From: Amoebophrya sp. A120
Taxonomy: Eukaryota; Protista; Dinoflagellata
Length of the DNA stretch: 64,000 nt
NCBI GenBank assembly: GCA_905178155.1
Contig: CAJINV010000004.1
Span: 4,876,619-4,940,618, forward strand
Direction of reading: 5' to 3'
Translations under genes and position numbers: made by a program
The notes under the pieces: generated by a model
The model's input: only the letters and a program-made list of their open reading frames with translations
What the model was told of the DNA's origin: nothing
Databases searched by the model: none
Shown here: positions 1 to 64,000 of the stretch, piece by piece
How the letters are laid out: each line of letters begins with the position of its first letter
Position numbering within the stretch: the first letter of the stretch is position 1

Positions 1-302
1 GGGCAGGTTTTTTCGCCCCTAACTTGGGGGCAATAAACCTTGCCCCAGGGCAGGTTTTTTCGCCCCTAACTTGCGGGCAATAAAAGCTGCCCCCGGGCAG
101 GTTTTTTCGCCCCTAACTTGGGGGCAATAAACCTTGCCCGAGGGCAGGTTTTTTCGCCCCTAACTTGGGGGCGAGATAAACCTTGCCCCAGGGCAGGTTT
201 TTTCGCCCCTAGCTTGGGGGCGAGATAAACCTTGCCACCGGGCAGCTTTTTTCGAACAAGGTTTATCGCCCCCAAGTTAGGGGCGAAAAAACCTGCCCTG
301 GG
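1..302. repeat. 47-49 bp tandem repeat (5 full units plus a partial) followed by one inverted unit; truncated by window start
   Basis: Unit GGGCAGGTTTTTTCGCCCCTAACTTGGGGGCAATAAACCTTGCCCCA starts at 1, 48, 95, 142, 191 and 240. A reverse-complement unit AAGGTTTATCGCCCCCAAGTTAGGGGCGAAAAAACCTGCCC lies at ~258-299. Confidence 0.9.
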
Positions 303-3300
303 GCTTTGCGACAGGGCCTCCTGTCAATGCAAACACAGCCCGGTAGTTCGTAGTTCTAGTTTCTGTAGTGGTTTTTGCCAAATAAAAATGTGGAGATTGG
401 CGTAGCGATCTATGCCCGCCCCTTGGCGTATGCTGTTTGTCGTGTAGTTTCATATTGCTTTGCTGTGCAGTCCGCTTATTGTTCTTCTTTCGCTCGGTGA
501 CTCCGCTTGCAGCAAAAAGTACATCGGCAGGAGGAGCGTCATTATGTGCAACTCGCGTTACCGTCCCCGTCGACGTCGTTGAAAAATCGGGACCACCTGG
601 AGACAGTTTTTTTAGTTACGCTATTTTCTGATGTTTTATCATTCGCCTCTTGTTTTTCATCACTCGGATTATTTTAATCAACGAATGATCAAACTAAGCA
701 TGAGCAGACATTATCTGGTCGTGCTCCCTGAAAGTAAAGTGATACACTTCAATAGATTTTGTTTACCGGTCCCGCCCCCGGTAGTAGCTGTAGCCGGAAA
801 TGTGCTGGTTTTGTCGTGTTTGCCCGAATCAGCAGGCGCAAGAGTAGTTTGACCCGATTGAATCGGGTTTCGTTGCTGGCGGGGGATGGCGTCCGAATCC
901 AGAATTGCGTCCGCGGAAACTCCAGGAAAGAGCGACCTCGAGTGTATGTGCGACTCTGAAAGAAAAGCTGGCATCATCGTCCCGCTAACGCCAGCCGCGG
1001 TGGATATGTCAGATGAGCAGTTTGTCGTGTTGTTACCAAAAATGCCGCGATGAGCCTCGACCTGGAGTCCGCCAGGTGCGACGTTGGCGGAGCTGTTATC
1101 ATAGAATTTGAACCATGAATACTTTTCATCGTCCTGACGCAACGCAACCTTTTTGCTTCGAGCGCGTACATGTAAATTCAATGGTATATCAAATACACTC
1201 GATGATATTAGGTATCCTAAAATTACTAAAGGAGTACCACCCGCCCCGCTAAGGAGTAGCAGTTGAATAAGTCAAGAGCCAAGAAGCAAACGAGAGACCT
1301 GCTGGACACTATTGCCTTGTTCTGATGCACCGGCACCACATCCGCTCCGCCGTGCTCGTCCATGGCTTTAGCGTAGGGGGATACGAATGTTGTGCTGATA
1401 TCCTACGGAAAATCGACCCTTCCCCTAGGGCATCATGGGCCGCTCGCGATAAACGCCCCTCCCGCTTGCGAAACGCTACAGAGCGGAAGCTTCTTGTAGC
1501 TCTCACACACTTGTTGCGATAAGCTACAAAAAAAAAACGGAAACTTGTAGCTCTATATAAAAGATGTACGTCTACGTAGCCCTAGTGCCTACAACTTGGC
1601 CTCGGGCTTTATTGGTGTCAGCAGGACTGCAAACTGGCCGAAACGCAAAATGCATTTATAAAAAACACAGTAAACCTTGCGCGACGGAAGGTTGCGAAGC
1701 CGCACGATTCTCTGATGGGGCTGCGCCTTGTGCGGTATGATAGTAAAAAAAATCCTCATACTCCTTTCCTAGCGCAGTACGCACCTGCGGCAGCAAATCC
1801 ATCGCGACTCGCCCGCATGTCGCCCGAGATTCGTAAAATTTCTTCTGGAGACGGATTTTGATGCGGTCTAGCTCCTGGTCTTGTATGCCGAATACGAAAA
1901 GATATACTAAGACCCATGATTAGGCTTGCGCTTTGTACGAAGTCAAAGGTCGTCGCAGCTACTATGATAATTGCGTTTTCGTAGAAGCGCATGCATCGTT
2001 ATTGTGAATCACAAGACCTCAACGCCACCATGAACGTGATGCACAAGGACAAGAGGAGCTACTTCTACCTAGCGCAAGTAATCGTCGTGTAGTCACATGT
2101 AAACGTTGTTGCCTTATATTTTTGGTTTAGTCCACTAGAACGATAAACAACAAGAACAACAAGCAATCAATACTTATATCGTTTTTCAATTCTATTTCGC
2201 TACAGATACAGCCCTGGACCTGGTATAGTTCATTCACATTTTCAGTATTCGGTTGCCGGCATATTATTGTACTTGTGATCATGTGGAAGGCCGCCAACTG
2301 CCACGTCTGCTGGCACCGGCGTCTCATTATCCTGCACGAGCAACATCATGGGAGCGGCCGCGCCGGCATTTCCACCCCCCGTGCCAGCACGATCTTCACT
2401 TCCAGCAGCGATGTGGGAGAACATCAGAGAAACAGGCTGCTGCACTGGGGTCGACATGGACCCTTCTGGCTGCGGCACGTGCTCTAGTTGTCCTGCTTCT
2501 CGGTTCGTGTTTCCGCCGGCATCTCCTACGCCCTCTGGATCTGGATCATCTCCGCGATCCAGCTCTTGCTCGGCTTCTGCGTCGATCATCAGGAGGTCGT
2601 AGTATTCTTTGCTCCTCTCGTTTCCGGTGCTTTCAGTTCCGCAGGTATCGCTCCTGCACACGTCGTCGAAATTCGTGAGCGTAATTGCAAGCAATATATT
2701 CCAGCGAAAAATAGCTTTGCTAGTAACGAGGAGGAGAACTTGCGAAGCTCAACTTGGACTTCGTTTCAGTTTCACGAGCGTCACTTAACGTTTATGTACC
2801 TGGTTGAGTGCAATCATGAAACAAGAACAACAATGGGACAGCGCGATACTAGTACAGACAGAGTGCGGACGCAGAAACGTACGTCGACTTAGTCTTAGTA
2901 GGACGCTGTTAAGGGTACTACCACCAAACCACATGTGCGTCTATGTGTATGTTGACTAAGACTACGACATTCTCGTCCTCGATGCCAGACCAGATGTTTT
3001 GGTTTTGCGCTGCCTTACGACCAGAGCTCCTGCGCAAAACAATCACCGATCTGTTGGTCGCCGCGCTTCACCTTCTCTTCACGCGCGCCACCCTCAACAG
3101 ACCCGGGGAAGTCCTTACGCTGCAGGTAAAATGCGGCCACGAAATCGGGATTCATCCACTGATTTTTATTTGATTTAATTTTATTTTTTCATGTATGAAA
3201 TGATACATTAGCATTTACATCTGAAGTCGAAGTCCAACAACAAAATCAAAATCGATGCCCGGCTTATCCTTAACCTTATCATCACGTCCTCGACCACCTC

Positions 3301-3476
3301 CGTACAACGAGAAACCAAAATCTATGGCATACGTCTAACATCAACATCAGCATCACGCTCACTGTCACTCTGCGTCGCCTGCACGATGTTCTTGACTATG
3401 TGATACTGCAAAATCAAAGTTGAACTGCGTGCGTATCCCATCGTCGATTTCGCTGCGAAAATTCAAAGCATCAAAA

Positions 3477-4746
3477 TTATACGCGCGGGGTGCAGTTCCC
3501 GAAGTTTTTGTACTGCTTGTGACGCGTCAGAATGCTGTTCTTCTTTCCCTTTTTCAACGCCTTCAGGGCGGCCTGGGCCTGCTGTTTTTGCAGCTCCTTC
3601 GGATGTGTCGGGCCGGCACCGTCGTCCCCAGCTGGCGCGAGTAGATCTTGCTCTTCGTCGGCTTCGTGTGAGCTGCACTGCGAAAGCTGGTCATCTTCAT
3701 CTAGATCTAGATCTAGGTCATCAAGTACATCCACGCCGTCTTTGCGTTTGTTCTTATTCTTCTGACCGTGTCCGGGTTTGCCAGGAAAAAACGGGTTTTG
3801 CTTCTGAAGGTCCACACAGAGATGGCTCAGCTCGAAGTCGATTACGCGGGCCTTGAGCTCCCCCTCTGGCGTTAAATCCATGCAGATGTTAACACCCCGA
3901 GCGTCGTTCTGCAGCTGGAGTTCAAAATTGGTTGTAGTTGTAGGAAGGGCACACATAAGAATGAGTCTCGTGAAGAAGGTTTCGCTAAGTTGTGACAAAC
4001 AAAAGAAGAAGGCTTCGCTACGTTGTGAACCATTATTCGCTCTGCATGGCGGTTGCAGCTTGACGAACAAACTTTAACAAAAGCACCATGACCATCCAGC
4101 ACGATGCAAGTGATGAAAAATCAATGTATAGTACGATATTGTGTCTCCAAATCTCCTTGAACGCCGCCCCAACCTTCGTCTGCACGTCTTCGACAAATCT
4201 CGGTCCACCCATTTTGGTTCTTGCGGAGATTATCTTCTGCAGCTTCTGTTGCGTTTGTAGACTCAAAGACCGTCCGGGGGAAGCCCCACGTTCGAGTCCC
4301 TGCCGTTTGCGCATCTCTTGTTGAATGTGCTCCAATGTTACTCCTGCATCGGCGATAGCAAACGTGCTCTCCATGGAGTATCTCACTGCTGCGTTACCGG
4401 GTTGCTTGTAGTACGTCGCCTCGAGTTTGCCGATACTCCTTGTTTCATCCGGGACGAGGCACGGAGCGGCATTCACCTGGTTGGCGTTGAGGTACCTGAG
4501 AACCTTGTACTCGTGTTTTAGCTTTTCGAGCACGTACGAATTGGAGACGGCCACCGCCATGTTCTTCTTGATGTTGATGCAACCCTTGATGAAGCAGGAA
4601 GTCGGTTCGAGCTTGGCCTTGGAGACCTGTCCATTCTCGTCCTGCGACGTCTTCTTCCTGTTGGAGTGCTGCAGCTCACGGTGAACTGCCGAGAGTACCA
4701 CTGGTCGTCCGTTGTTTGGAGGATCATCCATTGCTTGGTTGTGCAC
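3477..4746 (-). CDS. Divergent protein kinase-like protein (3' end uncertain)
   Basis: GT-AG phase-0 intron 4134..3915 joins WRHNI to LQNDARGVNI (catalytic-loop-like HxDxxxxN variant). This is followed by RVIDFELS (DFG-like), with upstream LKHEYKVLRYL (helix C-like). Confidence 0.5.
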
Positions 4747-5029
4747 CAGTATCTCCCACGTGGGTTTTCTTCCGCGTTGTGTGTGTGACTGTGAGCCAGT
4801 CTTTTCAATTGGCGCTGCGGTCGCGCTTTGCTGCCTGTTTCGTGTGATAATGATTCAAAGCATCGATGAATTAAGTTCAGTTCACGCGGAGAACTAAAGG
4901 CTGAGGAGTCATCTCATCATACCACAAGACAGATATTTTCTTGAATGTACCAACACAATATGAATATCAATTATCATAATGTAGATCTACAACGAATCAA
5001 TGACATCTACGAATCAATGACACGTACGT

Positions 5030-5377
5030 TTACCTGGCTTCATGGACTAGCTCGACGATGTCCTGACAGATCGGGCTGCAAAGCGGTATGCCCAGGCTGC
5101 TCTTAAATTGCAGTTCGCCACTTTTGCATTTTTTTCCAGTGTAACCGCAGACCGCACAGTAGATTGACGTCGACGCACCCGCTTCGAAGGGGATGGTCTT
5201 CTCGGCTAAACTGCGCTTCTCCGCATTCTTCCAGACGAGGTATGCCTCATTGATTGTGTTCATTCTGCTTCGCCAGTCGTATCCTGCTTCCTCGTAGTAT
5301 CTTGCATCCCTCTCCTTCTTGGATTCTTCGCCCTGAACGCCTTCGGCTCCTGCAGGTCCTTGATTCGCTGCTCCCAC
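5030..5377 (-). CDS. Hypothetical protein exon with Cys pairs (CAVC...CSPIC)
   Basis: ORF track; plausible composition; no family recognised. Confidence 0.3.
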   Translation of the reverse strand: MGAANQGPAGAEGVQGEESKKERDARYYEEAGYDWRSRMNTINEAYLVWKNAEKRSLAEKTIPFEAGASTSIYCAVCGYTGKKCKSGELQFKSSLGIPLCSPICQDIVELVHEAR

Positions 5378-5553
5378 AATGCTATTTTACATATCACTTA
5401 CAAATGCTTCAGCCGGATCTTCGATGCGGCATACTAAGTACAAACTTGGAGATACAAAACCCAATAAATAGAAGTGTTGCGTTGCTGCAAATTGAGTGTT
5501 CTCGCTTTTTTGTGCCACAAAAAAAAATCAAAATGAGAATCCCAGACGAAGCA

Positions 5554-6291
5554 TCAACAGACTTGCAAGCGATAAACTGTGTGGATGGGTCGCGAAGCTT
5601 CCTGCGCCTCATCTTGTCCATCTTGGCAGCGGGGTGCTTCGTCGATGAGCGTGCCGCTAGAGGAAGACGCGGCAGCTGCCTTGTCGCTAGTAGCTGTTCG
5701 GGAAACTATTGTTCCATCCGCGTTACCGATTTCGGCCCCCGTGGCAATCATGGAGGTGTCGTGTTCAGGTTTCGTCATCGTCAGGCAGTTTCCGGACCCG
5801 GTGCCGGTGCTGGTACACAGATGTTTGGAAGTTTCACTACGGTATTCCACCAACATTTCGGCGCGTTTTTCTAAGATTGCCGTTGCTACGTCACGGATGT
5901 CAGCGAGCTCCTGCGAAACCGCGGCGCAACTCGAGGGTTTAGTTGCCGATGTGAAGAGTGTGCTTGTCGAGGAAAATGAAGCGTAACCTGTGGCGCTGCC
6001 AAACTCATCATCTTCTTCATCCTTCATTGATTCCGTGATGGAACACTGGACCCGACGTCGGTAGTGCTCCACAACCTCCTCGAGGAGCACTCCGACGTCT
6101 TTTAAGGCGTGCTTTTTTTCCTGCTCCTCGCCGGCGCCAGGTTCTTTCACCGGTTGAAGGTGTTTCTTCTCGTCGTCGCCAGGTTTTTTTACCGCTCTTT
6201 TTTTCTCATGCTGCTTCTTCTTACTCGTGCTTGCGTTGCACGAGCTGGAAGTGTTTTTGATGAAGAAAGAAGATGAAGACCACGATGACAA
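5554..6291 (-). CDS. Hypothetical low-complexity protein exon
   Basis: 245-aa ORF, S/T/K/E-rich, same strand as neighbours. Confidence 0.35.
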   Translation of the reverse strand: MSSWSSSSFFIKNTSSSCNASTSKKKQHEKKRAVKKPGDDEKKHLQPVKEPGAGEEQEKKHALKDVGVLLEEVVEHYRRRVQCSITESMKDEEDDEFGSATGYASFSSTSTLFTSATKPSSCAAVSQELADIRDVATAILEKRAEMLVEYRSETSKHLCTSTGTGSGNCLTMTKPEHDTSMIATGAEIGNADGTIVSRTATSDKAAAASSSSGTLIDEAPRCQDGQDEAQEASRPIHTVYRLQVC

Positions 6292-8944
6292 GAAAGAGTC
6301 TGGCGCGGTTCCTCCTTTGCCCCCGGCCCGCCAGGGAAGTTATCGCGGTAAACTCCACCGACCCGTCATCTTCATTCATGCGAGCTCCAGCCACGCCATT
6401 CCCCGCCTTTCCACGAACGCTCGCAGTGCAATAGTAGAACTTGAAGCTTGCAGTTCGACCCGAGGTAGTAAATTCGAATGGCCCAGAGTACTAGTACTAG
6501 TAGCCTATGCCTCTTTTTCTTCTGTTGTTACACATACCACTACCGTCTGGGGTGGCCAGTCGAAGTGTTACTATCTCTATGATATTTTGAAAATAACTCG
6601 TGACAACAAGTATTCCTAGTAATTTGATCTTGGTCCCGCCTCTGCCTATAGGTACGCAACGGCGGTACTACAGATACACTACACACTCGAGTCTACATGC
6701 ATGACAGATGGATTAGCACAAAGCCGTTCGTAGGTTTCTGTTTCGAGGGCGAGGTTCATGTTGAATAAGTAGTGAAAAAGGGCACAACTCAGAGAAGTGC
6801 GCGTTCTGATGAGGTGGGAGCGTGCCTGCTCAGTAGAAGTGACGGTCGGGGAGATTGACTTCGATACCTGTGTGGAGGAGATGCCCAGTTGGATGAGACT
6901 CAGCGGAATGCTGACATCTTTATCACTTCCGCGAACCTTGATGCGAATGATGTCGGCTTTCGGCAGGTTGGAAATACTCCAAAATTTGCGCACGTCGAAA
7001 TCCAGCTCGTTCTTTGCTGTCATTGTTGCGCGGCGAAGATGCTTGGAACACCGAAACTACGAAGCATTCAGATTCAATATAGCAAGATCAATAAAAAAGC
7101 ACTCAACTACTTTTTCAGCTGGAACTAGACCATGTGTCCCTGGAATCAATTGTTTTTGTTCCACTTGGATGACATCCATGTGGAGATGAAGTGACCGCAG
7201 GTCAATCGCTGAAAGATCAAATAATGACGAGTCACGACAGGAAGCCCTCGAGTCTTTGCTATACTTAGCCGATGAGGACACCCACGAAAATATATTTTCA
7301 CGAAATGATGTTTCAGATTCAGACGACGATGAAACGAGGTTCACGACGAGTACGCAAGCGATCCGATTCCGATCCCGAAAAGTCCACGTATCATCTCTGA
7401 TGCTCATTCCACTCTCGTTATATTTCGACTGTTCTATGTGCTACGAAGAAACAAGCGCTCGCTGCACAGATAGAGGTACAGTGAAAGAAATTGAGTCTGC
7501 AGACGCCGCCAAGGGAGCAGGCGACGCGAACGGCTCGACTACGCCGCCGGCGACGAGTGAAGGAACACAGCGTCGTGAGTGGCGCGATAAACACATGTTG
7601 CAACATCTTCACACGTGTCAATTGCCTGGCTCTGGCGCCGGTTAGAGGTAGTCTTGCTGCTGGCGAAAGAAATAGCAATAGAGGTATCATCTTATTTTGA
7701 TACTTGGTAGCACTAGCACGGTAGACCCACACCGTATCGTACATATACATTTATCGTCGATCACCTGCAGTCGCTCGTGCTGGCGCTCTCTAAAGATGCA
7801 TTCATTTTATTACGGAAGCGACAGCTGCGCCTTCGAGTTGTATCCTACATCAACATCTTGTTACCGTTAAGCTTTGCTATGTGACCACCACACCTCCAAG
7901 GAGATGCGGTGCCAGGGTCTTGTGGTGTATAGAGCAACTGAGCGCCCTGTATAGCCTAATTCATTCGCCTGCAAAATAGCATTACTTCTTCATTCCCATC
8001 CTCTGAAGAGTGTATCGTATTTTTATCAGTACGTAATGCTAGTCGACGAGTAGTTCGTACGGTGGCTCGGTAGAAAGTAGCCAAATCCATCGCGCATTGC
8101 ATTCTTCTGTAAAAGTCAAATATCTTCAGCTTATGGTACAAGAATCGAAATAAGGTCTTCTGTCAAAAGTAGTTCATGAAGATGAGACATTGTTAATGTT
8201 ATCTGCTAGATTAGAAGTGAAAAAAACGATACGACATATATTTTTTGTACATTCTCATTTTTATTCATCCGAAGGTAATAAAAATATCGGTAAAGCCTTA
8301 ACGTTAAATAAAAGCATCTAAATCAAGTGAAACAAAAACATTTTTATTCGTGCAAAGTTATTTAGGTGTGGGTGTCAGTCTTCGACTTTAAGCTGTTCAT
8401 TGTCCGCACTTCAACACGGAAAGCACGTGCTGCGAAGAGAAAACAAACCACAGTCACAGTCTGACTAATCGCAAGCTGCATGTTAAAAAACCTGTTGTGA
8501 CTAGAGGAAACAAGTATTCGTAGAAGTAGAACAGTTAAGCATCGCTCCTGCTGTTCACCTTTTTGACGTGACCACGGAGTTCTCAAAACCGCCAGTCTGC
8601 TCGAGCTTTCCGCCAGCATATCATATTCAAAAGCACGTAGCTTTATGCCATATTACCTCCCGCAGGCTCAGCAAATTAACTATAATTTCTAATAACTAAA
8701 AGTCTGGCCCTTTTGCAGATGCGGACGAGTTTGAATGTCGAAAGCGTTGCTTTTGCGAAGTACTCCGCACCCGTGTCGCTCGAGCATGATGATGCGATGT
8801 GTTTATCTTCATTTTCATATCAACTACACGACCAGGGAGAAGGAGAACTTAAGCGCACGCATGTTAACAACTCTCCAGACTCACTGAAAGAAAATTCGCA
8901 TTTCACTCCTTGCTCTTTCGGGCTACGTGTTAGCACATCAGCTT

Positions 8945-10810
8945 TCAACAAACGAAAACGCTCATGCTCATCCGGGGACATAATTTGCTGTAGCCAGAGA
9001 AATATGACGAAAAGACGTGCTTAGTATTAGTTTTGATATCCTGCTGCGAGCCACGGCGCTCCATGTCTTCCCCGGTGTACTTGCCGTCGACGTTGTCGTG
9101 GTTGCTTCCGAGTGCTATTGTAGGGGCTGCTCCTACCCGTGTCGCTCGCGGAGTTGATGCGCGAACGCGAACGCGTGGTGTAGTGCCGCCGCCGCACTGT
9201 TCTAGGCCTGCTGCCGCTGGCGTACTCGGCCTCCGCACAATGGCCGACGCGGATCTGGTCATAGTTCGCCTAGTGGACTGGATATGACGCACGATATCCT
9301 CCGAACTACGCTGCTTCCGCAGCGGACCCTTGGACGACTTGCGGCTGCTTGGTGAACAAAAGGCCACATCAGAACTACGAGTTGCACGACACAACTCATT
9401 TTGCCCTGGTGCACTGCTCCGTGAGGACGGAGAAGGAGACTGCTGGGGGTTCCCTCGGACTGCTTTTCCCCCTCCTGCCTGCCGCGACGTGGAGGTGCTT
9501 CTATTGTGTTTCCCCTGCGACGAAGATGTTGAAGCAGTTGCGCCCGAGAAACCCCCCGTCGCGCCGAGCGATGCCGCAGTACTGCGCCCGGCAGATGATG
9601 CTCGAGAGGACGAAGCGGAAATCGAAATACTGGAGGTTTTTGAACCCGAGGTTGACGCTTCGTTGGAGTGAAAGCCCGTCCATTGTCCTCCTCCTGCACC
9701 AAGCATGCCACTGCAGCTCGTGTGCGACGTACTGCGCAGGAACATGTTCTGATGATCCGGGAGACCTTTGGAGTTGTTTGCACTTCTAGACAGTTGCTCG
9801 TGTGCGGTCGCTACTGCACCGAAGAGGCTGTTGCTGTAGTTGCTAACGTCGTGCTGAGAATCTTGTAGATGGATGTGCAGCTGGTGACCCGCCACCGGAG
9901 CTTTTGCTTCGTTCTTATTCGAACCATTGAACAGAAGTTGTTCGCCAGCAGCAAAAGAAGTTGACGTGGGAGGACCGTGCAACGAAAGAGCCTGCGGAAC
10001 GCTACCACCATTGTCGTTACATCGCGGTGTCGCGGTCTCGGGCCCAAGTAGGAAGACTGGCATTGAAGGCGGATTTGGTTGAGACTGCGGCTGTTCCTCC
10101 TCCTTCATCTCCTTTACCTTCTCGTGGCTGCTGCTGTTGGTACTTGACGTCGAGAAGAGTCCCAACTGCTGTGTTGACATTGACGCACTGGTCCTTGTCG
10201 GAGGTGTGAACACAGGACCCGTTCTCGACGATGAGGTCGAACCGTTCGTCAAGGAAAAGGATGAATCCACTACCGCATTTGTTGTTCCAAATAATGTTGT
10301 TGAGTTCGTGGTCTGACCGAACAGATTGGACTTCTCGTCTTTTTGCGTCCTCTCCCACCACGGGAGATCAGTTTGCGCATATTCAACGCTCCAGCTGGCC
10401 GAGGTAGAAGTGGATGAAAAGGCGAATCCCGAATGTTCCGACGTCGTTTCCGCTGCAACAACTCCGAATATTTCCTGCTGCTTCAATTGATCTCTTTTCT
10501 CTTGCCTCCTCTGTTTCAACCACTCCTTCACCTTAGGTTTAGTGATCCAATCGAGGCTGATCTCGGGTTCTTCCTCAGGGGCTGCTAGATGCAGGGCCCC
10601 TACTCCGCCCATCAGGCCACTAGCGCCGGATGTGGCCGCGCGGGCTCCTTCCCCCGCCCCTGCCACTTGACTCTCGCGACCGGAACCAGAAGCACCATCA
10701 TCTGCCGCAGCAGGGAACAATCGTTCCACGGGCTCGCCAACCTGTCCTTGTGCGTTCGCGGGCGGAGCGGCCTGGTTTTTGCATAATGGAGAAATAAATA
10801 GCTGCCGCAA
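8945..10810 (-). CDS. Hypothetical Ser/Thr/Gly-rich, probably disordered protein
   Basis: 621-aa uninterrupted ORF; no motif recognised. Confidence 0.5.
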   Translation of the reverse strand: MRQLFISPLCKNQAAPPANAQGQVGEPVERLFPAAADDGASGSGRESQVAGAGEGARAATSGASGLMGGVGALHLAAPEEEPEISLDWITKPKVKEWLKQRRQEKRDQLKQQEIFGVVAAETTSEHSGFAFSSTSTSASWSVEYAQTDLPWWERTQKDEKSNLFGQTTNSTTLFGTTNAVVDSSFSLTNGSTSSSRTGPVFTPPTRTSASMSTQQLGLFSTSSTNSSSHEKVKEMKEEEQPQSQPNPPSMPVFLLGPETATPRCNDNGGSVPQALSLHGPPTSTSFAAGEQLLFNGSNKNEAKAPVAGHQLHIHLQDSQHDVSNYSNSLFGAVATAHEQLSRSANNSKGLPDHQNMFLRSTSHTSCSGMLGAGGGQWTGFHSNEASTSGSKTSSISISASSSRASSAGRSTAASLGATGGFSGATASTSSSQGKHNRSTSTSRQAGGGKAVRGNPQQSPSPSSRSSAPGQNELCRATRSSDVAFCSPSSRKSSKGPLRKQRSSEDIVRHIQSTRRTMTRSASAIVRRPSTPAAAGLEQCGGGTTPRVRVRASTPRATRVGAAPTIALGSNHDNVDGKYTGEDMERRGSQQDIKTNTKHVFSSYFSGYSKLCPRMSMSVFVC

Positions 10811-11083
10811 GAATTATTTTTATAATAACTCAAACTCTGCACACGATTGTTCATCTGAAACTGAAATCATACTGATATTCACGATATCGATATCGACAAA
10901 AGCACAAAGACAAAGAATTTTACTCCAATTTGAAGATAGAGAAAACATCACACATCAGAGGTAGTCATTCGTAAAGTAGAAACGGGGACGATCCGTCGTG
11001 GTCCTCTTCAGTCTTCACCAGCGACATCGTGTGGTTAGACTCCTGAGTTACTCACTAGTAGCAGAAAGGTTCACGTTCACCTA

Positions 11084-12846
11084 TCATCCTGTCTTGTGTG
11101 TATGAAGTACCTGTCCCATAGACGTGTTGTGAAACTGCACCTCGTCTCTTACCGCTGCAAGCGGCCGCGTCGGGAGCTCCAGATCCGCTGCAACTGCTGT
11201 TTGTTGTCTTTGTCCACAAAAGGGTCGCGGTTGACGTTCGTATTTTTCTTCCTCTAGCCCCCCTTCCTGAAGATCCTGGTCCTCGTCCACTTCCGTGATC
11301 AACTTAAGGAGGAAGTTGCGTCCCTTTTTGTTGACTCCCTTCCGCGGCAGCAGAAAATTGTAGATTTTCTGCAGCTTTGCTCGCAATTTAAGATTAGAAT
11401 TAGCAAGCTGCGTTCTAGCCTCCTTTTCGCTTCGCTGGTATGACATCAAAAAGTGCATGTACAAGCAGCGATCTTCTACGAATCTTCATGACGAGTTGCA
11501 TACTTACTCCATTCGACTCTTCTCGTTCTTCTGTCGGGCCATATCATACGCATACCAAATAAAGTAGATTAAGATTTTCACTGTGCACTTTGCGTTTCCT
11601 TTTGTGGATTATATACCAAAATCAATATTTTCTATTCTGTTAGCGTTCTCACAAAAAAAAAGCATCCTCATCCAATTTGTCATGCAGTGCATGCATCAAA
11701 CCCAATGTTTGCCATGCAAAAAATTGGTAGGGATGGGCGTTGTTTCCAGAAGATACGTTTTTCCGATGCACTTTTTGTTTCTCGTGTGATATCAAAAATC
11801 GCAAGTTTTCGTGGTACCGTTGATCTAGGAGTTGCGCTTCCTGTTGTGTGGTTGTTTCTTTGTTTATGTTTGTCACGGGTCTAGCAAGAACAAGAAGACC
11901 TCGATCCCCCAATATAGTAACGATACCGTCCTGGTGGCGTTGTCATGCTAATTTTAGAAATGACATCGTGAACAAGAAGGGCAGCGTTGGGGGTGGCGCT
12001 TTCCGAACCACCAGGTTGAAGCGTTAGTTTGTCTATGTCTTAGTCTTTCATTTGGAATCGCACAATTAAAGAAAAGCAATATAACAAACTAGATGAACCA
12101 ATATAATAAATGATGTATGCACTTACGACGAGTAGTTGCTCCGAGGTCATCTTCTGCCGCCGTCGCCGAGTTAGCGCGACCAGAGTTTCATGCGCTGTCT
12201 GTGCTCTCGTACCGCGCCTAATTTGGTGCCCCTGGTAATTCTGATCTGGTGCGTTGATGTTTCCGCGGCCGCTGCGCCGATTTGCGTTAGTAGTGTTTGT
12301 GCTGCGCCGTTGTAATCTTGGCGGGAGACCTGAAGTAGGAGCACTCACGACAGTGGAAGCCGCCTCTCGCTCCATCTGCTGCGGTGCCGGCTCCCGACCA
12401 GTCGATGACGATGGCTGCGGTTGGCGGTAGCCCACCCCCACACCTGGGCCGCGGCTGTCGTTATTTTCACTTGTGGTCGTGCAGAAGGCCCTGGCCCTGC
12501 TGCTACTGCTGATCAGCGGATTCAAATTCTGGTTAGTACTCGGCGCGGCTCTTTCTCCTGACGACACTGCATGACCTGCAGCGAAAATGTTGTCCTGTGT
12601 CGTGCTAGTTGTCACTACAACAGTTTCAGTCCGCGGCACGACCGCACGTTCACGTTCTCTGGACGGCGAAGGCGAGGTTTTTTCAGAACGCGGTTTGCGA
12701 GCGAGTGAAGCAGCACGACGCTCACGCTCCGTCCTACCGTCGACAAACTCCACATCCAAGCTGTCCGAAAATAACCGTGTGGGCGTGCGCGTTGTCTGCT
12801 TCTGGACATTTTTTCCCTCTCTGATCCTGCCGGGGGAAACCGACAT
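11084..12846 (-). CDS. Hypothetical multi-exon protein
   Basis: ORF segments 12846-12040, 11912-11792 and 11464-11084. A degenerate TA-TIR element lies between the last two. Confidence 0.4.
11542..11791. mobile_element. Degenerate TA-TIR intron element (250 bp)
   Basis: Left end TATCATACGCATACCAAATAAAGT vs reverse complement of right end TATCACACGAGAAACAAAAAGT. Internal TTGTCATGC. Flanking 5-mers decayed (GGCCA/TCAAA). Confidence 0.5.
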
Positions 12847-14920
12847 CTTGTTTGCCTACTCAATGTCAACGTCAAGAAAAGATCAGAAGATTAGAACGAC
12901 AAGACTTTAAATCTATTCCCATCTCGTCCGGAACCTTGCCCAGATTTGGCGGTTCGTTCTGCCCCAAACCGCCGGACCAACCTTCTGATTAATTTTTCAC
13001 GACTCGCGTGCTACTCTTGTTACTTAATGCTTATCCAAGAATTAGAAGTTCCTGTCTCCCTCTCTCTCTCCATCAGATGCTAGAAAGAAAAATCTAGCAT
13101 TCATTCACGATGAATATCCAAATTTTACGATGAATGTAGCATAGGCATAGAAGCCGTGCGAAGACTGTCGAGGCGGAGGCACCTTACGATACGTACAAAC
13201 CATCGTCAACAATTACAATGATTTCAACGATGATAATTGAATAAACAATCAGGCTTCTCGCAACTCGTCCTTCTCAAGATCGACGACGCTCAAGCCGGGT
13301 CGAGAAAATCCTTCAATTCGATGACGATGCGTTGTCGATGTGCTGGTGTGACAATCCGAGAGCAAAAGAGTTTAGAAAATTTGCGCTAGAGTTCGGGTCT
13401 TGATGATCGTGTCTGATAAAATTGAAATCAAACTACGACGTCGATGATGAAGGCAATCTGTGCCATTGTGGCTTCTCATCCAACCGCAAAGAACAGGACA
13501 CAGGTTCAGGAATTGTGCAAATCCTGCAAAAAGAGATAGAGACGAGCTCTGTCGCCTGCAAAAAGAGATTGATCAAGCCAGCAAAAAGGCGCTCGGATGC
13601 CGTTATGCGCTTCCACAATCAACTAACAATAACAGCAGACATTTATTTTGGTTTCGCCTTGGGTAACAAGGAAGACAATGACTGCATTTGTTTTCATCTT
13701 GTGTTTCCCATCCGATCGGTGCGCACGTCCTCGATATTTCGCGCTCGCCTGAGCCTCCAGCGCCAAGCGTGGCTGGGACGCCGGCGGGGGACACACACAG
13801 ATTAACACGACTAGTTGTTCAGTCTTCACCGCACAAACACGAACAATTTTGAGCGTAATTGGATTGGTATTTTCTGAACTACAGCATCGAAGCGTTCGTG
13901 ACCTCATCAACAAGATAACGAGAGCTCACCTCGTGCCAGAGCCTGCTGATCCCTATTCATAGGGACGATTGAAGCGCAGCCCGTACGGGGAAAAGCGTCC
14001 TATCCTGTCTAATGTATTCATCCACTCTCTACCGCGACGGCCCTATTGCTTTATCTTTCGCACAATACTAGTAGAGGCTAGCTGCATTGCAGGAAGGCCT
14101 TTGAAAGTTACTAGGAATAGGATCACAAACCGAACCTGCGACGATTGCGACTATCTTCGGGTAAAAGCAGCCACCTTGTTACACCGAGCGCGAGGCTTTT
14201 CTCGCAAGCAGCGACTCGCATAATGCTAATGACCGTAGCGCAACAAAAATGCGTGTATTAAGATGTAGCGACACGACCCCAAGTATGAGGCATTGTCAGC
14301 GCATGTTTGTCGCGGAGGCAGATTCGAAAGAGTTTCATTTTTTTGCATGGTGGAAGTAACAAGTCTAGCTGAAGCTGTTGTAGTCGTAGAAGCCGTTGGA
14401 TGTGCAAATGAGATTATTTGCATGGCTGAAGATGAAGTAGAGTAAAAAGTTTATCTTTTGTTGATACAGTTTCAATTTCAATTTACGCCTCGCGTCATTG
14501 CGTTGTACAAAAATCTTATCTTACATGCCTAAATAGAAAAAGTAAAAGCTAGTAAACGTGTCTTCAATGGTGCACGTAGCATAGCTACAGTGCTGAAGAT
14601 CATTGTTTCGAGCCGGTACGTACTTCCAAAGCGGAAAAATACGTACTAGCGCGGCATCGGAATCAAATCGTATGCTACAAGTACAAATTTAGTGGGACGT
14701 CGTGATACTATCGGAAACTACGAATAAATTAAGGAATCATTGAGAGCTGGGAGGCTACTATTACTACACAAATAAAAGCATAATATATCTTATGTCGCTC
14801 AACATTATAATTATCTTCTATCAGGAGCAACAACAGATCCAGATAATAGATGTCGAGGGCGAGCAGGCCAAGAATGGCGTGGGACTAGTAATGTTTGTTG
14901 TTGGAGATTGATAAATTTCA

Positions 14921-16369
14921 TCAATGCCAGGCCCCTACCCCGCCAAGAGGTGAGAAAAATAACTCCTGACCTCCGCAACCGTCCATGTGTGCGAGAGGTG
15001 GCACTTCTTGTTCCTCTTCAGACTGAGCTGCCTCTTTAGCATCTGGCGTCGTGAACAAGGCCGCCGTCGGGCTCGAGTAATTTCCGGCGCAACTAGAACT
15101 ACTATTGTTATTCCTTGCAGTCCAGTGTGTTCTTGCGCCGATACTACTAGAACTTTGCTGATGTTGTTCATTCTCATGTTGGATTCCTGTGGTGGGTGTA
15201 GTTGCTGTTTTGGTGGTCGGATCCGCTTTCACAAGCGGTGCAACGGCGCTGTTGCTCGTCGAGACCCGTGTCGCATGATTCCCACTCGGGAGGTCCGTGC
15301 ACAAGTCGTGCTGGTCACTATGGCCGTTCTCCCCACTAACACCACTACACCGCCCATCTGGGGCGAAGAGGGGACTGGCCATGCAGCCAAAGTCCGGGGT
15401 CTTCGCTATCTTTCTCGTGTTTTCGAAAATTTCGTCCTCGGTTTTCCTGTGCCTCGCCCCAACCGGAGCCGAAATATTTTGAAGATGCAACGCATCGCCA
15501 CCGTGAAATCCCAAGCTGGCTGGATTTTTTACTGCTGGAAAAACGTCCGGCGCGGTGATGTTTCTCGCGATTCCAGGCTCTAGTAGTGTAAAATGCAGTG
15601 TCGGTTGGGCATGCGAGGGCGGGTCTTCTTGATGTACGAAATTGGAATCAACTACGGGTGCACACTCTCCCGGCGGACTTGGTGTGTTCGGTTCTTGTTG
15701 TTCGCTCACGCAGTGTCGAAGATGTTCTACTCCACAGGGAGAATTGTTTGTCATTACTACCAAAGAATCACAAATCGCACCTGCGCCTCCCAATCCCATA
15801 TTGCTAGCAGTCCCTGTCCCTCCTTCAAGAGCAGAGGGTTCGAGCTCGTTCTTCGCACTGCCCAAGCGCATTGCTCCGGACAAAAGTCCGAACGGTTCTT
15901 GATCTCCTGTGTGCCCCAATACATGCGGGCTCGCTCCTCTTGGTGCAGCGCAGAGGAAGTGTGGGAGTCGTGCTTCTGTATGCGAGAGGTCTTTGCAGCC
16001 GCCGGGATTGCAGCCGGATGTGAATGCACCTGCACGCTCCGCCTCCTGCGCAACTGCTGTAGTACTCGGCTCTCCTTGCTGACTCACGCTCGCCCGATGT
16101 TCATGGGATTCTGCTGCAGATAAAGATGAAGATGATGAGGATGTTGAAAGGTTTGTCATGACTACCGCAGAGACCACATCTGTCGCGGTTGTGCCTCTCA
16201 TCTTGCTGTTCCCTCGCTCCTCTGATTCAAATATGTTGTTTATTTTCTCGGAGCGCAACTTTGTTCCACTTCCACCAAAAAGTCCTGACGGTTCTTGAGT
16301 TCCTATGTGCCCGAGTAGACGTGGTTTTGCTGTTGGTGCTTCATCCGAGAGAAAGTGTGGTAGTTGCAC
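14921..16369 (-). CDS. Hypothetical protein with an internal repeat (LPHFL...LGHxGxQEPxGL twice)
   Basis: 482-aa ORF with a duplicated peptide segment. Confidence 0.45.
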   Translation of the reverse strand: MQLPHFLSDEAPTAKPRLLGHIGTQEPSGLFGGSGTKLRSEKINNIFESEERGNSKMRGTTATDVVSAVVMTNLSTSSSSSSLSAAESHEHRASVSQQGEPSTTAVAQEAERAGAFTSGCNPGGCKDLSHTEARLPHFLCAAPRGASPHVLGHTGDQEPFGLLSGAMRLGSAKNELEPSALEGGTGTASNMGLGGAGAICDSLVVMTNNSPCGVEHLRHCVSEQQEPNTPSPPGECAPVVDSNFVHQEDPPSHAQPTLHFTLLEPGIARNITAPDVFPAVKNPASLGFHGGDALHLQNISAPVGARHRKTEDEIFENTRKIAKTPDFGCMASPLFAPDGRCSGVSGENGHSDQHDLCTDLPSGNHATRVSTSNSAVAPLVKADPTTKTATTPTTGIQHENEQHQQSSSSIGARTHWTARNNNSSSSCAGNYSSPTAALFTTPDAKEAAQSEEEQEVPPLAHMDGCGGQELFFSPLGGVGAWH

Positions 16370-18037
16370 CTGAGACGTGTTCTAGTTTGGATTGAGATGC
16401 TATGTAAGTACTAATTGAGTTGTATACCTAGCCCGTATGAACAAAAGATAATGACAATAAGAAAAACGACAACGAGGCTCCGTTTTTGCATGACCTCACA
16501 TGAACAATATTGGACGAGAGTCCAGTCTTCGCATAGTGCCTACGCATTACAGACCTCACATTCATATCAGGTCTTGTAATCTTCCAGACTCAGAGCCAGA
16601 CAGATTGGCATTTCGTAGCAGCAACGTTCCCATACAGCAATATGAATACATTGAGATTGAACTACTACACGAGCAAAAAGCGAATACTGTATTGCAGTGC
16701 GGCTCCTGCTCCGAAACGCCTGCGCAGGCTCCAGAGACTTCACTTGCTGCTTGGTCGCGTTTGATAAACTTGCGAAGCCTCTCTGTGTCGTAGCCGCCCG
16801 TTGCAAAAATTCCTGCTAACTGCTTTCGCTCTTCCCTGGCATCGGCCTTCGCCGTAACGGAGGTGAATTTTATTTTAGACAGCAGGTTCTTGTCATCGAC
16901 CTGATTGTGCAGAGTGTATGAATCAACAGGGGGTGGAAGACTGCTCGGGAAAGAGGAGAAATACACAACTGGTTACAGGAAGTAAACCTATTCCAATAAA
17001 TCGAAAACAGCAACAACTCAAACTCAAAAAGCTGCTAGAGGACATGGATGACATCAAAGCGAAAGATACAACTTAGACATACGAGTGCCCCCTCAGATGA
17101 AAGTTTATTCATGTATACCCTGGAGCAGAACTCGTCAGTAATGTTCCGGAATTCCAGTTCTTCACTTGCTTTCCGGGCGATTTCTGCTAATGTTGAACTG
17201 CCCTTTTTGGTACTGCACAACTCGAGCTCAAGTCGGCGAATTTGGTATCAACTGCAAACATGTCTCGGTCGAAACACTTGTAATACGCAATGGTCACGAT
17301 TGACGAGTCCGCGTCCGCCTTTAATTAATTGCACTGAAGCGTCTCAAATCGAAACCTTTCGATCGCTTTCTTATGCGCGGCAGCACGCGTTACAAACTGC
17401 GACTTCGCATGGTGAAAGAGAAAGTGTGGCGTTCCTTTTGCTGCTTTATGCAATACAGATTTTCCAGAAATGCAAGAAACGCCATTCTTACAGGCTCAAC
17501 CTATATTCCAGACCCAGAGATCTTTGCAGTGGATATTTGGTCCTTCAGTACCATTCGTTCGGTATCGCCGTCTTCGTTATTTCGCTCCAGCCGATGAACT
17601 TGCCGCTTTAAGTGGGTTACGTGGTTCCTGAGACCTTGGGATACCTGTAGTACTTGCTTGAAGTTAGAGTTGCCTAGGTCATAAATCGTTTTCTAATGCT
17701 CCTGCTGCAGCTGAGCGACCCACCTCTCCGTCTCGCACCTCATGCTTAAGAAGCTCAAAAAATCAAAATTCTCAAGAAAAAATAAAACGACGGCCGCCAA
17801 GAAGAAAGCGCCGGTTGTCACACTCGTTCAGGTGTCAACTAAATAATCTAAGCAAGAAGAAGATGAACAAGCTATATCATCTTACCGGTTAGAACTACTT
17901 TTTCCTTTTTCATAGCAACATCACTAGCTCGCAGCGAACAAATAGCATTGGTGTTCTTGTTTGTTTGTTTGTTTGTTTGTAGTTATGCGTCAAGGTGGGA
18001 ACGCGTTTACTCACCTTTTTTCTCTAGCACATGATCT

Positions 18038-18791
18038 TCAACTTCTATACAAAAACAATGTCAATACATGCTGCTCGGCAACTAGCTCCCTGCTCGCCTT
18101 TCGGAGGGCTCGTTTCAAGTCTTGGATTTGGTCTCTCAGCAACGTTAAAGCGGCATTGGGTTTTCCATTACTCATTGTATGGAAGTGTTAATATCGAAAT
18201 AGCCAAAACTGAAATAGTTTGTCATGTATAAAATGCAAGGCGCACGTGTATAGTGCGTGTCTTGCGAGAATGGCATCACAAGAGGCCGATTTATTTCAGC
18301 CTGCTCAGAGATCATGCACCATGAGCATGACAAAGCGGCCAATCTTCTTTGCATAAGCAGCGTGTCAGACTGGATTTTTTGGGTGGCGGCAAGATTTGTC
18401 ATGCGCCGCTTCGAAGGTAGGTTCCAACACAAGACAACTGGTATCGGCTTTAATTATGCATGACAAATGACTCATAAATATATTTTCATTTACCTTTCTT
18501 GTCTATTTCGAGCCTGAGGCGTCCATAAATCGAAGAGCATCCTAAGCCTGACACCCCGTGAACATTCAGAGTGCGGGAAACTGGTCCAGCTGCAGGAGCT
18601 CCTACTCCCGAACGGCCGTGCCTCGACATGTCTTGATGAACAGAGTCTTCTGATGCAAGTGGTGGCGCGCCAGGAGTCCGTGTCCGTGGCAACAGATCAC
18701 GACCACCAACATAGCCACATGTCGCAAAGGTCGCATCGACGGGGAGGCCCGATATTGTATGCTGTTGCCCAGCACGACCTCGCGTCCCCAT
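18038..18791 (-). CDS. Hypothetical small coiled-coil protein interrupted by a family C element
   Basis: Removing 18178-18527 + 5 nt joins GLGCSSI to SNGKPNAALTLLRDQIQDLKRAL in frame. Confidence 0.4.
18178..18527. mobile_element. TA-TIR intron element, diverged family C (350 bp)
   Basis: Ends resemble those of 42039-44375 and 61770-62083 (GAAATAGTTTGTCATGTATAAAATGC ... AAGATTTGTCATGCGCCGCTT). TSD CATTG/AATCG. Confidence 0.75.
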
Positions 18792-19902
18792 CTTCAACTC
18801 ACACACAACATAGACATCATTTTTTCGTCGGCTTTCGGTGTGCCTGATACTGCCCGAAGGGGGTTTTTCATTTCACATCACTTAAAGGATTTCAATTTCA
18901 CCCATGGCCAACATGTTCTATGATCCTCTACGCTGTCCTCCTCCTCTGCGCTACGGTTACGGCTCGAAAAGGACCACAAAAATGAACCAAATACTCGAAA
19001 GGGCACATAAGTAACCACATCACTGCTGATTACCGATCTTCGGATCTGAATTATTGCTATGAAAATTATCAAGCCAACAGGCCGCGAACCCGAACGCGAA
19101 AGCGACGCTCCTGCTGGATCATCAATGAATTGTAGTCGACCACTGCTCAAGACAACACTCATTCGAATTTGCTCACGATTGAATGCGAACGAATACGACA
19201 CGGAGTGAGCGGTCGAAATCGATTTCGATGCGAACGGAAATAAAGCCAGAAGATGTTCCAGGAAATCAGAGCAGACGAGGCTTGTAGACGACTCAGAGGC
19301 AAACCCACGAGAGTGACACGCATTTGAGCATTCGCTTCGCGACGGCTGCCATATGGATATGTATCAGATAAGAGATGTCGGCCCACGTAGCGCCGTTACG
19401 TTAGCCGGGCTCAATGCAGCAGTCAGGCAACCCTAAGCACCACGTCGCACACATCAGAACAGAAGGGGTAGACAGTAGTAGTAGATCATGTATTTGCGAA
19501 TCAAAGTCAAATAATCAAAAGCGTTTGCTAACATTCGTGCTTCGCGCTTACATGGGAGAGCGCGGGCTCCTGGCGTTGACGTTATTTTTTTCCATATTTC
19601 TTGAAGACCATTGAAAAAATATACAGTAATTTCTTGAAGAATCTGAGGTTGATTTATTTTGTTTTTCAATTTAAAAATTTTTTTTCATAGCCAGATAAGG
19701 ATGAGCCGGCTCTGCACTCTGTCCGTTTTTTATTTTTTCTTCTTCCATACAGAGACAGAAGTAAGTGAGCGCGAAAAATAAGCTAATTGTCTACGTTTTT
19801 TCAACTGCGTCAGACACGTCCATGAAGAAGCACCAGGAGGTATTATCAATCGAACAAGATCATCATCAACATGATTCTACTTGTTGCACGCCCGCAACAG
19901 AT

Positions 19903-20670
19903 TTACGTCAGCGTGTTAAAGTTCGCTACCCCTACCGCCACCCCAGTCCGAGCTGCGACAAGATTGTTCATGTTCACGTCAACACGACGCTCAACTCGCA
20001 TGTTGTGATCGATTCCGTACTCCTGATTGGTGTCGTAGAAAACTGACGATTGCTGGAAAGTTTGCGCCCGCACCATTGCGCGATACCTACCATTCGATTT
20101 CGCGTACGTCTGCGTGTGCTCGTGCAGCGTCTTTTCGGGTGGGTTGTAATCCGCAAATCGCATCAGATGCTTTTGCTCCGGATTATAGGGCGGCTCGGGG
20201 TTCACGACGTAGTAGTGCGCCTCCCGCACTTCTCCGAGATATCAAAGGAAAACGGCTTACAAGGAGCGCACAAATTAAGAAATCTTGAGCTGCAAAGCTT
20301 CCTCGAGGTGACCTCCCAACAAAAAACGATATGCTGCAAGTTCTGCTCCTGTCAATATCCCACCTCAATACCTATCATAATGCATACACAGATATGCAAC
20401 TACGAGTATGTCTATGTATATGCAAATATCGTGCCTCTAGTGCCGGTCTTGCTTGATATCTGACGAATTGCACAAATCCATTGCCACCACCCGGAAAACA
20501 CGACCCTATTCACCAGCGGAATGCTGTCTTCATTCACACCTTCTGGTAGGGGCTTTGGGATGTTGAGGGGAAACTGTTTATGTGGTATCTGCGACGCGTT
20601 TCCGAACACCGACGAAAAATCTTGAAACACCTGCTGCGGCATGTTCTGCTCCAGCACGGTTCGGAAGGTC
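19903..20670 (-). CDS. Hypothetical protein (5' exon further upstream)
   Basis: ORFs 20657-20412 and 20229-19903 join in frame after removing 20240-20458 + 5 nt (WICAIRQ-REVREAHYY). Confidence 0.5.
20240..20458. mobile_element. Degenerate TA-TIR intron element (219 bp)
   Basis: TATCAAAGGAAAACGGC vs rc TATCAAGCAAGACCGGC; flanks CGAGA/TCTGA; frame restored by the +5 rule. Confidence 0.55.
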
Positions 20671-22084
20671 CTGATGAAGTAAGTTTAATCAGTAGTCTTG
20701 TGCTATTGCTAATGCGACAATTGAAGCGAATAATAGCCGAGCCCCCACCATCATCCTCGATTCAAGATCATGCACGGTCAATTGGAATTGTTCTCGATCC
20801 AATTGCTTCAACTTCTTCTTCAAGTGTTTGATTTGGTGCTGGGTAGCATCGCCGACATCTCATCTACTGACGGCTGCGGAGACCATGCAGCCAGGTGTTG
20901 TTAGTTGCGTTGCGGCGCTGTCGCGCTGCACAGCCAGTAGAAAATAGCTTATCACTTATCAGTTTAGCGGCGCGATCTTTTTTAGGTTAAAATGCGACTA
21001 CCTTTATAACGTTACGTAAAAAAGTAAAAGAACACGAGTTGACCAAACGAGAAAAGGTGCGAACTTCAAAGAAAAATAGAATAAACGCCTACCACGGCAG
21101 CTACGACTGCAAAAAGATAAGCAAAGGAAACAAAAACTACCATTCCAGGTGTAGAACGGGCATGATTGAAGCCTGCTGCTACTCTATCTCTACTACCTTT
21201 AAGGCGGGCCACGGTTCGGATGTGGAAACGTACAACCCGCAACAGAAGCGCGGGCCTACTTCGACCTATATGGAATGAAAGTTGCGAAATATTACGAACA
21301 GAAGCTGCTGCACGATCTAGACTTAGGAATCCTTAGCGGTGGTTGTTTGTCTATGCAGATCTAGTACCACATTGGTTGTTCCTTTAGCTTTTTTTAACTT
21401 TTGCGCTAAGTATAGTTTCCGCGTCTTGCTTGATGATTTCGCGACGACCTGGAGATGGCGTCGCCGATAAGAAACTCGACTGCTGGATGCTTCCCTGTGG
21501 TGCAGTGGCTAGGTGTAGTTCATCGGCCTGTGATAATTCATCTATATCTTCAGATTTTTCAGGCCAACGCCAGCCAAAAGCTCCTCGCGATCGCGAACGC
21601 CTCTCGCACACAATGAAGCGCCCTTGGCCCGGACCTTCGCCAAGATACGTAGTGCCACGGCGGCATCTTCGCAGCTGCGCCCGCGGCGGCCCCTGCCTCT
21701 CCTCAAACGAAACGCCGCCCAGCAGCAGTGGCTATCGTGCATTGGCGGACTGGGTTCGCGTCGGTTCCAGAACAAACTGCTCCGTCCAGCATTTCGTACG
21801 TCGTCCGCTTTACGAGAGAGGCAGGCCGCGCGTCTCTGCAGAGTCGAGCTGGCGACTTGCATTACCAGACGAACCAGCTTTAGAGCAAGATGTTGCTGGA
21901 CGACAACCTTCCGGACATAATTTTGTTGCGCAATCCTTCTGTTTGAGAACCACCTCCGGCTACTTACCGCCGTGGTGTCTCGTTCACTGTTGACTCCTGA
22001 AGGGGTCACGCTGGCGGAGTGAGCCCGCTGGCATTACAACTCACCGCCTTCTACTTGCCTTTCATCTTAGTTCTCAATACGCAG

Positions 22085-22773
22085 CTAATAGTGGTCGTGT
22101 TCTACAGAGATTTCACATGGCGGCGCCTGCTCGGAGTCATCTCTAAAACTTCGGTGTCCCTGTAGCTTTTCTGCATTTCAGGTTCTTCTACTTCGTATGA
22201 TAAGACATTATTTATATTGCAAAAGACGGTGAAAGTGAAAGGAGAATAAAAGGTAAACGTACTCGTTTCTCAGTATGATGTCGAGGAGGCCATCTTGTTT
22301 GTTGAATCTCTCCCAATACTCCATGATGATATCCCAGAAGCAAGCTGTGCCGCAGATGATCGCAGCGTCACTCCAATAAATCCATATCTTCCAATATCGA
22401 CATCCAAGAAGAAATAAACTATCCCCACGCAATTTGTCGCGCAAAGGAGCACTAATAGGCAGCTTCAAGGCCAATGCTAGTCAAGCAGAAAATGCATGGA
22501 AGTGGGTCGCTTCTGCTTATATGCTGAATGGGAGGCCACAATCACAAGTGGTGGCTAAGTGTGACAAGTTTCTGAGCTTCTAGCTAGGTGAGCATGACAG
22601 ACTGCGTCTCTGCATCACAGAAATAAAAGAAAACTGGGGCTTTTGGGTAACGTGCATGAGCATTACAGATTTTCTTTCACTTTAGTGTTCTGCTAGCCGA
22701 GCAGCATGACAACTCTTGCATTCTTCCAGACCCAGACATATTTGCATTTGAAGATATTTGCGGCCGCGGCCAT
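22085..22773 (-). CDS. Small single-TM protein, possibly QCR9-like cytochrome bc1 subunit (weak)
   Basis: ATG at 22773 joins ORF 22474-22208 after element removal (MAAAAK-ALKLPISAP). A hydrophobic stretch is followed by YWERFNKQDGLLDI, loosely like the WExxNKGKxxxDI end of QCR9. Probable GT-AG intron near 22262-22173. Confidence 0.35.
22478..22756. mobile_element. TA-TIR intron element, diverged family D (279 bp)
   Basis: Right end CCAGACCCAGACATATTTGCATTTGAAGATA; interior similar to 63101-63352 (TGGGTAACGTGCATGA); flanks AATGC/TTTGC; left TIR decayed. Confidence 0.7.
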
Positions 22774-23969
22774 CTTACAACTGCAATAAGATTGGAAAGA
22801 CACACACACACACACACTAACGGCCAGTGACGGCACAGCTTTCGTGCGCGATAAAGTTTGTAGACCGTGCAATATCGCAGGAAAAAAGCGAAGGCAGTAC
22901 TTATTGTCACAGTATCTATATCTTAATTTTACTAATTACACCAGACCTGTTTTTCGTTTCTTCTGCACAGCATGCAGTGGGCCTCTAGCTATTATCATCA
23001 ACATACTCCCGCCTAGAAGCTGCGTGATGTGACTAATGCAAAGTCGCAGCGCGGGATCTTTTGACGAAGGGCCGTGCTCTTAACGAAGAGCCTGCCCACC
23101 TCCATCGTTGGGTTTGGTTTCAACTGCTCACCCTTTCGGTGCAGATGCCTACTTCAGATGCGAAGTGCGCATGCAATGTGCGTGTTGAATACTATATCGC
23201 GGAGTTTTTTCACTCGGAGTGAAGATTTTCCTCGAACCTCTACCAACCAAAGAAGAGCGCCCGAGTGTGTGATGCACGTTCTTTGAGACATTTGCAAGCC
23301 GGAGCGTTTGTGACGATGCTGCAATGCGACGCACTGCCTTCTGAAATCCGATATATAGAGGAGAAATGAGTGAACACAGGGAATTGGAATACTCCTCGGC
23401 CCAAGAAAAATCCCCCTCGTACTCCTGTGCCATGCCAATTTATGAGTGTGATGCTCGCTCCTTTTGTCATCCTTAAGACACTTCTGCGCTAGTTCCCCTA
23501 GTGAGGAACCAGGCTTACGGACGCTACGGGTCCGTGGGGTGGGTGCACAAAGCACAAGGTGCGGCATTGAGCGCCAGATCGATCCTGTCGGGAGATGGCA
23601 GAGGACAAGGACCAGCGACGCTACCAGTACCCCTACCCGTAGGCCCAAGAAGGAGTCTGCTAATCACAATGTGGTTGCAAAAATGCGCGTACGCCGGTGA
23701 GTCCAAACGGACACCCCCTAGGCTGGGCACTACACTTGGTCTATTCATGAGAAAACGGCTTCTACGGATTGCCACTGTCACGAGGATGGGAAAATAACCC
23801 GCCCGAACACTACAGGCCCCGAGGGCCCGGCCACTGGCTCTCGGCAACTCCGCCAACCAGTTGCAGCAACGTGCATATTTCTGCGATATTTTGCGGCAAG
23901 GGCAACAACTACTTTGCCCGGACGACGGGGCCCAAGTCTTTCACAGTCGCGCCACCGTTCGTCCTCCGG

Positions 23970-24324
23970 TATCAAGTGCAAATATGTCTGGGTCTGGGAG
24001 ATTGGGGTAGTTTCAGTTTGTCATGCGAAATTGTACATGACAGACCCACACCACGTTGCCACCTGTAATGCATGCTAAAGAATCACACCTCTCGGAAAGG
24101 GTTGATTAATATGCCCCTCCTGCATGAGAAGTGCGCTCTTGCGGTGGCAAAAATCTAAGCGCCTGTTGCTGCTCATGCAATGCAGTTTTTTGTAGTTGAG
24201 AAGTTGCTGCTCCTGCATGAGAAGTTGCTGCTCATGCAATACAGTTTTTTGTAGCATACAAAGGTAGCACCATCACAAATCTCGTTTTTTCCTCCAGAGG
24301 ACCCAGACATATTTACAATGCATA
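23970..24324. mobile_element. TA-TIR element family D with internal duplication (355 bp)
   Basis: TATCAAGTGCAAATATGTCTGGGTC ... GACCCAGACATATTTACAATGCATA; TSD TCCGG/TCTGG; TGCTGCTCATGCAATxCAGTTTTTTGTAG occurs twice. Confidence 0.85.
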
Positions 24325-27300
24325 TCTGGGCAGGTGTGGGTGTCGCCATGCGCTCGATCTGTCGTCTCTTGGATCAATTTCACCGGTTACAGGTAGTTTC
24401 TTGCTCTGAAAAACTAAAACGCCGGCGATACCTGCAGAAGTATGCGACATTCTTCTACCTCCTGATAAAAAGTATCATTCTATTCCCATGGAGATTTCAT
24501 TGTCATGCAGATTGAAGCACAACAACATATTCACCTCCGGTACCAAGAAACTAACAACGACAAGGCTCCCGCTGCGAACTTTGAGGGTTCACTTTGTGCT
24601 GTGTGTTTTCCGTCGGAAGAAAAATCATGTCGATCAGCGTGAACATCCATTCTTCTGGTAAGTCCGTATATGCTTCTGAATACATAAAGCTGCATTCCAA
24701 GCAAGGGATTTTTCTTGGCGGGTGCAATCACAAAAGAGCGCCACTCTTTCTCTTTACATACATATCACAACTCAATGATAGTCGAGATCGCACCTCCTTC
24801 CCATCGGTAAGCGTATTTGGTGTACTGCGGGTTACGCGAGAAAAAATCTTGTTCCGGGTATAACGCAAACAACTCTTACAGTTTTGACCGCGTATTTCAA
24901 AGCGATAGCTATTAGCACAATGCCACGCATCAATGCAAGATAGCTCCTTGTTGCACTTGGCAACCGCACGGGCTTTCTCCTGCAGATTGCTAGTCCTCGC
25001 CTTGCCCCTTTTACTTAGTCGCATTGCACCTGTTTCCAGAGCTTCTGAGCCACTATCGGTACTGAGTTAAGCAGGTCTACACAGCGGTCGGTATTTTAAG
25101 AGCTCGCTTTGACATTGATCATTTTTTGGTTGAGATTGCGTGTCTGTTCGCACATATGCAAATGTAAAGCATGTTTATATTTGTAAGTAGTTAAAAATCT
25201 GAAGAGTTATTCATGGCATATCTTGTGGTGCGGAATCTTGACCGATTCACCTTCTTTGTTTGTCTTGAGGTAATACAGAACCTTCGTCAATTCCGCAGCA
25301 TACTGGTCGTTCAAAATATTCATGTCATTGTTGCCTTCACCAAGGGCCGCGAGGGTCCCGTTCTGAAGCGCTCTGAGTATCTCGTGGAAGACCTTGTCGA
25401 CGACCTGCAAGGAAGAATATTAAACAAGATTTGTGAACAAGCGCACGAATACCCTTTGTGCATTGATCTTCGAGCTGCACGCGAGGGAAATATCAAAATA
25501 ATAAAAATATCCTTTATCCGTAAAAAAAAATAGACAAGAGCGTTATGGTCACTTTCTTTCATAGCGACAAGAAAGTGATTTGCATCATCCTCATCACCTA
25601 GCTGGGCCAGGGTACTAGAAATAAAATATAAATATATGTGACATCGCCTCACAAGTGATTATATTGATACTCAATGAATTTTCTTGAACGAGTACGAGAC
25701 AAGGAAAACGCGACGAGCCAGAAAATGAAAATGTAAGATGAGCTACAACATCATTCACATCATATAGAAATACCTCGTTGAATTGGACTCTTGCGACCAC
25801 CACTTCTGTCCTGAATTTGTCTTCGTTGAATTTCTCCGGAGTCGGACCGCCGTACGATGCGTCCCTTACCAGGCGCTTCAAGGTCTGGCCCATGTTATCC
25901 ACAGCAAAAAAAAACACCCCCATCCATATCGTGCAAGACAAGCACAGGAAATTGACTGTGACTTTCCCTTTCTGCACTTTCTCCTGCATGACAAAATTGT
26001 AATTGAATGTCGGTGGGTTCGTGTTTTTTTGAAGATAGGCGGGCAGCGACTGTTGGTACTTCACGATCTCCTTGTGCGAGATACTCACTAGCATTATGGC
26101 CTGAAAATGCGGCCACAGACCACACGCAGAAGATCACGATCGAATTTAAATTGAAAGTGGCCGTGTCCATGTCCACAAAAGAAAAAAACTGACCAATGTT
26201 GTGTGTATCATTTTGATTTTCGCTTTTAGAAAGATTGCAGTTTCTTCTAGTATCATGCATGTGCTGGAAAAGCAAATCAAATCCCAGCACCGCATCCTCT
26301 TTCGCTGCAAAAAAGTCAATGTAGTGCCATGCTGTAAATTTCGCGCGCCCTTGTCACAAGAACGTGTTGGCTACACAATTGGGCGTATTTGTGCGTGTCC
26401 TCCAAGCGTGTGAATGCGTCGATTTAAGAGCGTAAACCCCATCAGCGTGCTGAAACGTATTGGCCCATGCTTGTTGACCAACATCTGCTTGGCGGACTTC
26501 CCGAGTATCATCAGGTGATGGCACAGATTCGCCCTCCCTCTCTTTAGCAATAGCTCGGTCTCATCTTGCTGGGAGAGGAGCTCGCCAGGCCTATAGCCCA
26601 TCTCCAGCCCTTTTTCTTCCTCTGCCATCTTTTACCTACTTAAACACAGGCGGTGGAGCCGGCCGTGGCTTCGCTTTTCGCCACTATAGAAGTGCAGGCT
26701 TCATCAAAGACAAAGACGGGCAATAAACTCTTGCTACAATCGCAGCCGGTATGAAATGTGATCAAGAAACTTCATTACGGAGACGAGTAAATACGCCTAC
26801 GAAAGAACAAAGAAAGAAAAATACCAACACTCACGCACCCTCCATAATGTTGATAGCGAGGAGGTGGTAAATGTGTCATCAGCTTCAACTGATTGTGATC
26901 CAAGGCCAAAGAAGTGGTCTTCCAAGCATATTAGTGTAGTTTGTCTCAGTTTAAATTTCATTTCCGTCCGAGAGCAAAGAAATAAAAAAACTAACATCAG
27001 GGTGAAGGACAAGAAAATGAAAGAATCAAACGCCAAGTGCTGCAGTCATTCACACAGAATCAGAAGAGAAGTAGCTCTACCTAGGCACACAGACGCCTTG
27101 TAATTGTATACATCAAAATGGAAAAAAAATAAAAATTCGTACTGCCCCCCTGCAGGAATTGGCGCGCACCCTTACGTATGGCCTTTTCTTCTCTCATGAA
27201 CACCTGTTTTTTTACGCTTGTTGGATGCATCCAATTAAACCTCAAATCAGAATCAAATCTGGCTTCACTTTTCGATGTTATCATCTACATCGAAGCTTTG

Positions 27301-29923
27301 CTCAAATGATTTCGATTTTGTCGTTCCCACGATGAAGTAGATCGTTTGTCTTTACTTCCAACCAGCCCTGGTGATCTGAATCAGCTGATGCAGATAGTAT
27401 GCTCATCCAACTCTTCAGCTACTACATACATGCTGGTGCGTGAGTTTTGGTGAATAAACGGTAAGGGATAAAAATCTTGCAGCTTTTCGTGCTGTTGTCC
27501 TGCGCACCAGTGCTATCACTTAAATTTCTTCGGACTCTGTTTTAGATTTACGAAGCGGGCCGCAATATCCACAGGCGAGTTTCCTGAAAAAGAAAACCTC
27601 GTAAGCAATCTCTCCAACTTTGCAAACGTACTTGATCTGAGGTTAAGGTTCCCACTGCCCATCATTGCGCGTGCGCGGATGCCGGCGGTGCTGCTGCTGG
27701 TGGTGCCTCTATTCACATCACTGAGTGACGACGCAATGCAGCAGCCCGGTGCGTACCAGAGTCGGCGAACGCCAACTGCCTCCACTTTGTAGCAATCTAC
27801 TATAGACCTGCAACGCAGGCAATGCAAACGAAAAGCACGACGGACCCCTACCTTGTCATGATGTTACTTATATTTTGACAAGCGATCATCCATTGTGTCT
27901 TGTTTTTGTAATCTTCTTTCTTGTCTTTTCATCCCCTCGCTTGCTCGACACGCGCGCAACAGCGCCCAGGTGGGGCTGCCTGCGGATCGCATCTTATGGC
28001 CTCACCCTCTCAACACCAGCGTCTCGCTCTCATAACACATCCGGCAGGGCACCATCGCGCCCCTGCCACAAGCTAGAGTTGAGGCTTCGCTTGGGCCCTT
28101 CGCCTTTGCTCAACTTCACATCCCCAGGTCGCTCAATCGCCTTACGCTCAATGACTAAAATGCAATTAAGCTGAGCTGCGGAAGGCGCATCGACTTGGAC
28201 CTCGTTAGCTGCCGTCGCAGTGTCGCAAAATGTTCCTCTAGTGCAAGTGCTCGCCCCGCTCCTTTCTCCCCTCTTATGCCCATGCACATCGCAAGAGGAG
28301 GTACGTACGCCGGAACAAAAAGAGGCGCAGGGACCTGGATACGCGAGAAGCGAGCCGCCCCTTTGGGTCGCGGCGACGTAGTTGTCTGGCCTGGTTAGAC
28401 GTGTCCACGGAAAACATGCCTTGGGGAGTCCAGGATCATAGTGGAAAATGGGGGCCCGACTGCCCGCGCAACGACAGCGACGGAGCGGAAGGATACCCAG
28501 GGGGAGGTGGGCGAGGCCTATCCCGGCAAAGCAACGAAAGGGCCCCGGGCGTCGCCCCCCCCGCGCCGCAGTCGAGTCCGGCAAAGACATCAACCGCGCG
28601 GCCCACACGGGCCGCAGCATGTGCCTGCGCGCGCTATTCACGGGGCGCAACGGCTGCGCCACCTGTGGGGCCTAGCTTCCTGGCCCGCCGCGCTGGCTTG
28701 GCGGTGGCGCTGGCTTGGCTAGCTCGCTCCGCTGGGTGCACAAAGCACAGCCGGCAAACCACGGGGCTGCAATGCTGGCCCCGCCGCTGGCGGCCGTGGC
28801 GCGGTCAGTAAGGGCGCGCAGGCGCCGGCCGAAGCGCCGGCCGGCCGGCCGCCGGTTGCAGCACAAAAGCGGGCGGGGGGCGCGCGCGATGGGCTTGCCC
28901 CATGCGGCGCCGCGCCGCGGTGGCCTCCCAGTTGGCAGCGCCGTCCAGTGGGTCCTCACTAGTATGAGTTCGCCGCGTCCTGCTGTTCTTTCATCTCTCG
29001 CACAGTGGGAGAACGTACCTGACAGCGCACACGTCGGGGCAGACGATGCCGAAGCAGTGCCAGCGGCCTCCCGCTGCCGCTTGGTGGCCTGCTTTTCGCT
29101 CTCTCCCCAATGGCCGCCATGAAGCCGCGACCCAGGCGCAGCGCCCAACTCGTCGCCGCTGTCCGTCGACATAGTCTTCGATCTTTGTTTCTACGCAAAA
29201 GCTGAAGCTTCATGTAAAGTAAACGAAACCAGTGGCAGAATTACTTCTGGAAGGAACAACAAAGAACAAGAAGGGCAGCGATCACGTTGACTCTCCTCCC
29301 CAGGCTACGCAGGTCAATCTCGTGCTCTCAGAACTTTGTTTTCCACGAATTCGTATCAGCCGTTTGCTATTCAAAATTCCCACCAAAGATCACGTCGCGA
29401 CATCACATGCACATACTAATAGGGAAATTCATGAGAGTGACGCTTTTGAATAGGGAGGCTGCGTAGACGTTGAATAGTGTGGCGAGGAATTAACGCTCGG
29501 GCTACGCCAACCTGGCTAAACTTTCACGAATCAACAAACAAATCAAGTTCCTTTTTTCGTGCAGAACCTGCACTCACTCTTGTTGATGGTAGACGAGGGG
29601 GCACTTTTGGTTCGATACCTCAGGATGCACGAGCACGTCAAGCTCAAACAAGAACAACACACTTGTTAAGTAGTGCTTGTACTTACAGCGTTCTTCCAAT
29701 CGTGTTGAAAAAGACCACCAAGAAGAACGGCCGAACGAAGGAGGAAGCACGAGCTCAGCTCTCGCCCGAAATGCATTCCACGTAAAAATGACCTGCGAGT
29801 GCAGCTCTGAAATGGGAATGGTGGCGTAAAAATGAAACTCTCGTGTGTATCGATGTCTTGCAGCCAAAAAAATCTGTCGAAGTTTCTTCATTGTGTTGAA
29901 TCAATTGTGCTGGACTCTTTCCT

Positions 29924-32900
29924 TTACATTTGCTTCGCCGTCAACCACCTCTCCGCATCCAATGCTGCTTGTGCTCCACTTCCAGCGGAAGTAATAGCCT
30001 GACGGTAAACCGGGTCCGCGACGTCGCCCGCTGCGAAAAGCCCAGGGACAGTAGTTTGCGTTGCATAAATCCCAGCTGAAGTAGTAGATGTCTGCCCAGC
30101 GTGTTGAAGTCCACCTGCTGTTGACAAATACCCCTCGTGCTTCCCTTGAAATCCCACCTTGCCCTGCAGTACACCCGTGTTTGGCTGGTGGCCAATCGCG
30201 ACAAAAGCCGCATCGGCGTCGAGCAGTTTCCGGTTGCTTTCCGTACTTTGTGCCAACTCCTCCGAAAAAATCTTCGTACTTTCAATCTCCACGTTGCTCA
30301 GCGCGCCGCCAGTTAGCGAGAGAAACTTGACCACCCGGCTGTTCCAGTGAATTTCCACCTGGTTCTTCGCCACCGCGGCGTGCACCCGACCGCTCAAGGC
30401 CTTACTCGCTCGGTGGAAGGCGTCTCGACGGTGAATTATTTTCAAGGGGAAGGCGCAGACCCGGAGTAGAAAAAGCGCCTCCTCCATGGCAGTGTCGCCA
30501 CCGCCGATCACAACGCACTTTTTCCCGCGGAACAGAAACCCATCACAGGCAGCGCAGGAAGAAATCTGATTTTCATTTTGATTATTTTGTAATTGATATA
30601 TCCAGCTCCTGAACGATATTCATATCAGTCACATAGACCGGACCAATGTCATATGTTGCATATCCTGGTTACTTATATGTAAAAAATCAGTACTCCCTTC
30701 CCTCGCAGTTCGTACTCCCCCGGTACGTTGAGCCAGCGGCTAGCAGCCCCAGTGGCGAAGATGACGGAGGAGGCCGAGACCTTCAAGAGCGTGTGCGAGG
30801 TCGTGTTTTTTTCCGCCATGTCCTCATACCGAAACATGTCTGACGTCAGCGACGCGGCTTGGTCTACCGTGCCAGCAGCGCCGCTACCCTGCACCTCCAA
30901 TGCATTCGTCAGTTCCTTTTGCAGAGGTATGAAAGGAAAACGAAAAACCCAAGTTGGCACGACGGGATTGAATAATGCGTATTTCACGTAAAAAAAGGAA
31001 AATGTTTGGTTGTAAAACTCATATTTCATTTTTGGAGTTACCAGAACCAAAGTGCGGAAGTTTAACCCAGTGCAAGGCTAGTTTTTCGCTTTCCTGCATA
31101 GCAGAAACTTCGAAACTCGTACCACTTCCGGCACTTCCAGGTACAGTGATGTCGTTACAGTATCCGGTGAGAAACCGCACTCCAAACGCTTCCGCCTGGA
31201 GCCGCATGTCCGACACCATCGCGACACCCGTGGTCCGCTCCAGCGCCGGGTAGTTTTCCACGTCCACGCCTTTGCCCATGAGCTGCCCAACGTGGGTGAA
31301 CTTGGGCGCGACTACCAGCGGGCAAAGCCCCGCCCTCGCAGCGTAGAGCGCAGCGGCTAAACCCGCGGGTCCGGCCCCGATGATGAGCACTTGCTCGACG
31401 GCATTACCAGCTTGCGCTGATGAAGTAGAAACGCCTTGCAGCGAAGAAGATGTCGCTGTCCCCACTGCAATCGCGCTGTCCTGCAGCTTGTGGTCATTGC
31501 CGCACTTAAAAGGGTCGGAAGCTGACGTTGCAGAAGTAGATTCAGTCTGTGATACAACGTGTTCCGCCCGGTACAGCGCTCCTTTGAGGTCATACTGGTC
31601 CTGCTGTAGTTTCGTTGCGCGTGTGCGGATCTCGCGTCGCAGCGCCTTCAGCGTTTTGGCGAGGTCAGCGTCAGAAACTTTTCCCAGCTCCAAGGAGCCA
31701 GGAGAAGCACCCGTCACGGCTGCGGCGGCGGGCGTACCTTGTTTTCGAAATATTCCAGCACGATTTTTTGAAATAATTGGTAAGATGTATCTTTCTCCTC
31801 GCGGCCCTGAGCTTGCTATGATACGCTCCCCGCCAAACCAATGCGAAAAGTTGAAGTTCATGATCGTGCAAAGTCGCGCTTCGCTACAGTAAACTGTCTT
31901 CCCAAGAAGATGAATCCGCTTTATTTATACCTTTCCCTTCCTGCATGGACATTGCTTTTTGCACACCTGCACCTCCTGTAACTGGGGCCAAGTTGCCTAA
32001 TTTACACGCCTCTTCGACCATTCTCTCCAGCCCCGCCGTGTCTGCACCGTCGACCACCAAATGCGGAATGACGGCGTTACCAACCACCGCACGGAACGCC
32101 GGTAACCCTTGCACGCCGAACGCGTCTCCAACATCGGGCACGGTTTGTACGTCAATGTACAAAAACTGGATTTTTTCCGGGCCGTACTTCGTCCGGAACT
32201 TTTCCGCCAACAGCTCAAACACCGGCGCCATCAGTGTGCAGAAACCGCACATCTCACTCCCGAAATTCACGATGCTGACCATGCTGCCCCCGTTTTTCTG
32301 CACCAACTGCACAAAGTGATCGGAATTTGCCGCGTACACAATGTTCACAGACGAGGGGGGCTTGACGCCAGGAGCGGCGATCGAGCCTGCTCCAGGGCCT
32401 TGTTCTGCACCTTGTACTGCGGGCGGCCCGGCGTCCTCCCTCCCGTAGCACTGCTTTCTATGTTTTGCGTCAGGTAACGTGGCCCATTGCTGCGCGTCGA
32501 TCAGAAGGACCTCTAGAGATTGCGACGCGTGCCACTGCTCGTACGGCGGAACGGTGTTTTCCAAACATCCCGCTGCGACCCACAACTTCGCCCAACAGTC
32601 GGGCCCGACGTTGGTAGCGCGCGGCAACAGACCCGGGCAGGGGAGGTCAGCAGCGGATGCAGCTGGGCCGGCGGGTGAACCAAGGCCGGGGAAGAGCGCG
32701 CCGGAAGCAGGTGATGGTGGTGCGGCATTACCAGGGTTGACGTTGCCGCTTAGCTGTATTCCGTTTGGTGTATTGGGCGCTCCGGCGCCGAAAGACGATG
32801 GCAATGGCGGTAGGTTGTTCATCGCCAGAGAGGCATGGGCAGACCGAATGCAGCAGTGGGGTATTATTCCTGCTGCTGCAGTAGCCATGCAGCGAACCAC

Positions 32901-33122
32901 ACGGGACATTTTTGCCGATCGACGCTGGAGCCATTTTTTGTTGTCCTTGCAAGAAGAAGGCCCCCGTGAGGGAGAGCTTGACTCTCCCCAGCACTCGGTC
33001 ATGGTCGAATACGTTCTCGGTGGCAGGACCGAATGACTCAAAAATGGATGATGAACAGATTTGGGGCTGCTTTTCAACACGTTCAAGATTTTTCGGGAAT
33101 GCCTATCTATCGATCTACGCAA
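29924..33122 (-). CDS. trxB: Fusion protein: N-terminal extension + thioredoxin domain (CGFC) + low-MW NADPH thioredoxin reductase (CAAC)
   Basis: IIGAGPAGLAAALYAARAG, VENYP, IFATGA, ISSCAACDG, VIGGGDTAMEEA, HRRDAF, FVAIGHQPNT and FAAGDVADPVYRQAITSAGSG. GT-AG introns 31930..31738, ~31066..30916 and 30693..30566 keep the frame. Start codon uncertain. Confidence 0.88.
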
Positions 33123-33759
33123 AGGAAAACACTACCACGTAGGTATAAAAAAACAGGTTTTGAAAAAAGCAAGATTTAGGCTGATCTTCGTTCAAACACA
33201 GAGCCAGCACGCTTCTGTTCTGCTTCTGTCTGACTGCGACACGTTCCAGATACGCACACGGGACGAAAGACGGCCTTCTTACATACACTGACACGACAGG
33301 CCATCGCTTGCACCAGTAACATCTGTGGAACATGCAATGCATGTTCACCTTTTACAACACAAAAAAAAAAGAAGAAATTTTGACGCGGAATCGGAAAGAA
33401 CTGAACACGAACAACAAGTGTTAGGCCCAAACTGATTATACCGACGACCGGGTAAATCAGCCCCTTGCGATTACAAAGACGAGATCCACATTTGCATATA
33501 ATTCAGAGACATGGTAATTCTCTTGTTCTTCGTGGAAGTGGATCTTCACTATACTGGAATTTCCAAAATTTGGTCTTGCTCTCGGTCGCAGGTGAAGCCG
33601 CATTCTGCTAGAAGTACACTTTTAATTTTTTTTTTTGATTCATCCTCTTCATCATACAATTGCGATTTACAGTGAAACAAGGTTGGGTAGACCACAGCCG
33701 GCTCCTGCCTGAGGTCGCATATCACTCGGAATCCGCCACCAGGTAAAAATCTAGATCTA

Positions 33760-35796
33760 CTAGTACTTAGCTGCTTTTGCCAGCACGGCGCAGATGGTGT
33801 CCATGTTTTTCTCCAGCACCTTGGGAAGCATGCCGGACTCTGCAAGCATCTGCGCGAGCGGATCGTTTTGGCCGTGAGGTCTAGGCTTTGCTTTGAACCG
33901 TTTCCGGAAGATGCGACCCATTTCCGGATTGCGGTATCCACCTGAAAAGCATCCTACTCGTAATATGGCATACAACAACAACATTGCTGCAGTACTGCAT
34001 GACAAATTTCCTTTCGCGCCTAAATGTAAATCAGTAGAACTAGCAAATACAAATTCACAATTTGACTTCCCCCCTTGAAGAAAGTTGCAATGCAAGAATC
34101 ACTACCAGTAAGATGCTCTTGCGGTGGATATGCGATTCGTGGTTACAACGGTTGCGTACTGGTTGTTGAGATTGATCGGCGCGAACAGCCGCGTACACGC
34201 ATCGAAGGGCTGCATGGAGGAAAGCTGCGGACGCTGCTTATGCAATACAAATTTCCCGCACATGTACAAAATGCATGACGAATTTCGCTAATTTGGAGTG
34301 TCAAACTTGTCATGCTAAACTAGGATCGAAGCCAAGTTTTGTCATGCAGAGACCGCGTCTGCACGTGTACTGGAAAGTTACTGTGGATACTGCTTGAAGG
34401 AATTGGCCTTCATGGACTCTATCAGACCGTCCATCAGCCCATCATAGGTCAGGTGCATGGGGTCGGTGGTTGTCAGAATCTCGACCAGTGAGGTAGTGAG
34501 GGCGCCGCCGCGCCGGCCGTAGCGGTCTTCGCCGCCGTCGGACGATGTGGCGTGGTCTTCGCAACCGGAAATCATCTGGTTTTTGGGTCAGTATTGTTTA
34601 TACGGATAGGGATGAAGTCATGTAGTACGTGTAGTACACGTTCCCGTTTTTTTAGAGATATTTTGTGCCTGTAGGTCGTCGTGTAGTGACACTGTCATAG
34701 CAGTCCTTATCGACTCTAGCTCTACTTGACCTGAAGATCAAGAAACATGAGAAGCACACTGTAAAGATTTGTTTATGTTTTACGCAAATATCCGGTCTGC
34801 AGAAGAAGGGGTTCGTTTCCTCCTGCCACTCATTGTTGTGCCTCACCCACTTCCACGGCAGATCCATAGCCGTCCCGCTGTGACAGGCGTCAATGATGCA
34901 GGTGAGGCTGACGCCTTCCGTATTCCGTGAAAATTGACCATCCCCATCCACTTTGTGCATGACAAACTACAGAGGACTCTACGCCTACCTCTATGGATGT
35001 TTTGCATGACAAACTGGATAGGGATGGTTAATCTTCAGGGGGTATTCCGGCATCCGCTGCACCAGCTTCTCGAAGATGATATCATCGGTGACCATGCCAC
35101 TGCGCTGAAAATCCAGTGGCAGGAGCGTGTCGTTCATGCCGTCTTCTTCAAACCCTTCAGGATCTTCCTGTTGCGACCCGTGTCCGGAGTAGGCCATGAA
35201 GAGCGTGTCGCCCGGCGCCGCGCCGGCTGCGAGCCAATCCATCTCACGCAGAATGTTGTCGTGGGTGGGGGGAGCTGGGGTTAGTGTCAGCAGGGAAGAG
35301 GAAGTAACAAGAAGGCATACTAATGCAGATGCAATAACGATAGCGACGCATAGGTAAAGGAAATTATAGACGATAAAAGTAAATGTGATTCCCATCATTT
35401 ATTTGCTCTTCTACGGACATAAGAGATTTCTAATTTGCGAAGCAACCAGAATCAATTACAATTGTTTGCTGTCAAATAAAACAAACGCATTGTACTTCCA
35501 TCCTCGGTCAAAACGTGGAGCGAGTTTGGGTGCCAGCCAAACCTTTCCGTGAGCACCGAGTAGATGTTGTGTACGTCATTGATGCACCCCTTCAACTCCG
35601 CTTTTGTTCCCCGGTAATTGATCCCAATCAGCAAGCCCTTGTAGCGGCCCGGCGTGCAGGATCGGTAGCCCTCGGTCCCGTCGAGAGCAGGGAGGGCGTG
35701 GACTCGCTTTCCAAGCGTTCCTTCGTCCCCGCTCGCGTCACTGTCCCCGTGGCCTCCACCTCCACCACCGCCGAGACACTTCATCAACTGTTTCAT
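33760..35796 (-). CDS. Metacaspase (caspase-like C14 peptidase)
   Basis: KGLLIGINY, LKGCIND, YSGHG (catalytic His), DACHSG (catalytic Cys), MISGCED, GGALT and KQRPQLSS. Contains canonical introns plus two TA-TIR elements. Confidence 0.9.
34239..34389. mobile_element. TA-TIR intron element family A (151 bp)
   Basis: TSD CTGCT on both sides; removal restores SFKQ-RPQLSSMQPFD; homologous to 61547-61700. Confidence 0.92.
34921..35044. mobile_element. TA-TIR intron element (124 bp)
   Basis: TSD TTCCG; 30-bp TIR with 24/30 matches; removal restores QRMPE-GVSLTCIIDACHSG; two GCATGACAAA motifs. Confidence 0.93.
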
Positions 35797-38700
35797 CTTC
35801 TGGAGCAGGAGCAGTCAAACTAGGGGTGGTGCGTCGCGGACTATCTTGACTTGTAGCTGCTGATAATCCGCAACTTTCCGATTAAGGACCTCGACCTTCC
35901 CTGCTGGTGAGCCACGCCGGGTGCATGCGCCCAAGCTGTGCTTTCGATGCTGCTCCGGCAAAGGCTGTTGCAACAAAGAACACCACAGTTCGTTCTTTAG
36001 TTGCTGCTGCTCTCTCGGTGCGTGTAGTTCTATGACTTTCAAGTTGCCTAAGTATGCGAAAGTGTTCTAAGTGGCGCGACCCCGCCTACTGCTTCGCAAT
36101 GAAATTACATCCTGCTTCTCCTGGTCCTGGTAAACACAAATTTGGAGTTGTGGTCCGTTCATCCTGCGGGGCGATCTGACTCAGTTGTGGTGGTACAACA
36201 TTTCCCGCTCGAATCGGATGCCGACAAAGGTTTCCTCTCATTCTCGCGAAAAACACGCCCGGACCCGTCTTCTTTTGCAGGAGATAATAACTGAAAGCAA
36301 CCCTAGGCACTCCACTCCCTCTCGCTCCTCATGACGCTGCGTGCCAAATGCACACTTGGCCGAACTCCTTACAGTGTCCTCGCCCTGCGCTTCTTGCGCT
36401 TTTTCGGCGCCATTAAAAGTAATCTTTTTTTCATTTTGGTCTCTAGCCAGCATCACAAGAAACAAACTTGCAATGTCCACAGAGGGGCCTCCCTCACGAT
36501 GCCGACGAGGCCGAATCTTTCATAACCCGCGCGGCCTTTCTCTCTGCGTGCGGCGCGCCACGGAGGCAGAAACAGGACATGACACACACCGAATGGCGCG
36601 CCAGTCAGGAAACAAGCCAGCCTTCTCCGGACGGGGCGACGCCAGGGTATGAATGCGGCTACGGGAGAAGCACCCCCATCACGGGCAGGACGAGGCCCAT
36701 TTGCGGCGCGGGTCAACGAATGCGCTGGCGCCGCGCGCACTTTCCACTGAAGGCCACGGCGCTATGTATCTACCAACCGGGCTCGCTGGCGGGGCGGCCG
36801 GGGCCCCGCCCGTTTCCTAGCGCCGCCCATCCAAGTGTCGGCCGCCCGGCCGCGCCGCGCTTGGGCGCTGGCTGCGCCGCCCGACCGGCGCGCGGGGGTC
36901 ACATTGTGGGCCGGCGCCACGGCGGCCTAGCTGGCGGGGTGTGGAGGCGGCATCAAACGCAGACCGGCCGGGCCAAAAGTGCCGCCCGTCGCTCGGGGCC
37001 AGCCGACGGCAAAAAGCCCTGTGCTTCGAATTACCGCCAAGCTGGCGCCCGCGCCCCATGCCATGCCGCGCCATGCTGTGCGCCCCACGCCGCCCCCTTC
37101 TCGTAGGTGGGTGGCCGCCGCCCGGCGGCTGCGCAACTCTTGCCAGTGGTTTTCTATGCCTCGCACTCGCTCCTGCCGGTGGTTGCGTACCTCGCGCACG
37201 CTCTGCCCCGCCGACTCGCTGCGGGTCCCTGGCGCAACCAATGACGCGCGCGACCAGACACTGTGCGCGGAGGGCGTCCCAGGTCATGGGGCGGATACGG
37301 ATTGCCATCACGCTAGGAGTTTATCTAAAATGAAAATCTATTATCTTGCTGATACGCCCGGATGGAGAAACAAATGCAAAGAAACGGGGCGCGATGCCTC
37401 GATAAACACCAACCCCGACGCTGGGCTCTCACTCACTGACCGGACCAACCGCTTCTCCGTTTCTCTCATTCGGTCCCCTCCGTCGGCTACTCAGAGTCAA
37501 TACTCAACATAAATAAACCGACCGAAAGGAACTCGTCTCCACAAAATAAGCCTCGCTATCCACATCACGCACAGCCCTGTTAGCCTCGGCTTGCAATCAT
37601 GCGCCTCTTTTTGGCTGTCCTCACTTTCTCTCAACCACGAGTCGGCTTCCAGACTTTCGAGAGCAAGGCGATCATGCCTACAAGGGCGTAGCATTTCCTT
37701 TTCAGCGCACCAGCTCATGCCTTGCTTCCTACCTTCAGAAGCCCTACTTCCGGCGCACCAACAAGGCGCCCAATCCCACTTGTAGTTTGGAGGGCAGCAG
37801 CCGCACGGCACCACCAGGGGCGGCGGGCTGCGCTTCAAAGGCGGCCATACCGCCAACCATCCACCCAGTGGTCCGCCGGGAGGCCCAGCAGGGCTGGGAC
37901 TGCTGCCGTGCGGCGCCGGCCGTCCGACCGAGGTTGCCCGAGGCCGAGACGGCCCCCTCGCTCGGCTCCCGCTGCGTGCGCAGGCCTCCCGGCGGCGAAA
38001 CACGGAGACCGCGCGCCCGCTCCTAGCTCCCCTGCGCTGCTTCCCGGCAAAGCGTTCCGCGGAGGCGTGCGCGCGACCGCAACACGCGGGGGCGTGGCCA
38101 TGATAATGCATGGCGGGGCCACTCTATTGGCCCAGCGGCGCTGCGAGACGGCCGGAGCCAGTGCGCGGCCCGGCCGGCAGGCCAATCCTAGGCCTAGCAC
38201 AGCACTAGGGGGGCGCGTCTCGGGCGGAAAGCCTTCGGGCGGAGCCCAGGGGCCCGCGCCCTTGCAGAAAAGGGAAGCAAGGCGGTCGAGGCGGCGGCGG
38301 GGCTGTCGCGCGGGTGGTTAATTTATAAAAACCGTATACGGGGGCGCCTTATAAAAACCGCATACCGATAACGGGGGCGCCTCTCGGGGTCGGCGCGAAT
38401 GCCGCAGGCCGCGCATTCTCACAAGGCGACGGCGCGGGTGTCCTTCTCGCCGTGGTCGTGCTCGTAGGGAATGCCGCGCGCGCCCAGCATAGAAGTTGAA
38501 GCGGTCGAGCCGCCGCCGGTACTGCACGGCTTTCCACTTTTGCGGCCAACACGTCGCTGCGCCGCCACGATGATACAAGGAGCAAGAAGAGGACCCATTG
38601 GTCGCTACCTCTCTGCCACGCCAGCAGTTTCGCTGGCATGGACACTTTTTGGATCGGTCGAAAGTATCAACGTCCCTAGTAGGCATAGGCATTCGTATTC

Positions 38701-39624
38701 ACGGAGAAGCAAATACTCCGAAGAGGACACGACCATGCGGAACAAACGTGAAACAGGTAAAGAGAAGCTGCGTTGTACGTAATAACCCATCAACAATTAA
38801 TATTGCGATTGCCGCAAGACTCTTGCGCGGCGCTTGCTCGTCTCTCCTCGCAATCGCGCTCAACAAGGATGAAACACTGTGTTTTGATGTTGTAGACTCA
38901 ATAATCAAAAACGCCCTCGTCACCATCGGGTGCGACCAATGGCCGTGGTTGTCAAATCTTGATGAGGCACCGATGCAAAAAAACAAAATCACGAGGAGGA
39001 TGCGCTACTTACCATAATTAGTGGTCATGGTGCACGCTGCTTTCCTCTCTTGCCTGCAACGAGGTGGCTTCTCGATCACAGTTTCATTGTTTGCTGCAAT
39101 AACAATAGCACGCGTGGTATGTGTATGACCACCAATAGACGAGGGCTCGTCTGCCGTCTAAGTGAAGGCGCACCCCACGACATCCATCCGCTGTGCAGTT
39201 GCAACGAAGCAATACCGTGCACAACCACTGGGCCGAGTTTCTCGCAGCCAACATTTCAACGGGCAGCTACATAATCTCAGCTTGAGCTTTTTTTTTGACT
39301 TCATATGTTTCATTTTTTTTTATGTGTTCATCCTTCCAGCGAGTGCGAGAGTTGATGAATATGATATCAAAGTGCTACGAAAATCAGTTGTCATAAATTG
39401 TAATTTGACCAGCATACTCCTAATCATACACGAAAGATCTTCTATCCTCACGAAGATCGTATAAAACCAATTGCAATTGCGTTTCTGTTCGTTTTTGGTT
39501 GCTACATCCATGAAAATAAAAATTGTATTCATTATCATTATTGCGATACGAGTATTGTACATGAGCCCCGTCTAGTACTCCAGCTGCTTTAAACGTATAC
39601 GAATTTATTGAATTCCTTCAACCT

Positions 39625-41819
39625 TCACTCCATCCACGTCCACTCCCCACTCAGTTCGAGCTGCAGCCCTTGCACCTCCGCTATGGGGTACTCAAATGTT
39701 ACATTCTCAACTGTTACGCAATCTGTAATACATGAATGGCAAAAGTGAAATGCAAATGGGGGACCTTGCGCGTCTTGCATGACAGATTTGGCAAAGAGTA
39801 TCAGCCTGCTTAGTCCTCTGGGAATTTGTCATGCTAGGCAGCTTGATCGCAATCGCATCGATTCTGATTGTGATTTTGCATGGCAAAGCATGCAACAGTT
39901 GAGAATGTAACAGTTGAGAACGCCATATCTGCGGAGATGCTCAGGGTTGCGGCGTGAAACGTGTCAAAGGTCCGCTGCACGTTGTTGTACTTCTTTTCGG
40001 TCTATGCATCACAAAAGTATCTTCGCACTTGTACTTCATGCATAACAAACCTGGTTCCCCAAATTAGTTTAGCATCACAAACTCCGTTTCAGTTTCTCTT
40101 ACTGGGGAGGTATTCTACCACGCAATTGCTACTAGCGCGATAGTACTTTCGCACAGGATACGATCAAGTCGTCGACAAAACTTCGCACTTCTTCGTCCGC
40201 GACTAGCCTGGCCTGCGACTCGTAAAAGTCCTCCAGGTATCAAGTGCAAACATGTGTAACTCTGAGTCTCAAAACCTCGAATGTGAAATTTGGGCATGAT
40301 GTTGGCTGGAACAACTGTAAGTGTGGCATGTGCAGCAGCAGCCAAGCATCATGACAAGCTTTCAGGCCAATTTCTGCTGCACACTGCGCATTTTTACAGC
40401 TTGCGTTTTCTTTTGCACGGCGAAGCACGCTCCTGCGCTTTTATCGTTGTTCATCAAGCAGTTCAGAATCAGACCTTGCAGAACTGCCAGACAACCAGCA
40501 TGTCAAGCTCCAGTTTCCCAGACTACCTGGCCATCATGTTTGCACTCCATACTTGATCCTCCGACCCGGGACTCGTTCCGTACGTGCCAACCCCGGCGAG
40601 GCCAAACAGATGGTGGCTATGCAATGCAAAAGTATCGTACTAGCATTGCATTACAAATTCCCGCAGCATTACAAATTGAGTTTGTAATGGTGATTTACGT
40701 TGAAAAAGATATTTGTAATGCATAAACGCAATTACTACGAGTGCGATACTTTTGCACAGGATAGTGGCTCTCCCCCGGCGAGTTGTTCAACATCCCACCG
40801 TACTGCAGCAGCGGCGACCCCTTCAGCAACGGTGATTGTTTCAGCAACTTCGTGGTGCCGCTGTTCGGATGGTTGCTGCGCTGCTGTTTCAGGTACTGTT
40901 GCGCTTTCACCGCCCGCGCCTGGATCCGTTCCGGGATGGAGGCGGTTTGAAATTCCTGGTTCGTGTTCAGCGCCGCCTTCCGCCGCAAGTCCTGGGACCG
41001 CTTGCGACTGGGGCTCGGGCTCTGGTGCTGACCACCGATCATGGTGCCAAGAAATTTCGCGGTCGGGCTCGGACTCTGCTCCGCCAGCTCTAGCTGCACG
41101 CCGCAGTAACTCGACTGGTCCCGCTCGACGAGACTCGGGTCTTGCGCCAACAAAATCTGCTCCGCCGGCGTCAAATGTTGATCTTGCTTCGGATTTTTAC
41201 CGTGCTTTCCCTTGCCCTTGTTCAATGCAGTTGTAGAACTAGAACTAGTACTCGCTCCACTGTGCAGCGCCGCCCTTGCAGCTGCTGACGAGCCGTGGTT
41301 CCGCGTGCTTGTCGGATTCGCGCCCGGCTTTTGGTTGTGCACAAAGGCGGACTCCAGATCGGACTGCATCTTCCGAAATTCCTTGTACATTTTCCCGAGG
41401 CTGCGGTCCGGATCGACTTGTCTGGACGAGCTGCTTTTTGATGTACCCTTCGCACTCTGCAGCAAAGAAAGCTTCAGCGACGCGTTCTGTGGCTGGTTAC
41501 CGACAGCACTCCCAGCCGCTGCAGAAGTAGAAGTTGCTCCTCGGGTCGCGAGGAAGTTGCTGGCAGCAGTACTCGAGGATGATGATTTTCCTCCATTTGT
41601 ACTAGACGAAGCGTTACTCAACCCCGTTGCGGAACGCAAAATCGACTTCGTTCCTGGTTTAATACCATCGGGCTGCTGCAACGTGGAGCTTTGTCCACCG
41701 CTTTCCTCACCGGACGTGACGGACTGCTCGTGGGCATGAATCCCCTCCCGGTTGTAGTTGAACAACTCTTGATGAAAGTTGCTGAGTTCCTGGTCAAATC
41801 CTGTGCAAAAGCATCGCAC
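39625..41819 (-). CDS. Hypothetical protein (3' part) interrupted by four TA-TIR elements
   Basis: Sequential removal of element + 5 nt gives one frame: ...PGESH-HLFGL...PGSED-LEDFYESQARL...DDLI-EKKYNNVQRTF...ISA-EVQGLQLEL. Confidence 0.65.
39682..39927. mobile_element. TA-TIR intron element family F (246 bp)
   Basis: TIR built of TTCTCAACTGTTACA units; TSD TCCGC/TCTGC; same ends as 59127-59383. Confidence 0.88.
40003..40160. mobile_element. TA-TIR intron element, diverged family B (158 bp)
   Basis: TATGCATCACAAAAGTAT ... TACTTTCGCACAGGATA; TSD CGGTC/CGATC; frame restored. Confidence 0.8.
40238..40551. mobile_element. TA-TIR intron element, family D-like (314 bp)
   Basis: TATCAAGTGCAAACATG vs rc TATGGAGTGCAAACATG; flanks CCAGG/CTTGA decayed, but the +5 rule restores the frame. 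Confidence 0.75.
40618..40763. mobile_element. TA-TIR intron element family B (146 bp)
   Basis: TSD GTGGC; TATGCAATGCAAAAGTATCGTACTAG ... CGAGTGCGATACTTTTGCACAGGATA; close relative of 61310-61459. Confidence 0.92.
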
Positions 41820-41972
41820 TAAGCGTGTAAAGGTAAACGCTGTTCCTGGATCGATGCCAGCTCTGCTGCTTTTTATTTTTTCACTAGCTTAATCTGCACC
41901 ACAAATTTCATAAGCAAAATTCCTCATCCGAGCATTATTCCAGTACACTTACACGATCTACCATGCAGCTTG

Positions 41973-44900
41973 TTAAGCTTTTGCCATGCATAGATCAGGT
42001 GACACGATGAACGAGGTCCCGCCGGTCCCGGTCTCGCTTATGGATGTGTCAGAGTTGAAATCGACAAATCGACAAAGTTGAAATGATTTGTCATGCTAAA
42101 CCGACCGAAACCACAACACAACCTGTAAGGGCACCTCACCGCAGATGGTTCGGCCACCAGGTCGTGGAGTCAGGCGGACCGAAGCCATCACCATCATCCT
42201 CGGGCACATGATCCCACTTACGCCAACTTTTCCTTACTTTCGCACACAGTCCTCACTTCGCCAACATGCGTTTAGCGTTCGCCAACGATCCTTACTTTGC
42301 GCCAACAAACCATACTTTTCGCCAACAAGTCCAACTTTTCGCCCACTGAGTACGTTTAACGTTCGCCAACGATCCTTACATTGCGCCAACGGATGCGTTT
42401 ATTGTTCGCCAACAAACCTTACTTTTCGCCAACAAACCAACTTATTGCCAACAGAGTACGTTTAACGTTCGCCAACGTACCAACTCATTGCGCTCACGGA
42501 CTGTGCAGGAGCCTACCAGGCAAACTGCTATAAGGAAGCAGCAGCCTGCAGCTGACTCCATGCATACGAAAATTTGCTATTCGGAACCCAACGGCCACCG
42601 CAGGCACAAATACAGTCTGCGATGAGGTTTAGAAAGGTCCGGTAAAATTAGGAGGTGCAGGTCCGGGTTAATGCACCTAACGCCGCGCAGTCAGGTGTCG
42701 CCAGAGAGTATAATCGCCGCAGATATGCTGGGGCTCGGGGCACCAGGAAAAGTTTTGACAGATGAGAGCGGGCCGAGAGAACTGGCAGCCTCAACGGCCT
42801 TTGACGCATTGTATCAGTGTCATGACCAACACAAAATCACAGCAGGACCGCAGAATACAAACGATGCAAAGGCCAGACGCCCCGAGGGCGATAAAGAGGA
42901 AAAGGCGGTCCCGCCAACAAAGGCAAAATATCAGGGACAGCCGAGGCGCTACTACCACCTGTCTCAGTTCATCTGTCAATTGGTAGTTACATAGTGGTGC
43001 CCGCGCGCGTGTAGCCGCAGGTGGCTGAAGGCTCTTGCGCGGATGAATGCAAGCACGAGGACGTCGTGCAGAGAGCAGGGCGCCGCTGAGGCCGGGACGT
43101 AATTGTAGAGAGAGATGCCGCTCTAAGCACAGCGCGTCGTTCTCAGCGGTCGGGTGCCGCGGGTTATCGCACTCGCCATAGCGCCGAGACGTTGACGACC
43201 ATCTGCTAAACGTCGATGGTGTGGTGATGAGACGGGGTTGGAGGCGTGGACAGTCCCCGACTGGCTACGGATCGAGGATGAGCACCATGACGACAGGGAC
43301 AGCGAGCCTCTGCGAGAGTTCGCAGAGATCGGATCGAGTCGAGTGAGTGGGCGCTCCGTCAGGACCGCTCTGTCACGAGATTGACAAAACCTGCGGCACG
43401 CCCCCCCCCGAAGGGCAGGGTTAAGAACCTTCGCCGTGCTTGCCCTGGATCGATCCGCCGGTAGCTGCAGACCCTAGTCCCGGATTATAGCGACGCCCAT
43501 CTTGGACTTTATCTCGTTTGTTTTTGCCCGGGGTGACCAAGCGCTCCGAAAACGAAAGATCGATAGCGAGATGCGAGTTTACGTATGAGCGTGCTGCACC
43601 GGATTGCCGTAGATCTGGATCGAGAAGGAGCTACCGAGTCAAGGACGGAGAGTCGAGCACTCCGAAAACGAGAAACCGAAAATGAGATACGAGCTTTTCT
43701 TTCACGTGAGCGCTCTGCGCAGGCTGTGCTAGTAGGTCAAGATCGAGAAGGACCCACCGCGTCAAGACCGAAGAGTCGAGCTTTCCGAAAAACAAACGAC
43801 CGACGTCGGGCACTCCGGAGACACAGGAGTGCCGTAGATCAGGTTCGAGAAAGAAGTACCGAGAAACCGCAAGCGAGGTCCGAGTTTGTCATGCATGTGA
43901 GCGCTCTGCGCTGAGCTTCCTGCGCGGGACTGCCGAGGATCAAAAACAGTTTGGAACTTCGAGAACTTTTTGAGTCAGAGTGCTAAACCCGCCGCGCTGT
44001 CCACGCGATTATGCCGAAGTCTCCTGTCGAAAAGCGCCAAAGTTACCGACTTCGCTCGGCGGGTTAAGGACAGCATTTGCCACACAGGTCGCAGCCATAC
44101 AGCGTCCTTGCATAAAATGCGATGCAAAAAGTGACTCCATTGCAAAGGACGCAAGGGAGGCAGATTATAGTCCTGGTAAGGGTCAAAAGTTGGACTGCTG
44201 ACTAGCATGACAGAAGGCAGCTCTTTTGCCCTAAACCGCATGACAGACTCGCTTCCAGGACCGGGAAAATTTGTCATGCACCGACTACAAACTGCAGGTC
44301 TAACTGGCATGGGCATCCATTTTATGCATGACAAATTATTTCAACTTTGTCGATTTCAAACCTGACACTCCCATATCGCTTTCCTCCAGCTGAATGCGCA
44401 CCGTCTTCTTTTTACTAGCGGAAGCGCCACCGTTTTGCTCCAGCAGCTGGATTGGTGACAATGGTTGGTCTTTAGAGGAAGTTGTTGGAGAGCCAGTTGA
44501 TTTTCTCGCCATCCAGCTATTGCGCTGCTGCTGCAGGATGGCCTGCAGAACCTGCTCCGCCTCCTCTTGGCGGCGTAGCGAGTCGGGACTCAACTCCGGA
44601 TCGCTGTCAATTGGGATCGCTGCTGTGCCGGCGGTATTGGTCGGATCTGGTGGAGGTTGGAGTTCAAATTTGTCACTTCTACTCCTCTTGTTCATTACAA
44701 ACATACGAAAGATGGCAATGCGATCTTTTATGATGCTGAAAACACTAAACGTAAATCTGAAGCTGCCCACCGACGACGTCCTAGGTGCTGTGCTCGATGA
44801 AAGAACAAACAATACCCGTGGCTCCTGGATAAAAACTCCCCTTCTGTTTCTCCCGTTCCCGTTCCAGGAGTCGCGTCTGCTCCAGGTTGCGCAGGTGCAT

Positions 44901-45266
44901 CGTCAGCTGCAATTTGATTTCGTGCAGGAAGCATTCCAGCTCCCGGTCCCGGTCGTACCACCAGCTGTTAAGCTTCTCCAGCAGCGAGTTCAGCTTGGTC
45001 ACGGGGTTTATTATCGTTGTCGATGGTGTTGAGGAAGTGACGGAGGATCCTGCCAAGCTTCCAGCTTTGAAATACGGGACGAGCCAATGCGGAAGTTGCG
45101 AGGACTTGTCCTTGGTCCGGCAGATCTTGTCGTAGTTGCGGTACAGCCAGTTCCACCCCATGCGGACCTGCTTCTCACTGTGCTTGTAGAGGACAAATTG
45201 GTACACAAAGTTCGGTAGAACCTGAAATTTTAGACTCAGGAGAAGTTCTCTACACCTAAAAACCAT
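41973..45266 (-). CDS. Hypothetical protein (5' part), spanning the 2.3-kb element; may be the same gene as 39625-41819
   Basis: ORFs 45266-44781 and 44812-44376. Element removal gives IQLEES-ETGTGGTSFIVSP. Confidence 0.45.
42220..42483. repeat. CGCCAAC-based tandem repeat inside the long element
   Basis: More than 10 CGCCAAC cores; higher-order unit GTTTA(A/G)CGTTCGCCAACG at ~42270, ~42354 and ~42460. Confidence 0.85.
43540..43960. repeat. Degenerate direct repeats inside the long element
   Basis: Recurring GCCGTAGATC, GATCGAGAAGGA, CGAGAAACCG, GTGAGCGCTCTGCGC and AGTCGAGC blocks. Confidence 0.6.
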
Positions 45267-45588
45267 TATACAAATAAACGTTTCCGGGTTTTGTTCAATT
45301 TTACAAATCAGCGCCCTAATCTACGAGCGAAATCAAATAAACAATCAACCGAGTCAGGCGATGCCTTTTCAGACGAACAAAACCTCAGCGATGCCTCGGA
45401 ATACCCGCCGAAGTATCGCAGATTGATTTTGCAGGAGCTCGCTGGCCTTTCAACAGACAAAACTTGTCTGGCAAGAAATCGGGCAGCTTCTTCGGTTCAT
45501 GGGGCTCGCTTTTTTGTAAAATTCAGACTTAGGATGACAATTTTGGATCCTCTCAGACCCAGACACTTTCGCCTTGATGCTGGTACAC

Positions 45589-45649
45589 GAGAGCCGGAGT
45601 CTAGCTCCTTTTCGAATTCAATTCGCAAAGGAGCTAGACTCCGACTCTC
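45589..45649. repeat. Near-perfect hairpin (30-bp arms, 1-nt loop)
   Basis: GAGAGCCGGAGTCTAGCTCCTTTTCGAATT-C-AATTCGCAAAGGAGCTAGACTCCGACTCTC. Confidence 0.85.
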
Positions 45650-45699
45650 CCAGGTTTTTGGGATTTTCGTGTCATCACATTTCGGCCAAAATGACCGCT

Positions 45700-45890
45700 T
45701 CCGGGTTTGCGCCGGATTTGTCCCGGGTTTGCAAATATTTTGTAAATATTTTGCAAACATTTTGCTATTTCCTGACAGCTAGCGCCGACCTGTAATGGTC
45801 GATATCTTAGCGCCGAAAAAGCACCCGAAAAAGTCGGGCGCTTTGCAAAATATTTGCAAAATATTTTGCAAATCCGAAGCAAACCCGGGA
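45700..45890. repeat. Inverted-repeat block of TTTGCAAAATA-type units
   Basis: TCCCGGGTTTGCAAATATTTTGTAAATATTTTGCAAA ... TTTGCAAAATATTTGCAAAATATTTTGCAAATCCGAAGCAAACCCGGGA. Confidence 0.7.
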
Positions 45891-46204
45891 GCGATCTTGC
45901 GTTCGCTTTCTCGCTCCTCTGTAGCATTCACGCAAAGAATTGGCTTCTATAAATCTGAGCTGTGGAAAGCGCGCAGCACCATCGTGAAACATTTTCAACG
46001 ATGTGCGTTCCACGGGCGCACTGGCACTACGCAGTCGACCTTACTAGTGGTTTGCTGTGGAGGTAGATTCTAAATGAGGACGAGATAGAGCAGAGAAGGG
46101 CGGTCGCTGATGGAGACCCCACCTAACACAAGGGGGATGAAAAGAGGCAGGAAAAGTAGGCCCCCATGGGAAAAAGGTTCCCCCATGCAGTGCAGGAAGG
46201 GCAC

Positions 46205-47458
46205 CTATACTAAGGGGTGCTGAAAAGCATACCTCCTAAGGGCTGTTTTGTGGTGCTTGTGTTTTCTTTCACTTTGTAAAACTGCACAAAACCCGGAAAT
46301 ACAAAGATGCATAATGGTTTTTATAAACGTCCTGAAAACACGACGCAAGAACTTCAAGTTCTTGCGTCGTGTTCTTCTTGGCCATTTATTTTGTACTTGC
46401 TTCATTATCGCCAACAGCATGCATCTTTCTCGTTCTCCTTCTCCATGTAGAACAGTGGATCTTCTAGCTATCAAAAACAATAACAAATTAAATTCTTCTA
46501 CCTCTTCAGAGTGCAGCGTGAATTTCCTTCCCATCGGCAGGTCCTTGATTTGTTCTTGGAGCAACGCTTTTTTGATTTTCTCCGGTAAGTAGGAGAAGAA
46601 GCAGAGCTTGTCCAAAAAATGCGCACAGTGTCGTGGAATCAAATGGTCGTCTGCGCTTTTCGTGGAGGAAGCCATGGGGGACGCGAGGGGAATGGGTTCC
46701 GTACTAGCTAAACCATCTTCATTGCCATCAGCGAGACTGAGATCATCCGGACCTGTAGCACCATCTTCTGTTGCCGCTGCAGCTCTTGATGCTGTGGGAG
46801 CACAAGCAGGGTTCTTGTTCCGTTCCTCCGGTACAACGACCTCAACATCGTCGTTGGCGGATCCGAGCAGTTGTGCCATGATGTCCGCGTCGGAGAGAAA
46901 GTAGAAGTTGCTCTGACTCCGCCGTGCCACTTGGTCGGTGCCGGCGCCTGGGGACTCCTGGTCGTCGACAACTTCTTCAGCGGTATTCTTGCTGATTTTT
47001 CCGTCATCCTCTGCGCCAGCGTCGCCCTGTTCTTGTTGTATACCAACATGACCTCCCGTAGAAGAAGTTATGCCGGTCACTATTGATGCGTTCTCTTTCT
47101 CCTCGTCCGCCGCTGTCAAAGCGTGCATGGCGTCCACGCGCTCTGTTATTCGGTCGAACACCGCACGGATTTTTGGCACCGGATCCCCCTGAAAACCCGT
47201 GGAGGACGCGGACGATTTGCTAGGGCCGCTTGCTCCTGCATTTTTAGCACCATTTCTCTCCTTCTGCTGGTGCTCAAAGCCGGTCGACGCTGTCGTGGGC
47301 GACGTTGCAGCTGGAGCTCCGCCACCACGTGCTGCAACGGCGAGTGCACTGTCGGGGGTCTCGCCTGCTGTGGCGGCTGCTTCAGTCTTCGTGCCTATTT
47401 CGCCCTCGGCACGCTGGAACCGCTCCTCTTCATCCTCAAGCTTGAGCAGGAAATCCAT
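46205..47458 (-). CDS. Hypothetical protein
   Basis: 417-aa ORF; acidic disordered N-half and helical C-half. Confidence 0.5.
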   Translation of the reverse strand: MDFLLKLEDEEERFQRAEGEIGTKTEAAATAGETPDSALAVAARGGGAPAATSPTTASTGFEHQQKERNGAKNAGASGPSKSSASSTGFQGDPVPKIRAVFDRITERVDAMHALTAADEEKENASIVTGITSSTGGHVGIQQEQGDAGAEDDGKISKNTAEEVVDDQESPGAGTDQVARRSQSNFYFLSDADIMAQLLGSANDDVEVVVPEERNKNPACAPTASRAAAATEDGATGPDDLSLADGNEDGLASTEPIPLASPMASSTKSADDHLIPRHCAHFLDKLCFFSYLPEKIKKALLQEQIKDLPMGRKFTLHSEEVEEFNLLLFLIARRSTVLHGEGERERCMLLAIMKQVQNKWPRRTRRKNLKFLRRVFRTFIKTIMHLCISGFCAVLQSERKHKHHKTALRRYAFQHPLV

Positions 47459-48110
47459 TTTGATGTCTACTTTGCAACTTACGGAATTTCCATTTCGTTT
47501 TTCTCGCCCACCAGACTATTTGAAACCCAATGGAGAATCGATCTCCCGGCTCCATTCAACCAATAACTCACACAGATACGGAACTAAATTTTCCACGTCA
47601 GATATTGATGCTGACAACGACTTAGGACACTGAGCTGTCAATTACCTCCTCTGCTTCTCTGTGCTGCTGCTGCTTCTTCTAGATTTGCAAAAGTAGGACA
47701 ACAATCGCACCCTCCTAATACTGTAAAGTGGCGTCTTCGCTCTTCTACTTGTTCTAGCGGGCGCTTACAGCTGCGTTTGCTCTCGTTTTTGTTTTCTTGC
47801 ACAGCGTGCTCCCCACGCAACTCAATCTCAAACTGTACTAGGCCGCCCGCCGCCGCATTTCAACGCGCCGCCGCCTTGCGGCAGCATCTCTGCCCCCTGT
47901 TCGTTCCTACGCGTTGCTGATATGCTGCTAGGCGGCTCGTGAAGGGTCTCACGACGCTAGATTCGTCCGTATCAAAATTTCCTGGCGTGACCACATCCTT
48001 CTGCGCGCATGATGCAGATGGATCTATGATAACGATAAGTTGGTTGTAATTTCTGGTGTTTCTCCACCGACGAAAATGAAACGCGAACGATTTCATCACA
48101 AACTCATGCT

Positions 48111-48973
48111 TCACGATATCCCGGCTGGTCCCGAGAAGTGCATGGGCTCCTTCATGATGACATCGTGGTTTTCGGCGATTAAACGACTTGTATCCACAAG
48201 CGGACGTGATGCTGCACCCGTGCCAAAAATCCCGGATCCTCCTGTCACTGGCGCCACACCGCTCGACGACGACCCACCAACCCTATCGGCAGAAACCGAT
48301 CTTCGTCTGTTCTCGGAAGTTGTGCCGCCACCAACAGGAACAAACCCTGAGGACGCCGCTCCGAGCTGCAGTCGTTGCGTTGCGGTATCTACGGTAGGTG
48401 GATTTGGTTTCTGCGTCAGCCCGTAGAGCAGGGGCAGCTTCGCGTTCGGATTACTGGAGTGGTGTTGTGTTTGCTCGGCCCGTGTCACGTTCGTCACATC
48501 CGCTATTTTCAGTTCGTCTGCCAGAAACCGTCGATCAAACACCCGCTGTTCCGGGTGTCCGCTTTCGGACAGAAACACGGAAAGCGTGTGGTACTGCTGA
48601 TTGTACCTGACAATGTGGGTTGCACTCATGTGAATGCTGTGTATGGCTATGGGAAGAACAAGAAAGTTGAAATACTTCCTGATCGGATCTCAAAAGTACA
48701 AAGAATAAGAAATGCGCATCATCTGCTTTACGCCCTGTCTGCAAGATCAAATGTATCAAGACAAGAACTACAACCGCGATCGCAATACTCCAGGTATTCT
48801 CGTATCAATTCGTTGATCACCAAGTTTGCGGAGGGAATGGCAGGTCGCTTCGCGCTCTTTTCGTCCAGCGAATGAAAAATTTCAGACTGCACTTTTGCCT
48901 TCAATTCGTCCAGGATACCCTTGCGCTCCAGGCTCTCCACAAGAGCCTCCTTCAGCTCGAGAAGGGACGCCAT
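48111..48973 (-). CDS. CEP20: Centrosomal/basal-body LisH protein FOR20 (FOPNL/CEP20)
   Basis: ELKEALVESLERKGILDELKAKVQSEIFHSL, NLVINELIREYLEYN, HTLSVFLSESG and LPLLYGL; GT-AG intron 48788..48607. Confidence 0.85.
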
Positions 48974-50043
48974 AGTTTTCCTTTTCTTTAGATTTCGGTT
49001 TGTTTTGTAGTTGGTGCTTGATGAACTTGTCCTCGCACTCAACTAGGAAAAATTCATTTGCAACAACCCACCGGACTCGAGTTCATCTCACCCAGCGACC
49101 ACGTTTTGGTATCGTACCTGCGCACAACATCAACCTCAAGCTATCTCACTTTCGTTCAGCTGTCGTACTGTGCGGTAAAGTTGTACTCCTCAATGGAAGA
49201 GTATCGCGCTTTCTTTGCTGCCGAAGAACAGCAACACGGAGCCAACCAGCACTACCTTGGACAATCATGGTTTTGTCAACCACAACCTTCCTCGAGATTG
49301 CCCTTTGCAGTTCGTTTCTTGTGGTCACGCGACACGCTTTTTTATCTTTTTGTGGGAGTGCTCTGCGACTGCCACGCAGGCACATTCCTCCGTGCATCGA
49401 GGCTTCCTAATGTGGAAATCGATTTGCTGCAACAAATTTCCACGCGGTCAACAGCAGCGAGAGGACTATTCTTTTACGTGTGAAACTTGACAAGCGTCTC
49501 AACATTTAAACATGGAGTCTATCTTCATTTTTGATACAAAAACGCTGAATCAAATCGGGTCACGCTGAGACTCTTGCTTCATTTCAAACTCAGAGGTGAT
49601 ACCACGTCCACATAGTGAAAAGCAAAAAACGCGTACAGAGGCTTTACTTTCTTTTGATGGTAGTCCTCGACTCAAATAGCACAGCACTCGAGTTCTTTTC
49701 CGAGAAAAGCTGGCATCTTTCTGTTGCGACAGAAGCATCAGAAGAAGCCGCTATGATGAAATTGCAAAACCTACCTCTAGAAGTTTGGCCCAGATGTGTT
49801 CTGTAGCCATCGTCGTGTTCAAAAATCGTAAGAAGATATGATAGGGTAAAGTAATCGCTTAGATGCGGAATTTAGTGTACATACTGAAAATTATGCGTTC
49901 TTCTAAAGAGTGTGCAAGAATCTAAAATTTTTCCGATTTTTAGGTGGTAGATCTAGGAATAGAAACACCACTTGTGGTTGTCCTCTCCAGTTGCTTTATT
50001 TTCGACGACCAGCCCCTTTCGGACCTCCGCCTCCATGTTCCTC

Positions 50044-53196
<3,153 letters not shown>

Positions 53197-53854
53197 GTTT
53201 TTTCTTGTGCGGCCAATGAATGAACTTTGACTTTATTCAGTTTGATGGTTTACAACACTCTAAAATAAACAAATGCCTTCTGCGCAGGCAGGTCTTACTC
53301 GTATGACAGTAATTCAATTAAATGCGTACTTATGCAGGAGGAAACTCCGGGCGAGCTGCTTCTTTAAAAAAAACGAGCAAGAAAGCACGACTTTTCTGAG
53401 CCAGGATCAGAAGAAGAATGACTACACCCTGGCGGCATCAGAACCACGAGTGAACAAGTGGCCGTGAAGATGACACAGACACACGCGTCGGTGTGACGCG
53501 TTTACAAGGCGATCCAAGCAAGTCGTGGGCCAGAATGCTCAATGAGTTGTTTCTTGGAACCGGACGAAATCTAAAGAATGGGTCGTGTTCAAATCATACA
53601 AAGATATGTCGACAGCAAGTAAGTTCGCTGTATTCTACGTCGAATGAGCGCGACTCAAAATTCGTCGCGATATTTTCCATTTGCTTGTGCCTTTGAAGCC
53701 GTCGAATGAGCGCGATTTTCGCGTGATTAAACAAAAATACGGCTTTCAACCTAGCATATAATTCAAGAACTCGTAATAGAACTCGCTAAGGAAAAATGTC
53801 GTTGCCATACTCAACGAAAGAGCTTCGTCAAACTAAAGTATCTTCTCTGTCACT

Positions 53855-55594
53855 TCACCTCCTTCTGTCTCTTCCTTTGCCTTTCCCCTTACCACCTTTG
53901 CCACCGGATCCTTTGCGCTCCGCTGTGCGCGTCGCCTCCGCTTCGTTGATGAAGAACAGTTGCGGTTCAATGCGCAGCAACACGCGGAGAGTCTCACCGT
54001 CCTCGCCGCCAGTACGACTGTGAGGGGTTGTGACTAGAAACTCACTCATCATCCCGTAGGGAGTTTCTTTCCAGGTCAGATCTGGGTGAAGTTCGCGCAG
54101 GATGAGTTTGTAGATTTCGCACACGTCCGTCGGCTCCTCGCTGCAGTACGCCCTCTTGCGAATGCATTTCGGGCAGTACTCGGGCAAGTGCTGGCCGTGT
54201 GGATGGTGGTCCCAAAACACCTCCGCCTTGATTGCTTCCACCGGTTCCTCGCATTTCCTGCAAATCTGCTTCGGCTTTTCCGTTTCGCTCACGTTTGCCC
54301 ACTGCTTCCACCGGGAGGCGGACGACGAGTTTTGATGTTCCGTACTGCAGTACCACAGCGTGTGCAGGCACCCGCACTTCTTTTTGCGGTCCCGATCACA
54401 CCCACATGTGCTGATATTGTCATCGTCATCATAGGTCGGGTCTTCATCTTCGTTTTCACTTTCGACCGACGTGGCGTCACGTAGATTCAAACGACGCACA
54501 CTGTTGATCAAATCGCGGTCCTCCTCGTTTTCGTAGTCCGTCGCCAATTTCGGATTCCAGTACCCACCGTAGCACTTCACGGTGTCCCAGCGGTATACCG
54601 CATCCCGACCGGGGCCACCTTCCTCGGACTCAGCCACACCGCAATCGCATTCGAATTCGGCGTACAATCGGTATTCCCGGAAATTCACGAGCTCGGGAGG
54701 ATCCCGTGTTTCTGCTAGCTGACACAGGAATGCACTTCGGCGTACCGGAACAAGCGGCGGCTGGAGCAAAGGATCTGCTCCGCCAGCAGAGACTGGGGGC
54801 GAGGACGGACCTGCACCTGCCATAAAATCCTGTACGTCCCTGCTCTGCAGGCCGTTTCCAAACAGCTTCGAAATCAACACCTTGTGCTTGATAAGCGACT
54901 CCGCACAGTCTCGGTTTAGCAGTTCGTTCGGCGGAAGGCTAAATACACGAAGTTCTTGCTGCAAATCGACGGTTGGCAGGTCAACCACATCATTGCCGCC
55001 GGGGTAGTGCAGAGCGCTGGGGCTGGCGTCGAACACGCATACCTCCACGATGTTCTTGGATTTGCCAGTGATGTAGCCCGGAATTTCCAGGGGCGGCTCC
55101 TTCGCAGCAGATTTGTGGCCGCGCATGCGCCGGTGCAGCCGGCTGACCTCCGCCCGTCGCAGCCTTTCCTTTTGACTTGCAGCTCCAGCGCTGTCGTCGT
55201 CCGCAACCCGGCGAATTTCACCGAGGACCCTGTCCGATTCGTATCCGCCGCCTCCACGAAGGGGCTTGCGCATCTGCAGCGCCCCGTTGCTCAATCCGAC
55301 GCCGCTATTGTCAATCACGAGATTAGCAACGTAGTCGTTTTTGCCGCATTTTTCCAGCAAAACGTGCGTCGTCTCGGCGTTGGCGGGATCGGCGCGCACT
55401 TGCAAAACCCTGTAAGTGGCCGGGTGGCGGCTTCTATCCGCGTCCCACAACACTTGGATTTTTTCGGCTGCGCGTGGAATAAAGGATGCCATATTGCTTG
55501 CTGTCGTGATTATGAAGACCGCGACGGTCGTAACTCTGACCTCCCGTGCCCGTCTGATAATGATATGAATGTCAATGTATTGAATGACAGACAA
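53855..55594 (-). CDS. Hypothetical protein with Cys/His-rich C-terminal region
   Basis: 579-aa intronless ORF; CGC, CGCLH, CRKC and CPKC clusters (possible Zn binding). Confidence 0.55.
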   Translation of the reverse strand: MSVIQYIDIHIIIRRAREVRVTTVAVFIITTASNMASFIPRAAEKIQVLWDADRSRHPATYRVLQVRADPANAETTHVLLEKCGKNDYVANLVIDNSGVGLSNGALQMRKPLRGGGGYESDRVLGEIRRVADDDSAGAASQKERLRRAEVSRLHRRMRGHKSAAKEPPLEIPGYITGKSKNIVEVCVFDASPSALHYPGGNDVVDLPTVDLQQELRVFSLPPNELLNRDCAESLIKHKVLISKLFGNGLQSRDVQDFMAGAGPSSPPVSAGGADPLLQPPLVPVRRSAFLCQLAETRDPPELVNFREYRLYAEFECDCGVAESEEGGPGRDAVYRWDTVKCYGGYWNPKLATDYENEEDRDLINSVRRLNLRDATSVESENEDEDPTYDDDDNISTCGCDRDRKKKCGCLHTLWYCSTEHQNSSSASRWKQWANVSETEKPKQICRKCEEPVEAIKAEVFWDHHPHGQHLPEYCPKCIRKRAYCSEEPTDVCEIYKLILRELHPDLTWKETPYGMMSEFLVTTPHSRTGGEDGETLRVLLRIEPQLFFINEAEATRTAERKGSGGKGGKGKGKGRDRRR

Positions 55595-56575
55595 CAGAAA
55601 TGATTACAGTAAAATTTAGCCGATACATACCAACATTTGTACGCAGAAAAAGAGTTCTGCGACTCTAACTCTTGTAAAAAGCGGTGCTCGTGCTGATATG
55701 TTGCCCCGTTTGTTCCACCACATCTAACTGCGCACACTCGTCTTAAATTCTGCTTACGTATTCTTATACTTGTTGACCACCTGCCACTGCCTCTTGATCT
55801 GGAATAATGTCTACACGAACCACTCCAACTCGAACTTAAAATGGAACGAAAGATCATCACAGGTTGCGCCCAACATGAATCCTGATCATGCCGATGTTGA
55901 CGAAGTTATTGCGTACCTATGTAATATTACTTAACGAGATCTCTATCTTTTCGACATTCACGACATTGCTTGCCAGAAAATACTTTCGAAGAAAAGACTT
56001 CTTCCGCCCCCACAGCCAATGTAACAAATTGCATATCTTCACTTTGTTCAAACCCTTCTACATTGTAAATCATCTCGTCCACATAGTAGTTCATCATTCA
56101 CGGACGGTCTTGTCGTTATCATATACATACGATGCACAAGAACATCACATCATTTACTTTAGTACTAGCAGGTAGTGCTGCCTGCATACGAATTAGTTTT
56201 TCTTGTTTGAGCTTAGAATAAACCTAGTGTTAGCGACACTGACAAAGAGTTTGATCAGAAAAATAAGAATTATGATACATCAGATACAAACAGAAACAAT
56301 CTCACGTTTCGAAGATGCTGATACTGATAGATACATACTGAAGCAGATAAATCTGTAGTTGTACTAGCATGGCGACAAGCGGCACTATCGGACCGACCAT
56401 TCAAGTAGTAGAATTCTAATGCGTTTTCCAACCTAAAAACTAAGTTAATATTCAAATTCTCGTGCGTATTTGTAAAATATACCGCTGCAAGAAATCTCAA
56501 ATCAGTGCGATGGATTTTTCCGTTCTTGCGTCACGTGCTACGTGACGCAAGTGGTGATAAAGTTAAATGCAAAAC

Positions 56576-59500
56576 TTACTTCTGTACTATAGTCTCCTCC
56601 ACTTCTTGTTGTGCCTCCACCTTCCTGTTTTTCGGTTTTATTGAGAGGAAAAATCCCCCCTCCCCATATCGAAAAGGTATGTTTGCAAAAATTTGTGTTG
56701 CGGATTTGAGGTCACAAATCACATTTGTCTTGCAAGAAGGCAAACCCAAAGAATCCGCTGCCTTAAGGAGGCGATTTGTAATGCTGTTTCACCTACATGG
56801 CAGGCCTCTCTTATGCCAAGAGCCTACAACAAAACACCCCTACGCAGGCTGAGGCTTTGCCTGTAGTGCCTCTGTGCAATACAAAGCTGATTTGTGGTCA
56901 CAAATCAGCATCACAAATTTCCGTTCTGATATGGGGAGGGGGGATTTTTCATTCTGATAGGTTTTGCGGCCACAACATAGCGAAACCCCTGGTCGCCGAG
57001 GAACACCGTGTGGAACACGGCCGCTGTTCCCGGTACGACGAACATCAGGACTGTAAATACCTGCCCTATCCAAGTGAAGAACATACAACTCCCCGCCCTC
57101 GTGGTCGTCCCTCTCGTTCTTGGTTTGTCATGATACAAAATGCGGCCTAATATTCTTTACGCATTGCGTTGCCTCTTGGCACTGTTTGCATGACAAGATC
57201 TAGCAGGAGCAGCTCGGACTACGACTACAGCAGGTACTACACTCCTGTCCAGTAGATTTCTTCTCGTCATGGTGCAAAGCCTGTATTTTTGCAGCTGTCG
57301 CGTACTGTACTAGTACAACTTAGTGTTATATTTTATTTTTAATTGCTGTTCATACAATAGTACAAATGAAGGGGAACATCAAGGGGAGCTGTAATTTTTG
57401 CACTTTCATATGCCCCCAGACGGCGACATTGAGCAGAGTCGAGAGGGAAAGCACGACGGTCGAGAGGCATGTCAGTTTGCGAAATGCGCACGCGGTGAAA
57501 GTAGGACTTTCATTTTTGAGGCCGCTGGTGTTGTGCTCCACTTCTTCTTTGTGTTCTCGCAACTGGTTTTTTTCGTCCTGCTGTTCCGCCTCCGAAGCGG
57601 AAGAAGCGCTGGTGGAAGGAAGCATCGTGCTCCGATTGTCGTAGAAGTCCTTGGCCGCCGCGAGCTGCTCTCCGACGTACGGCGCAGCGCCGGCCGGAGA
57701 TGCAGGCGGCAGCGCGAGGAGGACAGGAGGCCCTGCGAGTACCGGGTTGTGGTGCCGATCCAGTACGATCCGCGTCTCCATGTGGTCGACGAACTCGAGC
57801 TCAACACCGCCGCAGCAGAACAAATAGCCCCATGGATGACCGGAGAAACTAGCACACGATGACGATGAGTGTTCTACTTCATCTTCCCCAGCATCAGCTC
57901 GCTCTGTTCCGCCTCGCTGCTCTACTGCTGTACTACGTCGATCTTGTCCCATCATGTTCTTGCCGCTCGATTTATTACTTTCCACATTGTTGTTCTTCCC
58001 GGTGGTTGACGCGCTGGTGCCGACGTTATCAGCGACTTCTTTCGTCTGTTGTAGTTCTTCTCCCGCCGCCGATTTTAAAATTCCCTGGTGCAGCTGCTTT
58101 TGTTCTAGTTGCCAGACAGGAAAGGCTTTGCCCTCTTTCGTATTTTTCAACGCGTACACGAGCAAGGACACGTAGCACATGGTGATGAGGACAAAGGTGA
58201 AACCCAACGCAAGCGAAGTAATCGTACCAAGTGCAAAAGTATCGTACTCGTAGTAATTGCTATCGTGCATGACAAATATCTCTTTTTAGGTGAAATAGCA
58301 CTACGAGTTGCATTTTTGTTCTTGAAAAAATTTGTGATGCAATTTATACTAGTACGATACTTTTGCAATGCATAAAGCGGCAACACTTGCAACAACAGCG
58401 GCAGACCGCAAGTGTGAAGAAACGCGACGGCGCCGGGAACCATGCCCATCAGAATGCACAGGCCGAGGAGCATGTCCATAACCAGCCTGTCCCACGCGAT
58501 TCGAATCAGGAGCAGGTGGGTGAGGACAGAAGTCTTGAACAGTTGCCAGCTGCTGGTCGTCGATGAAACAACACCCGGTGGTCGCACGGTGGGCGACTTT
58601 CTGGACGTCGAGGACAGCAACATGCGAAGTTGCCACCCCGCTAATCGTAGCTGGTTCAGGACCAAAAAGCTCACTTCCCCGATGCCCTGCAGGTGCCGCC
58701 GCGATTGCGTGTACCGTGCCGCTACGTTCGCAAAGTACGCACTCATCCGGGAGGACGAAGTAGATCCTTCGCTCTCCACGATAAAACTAGCAAACGGTAG
58801 GTAAATCGCGACGACTTTGAAGGCCGGCAGGGGAAACCGCAACATTGTGGGATCGTTATTGTAGCAGAGAGCTGCAGATGTTGAGGAGGAAGAAGCTACA
58901 ACTCCTGCGGAAGCTGCAACAGGAGCACGACGTCCACCTGGCGCAGGGGCACCAACAACTCCTCCGCAATGCTGTATGAGGGCGGAGGATTCATCTTGTT
59001 CATCAGGGTTGTTCACCAGATGATGATCCACCTGATGTTGGTGCTCATGATCTTCAGGATCGCCAGGAGCTTCTACTTCGAGCGACGTAGACGTATGTAG
59101 CCCCTGGAGGTTCCACAGTTCGCGGGTATGGCACTCTCAAACGTTACATTCTCAGCTGTTTTTACACGATTAGACGTGCAAAATGACCATGAGCCACCAG
59201 ACGAAGATCAAGCTGCTTCGCGTGACAAATTATCAAAGGGCCAAACAGTATCTAAATCCTCTGTGCCAAATTTATATATGATGCAAGCTCATTTCTTGCA
59301 AGCTTGCCCCTTTCATCCGTACTGCTCCTTTAGCGTCACAAATCCACGTAACAGTTGAGAATGTAACAATTGAGAACGCCATAGCGGGTGAGCATGCCTT
59401 GCAGAAAAGTGTGGAGGTCCTCGGAGATGACGTCGGGAGCAAAGCCGCCCATCCGCTCGACAAGTCGATGCGTCGCGGTGTAGGATATGAAAGCCTCACC

Positions 59501-62500
59501 AGGTTGGAAATCCTCAAAGTGGAAATAATTTGTAATGCAAAAAACGACTCCAGGTAAAGCGGCATTTGTAGTCCGCGCATGACAAATTTCCCGGGCACTT
59601 CTTAAAGCATGTCTGTCATGCAGGTTAAGGCAAGGGGGTGCCCTTCTGTCGTGCTAAGCAGCACTCCAATTCTTCACCCCTGGCAGGACAATAGTCGGCC
59701 TCCGTTGCGTCCTCTGCAATACAGTCTTTTTTGCGTCGCATTTCATGCATCACAAATCATTTCCACTTTGAGGATTTCCATTGTTCTGAGGCTTTCATAT
59801 AGGAGCTCATCAGCGGTCGAGCGGAGGGGGAGACCAGACCGAGCTTGTAGCGCTCGTACATCCTATCACAGGAAAAAGTGTTAACGTTAACGGTTTTCAC
59901 AGATTGCAGTCATGCATCACAAATGTAGCCCAATATGCATGCTATGCATGACAAATTCTGACACGTCTTGTGATGCATTTCAGCATCACAAATTCCGTTA
60001 ACGTTAACACTTTTTGTTGTGATACATCCAAGCGCCTGCCGCGCCGACCTTGCTCAAGCCGGGGACGCGGTCCCAGTTGCGCAGCGGCTCCTGCACCGCT
60101 TGCCAAAACCTCCACGCACGGTCTGAGGCCGGCTCCTGCAGTGCCTGAAACGTCACGCAGGGAAAGTACTGCCGATGAAACAGCGTGTCAGCGTCGCAGT
60201 TGGTAATGAAAGTGCGGTCCGGGTGCCACCGCAGTAAGCTACAAGAACTTGTTGGAGAAGTTTGTTCGTTTTCAGCTGCACCAGGACCGGATGATGGTGC
60301 TCCATCGCTTCCATACGTGGAGGAGACGCTGTTCGTTATTTTTGTTCTAATTGTATTACTCCAAGTTGTTCGATGCCAATGTTGATTAAATTTCTCTCTC
60401 TCTTTATTTCCGCTGCAGCAACTTTTGTTCAGTACAAGCTAATCATTGTTCTCAAGAACATCAACAAGCAGTAGGGAACGCCTGCTTGTCGTGCAGCTTT
60501 TTGTTAGAAATAGATACTCGATCATGAAGCTATCCACGCTTTCATCGCGCATAAAATAAAATCATCGAAGCATCTAACTATTATCATTTCATTTCAAACA
60601 GATTCCAATTAGTACCTGCTGCCATTGTTCAAGTTCATCATGGTCCTCGTCTTCCCAAACTGCCCCTTCTCCTCACGACCGGGCAGCAGCTTTTCACATT
60701 GCGTTGGATCGTTCAGAAAACGCTGCAGTTCTAGCCACGCTGCCTGCAATATGACAGTGCACAACTCCCCCTTCCCCCCATTTGTGATGCAAAGCCTTGG
60801 TCCGGTCCCATGTGGCACTGTTTGCATGACAACTTTCGGAAGCCCAAACAGTACTACATTCGGCTCGTGAAGAACTTGTCATGCATAGGATCCAAATGCG
60901 TTGATGTTTGTATTGCTGCTCATGCCATGCAAGTGAGGGGGAGGGGGACTTGTGCACTCTCATATGCACATTTGAACTCTTGCCGGCCACCTCGCCGGGA
61001 AATTGGTTCTCTTTGTGGTAGCTGAGAATAATCTTCGCGAACTGGTGGCCGTGTCTGCCTTTTAGCCTTTCCGCTTTTTCGACTGCAGCCGGGCCTTCGC
61101 GCTCCTCCATGGCCAGCACGAGCACCATGGGGAGAGCTACAACTGGATGGTGTAGTGCTTCGATTTGGTGGTCATCGTCGCATGGGAGCTGCTGGCTTTC
61201 GTTTTCATCTTGTTGTTCCGGATTTTTTTCTTGTAGTTTCTTGCTCATCGTCCCGGCGGTGAAGTGATTTTTGTCCAGGTCCTCGCTCATCTGCTGACTC
61301 TTGATGTCGTATGCAATGCAAAAGCATCGTACTAGTATGAATTGCATTACAAATTGGCTTCGCATTACAAATTGAGTTTGTAATGCGGATTTGCCCTAAC
61401 AAAAAGATTTGTAATGCATAAATGCCATTAGTACGAGTACGATACTTTTGCAGTTCATATGTCGTGCTTCAACACCAAGTTGTTAATCGTGTCGGATACT
61501 AGGTCGCAGTCTTCCTTGTAACAGGGGATGATCACCGCATGCAGCGTATGCAATACAAATTTCCCGTACATGTACAAGATGCATCACAAATTTCACGAAT
61601 TTTGAGCGTCAAACTTGTCATGCGAAACTAGAAGCGAAGCCAAGTTTTGTCATGCGGAGACCGCATTTGATGTACGTGTACGGGAAATTTACTGTGGATA
61701 CAGCAGTCCGTCTTGCAATGCCTTCCTCTCTTTGCTGGAGTGCACAAATTCTCCCAGTTTGCGTTCCCATATGACACCCTCAGAATGGAAATCCTCAAAG
61801 CGGAAATAATTTGTGATGCATGAAATGCGACACCAAGAAGACCGTATTGCAGAGAACGCAATGGAGGCCGACTATTGTGCTTCTATGGGTTCAGAATTGG
61901 ACTGCTGATTAGCATGAGAGAAGGGCACCCCTTTGCCTAACTAGCACGACACCAGACACGTTCTGAATGACCGGGAAATTTGTCATGCGCCGCTTAGAAA
62001 TGGCGCTTCAACTGGAGTCGTTTTTTTGCATTACAAATTATTTCGATTTCCACTTTGAGGATTTCCATTCTGAGGCTGTCATATCCCAGTCGACTTTCAG
62101 CCACGCGTCCATCTTATCAAATGCAATTATGTCTGTGTCTGGAAGGTTGCAACTTGTGATGCTATGTTTCGACTCTAAAAAGATTTGTATTGCATGACCA
62201 GCAAGGGGAGCCCAGTTTTTGCTACGTGGGGAGGGCATTTGTCATGCGGAGCAGGCATCAGGAAGCCTTCTAAAAATCTGTGATGCTATGTCCCGCATTC
62301 CAGACCTCATGGGTCATGGCAACCCTGCGTGACAAACTTGTATTCTTCCAGACCCAGACATATTTGCATTTGATACATCTTCCACAAGCACATCGCCGCG
62401 CCAACAGAAATATCAAATGCAAAAATGTCTGGGTCTGGAAGATTCGGGGAGTTTGTCATGCACAACTGTACATGACCCAAAATGCCTGTGATGCATGCTG

Positions 62501-63733
62501 TAGCATCACAGTTCTCGCAAAGCCTTGGTAATGCCTATTCTGCATGAGAAATGCCCTCTCCGAGTGGCAAAAATTCAAGCAGCTTTTGCTGCTCATGCAA
62601 TACAGATTTTTCTATCGTCTACAGGTAGCATCACAAATCCCATTCTTTCCAGACCCAGACATTTTTGCAATCCATACGTGATCGTCGAAAGCATAAAGAC
62701 CACAAAGAACTGACAGGGTAAAATGGCATACTCGAACCACAACCGGGGAAACGCGTCGAATTGGTAGGTGAGGAGGTGTATCAAGTGTAAAAATGTTTGG
62801 GTCTGGAAGAGTGCAGACTTGTCATGCACATTTTCCATGACCCATGAGGTCTGGAGTGCGGGACCTAGCACGACACATTCTGTGAGGCCTCTACCATGCC
62901 TATCCTGCATGAGAAACCGCCTCCCAACTTGGTCAAAAGTGAACAGCTTTTGGCACTCATGCAACACAGATTTTTGCATGCTTCAGATTTACCATGACAA
63001 GTTGCCACCTTCCAGACCCAGACATTTTTGCAATGCATAAGGTAGATGCCGAGGTAGGTCAACACGAAGATCAAATACACGCAGAGCGGAACGGTCCGGG
63101 TATCAAATGCAAATGTGTCTGGGTCTGGAAACTTGTGATGCTGGGTGGCGTATCATGAGGAGGCAACAAGTGCTGGTGCAGCATGACAAGTTTCAGAGCT
63201 TCCAGGTGTTGCCTATTCAGCATGACAAACCACGTTTCTGCATGGCAGAAAAGTGAGGCTCTTGGGTAACGTGCATGACAGATTTAAGAGTCATGCCAGA
63301 CAAGCATGACAAACATGCATTCTGCCAGACCCAGACATTTTTGCAGTTGATACCGGGCAAGCAATGCCAACGTCGTTCCGGAGGAGACGGATTGGGGAGA
63401 GAGAAGTTCTTGTCCTTGATGTAGCTGTGGTTGGTGACCAACTGCATGATGTTGAGCGTGGTCATAGTACTCAACATGTTGCTTGAGCTTGCTCTCCTGC
63501 ACCACGCCTGCAGTTGATGTACTACTTTGTGGGGGCGTGGACGTCGCATAGAAGTCCGCCTTCGACGTTGTGCCCTGGCTGCGACGCCGGAGGTCCACCT
63601 TCGACGTTGTGCCCTGTTTCATCTTCTGTTGGGATGGTCGTGAAGAACTTTGCAGCTGCCAGAAGTGCGTCGACGTATTTTCAATGCGACTGCGAGGACG
63701 AGCGGTAGGAACTACGGCAGGCACAGGGCGCAA
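56576..63733 (-). CDS. Membrane glycosyltransferase family 2 protein, split by 14 TA-TIR elements and one GT-AG intron
   Basis: Reconstructed frame contains HAVIIPCYKED, LAMEERE, PGEVAGKSSN, TNCDADT (DxD), VISEDLH (catalytic ED), ARYTQSRRH (QxxRW-like), TM helices at both ends and YVVAAKP near the C-terminus. Start uncertain. Confidence 0.85.
56639..56959. mobile_element. TA-TIR intron element (321 bp)
   Basis: TSD GGTTT; TIR core GAAAAATCCCCCCTCCCCATATC; restores VAAKP-KNRKVE. Confidence 0.92.
57067..57410. mobile_element. TA-TIR intron element, family H-like (344 bp)
   Basis: TSD TGCCC; shares TGGCACTGTTTGCATGACAA with 60750-60964; restores AVWGQ-VFTVLM. Confidence 0.85.
58225..58374. mobile_element. 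TA-TIR intron element family B, reverse orientation (150 bp)
   Basis: TGCAAAAGTATCGTACT TIR; TSD AATCG/AAGCG; restores QVLP(L/I)-TSLALG. Confidence 0.9.
59127..59383. mobile_element. TA-TIR intron element family F (257 bp)
   Basis: TSD GCGGG; restores GMLTR-ELWNLQ. Confidence 0.92.
59486..59799. mobile_element. TA-TIR intron element family C (314 bp), reverse orientation
   Basis: TSD TAGGA; TIR core TGGAAATCCTCAAAGTGGAAAT; restores LMSSY-TATHRL. Confidence 0.93.
59864..60024. mobile_element. TA-TIR intron element family G (161 bp)
   Basis: TSD CATCC; TIR TATCACAxxAAAAAGTGTTAACGTTAACGG; restores GAWM-YERYK. Confidence 0.93.
60750..60964. mobile_element. TA-TIR intron element family H (215 bp)
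   Basis: TSD TGCAA/TGCAC; TIR TATGAxAGTGCACAAxTCCCCCT; restores GKSSNVQ-AAWLEL. Confidence 0.92.
61310..61459. mobile_element. TA-TIR intron element family B (150 bp)
   Basis: TSD TGTCG; restores VLKHD-IKSQQ. Confidence 0.93.
61547..61700. mobile_element. TA-TIR intron element family A (154 bp)
   Basis: TSD CAGCG/CAGCA; homolog of 34239-34389; restores DGLL-HAVIIPCYKE. Confidence 0.92.
61770..62083. mobile_element. TA-TIR intron element family C (314 bp)
   Basis: TSD TCCCA; restores KVDWE-RKLGEF. Confidence 0.93.
62115..62375. mobile_element. TA-TIR intron element family D (261 bp)
   Basis: TSD CATCT; TIR TATCAAATGCAAxTATGTCTGxGTCTGGAAG; restores CLWKM-DAWLK. Confidence 0.93.
62411..62676. 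mobile_element. TA-TIR intron element family D (266 bp), TSD decayed
   Basis: Clear family D TIRs; flanks AGAAA/CGTGA; the +5 rule restores MLSTI(S/T)VGAAM. Confidence 0.88.
62779..63039. mobile_element. TA-TIR intron element family D (261 bp), opposite orientation to 62115-62375
   Basis: TSD AGGTG/AGGTA; restores LGIYL-LTYQF. Confidence 0.92.
63101..63352. mobile_element. TA-TIR intron element family D (252 bp)
   Basis: TSD CCGGG; restores LLAR-TVPLCV. Confidence 0.93.
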
Positions 63734-64000
63734 ACTTCAAGAGCGTCATGATGTAGATTTTCCCCATGGTAGTCTTCAGATGCAGATCGTCAAATAAATC
63801 GCACTTATACTTGATTGAACTACGACACAACGAACCTGAGGGGGATCAGATTCGTGTGACCTGCTTGAACAAAACATACGTCTCTACTACTTTTTTAGAA
63901 GAAACATTTTTCCGCAGAACTGCTGCAGGGTCAACTTCTGCTTCTGCATCCAATTCTACTCGTTTTCGCCGAAGAGTAAGGTTCATACATCGTGAAACGA

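Follow-up and report, generated by a model that had tools for sequence, protein, structure and literature searches.

Inverted-repeat introner elements of Amoebophrya sp. A120 appear to be cut in one register offset from their TA ends

Elements of the window and their anatomy

The stretch of 64,000 nucleotides of Amoebophrya sp. A120 analysed here, called the window, raises the question of how insertions running from TA to TA between inverted repeats leave the messages of the genes they interrupt, and at which bases they are cut. An earlier note on this DNA had described 28 such insertions from at least seven families, each flanked by 5-bp direct repeats. Our list comprises 29 elements, 28 of them between 11439 and 63352 and one more at 8619, and the five multi-copy families and about 10 single copies found in the window fit the family count. 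The flanking repeat is perfect, as described, in 15/29 and mismatched in the other 14, with one mismatch in nine elements and three to five in five. A strict scan, requiring a 5-nt repeat, TA..TA ends and at least 11 of 14 complementary terminal bases, returned nine matches in the window and none in any of 30 local dinucleotide shuffles. Among 11 additional weak candidates, three restore the frame at +5 and eight were rejected as elements.

The inverted repeats of 25 elements, and of 116 partner arms elsewhere, start with TAT followed by about seven variable bases and AAA. A shared subterminal 10-mer has 52 of its 65 window copies inside elements, which span about 10% of the window, while the 5-bp repeat shows no target preference. 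Predicted folding reaches z ≤ −2 for 22/25 elements, the terminal register being poorly paired in the predicted fold of about 9/25. In DNA-type contigs the summed depth over the elements is very high, as for repeated families. The search for family copies elsewhere went from 148 pattern starts to 123 with a partner end, 116 past a length and repeat filter and 97 with perfect repeats; a perfect 5-bp repeat is thus present in 97/123 copies. Repeat identity in these copies is 0.93 at 5 nt versus 0.24–0.30 at other lengths, and 97/116 have no stop-free frame; a strand classifier was right for 49/79, and mismatch positions there were left unoriented.

With terminal inverted repeats, a duplication of fixed length, no coding content and multiple copies, the elements show the marks of MITEs. 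They are small non-coding transposon copies whose 5-bp direct repeat is the scar of insertion, and they would originate from non-autonomous DNA transposons. Short length, non-coding interior, inverted ends and a subterminal 10-mer are shared with the MITEs of integrase-like DNA transposons, which make a 5-bp duplication; one reported A120 family has TIRs and Copia-like ORFs. No transposase was found in the window, and Pfam gave 0 matches in six tested frames of the 2.3-kb element and none for the 2-kb insert of 42039..44375.

The elements are almost certainly the introner elements published for A120 (Farhat et al. 2021, PMC7789003), for which the available parts of the literature report 58 families (Gozashti et al. 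2025, PMC12130899) and 29,850 repeated introns (PMC7789003). Ends of the form TAT + 7 nt + AAA, inverted and direct repeats, occurrence in mixed genes and RNA-supported removal are common to both, and the legend of Fig. S19 in that paper gives a 5-bp direct repeat as an example. Where its available text describes repeats of 3–5 nt, a variable or unknown splice position and no clear dinucleotide signature (PMC7789003), the window elements have a repeat of 5 nt that is dispensable, and one register with U at +2. The matching end structure and the annotated A120 proteins encoded in the window bear out the suggested link to Amoebophrya introners.

Removal of the element plus five nucleotides

One gene carries 14 elements and a GT-AG intron (flanking repeats are given after each element; F1 to F5 are the multi-copy families).

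56576..63622, minus: host gene, 1089-aa membrane protein, 14 elements and one GT-AG intron; model identical to annotated P0001
63101..63352, minus: element F1, CCCGG/CCCGG
62779..63039, minus: element F1, TACCT/CACCT; upstream letter retained at repeat position 1
62411..62676, minus: element F1, decayed repeat TCACG/TTTCT, still +5; at least three upstream letters retained
62115..62375, minus: element F1, in the opposite orientation to 62411 and 62779, AGATG/AGATG
61770..62083, minus: element F3, TGGGA/TGGGA
61547..61700, minus: element F4, TGCTG/CGCTG
61310..61459, minus: element F2, CGACA/CGACA
60750..60964, minus: element, GTGCA/TTGCA; direct junction in RNA-type contig, 220 nt skipped
60329..60615, minus: canonical GT-AG intron, same transcript as the elements (RNA-type contig)
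59864..60024, minus: element, GGATG/GGATG
59486..59799, minus: element F3, reversed relative to 61770 (interior 85% identical), TCCTA/TCCTA
59127..59383, minus: element F5, CCCGC/CCCGC
58225..58374, minus: element F2, end GTA not ATA, CGCTT/CGATT; direct junction, 155 nt skipped
57067..57410, minus: element, GGGCA/GGGCA
56639..56959, minus: element, AAACC/AAACC

The product may be glycosyltransferase-2-like, going by its motifs only; the GT2 label given earlier has no Pfam backing, the 1089-aa protein P0001 matching 0 families. All 14 elements and the GT-AG intron are missing from one RNA-type contig, so that canonical and non-canonical introns do share a transcript, as had been proposed. Its 4,082 nt equal the predicted length, with 0 other letters. 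Two junctions are direct, at 58225 and 60750, both skipping element plus 5 nt, and 12 are supported by exact sums, the unlisted gaps of 102, 154 and 356 nt matching those predicted. In this contig, whose RNA status is guessed and which may share source data with the annotation, 13/13 tested positions agree, one of them derived from its neighbour. Two raw RNA runs gave no depth over exons.

The spliced model and P0001 are identical at 1089/1089 residues, and the annotated proteins P0005–P0007 map to the window letter for letter, in segments. According to the available text of the genome paper, the A120 annotation is transcript-based (PMC7789003). The removal of element plus 5 nt, proposed in the earlier note and followed by the RNA-type contig, is obeyed at 21 of the 23 elements covered by the four annotated proteins; the exceptions are 42039–44375, where the annotation takes out 2327 nt instead of 2342, and 39682, into which the annotated protein continues. 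Keeping any single one of the 14 elements breaks the frame of the 56576–63622 gene, by a shift in 13 cases and by stops in one, which agrees with the expectation that retained elements are disruptive, although such frame tests set the removal length modulo 3 only, +2 and +8 also being open. The last of the 14, if kept, would cost only a few residues. Deleting element plus 5 nt likewise restores the metacaspase motif MPEGVSLTCIIDACHSG and the C-terminal frame of the protease, as had been claimed. The start at 11542 had to be moved, since the annotated protein fits 11439–11791. The other genes of the window carry the following features.

50893..51139, minus: candidate element, papain-type protease gene, ACATT/ACCTG; supported by the reading frame only
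50239..50392, minus: element F2, C-terminal part of the protease, CTGGA/CTGGA; frame evidence only
42039..44375, minus: F3 element with 2.0-kb insert (about 42097–44108), AGCGA/AGCGA; annotation drops 2327 nt, not 2342
41797..41992, minus: F2-like element, ends TT not TA, TGATC/TGACC; 201 nt removed
40618..40763, minus: element F2, GCCAC/GCCAC; 151 nt removed
40238..40551, minus: element, TCAAG/CCTGG; 319 nt removed
40003..40160, minus: F2-like element, GATCG/GACCG; 163 nt removed
39682..39927, minus: element F5, GCAGA/GCGGA; annotated protein runs into element
34921..35044, minus: metacaspase element, CGGAA/CGGAA; frame and motif evidence only
34239..34389, minus: element F4, metacaspase, AGCAG/AGCAG; frame evidence only
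33935..34130, minus: metacaspase element, TCGCA/CCGCA; frame evidence only
30928..31100, minus: old element, thioredoxin/thioredoxin-reductase gene, TCTGC/CCTCT; 178 nt removed, at a junction that only −1/+4 fits
23970..24324, minus: element F1, CCAGA/CCGGA
20240..20458, minus: candidate old element; frame restored at +5 only
17246..17535, minus: element with F1-type ends, CCAAA/CCAAA; +5 restores frame
11439..11791, minus: old element, TTTGA/CCAGC; 358 nt removed; inner TA at 11542 is a second possible reading
8619..9038, minus: old element, repeat-less, CAGGA/TGCTG; 425 nt removed, at a junction that only −1/+4 fits
5392..5574, minus: candidate old element; frame restored at +5 only

The direct repeat is not needed for removal, as the annotated proteins show, and removal is independent of element orientation: both orientations of one family occur within one spliced gene (59486/61770, 62115/62411 and 58225/61310).

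That the elements are absent from mRNA through removal at the RNA level is very probable. Ciliate IESs are TA-bounded inverted-repeat elements similar to these, and excision from the DNA in the transcribing life stage, with RNA that never contains the elements, would follow their example; contigs, moreover, reveal presence and not absence, and the DNA-type joint table is swamped by repeats. This reading is nevertheless very unlikely: the DNA-type run contains the elements, with element–flank junctions at a depth of 42–48, like the unique flanks at 39–40, a precise, repeat-free cut keeping four of five upstream letters would be unexpected of a transposase, and we know of no germline/soma split in Amoebophrya's group. 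Template switching by reverse transcriptase across repeat-flanked hairpins, in genes that are dead or unspliced, is a documented source of artefacts (PMC2923612, in its available part), and all the RNA evidence is presumably cDNA-based. It is extremely improbable here, since junctions with decayed or absent repeats obey the same +5 rule, the spliced residue is consistent with an ortholog, and the 1089-codon frame, whose repeats differ at 7/70 positions, is open only after removal, the chance of meeting no stop being 0.002 at 5% substitution and 0.09 at 2%. Self-splicing, or an RNA polymerase that jumps the DNA hairpin via the repeat, could draw on the strong predicted folding and on the shared internal 10-mer, yet both are highly improbable. 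A jump requires the repeat, and several removed elements have lost it; Rfam gave 0 matches at gathering score, those of group I and II introns included, and a ribozyme fold is hard to reconcile with elements that can be as short as 124 nt, have unrelated interiors and occur in either orientation.

Register of the cut

Going by the annotation, the cut in all likelihood lies one base upstream of the first TA and four bases downstream of the last one (−1/+4). At the repeat-less junctions 8619 and 30928 only this cut fits the annotated proteins; a cut exactly at the TA ends was rejected on their account, so that the TA ends, named in the earlier note as a possible guide of excision, are probably not the cut sites. 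For 30928 the residue expected from each cut had been recorded beforehand and only −1/+4 fits, the AT5.2 ortholog having I opposite the V created by this junction. Another eight informative junctions are compatible with the same register. We did not find it stated in the literature searched on Amoebophrya introners, as far as the available texts extend.

In the −1/+4 register, position +2 is a U and position +3 an A, as they are in normal donors. U at +2 with a purine at +3 occurs in 29/29 elements, which were preselected for a TA start, and 6/7 canonical donors of the window start with GTA. Among the commonest non-canonical pairs in Table S4 of the genome paper, in its available part, T stands at +2 in 9/9 for A120 and 9/9 for A25, with varied 3′ ends, some of these rows being possibly inflated by the motif preference of the aligner (PMC7789003). 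GT-AG or GC-AG is found in this register in 0/29 elements. An A is present at −7 and −5 in most elements, and inverted-repeat symmetry could equally produce both; neither is an invariant candidate branch A, 58225 having G at −7 and 41797 T at −5.

A purine bias at +1, noticed post hoc among the window elements (22/29, p 0.014), was discarded, as it was not replicated in other copies, where a pyrimidine in both orientations occurs in 22/97 versus 24 expected and the frame-oriented count is 13/24. Same-length G[TCA]-AG alternatives lie within 40 nt for 9/14 elements; they were rejected because, except for GA-AG at 59864, they would alter the protein, yet P0001 matches the model. The 14 intact sense-strand repeats listed in the earlier note are all present, and sliding the junction through them yields no GT-AG or GC-AG, as it had stated. 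The same sliding gives GA-AG at 59864 and AT-AC at 61310.

Candidate machinery and related introns

Catalysis by the spliceosome is slightly favoured, whereas the whole explanation, in which a modified U2-type spliceosome takes the predicted hairpin as its guide and cuts at −1/+4, is about evenly poised. The hairpin would unite the intron ends, replacing U1/U2AF bridging; the donor would be recognized as N-U-A-U with a free first base, the acceptor would be set by a count of 4 nt beyond the stem and not by AG, and the branch A may sit in the terminal ATA. In its available part, the genome paper reports U2, U4, U5 and U6 for A120 but not U1, which was undetected in both strains, and the absence of the minor spliceosome (PMC7789003). 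The spliceosome of tunicates, which copes with mostly non-canonical introns, offers a precedent in the available texts (PMC13326754; PMC11282704). Against a spliceosome, a stable stem across both ends would probably mask its signals, and the free bases at +1, −2 and −1 exceed the tunicate precedent. The donor consensus of U12-type introns is RTATCCTT; this type was rejected, as only some ends read RTATCC and the minor spliceosome is, as said, reported absent.

A separate, non-spliceosomal machine, either a protein endonuclease with a ligase or an unknown complex like the one proposed for Euglena, could instead recognize the hairpin and cut at −1/+4; this corresponds to the second excision system suggested in the earlier note, with its register corrected. 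Such a machine, which we hold possible but rather doubtful, would suit the orientation independence, the lack of fixed end dinucleotides, the reported non-detection of U1 in either strain and a geometry like that of Euglena nonconventional introns, with a 5′ overhang shorter than the 3′ one and circles released. It fits less well with U+2 A+3 matching canonical donors in two strains with differing ends (TAT versus TTA), or with the presence of most spliceosome parts in the available account. A loosened spliceosome would be at least as likely as a second machine, because the register keeps the donor-like U+2 A+3 and Table S4 has T at +2.

It is somewhat likely that one code, N/N-U-A...stem...A-U-A-N4/N (slashes at the cuts), read by a U1-less spliceosome or by a new machine, underlies these seemingly patternless introns. 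If so, a machine that reads only U+2 A+3 and the hairpin and counts four would make TA-ended transposons traceless introns, in either orientation and at any target, and the register would account for a cost-free transposon invasion of coding sequence. The element class is already published; the additions are the independence from repeat and orientation and the fixed register, by which "variable, unknown borders" would become a testable code, with bases to mutate and a branch to locate, and a guide for annotating tens of thousands of such introns. A spliceosome, if responsible, would operate without G+1, AG or U1; otherwise the nucleus would possess another splicing pathway beside the spliceosome, convergent with that of Euglena.

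Euglena nonconventional introns likewise have no GT-AG, an end-joining stem, a longer 3′ overhang and a likely MITE origin (PMC12501133; PMC11282704). The lineage is unrelated, and their signature N3CDG..CHG N5-6/R, against N-TAT..ATA-N4 here, is absent from the window elements; they have been shown to leave as circles (PMC11282704). Hybrid ends are rare in Euglena, and the authors favour a separate machine (PMC12501133). The introns of Fritillaria borealis are, in the available texts, transposon-derived, with inverted repeats and target duplications, and mostly off GT-AG, but have limited end sets (AG-AC, AG-AT), U1 and a divergent U2AF (PMC13326754; PMC11282704), whereas the first and last bases of the window elements look free. 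The introners of Micromonas, Aureococcus, Symbiodinium and Polarella are also non-autonomous DNA transposons turned introns, with one repeat copy lost, but bring G[TC]-AG sites with them or recruit such sites (PMC9860276; PMC11282704); A120 copies reach GT-AG at about the chance rate, in 11/232 orientation cases.

Elements and their insertion scars

The TA..TA hairpin insertions with 5-nt repeats described in the earlier note are confirmed. A strict search requiring a 5-nt repeat on either side of TA..TA and complementary ends (cut-off, at least 11 of 14 terminal bases) gave nine matches, against none in each of 30 shuffles. Together with tolerant scans, self-comparison and protein mapping, the elements number 29, with lengths of 124–420 nt and, in one of them, 2,337 nt. 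They comprise five multi-copy families and about 10 single copies, and their 5-nt direct repeat is perfect in 15, one base off in nine and mostly lost in five. Both ends are alike, with TAT and C or G followed by ~6 variable bases and then AAA; the inverted-repeat arms are frequently mismatched at positions 4, 5 and 7. In 22 of 25 elements the predicted terminal stem reaches a folding z at or below −2; terminal pairing is weak in about 9 of the 25. A common internal 10-mer is present in 24/29 elements, which contain 52 of its 65 copies in the window. The minus strand encodes every host gene examined.

The 5-nt direct repeat is a scar left by insertion. In another public record set, no fewer than 142 loci carry the motif of one family; among the family-copy matches listed, 148 starts have a partner end in 123 cases, 97 of them with a perfect 5-bp repeat. 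Flank identity in these listed copies is 0.93 at 5 nt versus 0.24–0.30 at all other lengths tested (2–10), no target-site preference is seen around the repeat, and sliding the junction through it gives GT-AG in 11 of 232 orientation cases, with ~9 expected by chance. The layout is that of a non-autonomous DNA transposon and has a likeness to ciliate IES; no transposase was seen in the window. The elements are introners of the class published for A120 and show all of its defining features that were tested. The class itself was already known, and the fixed register described below is the addition.

Several other repeats were observed. A 2.0-kb insert (42097–44108), with tandem repeat blocks at ~42257–42500 and 43540–43911, is nested in an element of family F3; it matches no Pfam family, and the retrieved loci contain no copy of it. 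Another kind of TA..TA inverted repeat (45257–46323; 51-nt arms, 80% complementary, direct repeat absent) sits in a 1,280-nt GT-AG intron of the gene for annotated protein P0005, with a decayed piece of family F1 at 45511–45572. Decayed fragments with unrecognisable paired ends lie at 16544–16613, 18178–18467 and 22544–22753, and a TA..TA stretch of 50 nt that carries a TTCGC repeat (3986–4035) looks like a local tandem duplication rather than a family member.

Absence from RNA and the cut register

The elements are absent at the RNA level. One contig of X3, a public run guessed to be RNA, maps piecewise, with no other letters, over 56028–63886, which holds the gene of annotated protein P0001. 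At element 58225 (named by its start; 150 nt) the contig leaves out 155 nt, at element 60750 (215 nt) it leaves out 220 nt, and it also lacks the 287-nt GT-AG intron of the same gene; its unlisted stretches of 102, 154 and 356 nt match the totals expected when each of the remaining 12 elements is removed with 5 nt more (+5), and its span of 4,082 nt equals the predicted length. All 13 tested positions match the prediction, one being derived from its neighbour, and P0001 agrees with the spliced model at every residue (1089/1089). Exons are not covered in the raw RNA runs X9 and X10.

Farhat 2021 (PMC7789003) states that the annotation was made from aligned transcripts, so that the annotated proteins reflect RNA indirectly, and perhaps the same data as X3. 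P0005, P0006 and P0007 together cover nine further elements and follow +5 in seven; at 42039–44375 the annotated removal is 15 nt short of it, and at 39682 the protein reads into the element. Overall, +5 holds in 21 of 23 elements in annotated proteins. For elements of the metacaspase (Pfam C14) and protease (Pfam C1) there is frame evidence only, and among weaker candidates the frame is also restored at +5 in 3/11. The GT2 motifs are presumed ones.

Differing repeat copies reveal how many upstream letters are kept in the product. Ten junctions are informative: at least one letter is kept in three, at least three in five and exactly four in two (8619 and 30928), and these last two put the intron start one base ahead of the first TA and the intron end 4 nt past the last TA. 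For 30928, the residue expected from each possible cut was written down ahead of the protein search; the protein carries V, as expected if four letters are kept, where the ortholog from AT5.2 has I. This −1/+4 register is shown by annotation, only junctions 58225 and 60750 being read from a contig. The interpretation in the earlier note is supported in part, for the loss of element plus 5 nt, absent from the RNA-type contig; the TA ends are probably not the cut sites, the register being −1/+4. Intron ends in this register are NT..NN (AT-CT, CT-TC, GT-TC etc.), with GT-AG in 0/29. In Table S4 of PMC7789003, the nine commonest non-canonical pairs per strain, some possibly inflated by aligner preference, all (18) have T at +2 and varied 3′ ends. 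In the literature portions available we found no description of a fixed −1/+4 cut combined with U at +2; Figures 3 and S19–S25 of Farhat 2021 could bear on priority. The fixed register makes the removal mechanism directly testable.

Members of the same family face both ways in the P0001 gene, whose contig has none of them:

59486 and 61770: opposite-orientation pair, 85% inner identity
62115 versus 62411 and 62779: opposite-orientation set
58225 versus 61310: opposite-orientation pair

Removal is shown to be independent of element orientation. Elements 62411, 40238, 30928, 11439 and 8619 have 3–5 repeat mismatches yet are removed at +5, the annotation showing that an intact direct repeat is not needed; an exact terminal TA is also dispensable, as 41797, ending in TT, is removed.

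The stretch 11435–11545 can be read in two overlapping ways. In the annotation there is one removal of 358 nt; in the other reading an element end lies at 11542, with a short exon in frame and a GT-AG intron of 73 nt. The two may be alternative splice forms.

Candidate removal mechanisms

End sequence rules out a canonical U2 intron, the use of U2 machinery being a proposal, and, by comparison with the U12 consensus, a U12 intron. Overall we favour, with roughly even confidence, removal by a modified U2-type spliceosome, U2, U4, U5 and U6 being present in A120 with U1 not found (PMC7789003). The symmetric TAT/ATA end would offer a donor-like U+2 A+3 U+4 at whichever end leads, and the distance from the stem would fix the 3′ cut position. 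Of seven canonical donors in the window, six start with GTA; elements of strain A25 start with TTA and two purines (same source), which resembles GTAAG with the first base changed. Against a modified spliceosome, there is no invariant branch A, the end bases are free and the stem would hide splice signals.

A separate Euglena-like machine is a tentative second candidate: Euglena nonconventional introns have a like geometry (PMC12501133), but their signature is not found in the elements here. In X1, a run that acts as DNA, contigs carry element-flank junctions at depth 42–48, as unique sequence, and DNA-level excision is at best very improbable. We likewise give hardly any weight to a reverse-transcriptase artefact as the source of the junctions, and as little to self-splicing or polymerase jumping. 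A simulation makes it unlikely that the host genes are dead.

Canonical introns (e.g. 60329–60615 and 11841–12126) have A/C-rich 3′ ends, with a pyrimidine tract in 0/7 inspected. At 61770–61883, X9 has 586 raw RNA reads from a paralogous family copy elsewhere, running past its terminal TA into another flank; 247 of them stop at 61883 in adaptor-like letters, which we take to be the template-switch adaptor, and the RNA may start inside an element, with one arm only and unspliced.

Other features of the window

The GC-rich blocks at 28000–29200 and 36300–38400 (58–62% versus a 46–50% background) match no Pfam family in the tested frames and are possibly old mobile DNA. The papain-type protease at 49990–53200 seems to run on across two elements, with a long C-terminal extension that has no counterpart in Pfam. 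The window starts with an array of GC-rich 47–49-nt units (1–304), with an inverted copy at 252–304. At 29927–33002, an 859-aa protein consists of thioredoxin fused to thioredoxin reductase, a fusion also seen in the AT5.2 ortholog.

Follow-up and report, generated by a model that had tools for sequence, protein, structure and literature searches.

A nine-letter word, TTGTVATGC, recurs in Amoebophrya sp. A120 within short inverted-repeat elements whose terminal inverted repeats (TIRs) are otherwise dissimilar between families, which raises the question of what reads it. The original prediction took the word to be the binding site of one trans-acting factor, namely a transposase, or an RNA-binding protein or small RNA marking the elements for excision. 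The movement and the splicing of Amoebophrya introners are both stated as open questions in the compared text of Farhat et al. (PMC7789003). Here we analysed a window of 64,000 nucleotides (the whole stretch of DNA under study, to whose coordinates all positions refer) and an independent metagenome assembly, in which 400 automatically called elements, six haplotype pairs being counted twice, served for the enrichment test. We propose that the motif pairs are subterminal double-stranded DNA binding sites for one shared mobilising protein, most likely a transposase, a reading to which we give a probability of about 0.55.

The motif and the elements that carry it

The window contains 63 matches to TTGTVATGC, compared with a mean of 2.38 in shuffled sequences (maximum 7; none of 100 shuffles reached 63), and the recurrence of the 9-mer is therefore real. 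Fifty-one of the 63 lie between 34239 and 63352. The 23 window elements with TIRs and a target duplication (7,311 bp) hold 50 matches, or 6.8 per kb; two TIR pairs without a clean duplication hold 2, and the remaining 56,109 bp hold 11, or 0.20 per kb, several of them inside decayed relatives. These 23 elements were chosen by hand from candidates after the motif list was known; an automatic finder blind to the motif recovered 21 of them and made no call in 680 kb of Markov control sequence. In the metagenome set, 371 of the 400 called elements carry the motif, at a density of 8.3 per kb, whereas unrelated DNA has 0.13 per kb, and this roughly 65-fold difference contradicts the idea that the word is equally frequent outside the elements. 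Its scarcity in exons, first judged by eye, was borne out by the absence of any match in the window ORFs (12,968 bp) and by 13 matches in 212,969 bp of long ORFs of related loci. Canonical introns allowed a weak test, with no match in nine intervals picked by eye, CT..AC ends being verified in one only. The middle base of the motif is C in 433, G in 215, A in 175 and T in 10 cases, and the full site is wider than the 9-mer, about WGCAWBASARRT. The top de novo 7-mers over 41 clusters are mostly fragments of this site.

An element is here a TIR pair with a 5-bp target duplication unless stated otherwise, and is given without strand. The three examples cited at the outset were exact, with two motifs on each strand in 61310-61459, three and one in 59864-60024, and two and none in 34921-35044; the last, of 124 bp, carries exact motifs at 34957 and 35004 on a single strand. 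Other elements lie at 17246..17535 (290 bp, 5-bp duplication, one-mismatch motif copies only), at 40618..40763 (146 bp, of the 150-bp family, motifs at 40648, 40666 and 40713) and, with duplications matching at 4 of 5 positions, at 23970..24324 (355 bp, motif at 24018), 33935..34130 (196 bp, motif at 33997) and 39682..39927 (246 bp, motif at 39826, in opposite orientation to its relative at 59127-59383). A TIR pair without a clean duplication, 40238..40551, holds one-mismatch motifs only, and a decayed relative of the 260-bp family, 22544..22751, has one exact motif at 22704.

The ends of the elements read TAT…ATA, and the tip TAT-S-N6-AAA is common to all families. The form TAT, seven variable bases and AAA is present at 46 window ends (one pair with shifted coordinates) as well as in the family-weighted profile. 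TA is the element's own terminus, outside which the 5-bp target duplication adjoins, and this rules out TA as a target duplication of the Tc1/mariner type. Among 64 pairs called blind to the duplication, 53 have a 5-bp direct repeat and none has one of 6 bp. Since all families share these ends and 5-bp duplications, they represent one kind of element, of which 424 were grouped into 41 clusters. The TIR pattern had no match in viral contigs or prokaryote genomes; the paired-motif pattern matched 56 viral loci, with neither similarity to the elements nor TIRs plus duplication, which we take as chance.

The elements are polymorphic between haplotypes. Two empty sites each have a single copy of the 5-bp target, and one site is occupied by two different family members in two haplotypes, which shows mobility at the DNA level. 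Read depth over elements is hundreds to thousands of times the single-copy depth (run X1), and the median nearest-neighbour identity between copies is 86%. Haplotype pairs show almost no substitutions, and an identical element between haplotypes diverged by 5% was discounted because it sits in a wider identical patch. Dating by decay after insertion was dropped because mismatches in the duplication do not correlate with those in the TIRs (rho 0.06); a recent insertion already carries one duplication mismatch, and non-coding copies were few for this purpose (11 of 423).

Conservation and spacing of the sites

Each element has about four copies of the site (~4.4), and these are better kept than nearby DNA. 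In all 10 families with at least five copies, conservation is higher in motif columns than in the rest of the internal columns, and 26 of 33 sites rank in the top tenth of internal windows by conservation. The excess persists for CA/TG dinucleotides (0.125 vs 0.214), a control which rules out CpG decay as its source. Recent common ancestry with no excess conservation of the motif, the other way in which the prediction could have failed, is thus contradicted within families. The excess conservation also largely refutes the broader view that the motif has no reader and is an ancestral relic kept by recent descent, gene conversion or low mutability, for the copies are divergent (86% median), yet the sites exceed their flanks in every family tested. 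We consider such a relic very improbable, although the end structure is common to all families, profiles link many families before masking, and one site holds a replaced copy, from which it follows that copies exchange sequence. With the sites masked, 2 of 210 between-family similarity links were found, compared with 32-36 under random masks; under this masking the recovery of an element's own family drops by half as well (198 of 388), which leaves room for an old common descent of the families. The number, order and orientation of the sites vary between families, and their spacing is kept where the spacers are not, neither of which is expected of a relic.

The spacing concerns pairs of sites in the same direction. 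Pairs at 31-33 bp account for 23.1 of 76.7, compared with 3.3 expected (maximum 11 in 2,000 random layouts), and occur in 12 of the 15 families with at least three copies. In the window they are found at 34307/34339 (32 bp) in the 151-bp element 34239..34389, at 50284/50315 (31 bp) in the 154-bp element 50239..50392, at 59914/59946 (32 bp) in the 161-bp element 59864..60024, at 61378/61409 (31 bp) in the 150-bp element 61310..61459, the last two having four motifs each, and at 61615/61647 (32 bp) in the 154-bp element 61547..61700, which has a further motif at 61581. The 158-bp element 40003..40160 has an inner pair at +38 (one mismatch) and +70. Spacer sequence varies, with an identity between families of 0.36 against 0.31 after shuffling. 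Tandem duplication as the origin of the 32-bp spacing is disfavoured, as the spacers vary by family and inspection revealed no 32-bp unit beyond the site.

The bias of position from the ends that the original prediction proposed to measure was also found. The first site lies 35-55 bp from the element end in 51.0 cases against 23.0 expected (maximum 34 in 1,000). Where the first site faces outward, it is placed at 35-38 in 16 of 44 family ends, at 44-48 in 14 of 44, and between the two in one. Of the positions before 35, only TIR position 4 scores as a site, and it does so in 10.4 of 82 weighted ends. It holds an exact motif in the left TIR of 40003..40160 (40006), and TIR positions 4-12 of 34239..34389 form a one-mismatch motif. 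The resemblance of the site to the TIR is partial, and its orientation relative to the end differs by family; both observations count against a transposase.

A distance of 31-33 bp corresponds to three turns of B-DNA, so that two protein units would be placed on the same face of the helix. According to the reading that we prefer, they would bind 35-55 bp inside each end, and the paired sites would stand beside the universal tip, where cutting would occur. Copies losing their sites would stop multiplying, so that the sites would be conserved across families while other sequence drifts. Removal from RNA would depend mainly on the paired ends and not on the motif. The presence of the site in nearly all families, together with the three-turn spacing, argues that one protein serves all of them. 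Enrichment and within-family conservation hence support a candidate site for one shared trans-acting factor; among the factors originally offered, the fixed spacing favours the transposase, and an RNA-binding protein or a small RNA fits less well.

Removal from RNA and the strand of the sites

The host gene (56011..63939, minus strand) contains 14 elements in both orientations. Besides 59864..60024, 61310..61459 and 61547..61700, these are 56639..56959 (321 bp; motifs 56776, 56908), 57067..57410 (344 bp; 57188), 58225..58374 (150 bp; 58267, 58332), 59127..59383 (257 bp; one-mismatch motifs only), 59486..59799 (314 bp; 59530, 59577, 59747), 60750..60964 (215 bp; 60782, 60824, 60876), 61770..62083 (314 bp; 61811, 61980, 62028), 62115..62375 (261 bp, of the most abundant family; 62154, 62239), 62411..62676 (same family, duplication not recognisable; 62453, 62628), 62779..63039 (261 bp; 62819) and 63101..63352 (252 bp; 63133, 63181, 63220, 63304). 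The copies at 59486..59799 and 61770-62083 are 82% identical and lie in opposite orientations, and 62115..62375 faces the opposite way to its relatives at 62411 and 62779. Omitting each element plus 5 nt, together with a GT-AG intron, leaves the frame open across 58375-63939. This ordinary intron of 287 nt (60329..60615, minus strand) has no motif and equals exactly the leftover length difference to the putative-RNA contig. Two exons of the host gene had no Pfam match.

Runs X3 and X4 are presumed to be RNA because their contigs skip introns. These contigs directly skip 58220-58374, which is the element plus 5 nt, and 13 further elements are absent from them by exact length arithmetic, among them 56639..56959, 57067..57410 and 62411..62676, the last still removed despite its unrecognisable duplication; the inner junctions of 59122-63352 come from this arithmetic and not base by base. 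For the metagenome copies, removal is deduced from the frame and not from RNA: it is restored at 239 of 352 junctions, compared with 103-109 for out-of-frame removals, a comparison that shows length modulo 3 only. Putative-RNA contigs and frame restoration agree that the elements are removed from mRNA as non-canonical introns.

It had been suggested that the presence of the motif on both strands explains removal in either orientation. This does not hold, since family 3, whose exact sites are on one strand only, lies in coding sequence in both orientations, with 8 copies in one and 11 in the other. Among 217 elements in coding context, 26 have sites of one mRNA orientation only, 12 of the other only, and 2 have none; both one-orientation classes lie in open frames, and a fixed orientation in the pre-mRNA, as for a single-stranded RNA signal, is thus not seen. 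Action of the motif in RNA, where an RNA-binding protein or small RNA would read it or opposite copies would pair to fold the intron, is accordingly quite unlikely. In its favour are the imbalance of 26 to 12 and the fact that UUGU-type sites are mildly more frequent in the mRNA sense (509 vs 441, p = 0.03, the copies not being independent; 244 vs 198 for exact sites). In 252 predicted folds, the paired fraction is 75% for motif bases and 60% elsewhere, with 41% pairing to another copy; families 3 and 8, however, bear their exact sites on a single strand, so that their copies cannot pair together. UGCAUG, contained in the site, is a splicing-regulator word, and the site may resemble those of Rbfox, ApiAP2 and Sox-Oct; but no more than about half of the sites have G after GCAU, and the ACAA half is conserved as well. 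A single-strand reader would also have to accept the word and its reverse complement, and a sharp 31-33-bp spacing with free spacers would not be expected of flexible RNA. An Rfam search of the window gave no match. Reading at the DNA level thus fits, and reading of single-stranded RNA fits poorly.

The DNA-type geometry and the free choice of strand would equally suit a host protein that binds DNA, perhaps a domesticated transposase. It would read the pairs on chromatin and mark elements to be removed from nascent RNA, every inserted copy then being selected to keep its sites. The C of GCA is found in 753 of 756 sites (located without regard to that base). By comparison, C at TIR positions 16-30 is variable in 15 of 636 (p = 0.0014), and, counting indels, the terminal T and A differ in 25 and 19 of 447; if transposition alone were under selection, this base should not be kept below the decay of the termini. 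It is the one column of the 12 tested that varies less than the termini, however, and the G, A and further core columns vary at about TIR level (G of the core 20 of 773; pooled 0.028 vs TIR 0.029). Exact motifs are retained at 18273, 18325, 18396 and 18458 in 18178..18528 (right end placed by eye), an older relative of the 59486/61770 family whose ends are worn and whose duplication is poor; the 62411 copy is removed as noted above, and at least one site is present in 215 of the 217 elements in coding context. Against such a mark, the number of sites per element is equal in coding and other contexts (4.4 vs 4.5), the two site-less elements lie in open frames, and duplication mismatch is no clean clock of wear. 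We know of no precedent for a splice signal read in DNA, and regard a host mark as possible but unlikely. U1 snRNA, the lack of which would suit it, was not detected in A25 or A120 according to the compared text of PMC7789003.

That the mobilising protein or a domesticated derivative would in addition mark the copies on chromatin for removal in either orientation, the splice code being partly written in DNA, is speculative and rather improbable. If true, a single factor would spread tens of thousands of new introns and neutralise them as well, in a genome for which the same text reports that U1 snRNA was not found. If the sites serve transposition only, they add a new case to a known design; should they govern RNA removal as well, they would link a transposon protein to splicing in a new way. 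The paired site offers a concrete bait and mutation target for catching the putative reader.

Comparison with known systems

A long element, 42039..44375 (2,337 bp), has a perfect 5-bp duplication, the ends of the 59486/61770 family and motifs at 42088, 43886, 44271 and 44326. No transposase domain was found in the 12 ORFs tested from it or in 12 ORFs of longer elements, and no transposase in the long ORFs of the loci (91 of 166 ORFs of at least 250 aa scanned; ~0.7 Mb covered); this absence counts against a transposase. Farhat et al. likewise report no putative transposase in A120, which is read in the compared text as ruling out general transposase-mediated mobilisation (PMC7789003).

The elements match the A120 introners of Farhat et al. 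2021 and Gozashti et al. 2025. In the compared texts, these have ends of TAT, seven variable bases and at least three A, carry short direct repeats, which the legend of Fig. S19 gives as 5 bp, and are non-canonical introns (PMC7789003), and one family is catalogued as 'Ginger; 5-bp TSD, TA/TA termini' (PMC12130899, supplement 8 row 580). Their listed lengths of ~106, 149, 160, 209, 260, 278, 305 and 320 bp (PMC7789003, PMC12130899) match our family medians of 109, 150, 161, 211, 262, 281, 308 and 322 bp. In a protein search for relatives of the host, the best match had 50% identity and no close relative emerged. Families are grouped there by ends only (PMC7789003), and the passages of both papers to which our comparison is confined describe terminal repeats only, with no mention of an internal motif across families, 31-33-bp pairing or distance from the ends. 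Measured against these passages the paired motif geometry is new; the elements themselves are already known.

From the ends and the duplication, the candidate enzyme would be integrase-like (Ginger/IS3EU-like) or hAT5-like. In the texts compared, TA..TA termini are shared with IS3EU/GingerRoot (PMC10045372, PMC6839031) and the 5-bp duplication with hAT5 (PMC12730594) and some Ginger2 (PMC10045372, PMC6839031); IS3EU/GingerRoot duplications are usually 6 bp, a length found in none of our 64 pairs, of which 53 have 5 bp. The nonconventional introns of Euglena are likewise abundant, non-GT-AG and paired at their ends, and their excision machinery is described as unknown in the compared text; their code is found no more than a few bases from the boundaries, whereas the signal here lies at least 35 bp inside, with DNA-like spacing (PMC12501133).

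The elements studied here have repeated short sites near both ends that are conserved above their flanks and loosely resemble the terminal sequence, as subterminal repeats do. Subterminal transposase-binding repeats are also found at the ends of hAT, CACTA, Mu and Tn7. In the compared text on the Emigrant MITE, Lemi1 proteins bind its TIRs and, cooperatively, subterminal repeated motifs, which are likewise several short repeats inside non-autonomous ends (PMC1636448). Unlike these repeats, one putative site is here common to dozens of families with different TIRs, its pairs are fixed at three turns, and the elements are introns.

Distribution of the motif

The 9-mer TTGT(C/G/A)ATGC, or GCAT(G/C/T)ACAA on the opposite strand, was found 63 times in the window, where 2.38 copies are expected. 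The original prediction described it as recurrent in 34239-63352, and 51 of the 63 matches lie in that range; its motif counts for three example intervals were exact. Screening for inverted termini bordered by a direct repeat identified 23 elements of 124-2,337 bp, which begin with TAT or TAC, finish with ATA or GTA and carry a 5-bp repeat on their flanks. They hold 50 matches within 7,311 bp, compared with 11 in the remaining 56,109 bp, several of the latter in decayed relatives. The proposed scarcity in exons was borne out, with no match in twelve long ORFs (12,968 bp).

One element of 2.3 kb (42039-44375) has family ends and no recognisable ORF, with inner short tandem repeats seen by eye at about 42230-42480 and 43540-43900; a similar 1.1-kb case was found in a metagenome locus (L018:505-1608). 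Elsewhere in the window, positions 1-300 hold tandemly repeated units of about 60 bp that finish in an inverted copy, and two blocks are GC-rich (28000-29170 and 36480-38560; 0.58 and 0.62 in 2-kb bins), their ORFs giving no match in a Pfam search. Protein and domain searches placed a thioredoxin reductase gene with an upstream thioredoxin domain on the minus strand at 29927-33131, and metacaspase-like and papain-like protease genes were recognised on the same strand by eye only (34100-35800 and 51000-53150).

For replication, one metagenome assembly was scanned with the terminal inverted repeat (TIR) of a single family, giving 147 loci (650 kb after overlap removal). Choosing loci in this way over-represents that family, to which 185 of 424 elements belong. 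In these loci a finder blind to the motif made 400 element calls, against none in a Markov control. The called elements contain 823 exact matches in 99,141 bp, at least one being present in 371 of the 400. DNA outside them contains 396 in 550,548 bp, and only 60 fall in the 476,222 bp devoid of element similarity, so that the motif is not equally frequent in non-element DNA. One called element of 551 bp (L014:288-838), whose middle encodes a host-like peptide, probably represents two adjacent 150-bp elements that the finder merged, or else a composite unit.

The target duplication was 5 bp in 53 of the 64 pairs called without using it. Comparison of the haplotypes L019 and L071 revealed two presence/absence differences (L019:4931-5080 and L019:17275-17557) with clean empty sites and the target in single copy; the first insertion lies within a 99% identical block, yet its duplication matches at only 4 of 5 positions. 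At a further site the haplotypes carry different members of one family, about 80% identical (L019:19332-19440 and L071:896-998), each at least as similar to copies at other loci, in flanks only 4-7% diverged. This single case suggests replacement through gap repair or gene conversion.

The elements themselves are already known. Their ends fit those of Amoebophrya A120 introners (TAT, seven variable bases, AAA; PMC7789003), their family lengths match those in the available part of PMC12130899 (supplement 8, among 40 of the 58 A120 rows), and we infer A120 to be the host species; a protein search pointed to no closely related organism, its best match reaching 50% identity. No mention of an internal motif common to introner families was found in the accessible text of PMC7789003, PMC12130899, PMC11282704 and PMC12501133, none of the titles returned by literature searches dealt with one, and the supplement text of PMC7789003, as far as accessible, has no match to TTGT or ACAA. 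The motif is a real and replicated cis-element, probably undescribed until now, in elements of a known kind.

Geometry and conservation of the sites

The main new result is the geometry of the sites. Same-direction sites spaced 31-33 bp apart account for 23.1 of 76.7 pairs (3.3 expected), and at least half of the members carry such a pair in 12 of the 15 families with at least three copies. Spacer identity between families is 0.36, hardly above the 0.31 of shuffled spacers. First sites lie 35-55 bp from an end at 51.0 versus 23.0 by chance; those facing outward fall into two groups, 35-38 and 44-48, separated by roughly a turn of the helix. A weak form of the site also sits at TIR position 4, in 10.4 of 82 weighted ends. 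Three turns of B-DNA measure about 31.5 bp, and the spacing therefore points to putative binding of paired sites from the same side of the duplex.

Conservation was evaluated on 424 elements under 500 bp, grouped into 41 clusters. The motif is conserved in excess of its surroundings: its columns reached 0.83-0.99 and other internal columns 0.66-0.90 in 10 of 10 clusters with at least five members, also when restricted to CA/TG dinucleotides, and 26 of 33 sites fell in the top tenth of windows by conservation. The family-weighted most widespread 7-mers were mostly fragments of the site, with a profile of about WGCAWBASARRT. Profile searches linked 2 of 210 between-family comparisons with the sites masked and 32-36 of 210 with random masks; site masking also lowered own-family recovery, to 198 of 388, so that this test loses power. 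An old common ancestry of the families remains likely.

Removal from RNA and strand

Contigs of putative RNA omit 58220-58374, which corresponds to one element plus 5 nt, and 675 nt within 56634-57410, corresponding to two elements, each plus 5 nt. Of 59122-63352 they retain 1,284 nt, the interval less 11 elements (each plus 5 nt) and one 287-nt GT-AG intron; relatives in opposite orientations are among these 11. In 8 of 9 families, positions 14-30 of the left and right TIRs matched better within copies than after permutation of the pairs (z 1.9-8.0), although such agreement can also arise from subfamily structure and from the calling rule. If the sites serve a shared transposase, removal would depend mainly on the element ends rather than on the motif. 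A different inverted-repeat structure, lacking the motif, lies at 45690-45890 inside a segment omitted by a putative-RNA contig (45220-46499). Only one multi-copy cluster lacks sites altogether, and it consists of a single element present in two haplotypes (L071:9592-9771 and L019:10251-10430); this element occupies an open frame and so provides a ready-made case for judging if the motif is required for removal.

The mRNA strand was assigned by a codon model, consistent within 37 of 43 loci. Families lie in both orientations relative to mRNA, including one whose exact sites are confined to a single strand (8:11). Sites point both ways in 177 of the 217 elements in coding context; 26 carry them in one direction only, 12 in the other only, and 2 lack them. 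Both-strand presence, invoked originally to explain orientation-independent removal, is thus unnecessary, and the data agree poorly with a reader of single-stranded RNA. UUGU-type sites in mRNA sense showed a mild excess (p = 0.03). The 11 window elements whose strand was called all lie in minus-strand genes. Opposite motif copies pair in predicted folds of the families possessing them, and a role in RNA structure is possible.

Run X9 has hardly any other raw RNA reads in this area, but at 61770-61883 it has 586 that continue past the end of the element into one foreign flank, and 247 reads terminate at 61883, in a sequence that looks like a template-switching primer. Transcription may begin within a family member located elsewhere and proceed outward from it.

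Candidate readers of the sites and known systems

The sites are most likely subterminal binding sites of a putative shared transposase, a reading to which we give a probability of roughly 0.55. A precedent is the Emigrant MITE, whose subterminal motifs are bound cooperatively by Lemi1 proteins, according to the part of PMC1636448 available. The ORFs that were scanned yielded no transposase, and Farhat et al. report none in A120 in the accessible part of PMC7789003.

It is unlikely that a host factor reads the sites and inserted copies are under selection to keep them. The C of GCA is retained in 753 of 756 sites, compared with 15 changes among 636 TIR cytosines (p = 0.0014), and is held tighter than the terminal TA; this near-invariance hints at such selection and favours the host-factor reading. 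It concerns a single column out of 12, and the adjacent G varies at a TIR-like level. The neutral baseline is itself uncertain, given that the duplication of a recent insertion is already imperfect and that two haplotypes carry different family members at one site.

With regard to a shared transposase, the TA..TA termini resemble those of IS3EU/GingerRoot, whose duplications are usually 6 bp in the available portions of PMC10045372 and PMC6839031; 5-bp duplications like the present ones occur in hAT5 (PMC12730594, in part). One A120 family with TA/TA ends and a 5-bp duplication is classed as Ginger in the accessible part of PMC12130899.

Follow-up and report, generated by a model that had tools for sequence, protein, structure and literature searches.

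How does a cell whose genes are interrupted by the same transposon-like elements in both orientations clear these elements from its transcripts? The question is raised by a 64,000-nt stretch of Amoebophrya sp. A120 DNA (the window), in which an earlier note had described element families lying both ways round within genes. The non-canonical introns that Amoebophrya removes number in the tens of thousands, and no U1 has been detected in it (PMC7789003).

The elements carry TAT-N7-AAA terminal inverted repeats and are flanked by a 5-nt target duplication. TAT is present at 279 and 274 of 290 ends, with TAC as its commonest variant, and A occupies positions 11–13 in 87–94%; in families C, E, and G the TAT is retained but the AAA is incomplete. 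An exact 5-nt direct repeat flanks 273 of 353 elements, a count in which detection itself favors 5. The introners published for A120 are described by TAT, seven less-conserved nucleotides, and at least three As, by 3–5-nt direct repeats, and by non-canonical borders, and a hairpin was proposed for them (PMC7789003). The window elements are alike in ends, repeats, repeated families, and borders, and in themselves are no different; like A120 introners, they form repeated families that are removed from RNA with non-canonical ends. In addition, the Amoebophrya sp. A120 proteins P0001, P0018, and P0019 are identical letter for letter to exons in the window. Judged by their sequence, the window elements are the published introner elements of A120; they are small, non-coding, DNA-transposon-like introner elements inside exons. 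A search of the window with Rfam at the gathering score gave no match to group I or II introns or to other structured RNA families, and a Pfam scan of one frame of the 2.3-kb element at 42039–44375 gave no hit, to a transposase or otherwise.

Copies of families B, C, and D, together with other elements of the same end type, are as follows.

40618–40763: family B, orientation 1; direct repeat GTGGC; element plus 5 nt removed in the annotated A120 protein P0018; no RNA contig coverage.
50239–50392: family B, orientation 2; direct repeat TCCAG; in a papain-family protease gene; removed in P0001.
58225–58374: family B, orientation 2; flanks AATCG/AAGCG; skip 58220–58374 in 4/4 runs; cut offset 0–2.
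61310–61459: family B, orientation 1; direct repeat TGTCG; 155-nt skip in 4/4 runs.
59486–59799: family C, orientation 1; direct repeat TAGGA; 319-nt skip in 4/4 runs.
61770–62083: family C, orientation 2; direct repeat TCCCA; 319-nt skip in 4/4 runs.
62115–62375: family D, orientation 2; direct repeat CATCT; 266-nt skip in 4/4 runs.
62411–62676: family D, orientation 1; decayed repeat AGAAA/CGTGA; 271-nt skip in 4/4 runs with 1 nt ambiguity; cut offset 1–2.
62779–63039: family D, orientation 1; flanks AGGTG/AGGTA; 266-nt skip in 4/4 runs.
63101–63352: D-related, separate subfamily; direct repeat CCGGG; 257-nt skip in 4/4 runs.
59127–59383: family E, reversed relative to 39682–39927; 262-nt skip.
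59864–60024: another element with these ends; 166-nt skip.
60750–60964: another element with these ends; 220-nt skip.
61547–61700: family F, oriented as 34239–34389; 159-nt skip.

The claim that B, C, and D occur in reversed copies held up, as elements with 5-nt flanking repeats were recovered at these starts and their interiors align reversed. Only interiors were aligned, with the arms trimmed, and scores were compared between the reversed and the same orientation, with a shuffled control for C. The C pair 59486/61770 scored 193 reversed and 16 in the same orientation (shuffle maximum 23), while D at 62115 scored 87 versus 21 against 62779 and 102 versus 22 against 62411. The C motif quoted in the earlier note lies at 59539, with its reverse complement at 62012, and the D motif lies at 62299, with its reverse complement at 62835. 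Aligning family members with their reverse complements excluded palindromic interiors, which makes orientation assignable. The pairwise signal is weaker for B, and the interiors of 40618 and 61310 align in part with their own reverse complements (33–39). B profiles built from another assembly only, again with the arms trimmed, separated the copies cleanly in forward/reverse bits: 15.6/56.6 at 40618, 15.6/61.1 at 61310, 61.4/12.8 at 50239, and 47.6/0 at 58225.

A fourth reversed pair, 39682 and 59127 (interior 49 versus 17), and further D copies at 62411 and 63101 were absent from the earlier note. Two candidates were rejected: the element at 40003 is probably not a reversed B copy that could show the cut offset in both orientations, as its profile places it, weakly, in the orientation of 58225, and 34945–35020 is not a repeat-less element but the inside of element 34921–35044.

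Most of these elements lie in one gene, for which assembled RNA is available.

56034–63892, minus strand: host transcript of 16 exons and 4082 nt with a 1127-aa open frame; also holds elements 56639–56959 and 57067–57410.
60329–60615, minus strand: canonical GT-AG intron of the same gene; 287-nt skip; gives the strand and identifies the contigs as coming from spliced RNA.

All 12 of the 12 elements of this gene are absent from RNA-type contigs in 4/4 runs, each as the element plus 5 nt, so that the duplication measures 5 nt at 12/12 RNA junctions. Among those skipped are B, C, and D copies of either orientation, in agreement with the earlier claim that removal is independent of orientation. 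The joined exons total 4082 nt, equal to the contig span (two junctions below 58000 being placed from contig piece lengths), and the 1127-aa frame is shortened by each retained element. This evidence consists of assembled contigs from two samples of one study, their RNA typing being a guess. Depth bins inside elements draw in contigs from other copies and were therefore left aside as a measure of retention. The raw RNA of runs X8 and X9 mapped to repeat copies only and to no exons. No back-joints of the kind expected from circles occur among the 13 joints listed, although contigs cannot show their absence. Five exons of the gene at 57353–63618 gave no Pfam match.

Could the elements instead be excised from DNA, in a programmed or transient manner, and the transcripts come from cleaned templates? 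The transposon anatomy and the single duplication copy left behind, as with precise excision, are consistent with this, and the joints of the DNA-type run, 15 of 1444 of which are listed, leave room for rare empty sites. However, DNA-type contigs keep the elements, and those of run X5 enter 50239, 58225, 59127, and 61310 at depth 39–47, a background depth like that of unique sequence. The RNA-type contigs that skip elements also skip the GT-AG intron in 4/4 runs and leave intronic and intergenic bins uncovered, and the sequence constraints described below track gene direction. We therefore consider excision from DNA very improbable.

We give still less credence to reverse-transcriptase jumps over hairpins between direct repeats. 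A hairpin with a short direct repeat is a described substrate for this artefact (PMC8240250, PMC2923612), and the RNA evidence here is presumably all cDNA-based. Yet the element at 62411–62676, whose junction is the most informative of all, retains only 2/5 repeat bases and still drops out in the same register in 4/4 runs. If the skips were artefacts, one gene would bear 14 frame-shortening insertions, and the protease matches its relatives P0002 and P0003 only with exact removal.

The protease gene and the P0018 gene add the following elements.

50893–51139: element in the protease gene; direct repeat partly decayed; cut offset 1–2; P0001–P0003 all have the Met that depends on this cut.
40003–40160: B-related element in the P0018 gene; supported by the P0018 protein junction and by profile.
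40238–40551: D-related element in the P0018 gene; decayed direct repeat; supported by the P0018 protein junction and by profile.
41797–41992: also in the P0018 gene; at the transcript-3' end its terminal base is altered.
42039–44375: 2.3-kb C-type element; direct repeat TCGCT.

At protease site 50239, P0002 and P0003 are continuous through the insertion point; the X1 contig piece ends at 50233. The P0018 exons gave no Pfam match. Host genes lie on the minus strand, as the earlier note had stated, wherever this was tested (the GT-AG intron, the 1127-aa frame, P0001, P0018, and P0019). All eight Pfam-matching frames among the 36 scanned are also on the minus strand, but 35 of the 36 frames submitted were minus. 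The strand call is weak for the genes near 17246 and 23970.

Sense and antisense insertions, a comparison proposed earlier for the whole genome, were counted at 160 loci of a second, related assembly holding 250 oriented copies. The minor orientation relative to the gene accounts for 100 of the 250, against 103.8 expected at 50:50, so no bias is seen, and all edges of the interior orientation graph are consistent. Removal of the element plus 5 nt opens 60 codons on each side at 145 of 269 sites, versus 81–89 for +3, +4, +6, and +7. At the informative junctions, which represent one orientation per family only, the cuts fall 1–2 nt before the first arm and 4–3 nt after the second. An offset of exactly 1 was withdrawn, as the junction at 40238 is synonymous at offset 2. 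Neither an intact direct repeat nor AG is necessary for removal, as shown at the informative junctions.

Conventional splice signals are scarce. AG is not enriched at the 3' end (24/290 at offset 1 and 17/290 at offset 2, with 20 expected), and GT..AG occurs in 10/290 at offset 1 and 2/290 at offset 2, so the elements do not conform to a GT/GC donor with an AG acceptor. At least 15 end dinucleotides occur at near-background rates, and the first intron base is free. The first T is kept in 290/290 transcript-5' ends, while the mirror A is lost in 9/290 3' ends (p 0.004), one of which (L006) looks like a false element; this asymmetry was noticed post hoc at 1 of 26 positions compared (0/238 versus 7/238, p 0.015 uncorrected). 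Position 5 of the duplication is a purine in 185/290 (p 0.0045 versus flanks). These weak end signals track gene direction in both element orientations, and the unequal cut offsets likewise go with the gene. Interiors show no polarity relative to the transcript, and a comparison of arm positions for role-specific conservation found only the first position to differ and no branch-point candidate. With nothing in the interior to indicate direction, removal cannot depend on a branch point or pyrimidine tract at a fixed place within it.

What, then, is recognized? Removal likely works either way round because the inverted ends read the same in both facings. To this extent the earlier suggestion of symmetric recognition stands, though what is symmetric may be a sequence signal as well as a structure in RNA or DNA. 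The cut itself is asymmetric (1–2 versus 4–3 nt), the test for selection on RNA pairing was negative, and the available data place the loss of the elements in RNA.

Our preferred explanation, which we hold at about even confidence, is that a modified spliceosome, measuring from inverted ends that look alike in either facing, removes the introners to the base. A transposase would insert the element in random orientation, duplicating 5 nt of target. In either facing, the transcribed element opens with TAT-N7-AAA and closes with its mirror, and loss of the element plus 5 nt, as seen at informative junctions, restores the old frame. Paired or protein-bound arms may stand in for U1 and for AG-acceptor recognition, with the spliceosome core probably setting direction. 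A120 is reported to have nearly all spliceosome proteins and U2, U4, U5, and U6, but no U1 (PMC7789003). Canonical introns in the window start mostly with GTA, and a 1-nt offset would give an intron start N-T-A-T in register with such donors; the junctions are compatible with an offset of 1 or 2, and a reading of U at +2 hangs on the former.

A possible but less probable alternative is a non-spliceosomal RNA machine, a structure-reading nuclease plus a ligase, that cuts at fixed spacers from the terminal hairpin and joins the exons. Pairing of the arms is predicted whichever strand is folded, with a mean of at least 0.7 at arm positions 8–14 in 12 of 14 elements (a figure given without a shuffle control), and a 25–35-bp stem covering both splice sites would be expected to block ordinary spliceosome pairing, which speaks against the preferred explanation. 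The lack of AG enrichment, the free first intron base, and the failure to find U1 (PMC7789003) also fit such a machine, as does the similarly shaped Euglena rule N3-CDG...CH'G-N5-6|R (PMC12501133), given that duplication position 5 is purine-rich here. Against it, the outermost three pairs are weak (0.12–0.34) in 4 of the 14 folded elements, three of which are spliced exactly, and the arms show no G-U excess. Moreover, the spliceosome is retained in the lineage, GT-AG introns occur within the same genes, and the same repeats are found in 15% of canonical A120 introns (PMC7789003). Extending this alternative, a second, spliceosome-independent RNA repair pathway might cut by a ruler any insert bearing the transposon's inverted ends, in any facing and at any site, as an antidote that lets transposons fill exons; we regard this as doubtful.

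It is also conceivable, if rather unlikely, that no RNA hairpin is involved and that the end sequence or a protein bound to it is read, for example a domesticated transposase on the subterminal motif, the symmetry being that of a motif at both ends. This concerns what is read and not what cuts, and so overlaps with the modified spliceosome. The shared subterminal motif is found 504 times across 86 kb of element sequence, compared with a single occurrence in 16 kb of coding sequence from the window, and TAT and AAA are kept while arm positions 4–7 are often mismatched. G-U and A-C arm mismatches are equal on the transcribed strand (324 versus 316), leaving no trace of selection on RNA pairing, but where elements are young and their stems long, such a comparison has little power. 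Families whose arms differ in sequence beyond TAT are all removed, which fits a structure reader.

These results narrow the question of U1-less splicing: no AG comes from the target site, removal can do without the direct repeat, and the inverted ends are probably what the cut is measured from. The free spread of elements in exons is explained if each insertion, in either facing, is repaired. Sharper questions follow, namely whether a lariat or a circle is released, whether the offset is 1 or 2, and whether pairing or a motif is read; the element-plus-5 rule can be used in practice to correct gene models. The surprise is limited, as the element class was already in print and other introners are known to insert both ways round.

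The A120 paper calls the intron border unknown (Fig. 3 legend), gives no fixed element-plus-5 rule in its text, and does not treat element orientation in its text or supplement text, where the word is applied to genes only (PMC7789003). A search of openly readable text found no report of orientation-blind removal or of this cut rule for Amoebophrya. A later list has 58 A120 introner families, some of them TIR DNA elements, with mostly non-canonical ends, under a filter that requires the same orientation (PMC12130899); the methods of an introner survey allow for opposite-orientation copies (PMC9860276). Introners of Micromonas and Aureococcus have inverted ends and target duplications, as here, and insertion in both orientations is reported (PMC10228655). 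However, they carry or co-opt splice sites, with reported orientation biases, whereas the elements described here do without AG and GT and show no bias. The TA..TA termini of IS3EU/GingerRoot elements, TAY..RTA in fungal families, are also found here, but their duplication is usually 6 bp as opposed to 5 nt at every RNA junction (PMC10045372, PMC12730594).

The nonconventional introns of Euglena, an unrelated lineage, likewise lack GT-AG and have paired ends, fixed unequal spacers, and a purine after the 3' cut, and a MITE origin is proposed for them (PMC12501133, PMC11282704). Their spacers are short at the 5' and longer at the 3' side, as here, but measure 3 and 5–6 versus 1–2 and 4–3 nt, and their motif is CAG/CTG as opposed to TAT/ATA; the euglenid CAG/CTG pairing at +4–6 and −8 to −6 does not occur in our elements (PMC12501133). 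Excised circles are reported there, and the main text does not discuss orientation (PMC12501133). The non-canonical introns of Fritillaria prefer AG-AC/AG-AT ends and a target motif, in contrast to the many end dinucleotides here; like the elements described here, they are transposon-derived, with TIRs and target duplications, and in Fritillaria an adapted spliceosome removes them (PMC11282704, PMC13326754).

When the sequence was scanned for repeat-flanked inverted ends, all eight elements of families B, C and D named in the earlier note were recovered, each running from TAT to ATA between direct repeats of 5 nt; the family motifs quoted there are found in the window sequence. They are listed by window start, with orientation relative to other members of the family.

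40618 and 61310, family B, one way
50239 and 58225, family B, the opposite way
59486 and 61770, family C, opposite to each other
62115 and 62779, family D, opposite to each other

With arms trimmed, alignment of 59486 with 61770 gives 193 reversed and 16 in the same orientation, that of 62115 with 62779 gives 87 and 21, and that of 62115 with a further family D copy, 62411, gives 102 and 22, against shuffle maxima of 23–27. The pairwise signal is weaker for family B because two B interiors are partly self-complementary; the B orientations were assigned with profiles from another assembly only. As the interiors of all three families align in an oriented manner, by arm-trimmed alignment and by these outside profiles, palindromic interiors, which the earlier note had named as fatal to its reading, are excluded.

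Other elements or element-like sequences in the window are as follows.

39682–39927, family E element lying opposite to the one at 59127
42039–44375, 2.3-kb element with family C ends; family C interior follows at the right end only, the remaining 2 kb or so being other sequence, with short tandem repeats near 42213–42480
34921–35044, element of 124 nt that begins with TAC and has an exact 5-nt repeat; the element detector overlooked it, and metacaspase P0019 lacks it
18180–18527, 22419–22754 and 25896–26038, element-like stretches with decayed ends or without a matching direct repeat

The annotated A120 protein P0018 reads into 39682–39927 and then stops, probably a gene-model error. Its annotation removes 42039–44375 but retains 15 nt beyond the element-plus-5-nt rule, giving AT..AC ends, which are either real or an annotation artefact. 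An internal motif, GCA-W-B-ACAAA or its mirror, is common to elements of the window and of loci L001–L160 from a related assembly (504 occurrences in 86 kb of elements; one in 16 kb of coding sequence) and is a candidate site for a transposase or a splicing factor.

Exons of three genes match P0001 (a papain-family protease), P0018 and P0019, proteins that their sources assign to Amoebophrya sp. A120. A codon model applied to the window, with genes left out in turn, agrees with the placement of host genes on the minus strand: 21 of 26 window elements pass a 6-bit margin, all minus. The elements are the published A120 introner elements, whose ends are described in the text of PMC7789003 as TAT, seven less-conserved nucleotides and at least three As, flanked by 3–5 nt direct repeats. 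Further features of the window are listed here.

1–304, tandem repeat of 47–49 nt with an inverted copy after it
28000–29000 and 36500–38500, GC-rich stretches (60–66%) without an assigned gene
29924–33131, minus strand, adjoining thioredoxin-domain and pyridine nucleotide-disulphide oxidoreductase frames
45222–46501, long GT-AG intron with a 1.1-kb insert bearing 51-nt inverted repeats (45257–45307 and 46273–46323) and, near 45531–45572, a fragment resembling a family D end

Removal from transcripts was followed in four contig runs (two samples, one study; RNA type assigned by guess), with contigs placed on 58000–63500 at 100% identity. Thirteen joints are each present in all four runs, comprising 12 elements and one minus-strand GT-AG intron, and all 12 elements leave as the element plus 5 nt. 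Members of both orientations are skipped in family B (58225 and 61310), family C (59486 and 61770) and family D (62115 versus 62411 and 62779), as the earlier note had proposed. Nine of the 13 joints are flagged "between: not known", with record coordinates that leave exactly small exons of 57, 204 and 56 nt. Once joined, the exons come to 4082 nt, equal to the contig span, and carry a minus-strand frame of 1127 aa that each insert would shorten if retained. Two observations support reading these contigs as spliced RNA: the GT-AG intron is skipped, and the RNA-type run X1 has zero depth in one intronic and one intergenic bin, against a depth of about 50 for the DNA-type run X5. Contigs of X5, from which the window sequence may derive, extend into the elements at background depth; excision of the elements from DNA, which could also yield element-free sequence, is unlikely. 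In protein evidence, 40618 is removed in annotated P0018 and 50239 in annotated P0001, each without an RNA joint and from an annotation that may share data with the contig runs; P0002 and P0003, relatives of the protease, continue through the site of 50239.

In X8, a run of raw RNA reads, hundreds of reads that match 61770–61883 stem from a different copy of family C. They break off within the element, at what resembles a cDNA adaptor, and run on into a different flank; they are possibly unspliced or half-processed RNA, or one amplified molecule.

A pattern matching either family D arm retrieved at least 160 loci (485,561 bases including overlaps) from one other assembly, in which families B to I occur, their identity to window copies reaching 92%; 353 distinct elements were detected among the loci listed. 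An earlier detector version found none in 181,517 shuffled bases versus 132 in the same real loci. Host strand was called by codon model for 267 of the 353 (86 uncalled), concordantly in 57 of the 58 loci that had more than one call, and every edge of an interior-only clustering was consistent (4180/4180 in the largest group). The sense/antisense count proposed in the earlier note came out close to even in these loci: the minor orientation of the respective family accounts for 100 of the 250 copies with both orientation and host strand assigned, versus 103.8 expected at 50:50 (95% range 94–112). Splits were 19:15 in B, 35:49 in D, 26:20 in a D-related subfamily and 4:2 in a C-like family, and both orientations occur in 26 of 44 locus-family groups. 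Removal of the element plus 5 nt opens 60 codons on each side at 145 of 269 sites, versus 81–89 for other lengths, which suggests that these elements too would be spliced.

A junction can be placed only where the two direct-repeat copies differ.

Cut offset, nt between intron start and first arm, with source of evidence
62411, 1–2, RNA
58225, 0–2, RNA
50893, 1–2, protein (conserved Met)
40003, 0–2, protein
40238, 0–2, protein

From these junctions, which represent one orientation per family, the intron therefore begins 1–2 nt ahead of the first arm and extends 4–3 nt past the second. Element 62411 is removed with just 2 of 5 repeat bases retained, so the direct repeat is not needed; reverse-transcriptase jumps as the origin of the skips are unlikely. 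Among 290 strand-called elements (267 from the loci, 23 from the window), AG is not enriched at the intron end (24 at offset 1 and 17 at offset 2, 20 expected), and GT..AG ends number 10 and 2, respectively. The cut offsets are unequal, and AG is not required. Two weak end signals track gene direction whichever way the element faces. All 290 transcript-5' ends retain the first T, and its mirror is lost at 9/290 3' ends (p 0.004; within families 0/238 versus 7/238, p 0.015, a post hoc result for one of 26 positions), and position 5 of the duplication is a purine in 185/290 (p 0.0045 against flanks).

The elements insert both ways, leave transcript-type contigs exactly in either orientation and are retained in DNA-type contigs. 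Insertion would be driven by a transposase, and the inverted ends would be recognised in RNA. Pairing of the arms is predicted for either strand (positions 8–14 at ≥0.7 in 12 of 14 elements, without a shuffle control; weak in 61547 and 50239). On the transcribed strand, G-U and A-C mismatches are equally frequent (324 versus 316, with little power given young elements and long stems), which speaks against pure hairpin reading, and interior substitutions show no strand bias. Of the earlier proposal that removal is orientation-independent through symmetric structure, exact removal both ways stands, while the G-U test gives no sign of selection for RNA pairing. Arms change at about half the interior rate, which transposase recognition alone would explain. 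As the remover we rank a modified spliceosome first, at evenly balanced confidence. One reason is that the lineage retains the spliceosome core, with GT-AG introns in genes that also carry elements; another is that, at offset 1, the element TAT lines up with the GTA donors of nearby introns. A separate, Euglena-like pathway ranks second, as a tentative alternative; the text of PMC7789003 states that U1 was not detected in A120 and that the splicing mechanism is unknown.

The element system is already known, while the mechanistic constraint on its removal appears unreported: no statement on element orientation in Amoebophrya was found in the text and supplement text of PMC7789003, in PMC12130899, PMC11282704 or PMC11453091, or in literature searches that covered freely readable text. 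Two-way insertion is reported, as relayed in the review PMC10228655, for introners of Micromonas and Aureococcus, which co-opt splice sites, and opposite-orientation copies are allowed for in the methods of PMC9860276. The A120 ends resemble those of IS3EU/GingerRoot transposons in having TA..TA termini, with TAC the commonest variant, but the duplication is 5 nt rather than 6; this likeness may provide a lead to the elements' mobiliser.

Follow-up and report, generated by a model that had tools for sequence, protein, structure and literature searches.

The 2.3-kb element at positions 42039-44375 (minus strand) of the window, the 64-kb stretch of Amoebophrya sp. A120 DNA analysed here, is a composite. 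It consists of a family C introner, located in an exon of the gene for protein P0001, and of a nested non-coding insert of 2,012 bp (42097-44108, sense strand putatively minus). The interior is very probably an independent insert, neither the core of a parent element nor a solo LTR, since it splits the left terminal inverted repeat (TIR) of the introner, since the same insert is found within a different introner in L001, a contig of a close relative, and since TIR letters of a second family occur in contigs of a DNA run (X1). The favoured reading, to which we give a probability of roughly 0.6, is that of a truncated, non-autonomous and target-specific non-LTR retroposon spread by reverse transcription, on account of its fixed end, its variable far end and the variable length of its target duplications.

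The carrier introner

The carrier is an ordinary family C introner, a known kind, with inverted repeats beginning with TAT and a boundary direct repeat of the 3-5 nt class. The latter is TCGCT, a 5-bp target duplication present at 42034-42038 on the left and at 44376-44380 on the right, as the preliminary description had claimed. The TIRs seen there are also recovered, as arms 42039-42068/44346-44375 and 42066-42096/44326-44356. The outer 58 bp of the left TIR (42039-42096) include an additional local 8-bp duplication, and its inner continuation (44112-44125) is separated from them by the insert. The rest of the introner occupies 44112-44375, with the right TIR at 44313-44375.

Without its interior the element measures 322 bp (314 bp without the local 8-bp duplication). 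It is then 74% and 69% identical to two empty 314-bp copies, located at 59486-59799 (duplication TAGGA) and 61770-62083 (duplication TCCCA), respectively. Three short copies had been described as the left TIR joined directly to the right part of the long element; this holds for these two, and the copy at 18178-18527 is a diverged, family C-like sequence of 350 bp that is 60% identical to the interior-less element and lacks a target duplication. As a repeated family, the carrier has two close copies in the window and a summed depth of 99,777, vs 42 for single-copy sequence.

Boundaries and segments of the nested insert

The element had been proposed to be either the parent of the short introners or an introner with a nested insertion, and it is the second branch that is borne out. 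The interior splits the left TIR right after the motif TTTGTCATGC (42087-42096, plus strand). In the right TIR arm, this motif is followed by ATAAAATG, and the same letters resume beyond the insert at 44112; without the interior, the TIRs match over 72 bases instead of 62. Of the breakpoints earlier placed at TGC(A)TAAA, only the letters TGC are duplicated (42094-42096 and 44109-44111), the true breakpoints being 42096/42097 and 44111/44112. The two strings once thought to bound the interior, TGTAAGG (42124) and CCTTGCA (44106-44112), both exist. Position 42124 does not delimit the insert: the sequence shared with L001 starts 27 bases earlier, and C stands at this position in other copies.

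The two repeat arrays reported for the extra ~2 kb are present at about 42247-42500 and 43536-43911. From the fixed end outward, the insert comprises its best conserved and most repeated part (42097-42220, minus strand, the putative 3' end), the first array, with a 20-bp unit and a 107-bp higher period (shorter in L001), a segment at 42724-42993 starting with TATG and ending with CATA that is missing from L001, where 14 other letters stand, the second array, with a 116-123-bp period, within which a second, near-identical insert copy stops at ~43595, and a far-end segment (43965-44082) recurring at low copy (~85% identity) in other contexts. One exact target motif lies within the insert itself, inside the second array (43885-43894). 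At 43981-43994, the sequence TGCTAAACCCGCCG resembles the fixed-end junction (12/14) and belongs to the low-copy segment, along with an 18-bp inverted repeat; it may be a further short element lying in tandem.

Forms of the insert of several lengths are found: 2,012 bp, 1,322 bp, ~1.5 kb and ~150 bp. Its target duplications also differ, 3 bp in the window and 18 bp in L001, for both full copies (2/2), which are the two complete junction pairs read. A precise fixed end at the motif is seen in the window, in L001 (partly by construction), at a loose end of an X1 contig, and in record 10 of run X3, a small number of junctions. It is likely that the insert prefers a motif common to introners. An exact copy of the first 14 bases of the insert stands at 37514-37527, devoid of the target motif or of further likeness; the expected count of such a match is 0.04 (one mismatch allowed), and it is either fortuitous or the terminus of a related element.

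The target motif is common to several introner families. Its 25 exact copies in the 64-kb window, about one per 2.6 kb, compare with 0.25 expected, and with one mismatch 80 copies are counted, often clustered within several unrelated repeat families. Going by this distribution, TTTGTCATGC may serve these families as a common signal in mobilisation or splicing. Clustered copies of nested or palindromic repeats at 62105-63356, and also at 22544-22751 and 23966-24324, are rich in it.

A second copy in a close relative

L001 is the sole match in the metagenome collection. Its insert is 90% identical to that of the window over 42086-42343, 75% over 42317-42726 and 74% over 42986-43267. It sits at the same motif, but in a different introner family with its own introner duplication, GAGGG. 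Without the insert, the L001 introner measures 236 bp and is 73% like the window copies at 39682 and 59127, while its 48% identity to family C is at shuffle level (mean 45%, maximum 48%). The pattern used for the search held eight bases of the motif, so that adjacency to the motif is there by construction in L001; the other introner family, the position in the left arm and the 18-bp duplication flanking the insert are independent of the pattern. The insert starts 51 bases from the introner end in L001, vs 58 in the window.

Identity between the two inserts climbs toward the fixed end, from 72-86% to 96-100% (42118-42217), and their far parts do not align. In both full copies (2/2) the orientation of the insert is that of the host gene. 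The host gene in L001 (L001:1448-5820), the first exon of which is interrupted by the element, is a near-identical orthologue of the A120 protein P0002, with two substitutions. As its host gene differs from P0002 at these two residues, L001 stems from a very close relative and not from the same genome. P0002 reads the empty-site sequence of the L001 locus exactly, and P0003 agrees.

Copy depth along the insert

Reading 42076-44124 in X1 with the motif disregarded yields 71 records, the single-copy flanks having a depth of ~42. In 69-bp bins from the fixed end, the summed depth is 4274, 2320, 763, 292, 451, 254, 521 and 112; further out it is ~81 to 43593 and 42 to 43938, followed by 69, 148 and 50. 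The last value covers 44077-44124, and no matching staircase starts from the right end. Summed depth is not equal to copy number, and older copies also drop out inward; read loosely, these values correspond to ~100-150 copies of the first bases and to 1-2 of the far part. The staircase is in part not due to divergence, since near-identical contigs (0, 0, 3 and 0 differences) have falling depths of 147, 108, 81 and 42. Such near-identical copies stop at staggered places, one of them near 43595, where record 11 of X3 also stops. A single contig variant reaches a depth of 453. The segment 43965-44082 recurs ~3.5-fold, a bump that plain truncation does not predict. At 43189 and 43384 the window reads A, the DNA run C and the RNA-like run X3 T, possibly reflecting two copies (C and T) together with an unpolished assembly base.

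The loose ends of X1 contigs fall into 29 rows, and none of the six listed holds more than two contigs; true TIR ends in unique flanks give rows of 132-173 contigs, though these families are far larger. Judging by the small size of the listed rows, most fixed ends of the insert appear to be located within repeats. The TIR of the second introner family is read in the row closest to the fixed end, with the loose end TGTTACATG. In X1, for which eight of 76 pieces are listed, two contigs have TIR letters of this second family ahead of 42085, and one X1 contig passes from 42243 through 16 letters to the family's inner TIR motif.

Coding capacity, folding and homology

A recognisable transposase had been reported as absent, and this stands: the 11 frames within or overlapping the interior yield one weak Pfam match, below cutoff, to a DUF. 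Reverse transcriptase and endonuclease were also sought within the insert by Pfam, HMMER, ESM Atlas and substitution counts, and none was found. Pfam returned nothing above cutoff for the insert frames, HMMER only three repeat-rich artefacts, and ESM Atlas, for an L001 frame, weak scores of 0.75-0.76. Synonymous and non-synonymous counts look neutral in all six frames. A resemblance of one frame to the end of CRE-type reverse transcriptases is not supported by substitution counts, HMMER or Pfam. The insert end is G/T-rich and loosely repetitive and has no poly(A) tail.

Neither insert end has an unusual fold (z from -0.01 to 0.57), and a ribozyme or pseudoknot considered at either end was dropped for lack of a fold signal. 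A group II intron and an LTR followed by a primer site (42124-42998) were both dropped in view of the L001 junctions. Rfam gave one chance-level match, outside the element, and no tRNA was found; a viral scan gave two matches of 18 bases without further likeness, and two scans of prokaryote genomes gave none. Shorter relatives of the host exon were sought and none was found. Four insert motifs were not found in 13 of the 14 supplementary files of PMC12130899, a result of little weight as no element sequences were noticed in these files.

Proposed mode of spread and alternative explanations

Target-primed reverse transcription has the geometry seen here, with one end placed precisely at a fixed target position, the other end variable, and duplications on the target side. 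Under the favoured retroposon reading, an endonuclease would nick just past TTTGTCATGC, and the freed DNA end would serve as primer on the element RNA, which an enzyme supplied from elsewhere would copy starting at its fixed end. Synthesis would halt at a variable point, and a second nick would fall 3-18 bases off. The paired ends of the carrier would still join the exons, so that the full 2,342 bases would be missing from most transcripts and the initial reading frame restored. Short copies of the insert may, in addition, have multiplied as introner passengers. The counter-evidence consists of the missing coding, poly(A) and fold signals, the unrelated far parts of the inserts, the bump at 43965-44082, and the 14-mer at 37514. 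With regard to classification, the insert works like a target-specific non-LTR retroposon, but as no reverse transcriptase or other coding signal was found in it, it is not filed in a named clade.

The same polarity, the fixed start at the motif, the variable far ends and the duplications are also predicted by DNA-templated break repair, which needs no reverse transcriptase: a break in a TIR would expose an end in TTTGTCATGC, which would invade an insert-bearing introner, copy a variable length of it and rejoin, the short versions then being carried along as introners transpose. The motif is highly abundant, and the X1 variant with a depth of 453 is what passenger spread would lead one to expect. 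With a motif every 2.6 kb, however, the interiors of ordinary introners should be copied far more often; furthermore, the near-invariant fixed end suggests a recognised signal, and near-identical copies end at staggered places. Break repair is the main rival, though an unlikely one. The fixed end and the unrelated far parts would likewise be explained by one-ended, IS91- or Helitron-like rolling-circle transposition, with a fixed origin, variable termination, a specific target and captured far parts. Rolling-circle transposition leaves no duplication, a trait of IS91 elements, yet the L001 copy has one of 18 bp, and the terminal hairpin signal is absent, making this mode improbable. Helitrons, too, leave no target duplication (PMC12130899); supplementary file 8 of the same paper labels one of the A120 introner families IS91-like.

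The two readings offered in the preliminary description fare worse. According to the first, the 2.3-kb form was once autonomous and has decayed, and the 314-bp copies derive from it by internal deletion at TGC(A)TAAA. The depth falling inward from the left end and the microhomology at both breakpoints would suit it, as would an X1 contig joining 42094 to 44111, although any empty copy would read the same. Against it, the interior is seen with no family C ends around it, within another introner family (L001, X1), an outcome that the preliminary description had itself named as refuting the parent model; it also splits the TIR, and there is no staircase from the right side and no coding signal. 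Hence, such parentage is very improbable. A solo LTR hidden within the intron has slighter prospects still. TGTAAGG at 42124 and CCTTGCA at 44106-44112 do exist, and the stretch TGTAA..TTACA followed by TGG (42124-42998) looks LTR- and primer-site-like by eye. But the shared boundary is 42097 and not 42124, TG..CA is not what stands at the true ends, far ends differ between copies, the duplications measure 3 and 18 bp instead of the 4-6 bp of an LTR, the TTACA segment is missing in L001, and copies of constant length flanking gag-pol, as an LTR would have, were not seen.

Host gene and probable removal from the transcript

The exon downstream of the element matches P0001, a 1004-residue protein of Amoebophrya sp. 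A120, at 100%. The P0001 gene has eight exons on the minus strand, from 47458 to 39837. Around the element, the upstream exon (44376-44647) is followed by a micro-exon at 41993-42033 (41994-42047 in the annotated model), by a second, non-canonical intron (41792-41992), and by the downstream exon (40764-41791), all on the minus strand. The flanking exons had been said to rejoin in frame for about 19 codons before a stop; read straight on, the frame indeed runs for ~20 codons. The stop lies in the second intron and is removed with it, so the rejoined frame remains open. Precise removal of the element and one duplication gives an open frame, and retention a stop 14 codons into the element. The annotated P0001 model skips 44374-42048, with an AT..AC boundary and 15 extra nucleotides kept.

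Of 11 runs, four were used, and none on record as RNA is listed as containing the sequence; the raw-read RNA run X9 gave 0 reads, which is not informative. The canonical intron 44647-44815 is missing from contigs of runs X3 and X6, which therefore behave as RNA, a status that is presumed. In X6, record 22 stops precisely at 44376, and in record 16 position 41791 is followed by 47 unplaced nucleotides, which fit 41993-42039. As contigs break where paths fork, and judging from their lengths, the ends at 44376 and on the 42039 side would mark the points where precise removal and retention part; with the annotated boundary, these points would be 44374 and 42047. In X6, exon contigs have depths of 33-61 and insert contigs of 5-16. 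Insert sequence occurs in contigs of both runs and could be retained intron, and the 76-nt tail of record 9 of X3 is equally compatible with a retained TIR and with splicing. The 15 of 149 joints listed, all from the DNA run, include none that spans the element. In the minimum-energy fold of the 2.4-kb RNA, computed without a shuffle control, the TIRs pair end to end over 45 bases. The suggestion that long-range end pairing suffices for removal is therefore plausible and indirectly supported by the gene model, the contig ends and the fold, the joint itself not being seen. Taken together, the element is probably removed from a good share of the transcripts, with some retention.

At its end, the annotated P0001 gene enters an introner of the second family (39682-39927) and stops at 39837, with last residues derived from the TIR; this end is probably a missed intron. 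The 1.28-kb P0001 intron at 45219-46498 contains nested palindromes, and RNA-like contigs leave 45275-46400 uncovered. Elsewhere in the window, a thioredoxin/glutathione reductase-like gene with thioredoxin and pyridine nucleotide-disulphide oxidoreductase domains lies at 29927-33131 on the minus strand, and 36000-39000 is GC-rich (0.60-0.62) without a Pfam match.

Significance

The removal of non-canonical introns and the mobiliser of introners in Amoebophrya are given as open questions in PMC7789003. Insert copies of ~100 bp to 2 kb within ordinary introners represent a natural length series for testing removal driven by end pairing, and the 10-base motif found across introner families may be bound by the missing mobiliser or by a splicing factor. 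The odds are about even that an active retroposon family homes on this motif in unrelated introner families and is free of cost in exons of essential genes, being spliced out at any length by the paired ends of the carrier. If so, it would amount to a hyperparasite living on introns, and nature would have supplied the proof that the ends alone define these non-canonical introns. If reverse transcription is its mode of spread, it would be a retroelement with an intron-forming transposon as safe haven. What is new here is a mobile element apparently aimed at intron-forming transposons, and long introner copies should not be taken as parents by default.

Comparison with known systems

The carrier resembles the introners described in A120 (Farhat 2021, PMC7789003; Gozashti 2025, PMC12130899), with which it shares TAT-starting inverted repeats, short direct repeats, non-canonical boundaries, and membership of families of ~300 bp without a transposase. 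The composite differs from those in PMC7789003 by its foreign insert and by its 2.3 kb, beyond the 40-1000-bp range of introns analysed. In the relevant sections of that paper, no transposase is reported as found in A120, and non-LTR retrotransposons are reported in the genome. PMC12130899 classifies introner families, among them the Ginger-like family 38, and, in supplementary file 8, lists reverse transcriptase domain matches (PF00078) under TIR family 9. These matches are a lead to nested coding retroelements, with no sequence link to the insert. Family 38 is like family C in its 5-bp duplication, TA termini and ~50-bp TIRs, and unlike it in its 808 bp and integrase-like homology, a comparison made by description only; it is a better lead to the mobiliser of introners than the 2.3-kb element.

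No report of an element targeting introners was found in the literature searched, which took in few subscription papers, and the available portions of PMC7789003, PMC12130899, PMC12005148 and bioRxiv 10.1101/2020.10.14.339549 hold nothing on targeted nesting in introners. Target-specific non-LTR elements have precise 3' and varied 5' boundaries (PMC4640811). Those with a restriction-like endonuclease (RLE), such as Utopia and R2, share with the insert the precise 3' boundary, the multicopy target, the varied 5' ends and duplications of up to 20 bp (PMC4640811). In contrast to them, the insert has no reverse transcriptase or RLE found, its target is not an RNA gene, and its duplication length varies within the family. 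The closest precedent is Tx1L, a non-LTR retrotransposon of Xenopus inserted in Tx1D DNA transposons (PMC6719617), where a TIR transposon likewise serves as a safe target. Unlike Tx1L, the insert is known without a coding element, its target is a short motif of several families, and its carriers are introns, probably spliced, lying in exons.

Follow-up and report, generated by a model that had tools for sequence, protein, structure and literature searches.

Non-canonical introns in Amoebophrya and related systems

In Amoebophrya about two thirds of the introns are without GT-AG ends. The introner elements of strain A120 were described by Farhat et al. (2021; PMC7789003) as many families of sequences of about 250 nt, whose inverted repeats start with TAT, continue with 7 variable bases and then carry at least 3 A, and which have non-canonical splice sites and direct repeats of 3-5 nt at the exon/intron borders. 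A terminal inverted repeat (TIR) transposon origin has been reported for these introners, together with single genes that hold tens of introns (Gozashti et al. 2025; PMC12130899). The nonconventional introns of Euglena are also alike, in their paired ends with a longer unpaired 3' overhang, in the presence of GT-AG introns alongside them, and in their suspected derivation from MITEs and use of separate machinery (Nomura et al. 2025; PMC12501133).

A 64,000-nt stretch of Amoebophrya sp. A120 DNA (the window) was analysed, and the locus studied within it is crowded with elements but otherwise an unremarkable instance of the A120 introner introns already described. A first-pass annotation had not linked the locus to this system; the A120 introners and the gene model had already been published. 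The likeness to the elements of Farhat et al. extends to the organism, the annotation of the gene, the inverted repeats, the border repeats and the lack of GT-AG ends. Added here are a strict 5-nt repeat, the occurrence of both orientations in coding frames, and a 10-nt motif across families. The published repeat is 3-5 nt long with an undefined border, whereas the repeat found here is strictly 5 nt with the upstream copy kept, and both orientation independence and the shared internal motif appear to be absent from the main-text description of that study (PMC7789003).

The gene and its fourteen elements

The host gene lies on the minus strand of the window and is split by 14 elements and one GT-AG intron. 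Its main features are as follows:

56011..63939, minus strand: extent of transcription according to the X3 contig (the X1 contig covers 56034-63892); lengths as predicted
56576..63622, minus strand: coding span of 16 exons and 1,089 aa (CAD7945728.1 / GSA120T00000796001), predicted GT2-type membrane glycosyltransferase
60329..60615, minus strand: canonical GT-AG intron of 287 nt, from the sequence; X3 pieces 60616-60744 and 60023-60328 are contiguous in the record
62084..62109, minus strand: shortest exon, 26 nt, by reconstruction; the spacer 62084-62114 is 31 nt
62376..62405, minus strand: 30-nt exon, residues 142-151, inside a 206-bp cross hairpin predicted for elements 3 and 4; the spacer 62376-62410 is 35 nt

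Excision of each element with one repeat copy, and of the GT-AG intron, left 1,089 stop-free codons, and the reconstructed protein (P0001) matched the deposited Amoebophrya sp. A120 protein CAD7945728.1 at every residue. Position 63622 holds the first ATG, while position 63733 merely marks the limit of the stop-free frame. The first-pass claim that the frame could be rebuilt by removing elements stood for all 14 of them, but the GT-AG intron must also go. The two short spacers were as claimed, with mRNA shares of 26 and 30 nt.

All 14 elements have TAT…ATA inverted repeats. They are given here in transcript order, without an assigned strand:

63101..63352: element 1, family D, 252 nt, repeat 5/5, cut after residue 90
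62779..63039: element 2, family D, 261 nt, repeat 4/5
62411..62676: element 3, family D, 266 nt, opposite in orientation to element 4; the repeat matches at only 2/5, its copies differing at positions 2, 3 and 5
62115..62375: element 4, family D, 261 nt, repeat 5/5
61770..62083: element 5, family B, 314 nt, repeat 5/5
61547..61700: element 6, 154 nt, repeat 4/5
61310..61459: element 7, family A, 150 nt, repeat 5/5
60750..60964: element 8, 215 nt, repeat 4/5, upstream repeat copy present in the contigs
59864..60024: element 9, 161 nt, repeat 5/5
59486..59799: element 10, family B, 314 nt, opposite in orientation to element 5, with which it is 82% alike
59127..59383: element 11, 257 nt, repeat 5/5
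58225..58374: element 12, family A, 150 nt, repeat 4/5 with the mismatch at position 3, upstream copy carried by the contigs, inverted relative to element 7
57067..57410: element 13, 344 nt, weak inverted repeat, direct repeat 5/5
56639..56959: element 14, 321 nt, repeat 5/5

Together the elements make up 3,420 nt of the 7,158-nt locus, in agreement with the earlier figures of 14 elements and about 3.4 kb in 7.2 kb, and the four family D copies are indeed adjacent. Single-linkage clustering gave nine groups; eight, in line with the roughly eight families first proposed, are obtained if 61547-61700 joins the 150-nt family through a 47-nt terminal match. Between 14 and 19 of the first 20 bases are complementary in every element, the transcript strand always starts with TAT, and AAA occupies positions 11-13 in nine of the 14. 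The flanking 5-nt repeat is perfect in nine elements, matches at 4/5 in four and at only 2/5 in 62411-62676. Families A, B and D are each found in both orientations within the gene. A census of the whole window returned 28 candidates, versus 0, 0 and 1 in three shuffles. In line with the first-pass annotation, neither the TrxR region (29900-33200) nor the CEP20-like one (47500-50200) has any element candidate, and both lack copies of the shared motif.

Transcript evidence and probable cut sites

The predicted spliced lengths of 4,152 and 4,082 nt equal the X3 and X1 contig record spans to the base, and every listed piece boundary in the two contigs agrees with the predicted splicing. Both contigs are without all 14 elements and without the GT-AG intron. 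They are assemblies of short cDNA reads from runs (X1-X4) classed as RNA only by the tool's guess, none of the runs that contain the locus being registered as RNA, and eleven X1 pieces and nine X3 pieces, small exons among them, were placed from record coordinates and not letter by letter. The deposited gene model was probably built on similar RNA data and is hence not independent. The raw RNA run X8 gave zero reads on the exons of the gene. In the DNA-like run X5, exon-element junctions were present at single-copy depth, and the depth of all element bins was far above single-copy.

These data bear on the idea that a transcribing nucleus eliminates the elements from its DNA, as ciliates do with internal eliminated sequences that carry pointer repeats. 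Ciliate pointer-guided excision keeps one repeat copy, a geometry resembled here, and the RNA nature of X1-X4 is a guess. However, the GT-AG intron is likewise missing from X1 and X3, whose contigs stop at gene-like limits, the element-bearing form is present in X5, and a heritable loss would be expected, as the parasite's nuclei become spores. Elimination from DNA is therefore extremely improbable.

No element had GT-AG or GC-AG ends at any of six registers (0/14); at the same registers an AT-AC reading is possible for one and a GA-AG reading for one. Wherever the repeat is imperfect the deposited protein agrees with the upstream copy (5/5), and for two imperfect repeats the contig pieces verify that copy, with 0 other letters. 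In two cases the imperfect repeat restricts the cut to its own last two bases or the TAT. The 5' cut probably falls at the TAT of the stem base or no more than 2 nt ahead of it, and the 3' cut 3-5 nt beyond the ATA, in a ruler-like manner. The Euglena N3-CDG signature, CDG at +4 to +6, is seen in one of the 14 elements at the cut-before-TAT register, a difference from the Euglena introns, from which the A120 elements are further set apart by their TAT…ATA ends and 5-nt duplications (PMC12501133). Special protection of repeat positions 4-5 was considered and rejected, as mismatches were uniform over 37 imperfect repeats (11, 8, 8, 5, 10; p 0.64 and 0.37).

A rewired, U1-less spliceosome, in which the terminal stem or a protein substitutes for GU/AG recognition, could make these cuts, though we put this at somewhat below even odds: A120 was reported to have nearly all spliceosomal proteins and U2, U4, U5 and U6, with U1 undetected in that survey (PMC7789003), and symmetric ends could present the same signals in either orientation. 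Yet the 3' cut would lie in arbitrary target sequence, no repeat position is protected from mismatches in the 37 imperfect repeats (p 0.64), and the same gene holds a normal GT-AG intron. There is an even chance that the catalyst is a protein nuclease-ligase system apart from GU/AG recognition, acting beside the normal spliceosome that removes the GT-AG intron.

Probable transposon origin of the elements

A further 334 elements from 141 loci were picked by their inverted ends alone. A perfect 5-nt repeat flanks 250 of them, repeat lengths of 3, 4 and 6-9 nt score at most 2%, and a 6-nt repeat occurs in none (0/334). A fixed-length target duplication, here of 5 nt, is shared with non-autonomous TIR DNA transposons (MITEs). 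The IS3EU superfamily has TAY…RTA ends and a 6-bp target duplication, and differs in this respect from the A120 elements. Among 187 elements with a called frame, family D stands in a 26:26 ratio of orientations relative to the coding frame. An internal 10-nt motif occurs across families in 309 of the 334 elements, at 8.9 per kb versus 1.1 outside. Thirteen of the 14 elements in the gene have near-full-length relatives in the 141 loci; none was found there for 57067-57410. We conclude with high confidence that the elements spread by DNA transposition through a trans-acting DDE-type enzyme, which likely binds them at the shared 10-nt motif.

Seven long candidates for an autonomous partner were found in the window and the loci. 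The Pfam scan covered the window candidate, where 7 of its frames gave no match, and no transposase came to light in the long elements. The family described by Gozashti et al. differs, with integrase-like frames between the TIRs, none of which were found in the long elements here (PMC12130899). Local hopping among the four D copies is disfavoured, since they are about 72% alike, versus 78-92% for relatives of each elsewhere. A depletion of close inverted pairs was also considered: in a small sample of five same-family pairs within 200 nt of each other, one was inverted.

The gene had been called an insertion hotspot. Its 14 elements do exceed the approximately 2.1 that published genome averages predict (Poisson 5e-8), but other loci carry 10-11 elements per 6 kb and genes with tens of introners have been published. 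In post hoc comparisons 13 of the 14 elements lie in the conserved protein core (binomial 0.004, circular shift 0.028) and none in low-confidence model segments (circular shift 0.045); the core preference did not replicate in 62 frames of other loci (p 0.11).

The encoded protein

The motifs claimed by the first-pass annotation are kept as D410-A-D412 (DxD), E506-D507 (ED) and Q657-S-R-R-H661 (QxxR-type), and they align across homologues. The AlphaFold model (pTM 0.71) has its best Foldseek matches in BcsA, PcManGT and hyaluronan synthase (E 3e-4 to 1e-3); all five matches at E<=0.001 are GT2 enzymes, with low TM-scores. The protein is thus predicted to fold like membrane GT2 enzymes. It resembles the membrane-integrated GT2 group (PF13632-like; BcsA, hyaluronan synthase, PcManGT) in N- and C-terminal membrane helices, in the DxD, ED and QxxR motifs and in fold matches. 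QxxRW is the cellulose synthase motif, whereas the A120 protein has QxxRH; it also differs from GT2 enzymes in its long low-complexity inserts and in the result for P0001, where no Pfam family was found at E 0.1. Homologue P0003 passes PF13632 (28.8 vs 27 bits), P0002, P0005, P0009, P0015-P0017 and P0020 have Pfam matches below the cut-off, and P0010 and P0030 have none. Pfam scans of exon-sized frames gave nothing useful, and sequence searches against solved structures found no GT2. A homologue search with the whole protein yielded two proteins from a crowded result. Nearest relatives are 34-40% identical. An origin of the three largest protein inserts as exonised elements was rejected, because AT5 introns are 99.98% canonical and the AT5 homologue P0015 has inserts of similar size at the same anchors.

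In a quick tree the sister branch is an intact A120 paralogue, P0002, with a branch length of 0.85 versus 1.34 for the studied copy, and two near-invariant family residues, W499 and D500, are substituted. Together with the documented skipping of reverse transcriptase at a hairpin plus short repeat (PMC2923612), this could suit a decayed P0002 duplicate whose spliced contigs are reverse-transcriptase skips over hairpins. Such a history is very unlikely. The 1,089 codons are free of stops, where neutral divergence of 5% would have produced about 6 (P about 0.002), even though divergence has reached 7 of the 70 repeat bases; 29 of the 31 near-invariant residues are retained; and the 14 elements and the GT-AG intron are missing together, including the element with a 2/5 repeat. 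An intact paralogue combined with neutral evolution of this copy had been named as grounds against a functional gene: the paralogue exists, and neutral evolution of the copy is unlikely. The proposal of a functional, selected gene is supported by these counts, by spliced transcript-like contigs in two samples and by identity to the deposited protein.

Predicted folding and cross-pairing of the family D copies

Equilibrium folding prefers cross pairing in all three D neighbour pairs, strongly in one. Element 62411 lies inverted to its neighbour 62115 and is 73% like it, and the joint fold of the pair (-290.1 kcal/mol, 206 cross pairs) is 76 kcal/mol more stable than the two apart (-213.6 kcal/mol). 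In stepwise folding each D copy forms its own stem, with 22-30 pairs and 0 cross pairs. Five of the 14 elements leave their first base pair open when each is folded singly on the transcript strand.

Mis-pairing across exons had been suggested, with the 62115 left end and the 63352 right end as example; this duplex (-33.0 kcal/mol) is the second weakest among 12 D cross duplexes. On paper the idea holds for 62411/62115 only, where loss of the 30-nt exon would preserve the reading frame and the repeat is non-discriminating (2/5 either way). Real exon-skipped isoforms or circles, chiefly through loss of that exon, are nevertheless unlikely: by length both contigs retain all exons, though rare forms drop from contigs; stepwise folding favours the cognate stems; and the exon lies within a predicted membrane helix (H118-155) conserved among homologues. 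Three of the six possible D-D skips preserve frame, which is near chance.

Proposed mechanism and significance

Very probably the locus is an intact, transcribed A120 gene for a predicted membrane GT2 glycosyltransferase, holding 14 DNA-transposed elements that are likely removed from RNA via pairing of each element's own ends. Non-autonomous inverted-end elements would have inserted as DNA, each leaving a 5-base duplication. During RNA synthesis the ends of an element would pair and guide the cuts, so that the element and one duplicate copy are removed. Because equilibrium folding prefers cross pairing for the three D neighbour pairs, this hairpin model needs a putative co-transcriptional step: commitment of each element would precede transcription of the next one, which would explain why the far stronger cross hairpin is ignored.

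The locus is useful for testing how Amoebophrya removes introns without GT-AG ends. Within 1.3 kb it combines both orientations of one family, a 2/5 repeat, 26- and 30-nt exons, and a competing hairpin, 76 kcal/mol more stable, that would preserve the frame if used, and it could separate equilibrium-hairpin, co-transcriptional and spliceosomal models. A more speculative and improbable possibility is that one element-derived protein binds the 10-nt motif common to nearly all families, moves the DNA elements and excises them from nascent RNA without the spliceosome, each being committed during its own transcription. At inverted copies around a tiny exon, such as 62411/62115, a delay would then flip the fold to yield an in-frame isoform without residues 142-151 of a membrane helix. 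If this were true, transposon pairing would generate alternative splicing.

Element content of the predicted glycosyltransferase gene

The region 56576-63733 contains 14 segments with inverted ends, all beginning with TAT on the minus strand and 13 ending in ATA (the other ends in GTA). They amount to 3,420 of 7,158 nt, in agreement with the first-pass annotation (14 elements, about 3.4 kb of a 7.2-kb locus), and clustering placed them in nine groups, slightly more than the roughly eight families proposed there: four of the elements belong to family D, two each to A and B, and the other six are singletons. The direct repeat beside each element is 5 nt long; it is perfect in nine cases, matches at four of five positions in four, and at two of five in one (62411-62676). 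A census of inverted-end candidates over the whole window returned 28, including four overlapping alternatives within the D cluster; three shuffled sequences gave 0, 0 and 1.

Excision of the elements, the downstream repeat copies and a canonical GT-AG intron at 60329-60615 yielded a frame of 1,089 codons from an ATG at 63622 to a stop at 56576. The gene can thus be rebuilt in frame as previously claimed, provided that the GT-AG intron is removed besides the 14 elements. A single-exon search retrieved a 1,089-aa protein of Amoebophrya sp. A120, deposited as CAD7945728.1 / GSA120T00000796001 and identical to the reconstruction, so the gene had already been annotated with this structure. Since the frame also survives removal of 2 or 8 flanking bases, it gives the number removed modulo three only; that this number is five follows from the direct repeat together with the RNA lengths. 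A short upstream frame with its own ATG lies at 63681-63845, in the transcribed 5' region before the main ATG.

Transcript evidence

Four sequencing runs, RNA by guess, contain 0.46-0.47 of the sampled words, near the exon share. Two RNA-guessed runs (X1 and X3), a raw RNA run (X8) and a DNA-like run (X5) were compared in detail. X1 and X3 each gave one contig, of 4,085 nt (depth 43.9) and 4,153 nt (depth 12.2), assemblies of a kind that loses rare forms; their spans match the predicted spliced lengths of 4,082 and 4,152 nt. The listed pieces, six for X1 and seven for X3, contained no other letters, and the unlisted stretches equal the sum of the small exons, which were inferred from lengths rather than read letter by letter. 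All 14 elements are therefore absent by length, and the full-length spliced transcript on which the first-pass reading depended is matched in length by contigs from runs taken to be RNA. In X5, exon-element junctions were present at a depth of about 45, and element ends reached a summed depth of up to 4e5. X8 had no reads on the exons of the gene. Hundreds of raw X8 reads at 61770-61883 and 59689 derive from a different family-B copy; these carry adapter-like sequence, presumably a template-switch adapter, at the position equivalent to 61877-61883 and continue into a single foreign flank. They look like abundant RNA with a 5' end inside the element, whether from a promoter, a cleavage product or a reverse-transcriptase stop.

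Homologues and selection

Homologues of the product (P0001) include the A120 paralogue P0002, proteins from AT5 and A25, and others. P0002 (1,783 aa) carries an additional PF04488 domain, a second, DxD-type sugar-binding domain, and a quick tree of 28 rows placed P0001 and P0002 as sisters with AT5 P0015 next. Pfam gave no match on P0001; the homologue P0003 passes. Matches to the predicted structure (pLDDT 67, pTM 0.71) are weak but point consistently to cellulose synthase, PcManGT and hyaluronan synthase. Of 31 residues that are invariant or nearly so in a 116-row alignment, P0001 retains 29 and deviates at W499 and D500. Seven of 70 repeat bases have diverged, and 5% neutral change would be expected to produce about 6 stops, yet 1,089 codons run to the stop. 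Of the claim of a selected, functional gene, the expected stops and the retained residues argue for purifying selection; the function, as a glycosyltransferase, is predicted.

Position of the cut

In none of six equivalent registers does any of the 14 elements have GT-AG or GC-AG ends; one can be read as AT-AC and one as GA-AG. The deposited protein agrees with the upstream copy at each of the five imperfect repeats, and the contigs confirm this copy at elements 58225 and 60750. Judged by the deposited protein, the repeats of 58225 and 62411 place the 5' cut at the TAT or no more than 2 bases ahead of it, so that the 3' cut would fall 3-5 nt past the ATA, in arbitrary target sequence.

Possible mis-pairing among family-D copies

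Cross duplexes between D copies frequently equal the cognate ones in strength. The mis-pairing suggested as an example in the first-pass annotation does not: the duplex between the ends of 63352 and 62115 (-33.0 kcal/mol) is weaker than both cognate stems (-38.6 and -43.6). Strong competition comes from the inverted pair 62411/62115, whose joint fold reaches -290.1 against -213.6 kcal/mol apart, with 206 cross pairs enclosing a 30-nt exon; loss of this exon would preserve the frame. Joint folding gains just 5.0 and 0.6 kcal/mol for the two remaining pairs of adjacent D copies, and cross pairs number 0-1 in seven pairs of unrelated neighbours. Element-by-element folding in transcription order, a crude proxy, gave each D copy its own stem. 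Both contigs, which drop rare forms, retain the 30-nt exon by length, so the main product cannot be accounted for by hairpins at equilibrium alone; presumably the elements are committed early, or a protein guides recognition of their ends. A close inverted same-family pair was also seen in metagenome locus L050 (2770-3459), its joint fold 72.6 kcal/mol below the separate folds, around a 167-nt exon.

Copies in metagenome loci

The family-D end pattern matched at least 142 stretches of metagenome contigs, and 141 loci (400,676 nt) were analysed. Among the matches listed, these contain 334 elements, picked by inverted ends only, of which 250 have perfect 5-nt repeats, 48 match at four of five positions, 16 at three, and 20 at two or fewer; none has a 6-nt repeat. 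Frame was called for 187 of the 314 listed elements with at least three repeat matches, and family D among them is oriented 26:26. Mismatches in the listed loci are even across the five positions. A degenerate 10-nt motif, found first in this gene's elements (53 matches in 5.2 kb of element against 17 in 58.8 kb outside), occurs in 309 of the 334 listed elements, pointing either way. Insertion phase in the listed loci is uneven (60, 88 and 39 of 187, p 6e-5); in this gene it is 7, 1 and 6. At repeat position 5, 8 of 10 mismatches among the matches listed fall at third codon positions, a small, post hoc sample hinting that both repeat copies may be read there in these loci.

Element density

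Published averages predict about 2.1 elements per 3.27 kb of coding sequence against the 14 seen (Poisson P 5e-8, presuming every element to lie in coding regions). The proposed insertion hotspot is borne out to that extent, but among the matches listed L067 and L079 have 11 and 10 elements per 6 kb (loci chosen for having an element, overlapping loci unmerged), and the portions consulted of Gozashti 2025 (PMC12130899) report tens of introners per gene. Thirteen of the 14 elements lie within the alignable protein core; this signal is weak and post hoc, and it was not replicated in the listed metagenome loci. The TrxR and CEP20-like regions are element-free, as had been noted.

Other features in the window

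Further elements in the window
42039-44375: TAT…ATA element of 2,337 nt with a perfect 5-nt repeat
41797-41992: element with 3' end ATT instead of ATA; in-frame removal joins the flanking frames
17246-17535, 23970-24324, 33935-35044, 39682-40763, 50239-50392: nine further elements from the census

The nine include two three-element clusters, each about 1.1 kb. The final 267 nt of 42039-44375 resemble family B (92.5% against a copy in L054) and the rest has no Pfam match. Since removing this element with its neighbours leaves 561 open codons, it is probably an introner of unusual length. Clusters of the 10-nt motif at 18325-18458 and 22592-22660 suggest more decayed copies. A thioredoxin-domain frame (31884-33131) and the adjoining thioredoxin-reductase frames (29924-31924) share a strand and are either neighbours or a fusion. 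Directly downstream of the gene, 53855-55603 is a single 582-codon frame with a Cys/His-rich end and no Pfam match. A tandem array of a 47-nt unit with an inverted copy, plus a short palindromic array, occupies 20-279 and 45736-45863.

Relation to published introners

The elements were compared with the accessible portions of PMC7789003, PMC12130899, PMC9860276, PMC2923612, PMC12005148 and PMC12501133. As described in such portions of Farhat 2021 (PMC7789003), the A120 introners are exactly the same class. The fixed 5-nt length, orientation or motif may be contained in Figures S19-S25 or Table S7 of that paper or in the Gozashti 2025 datasets. Within a search coverage that most subscription journals lie outside, no paper was found that deals with this gene, with exon skipping between introners of Amoebophrya or with the chemistry by which they are spliced. 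The elements are a real feature of a known system, in a gene annotated before, and the value of this gene is as a compact natural test for the splicing mechanism.
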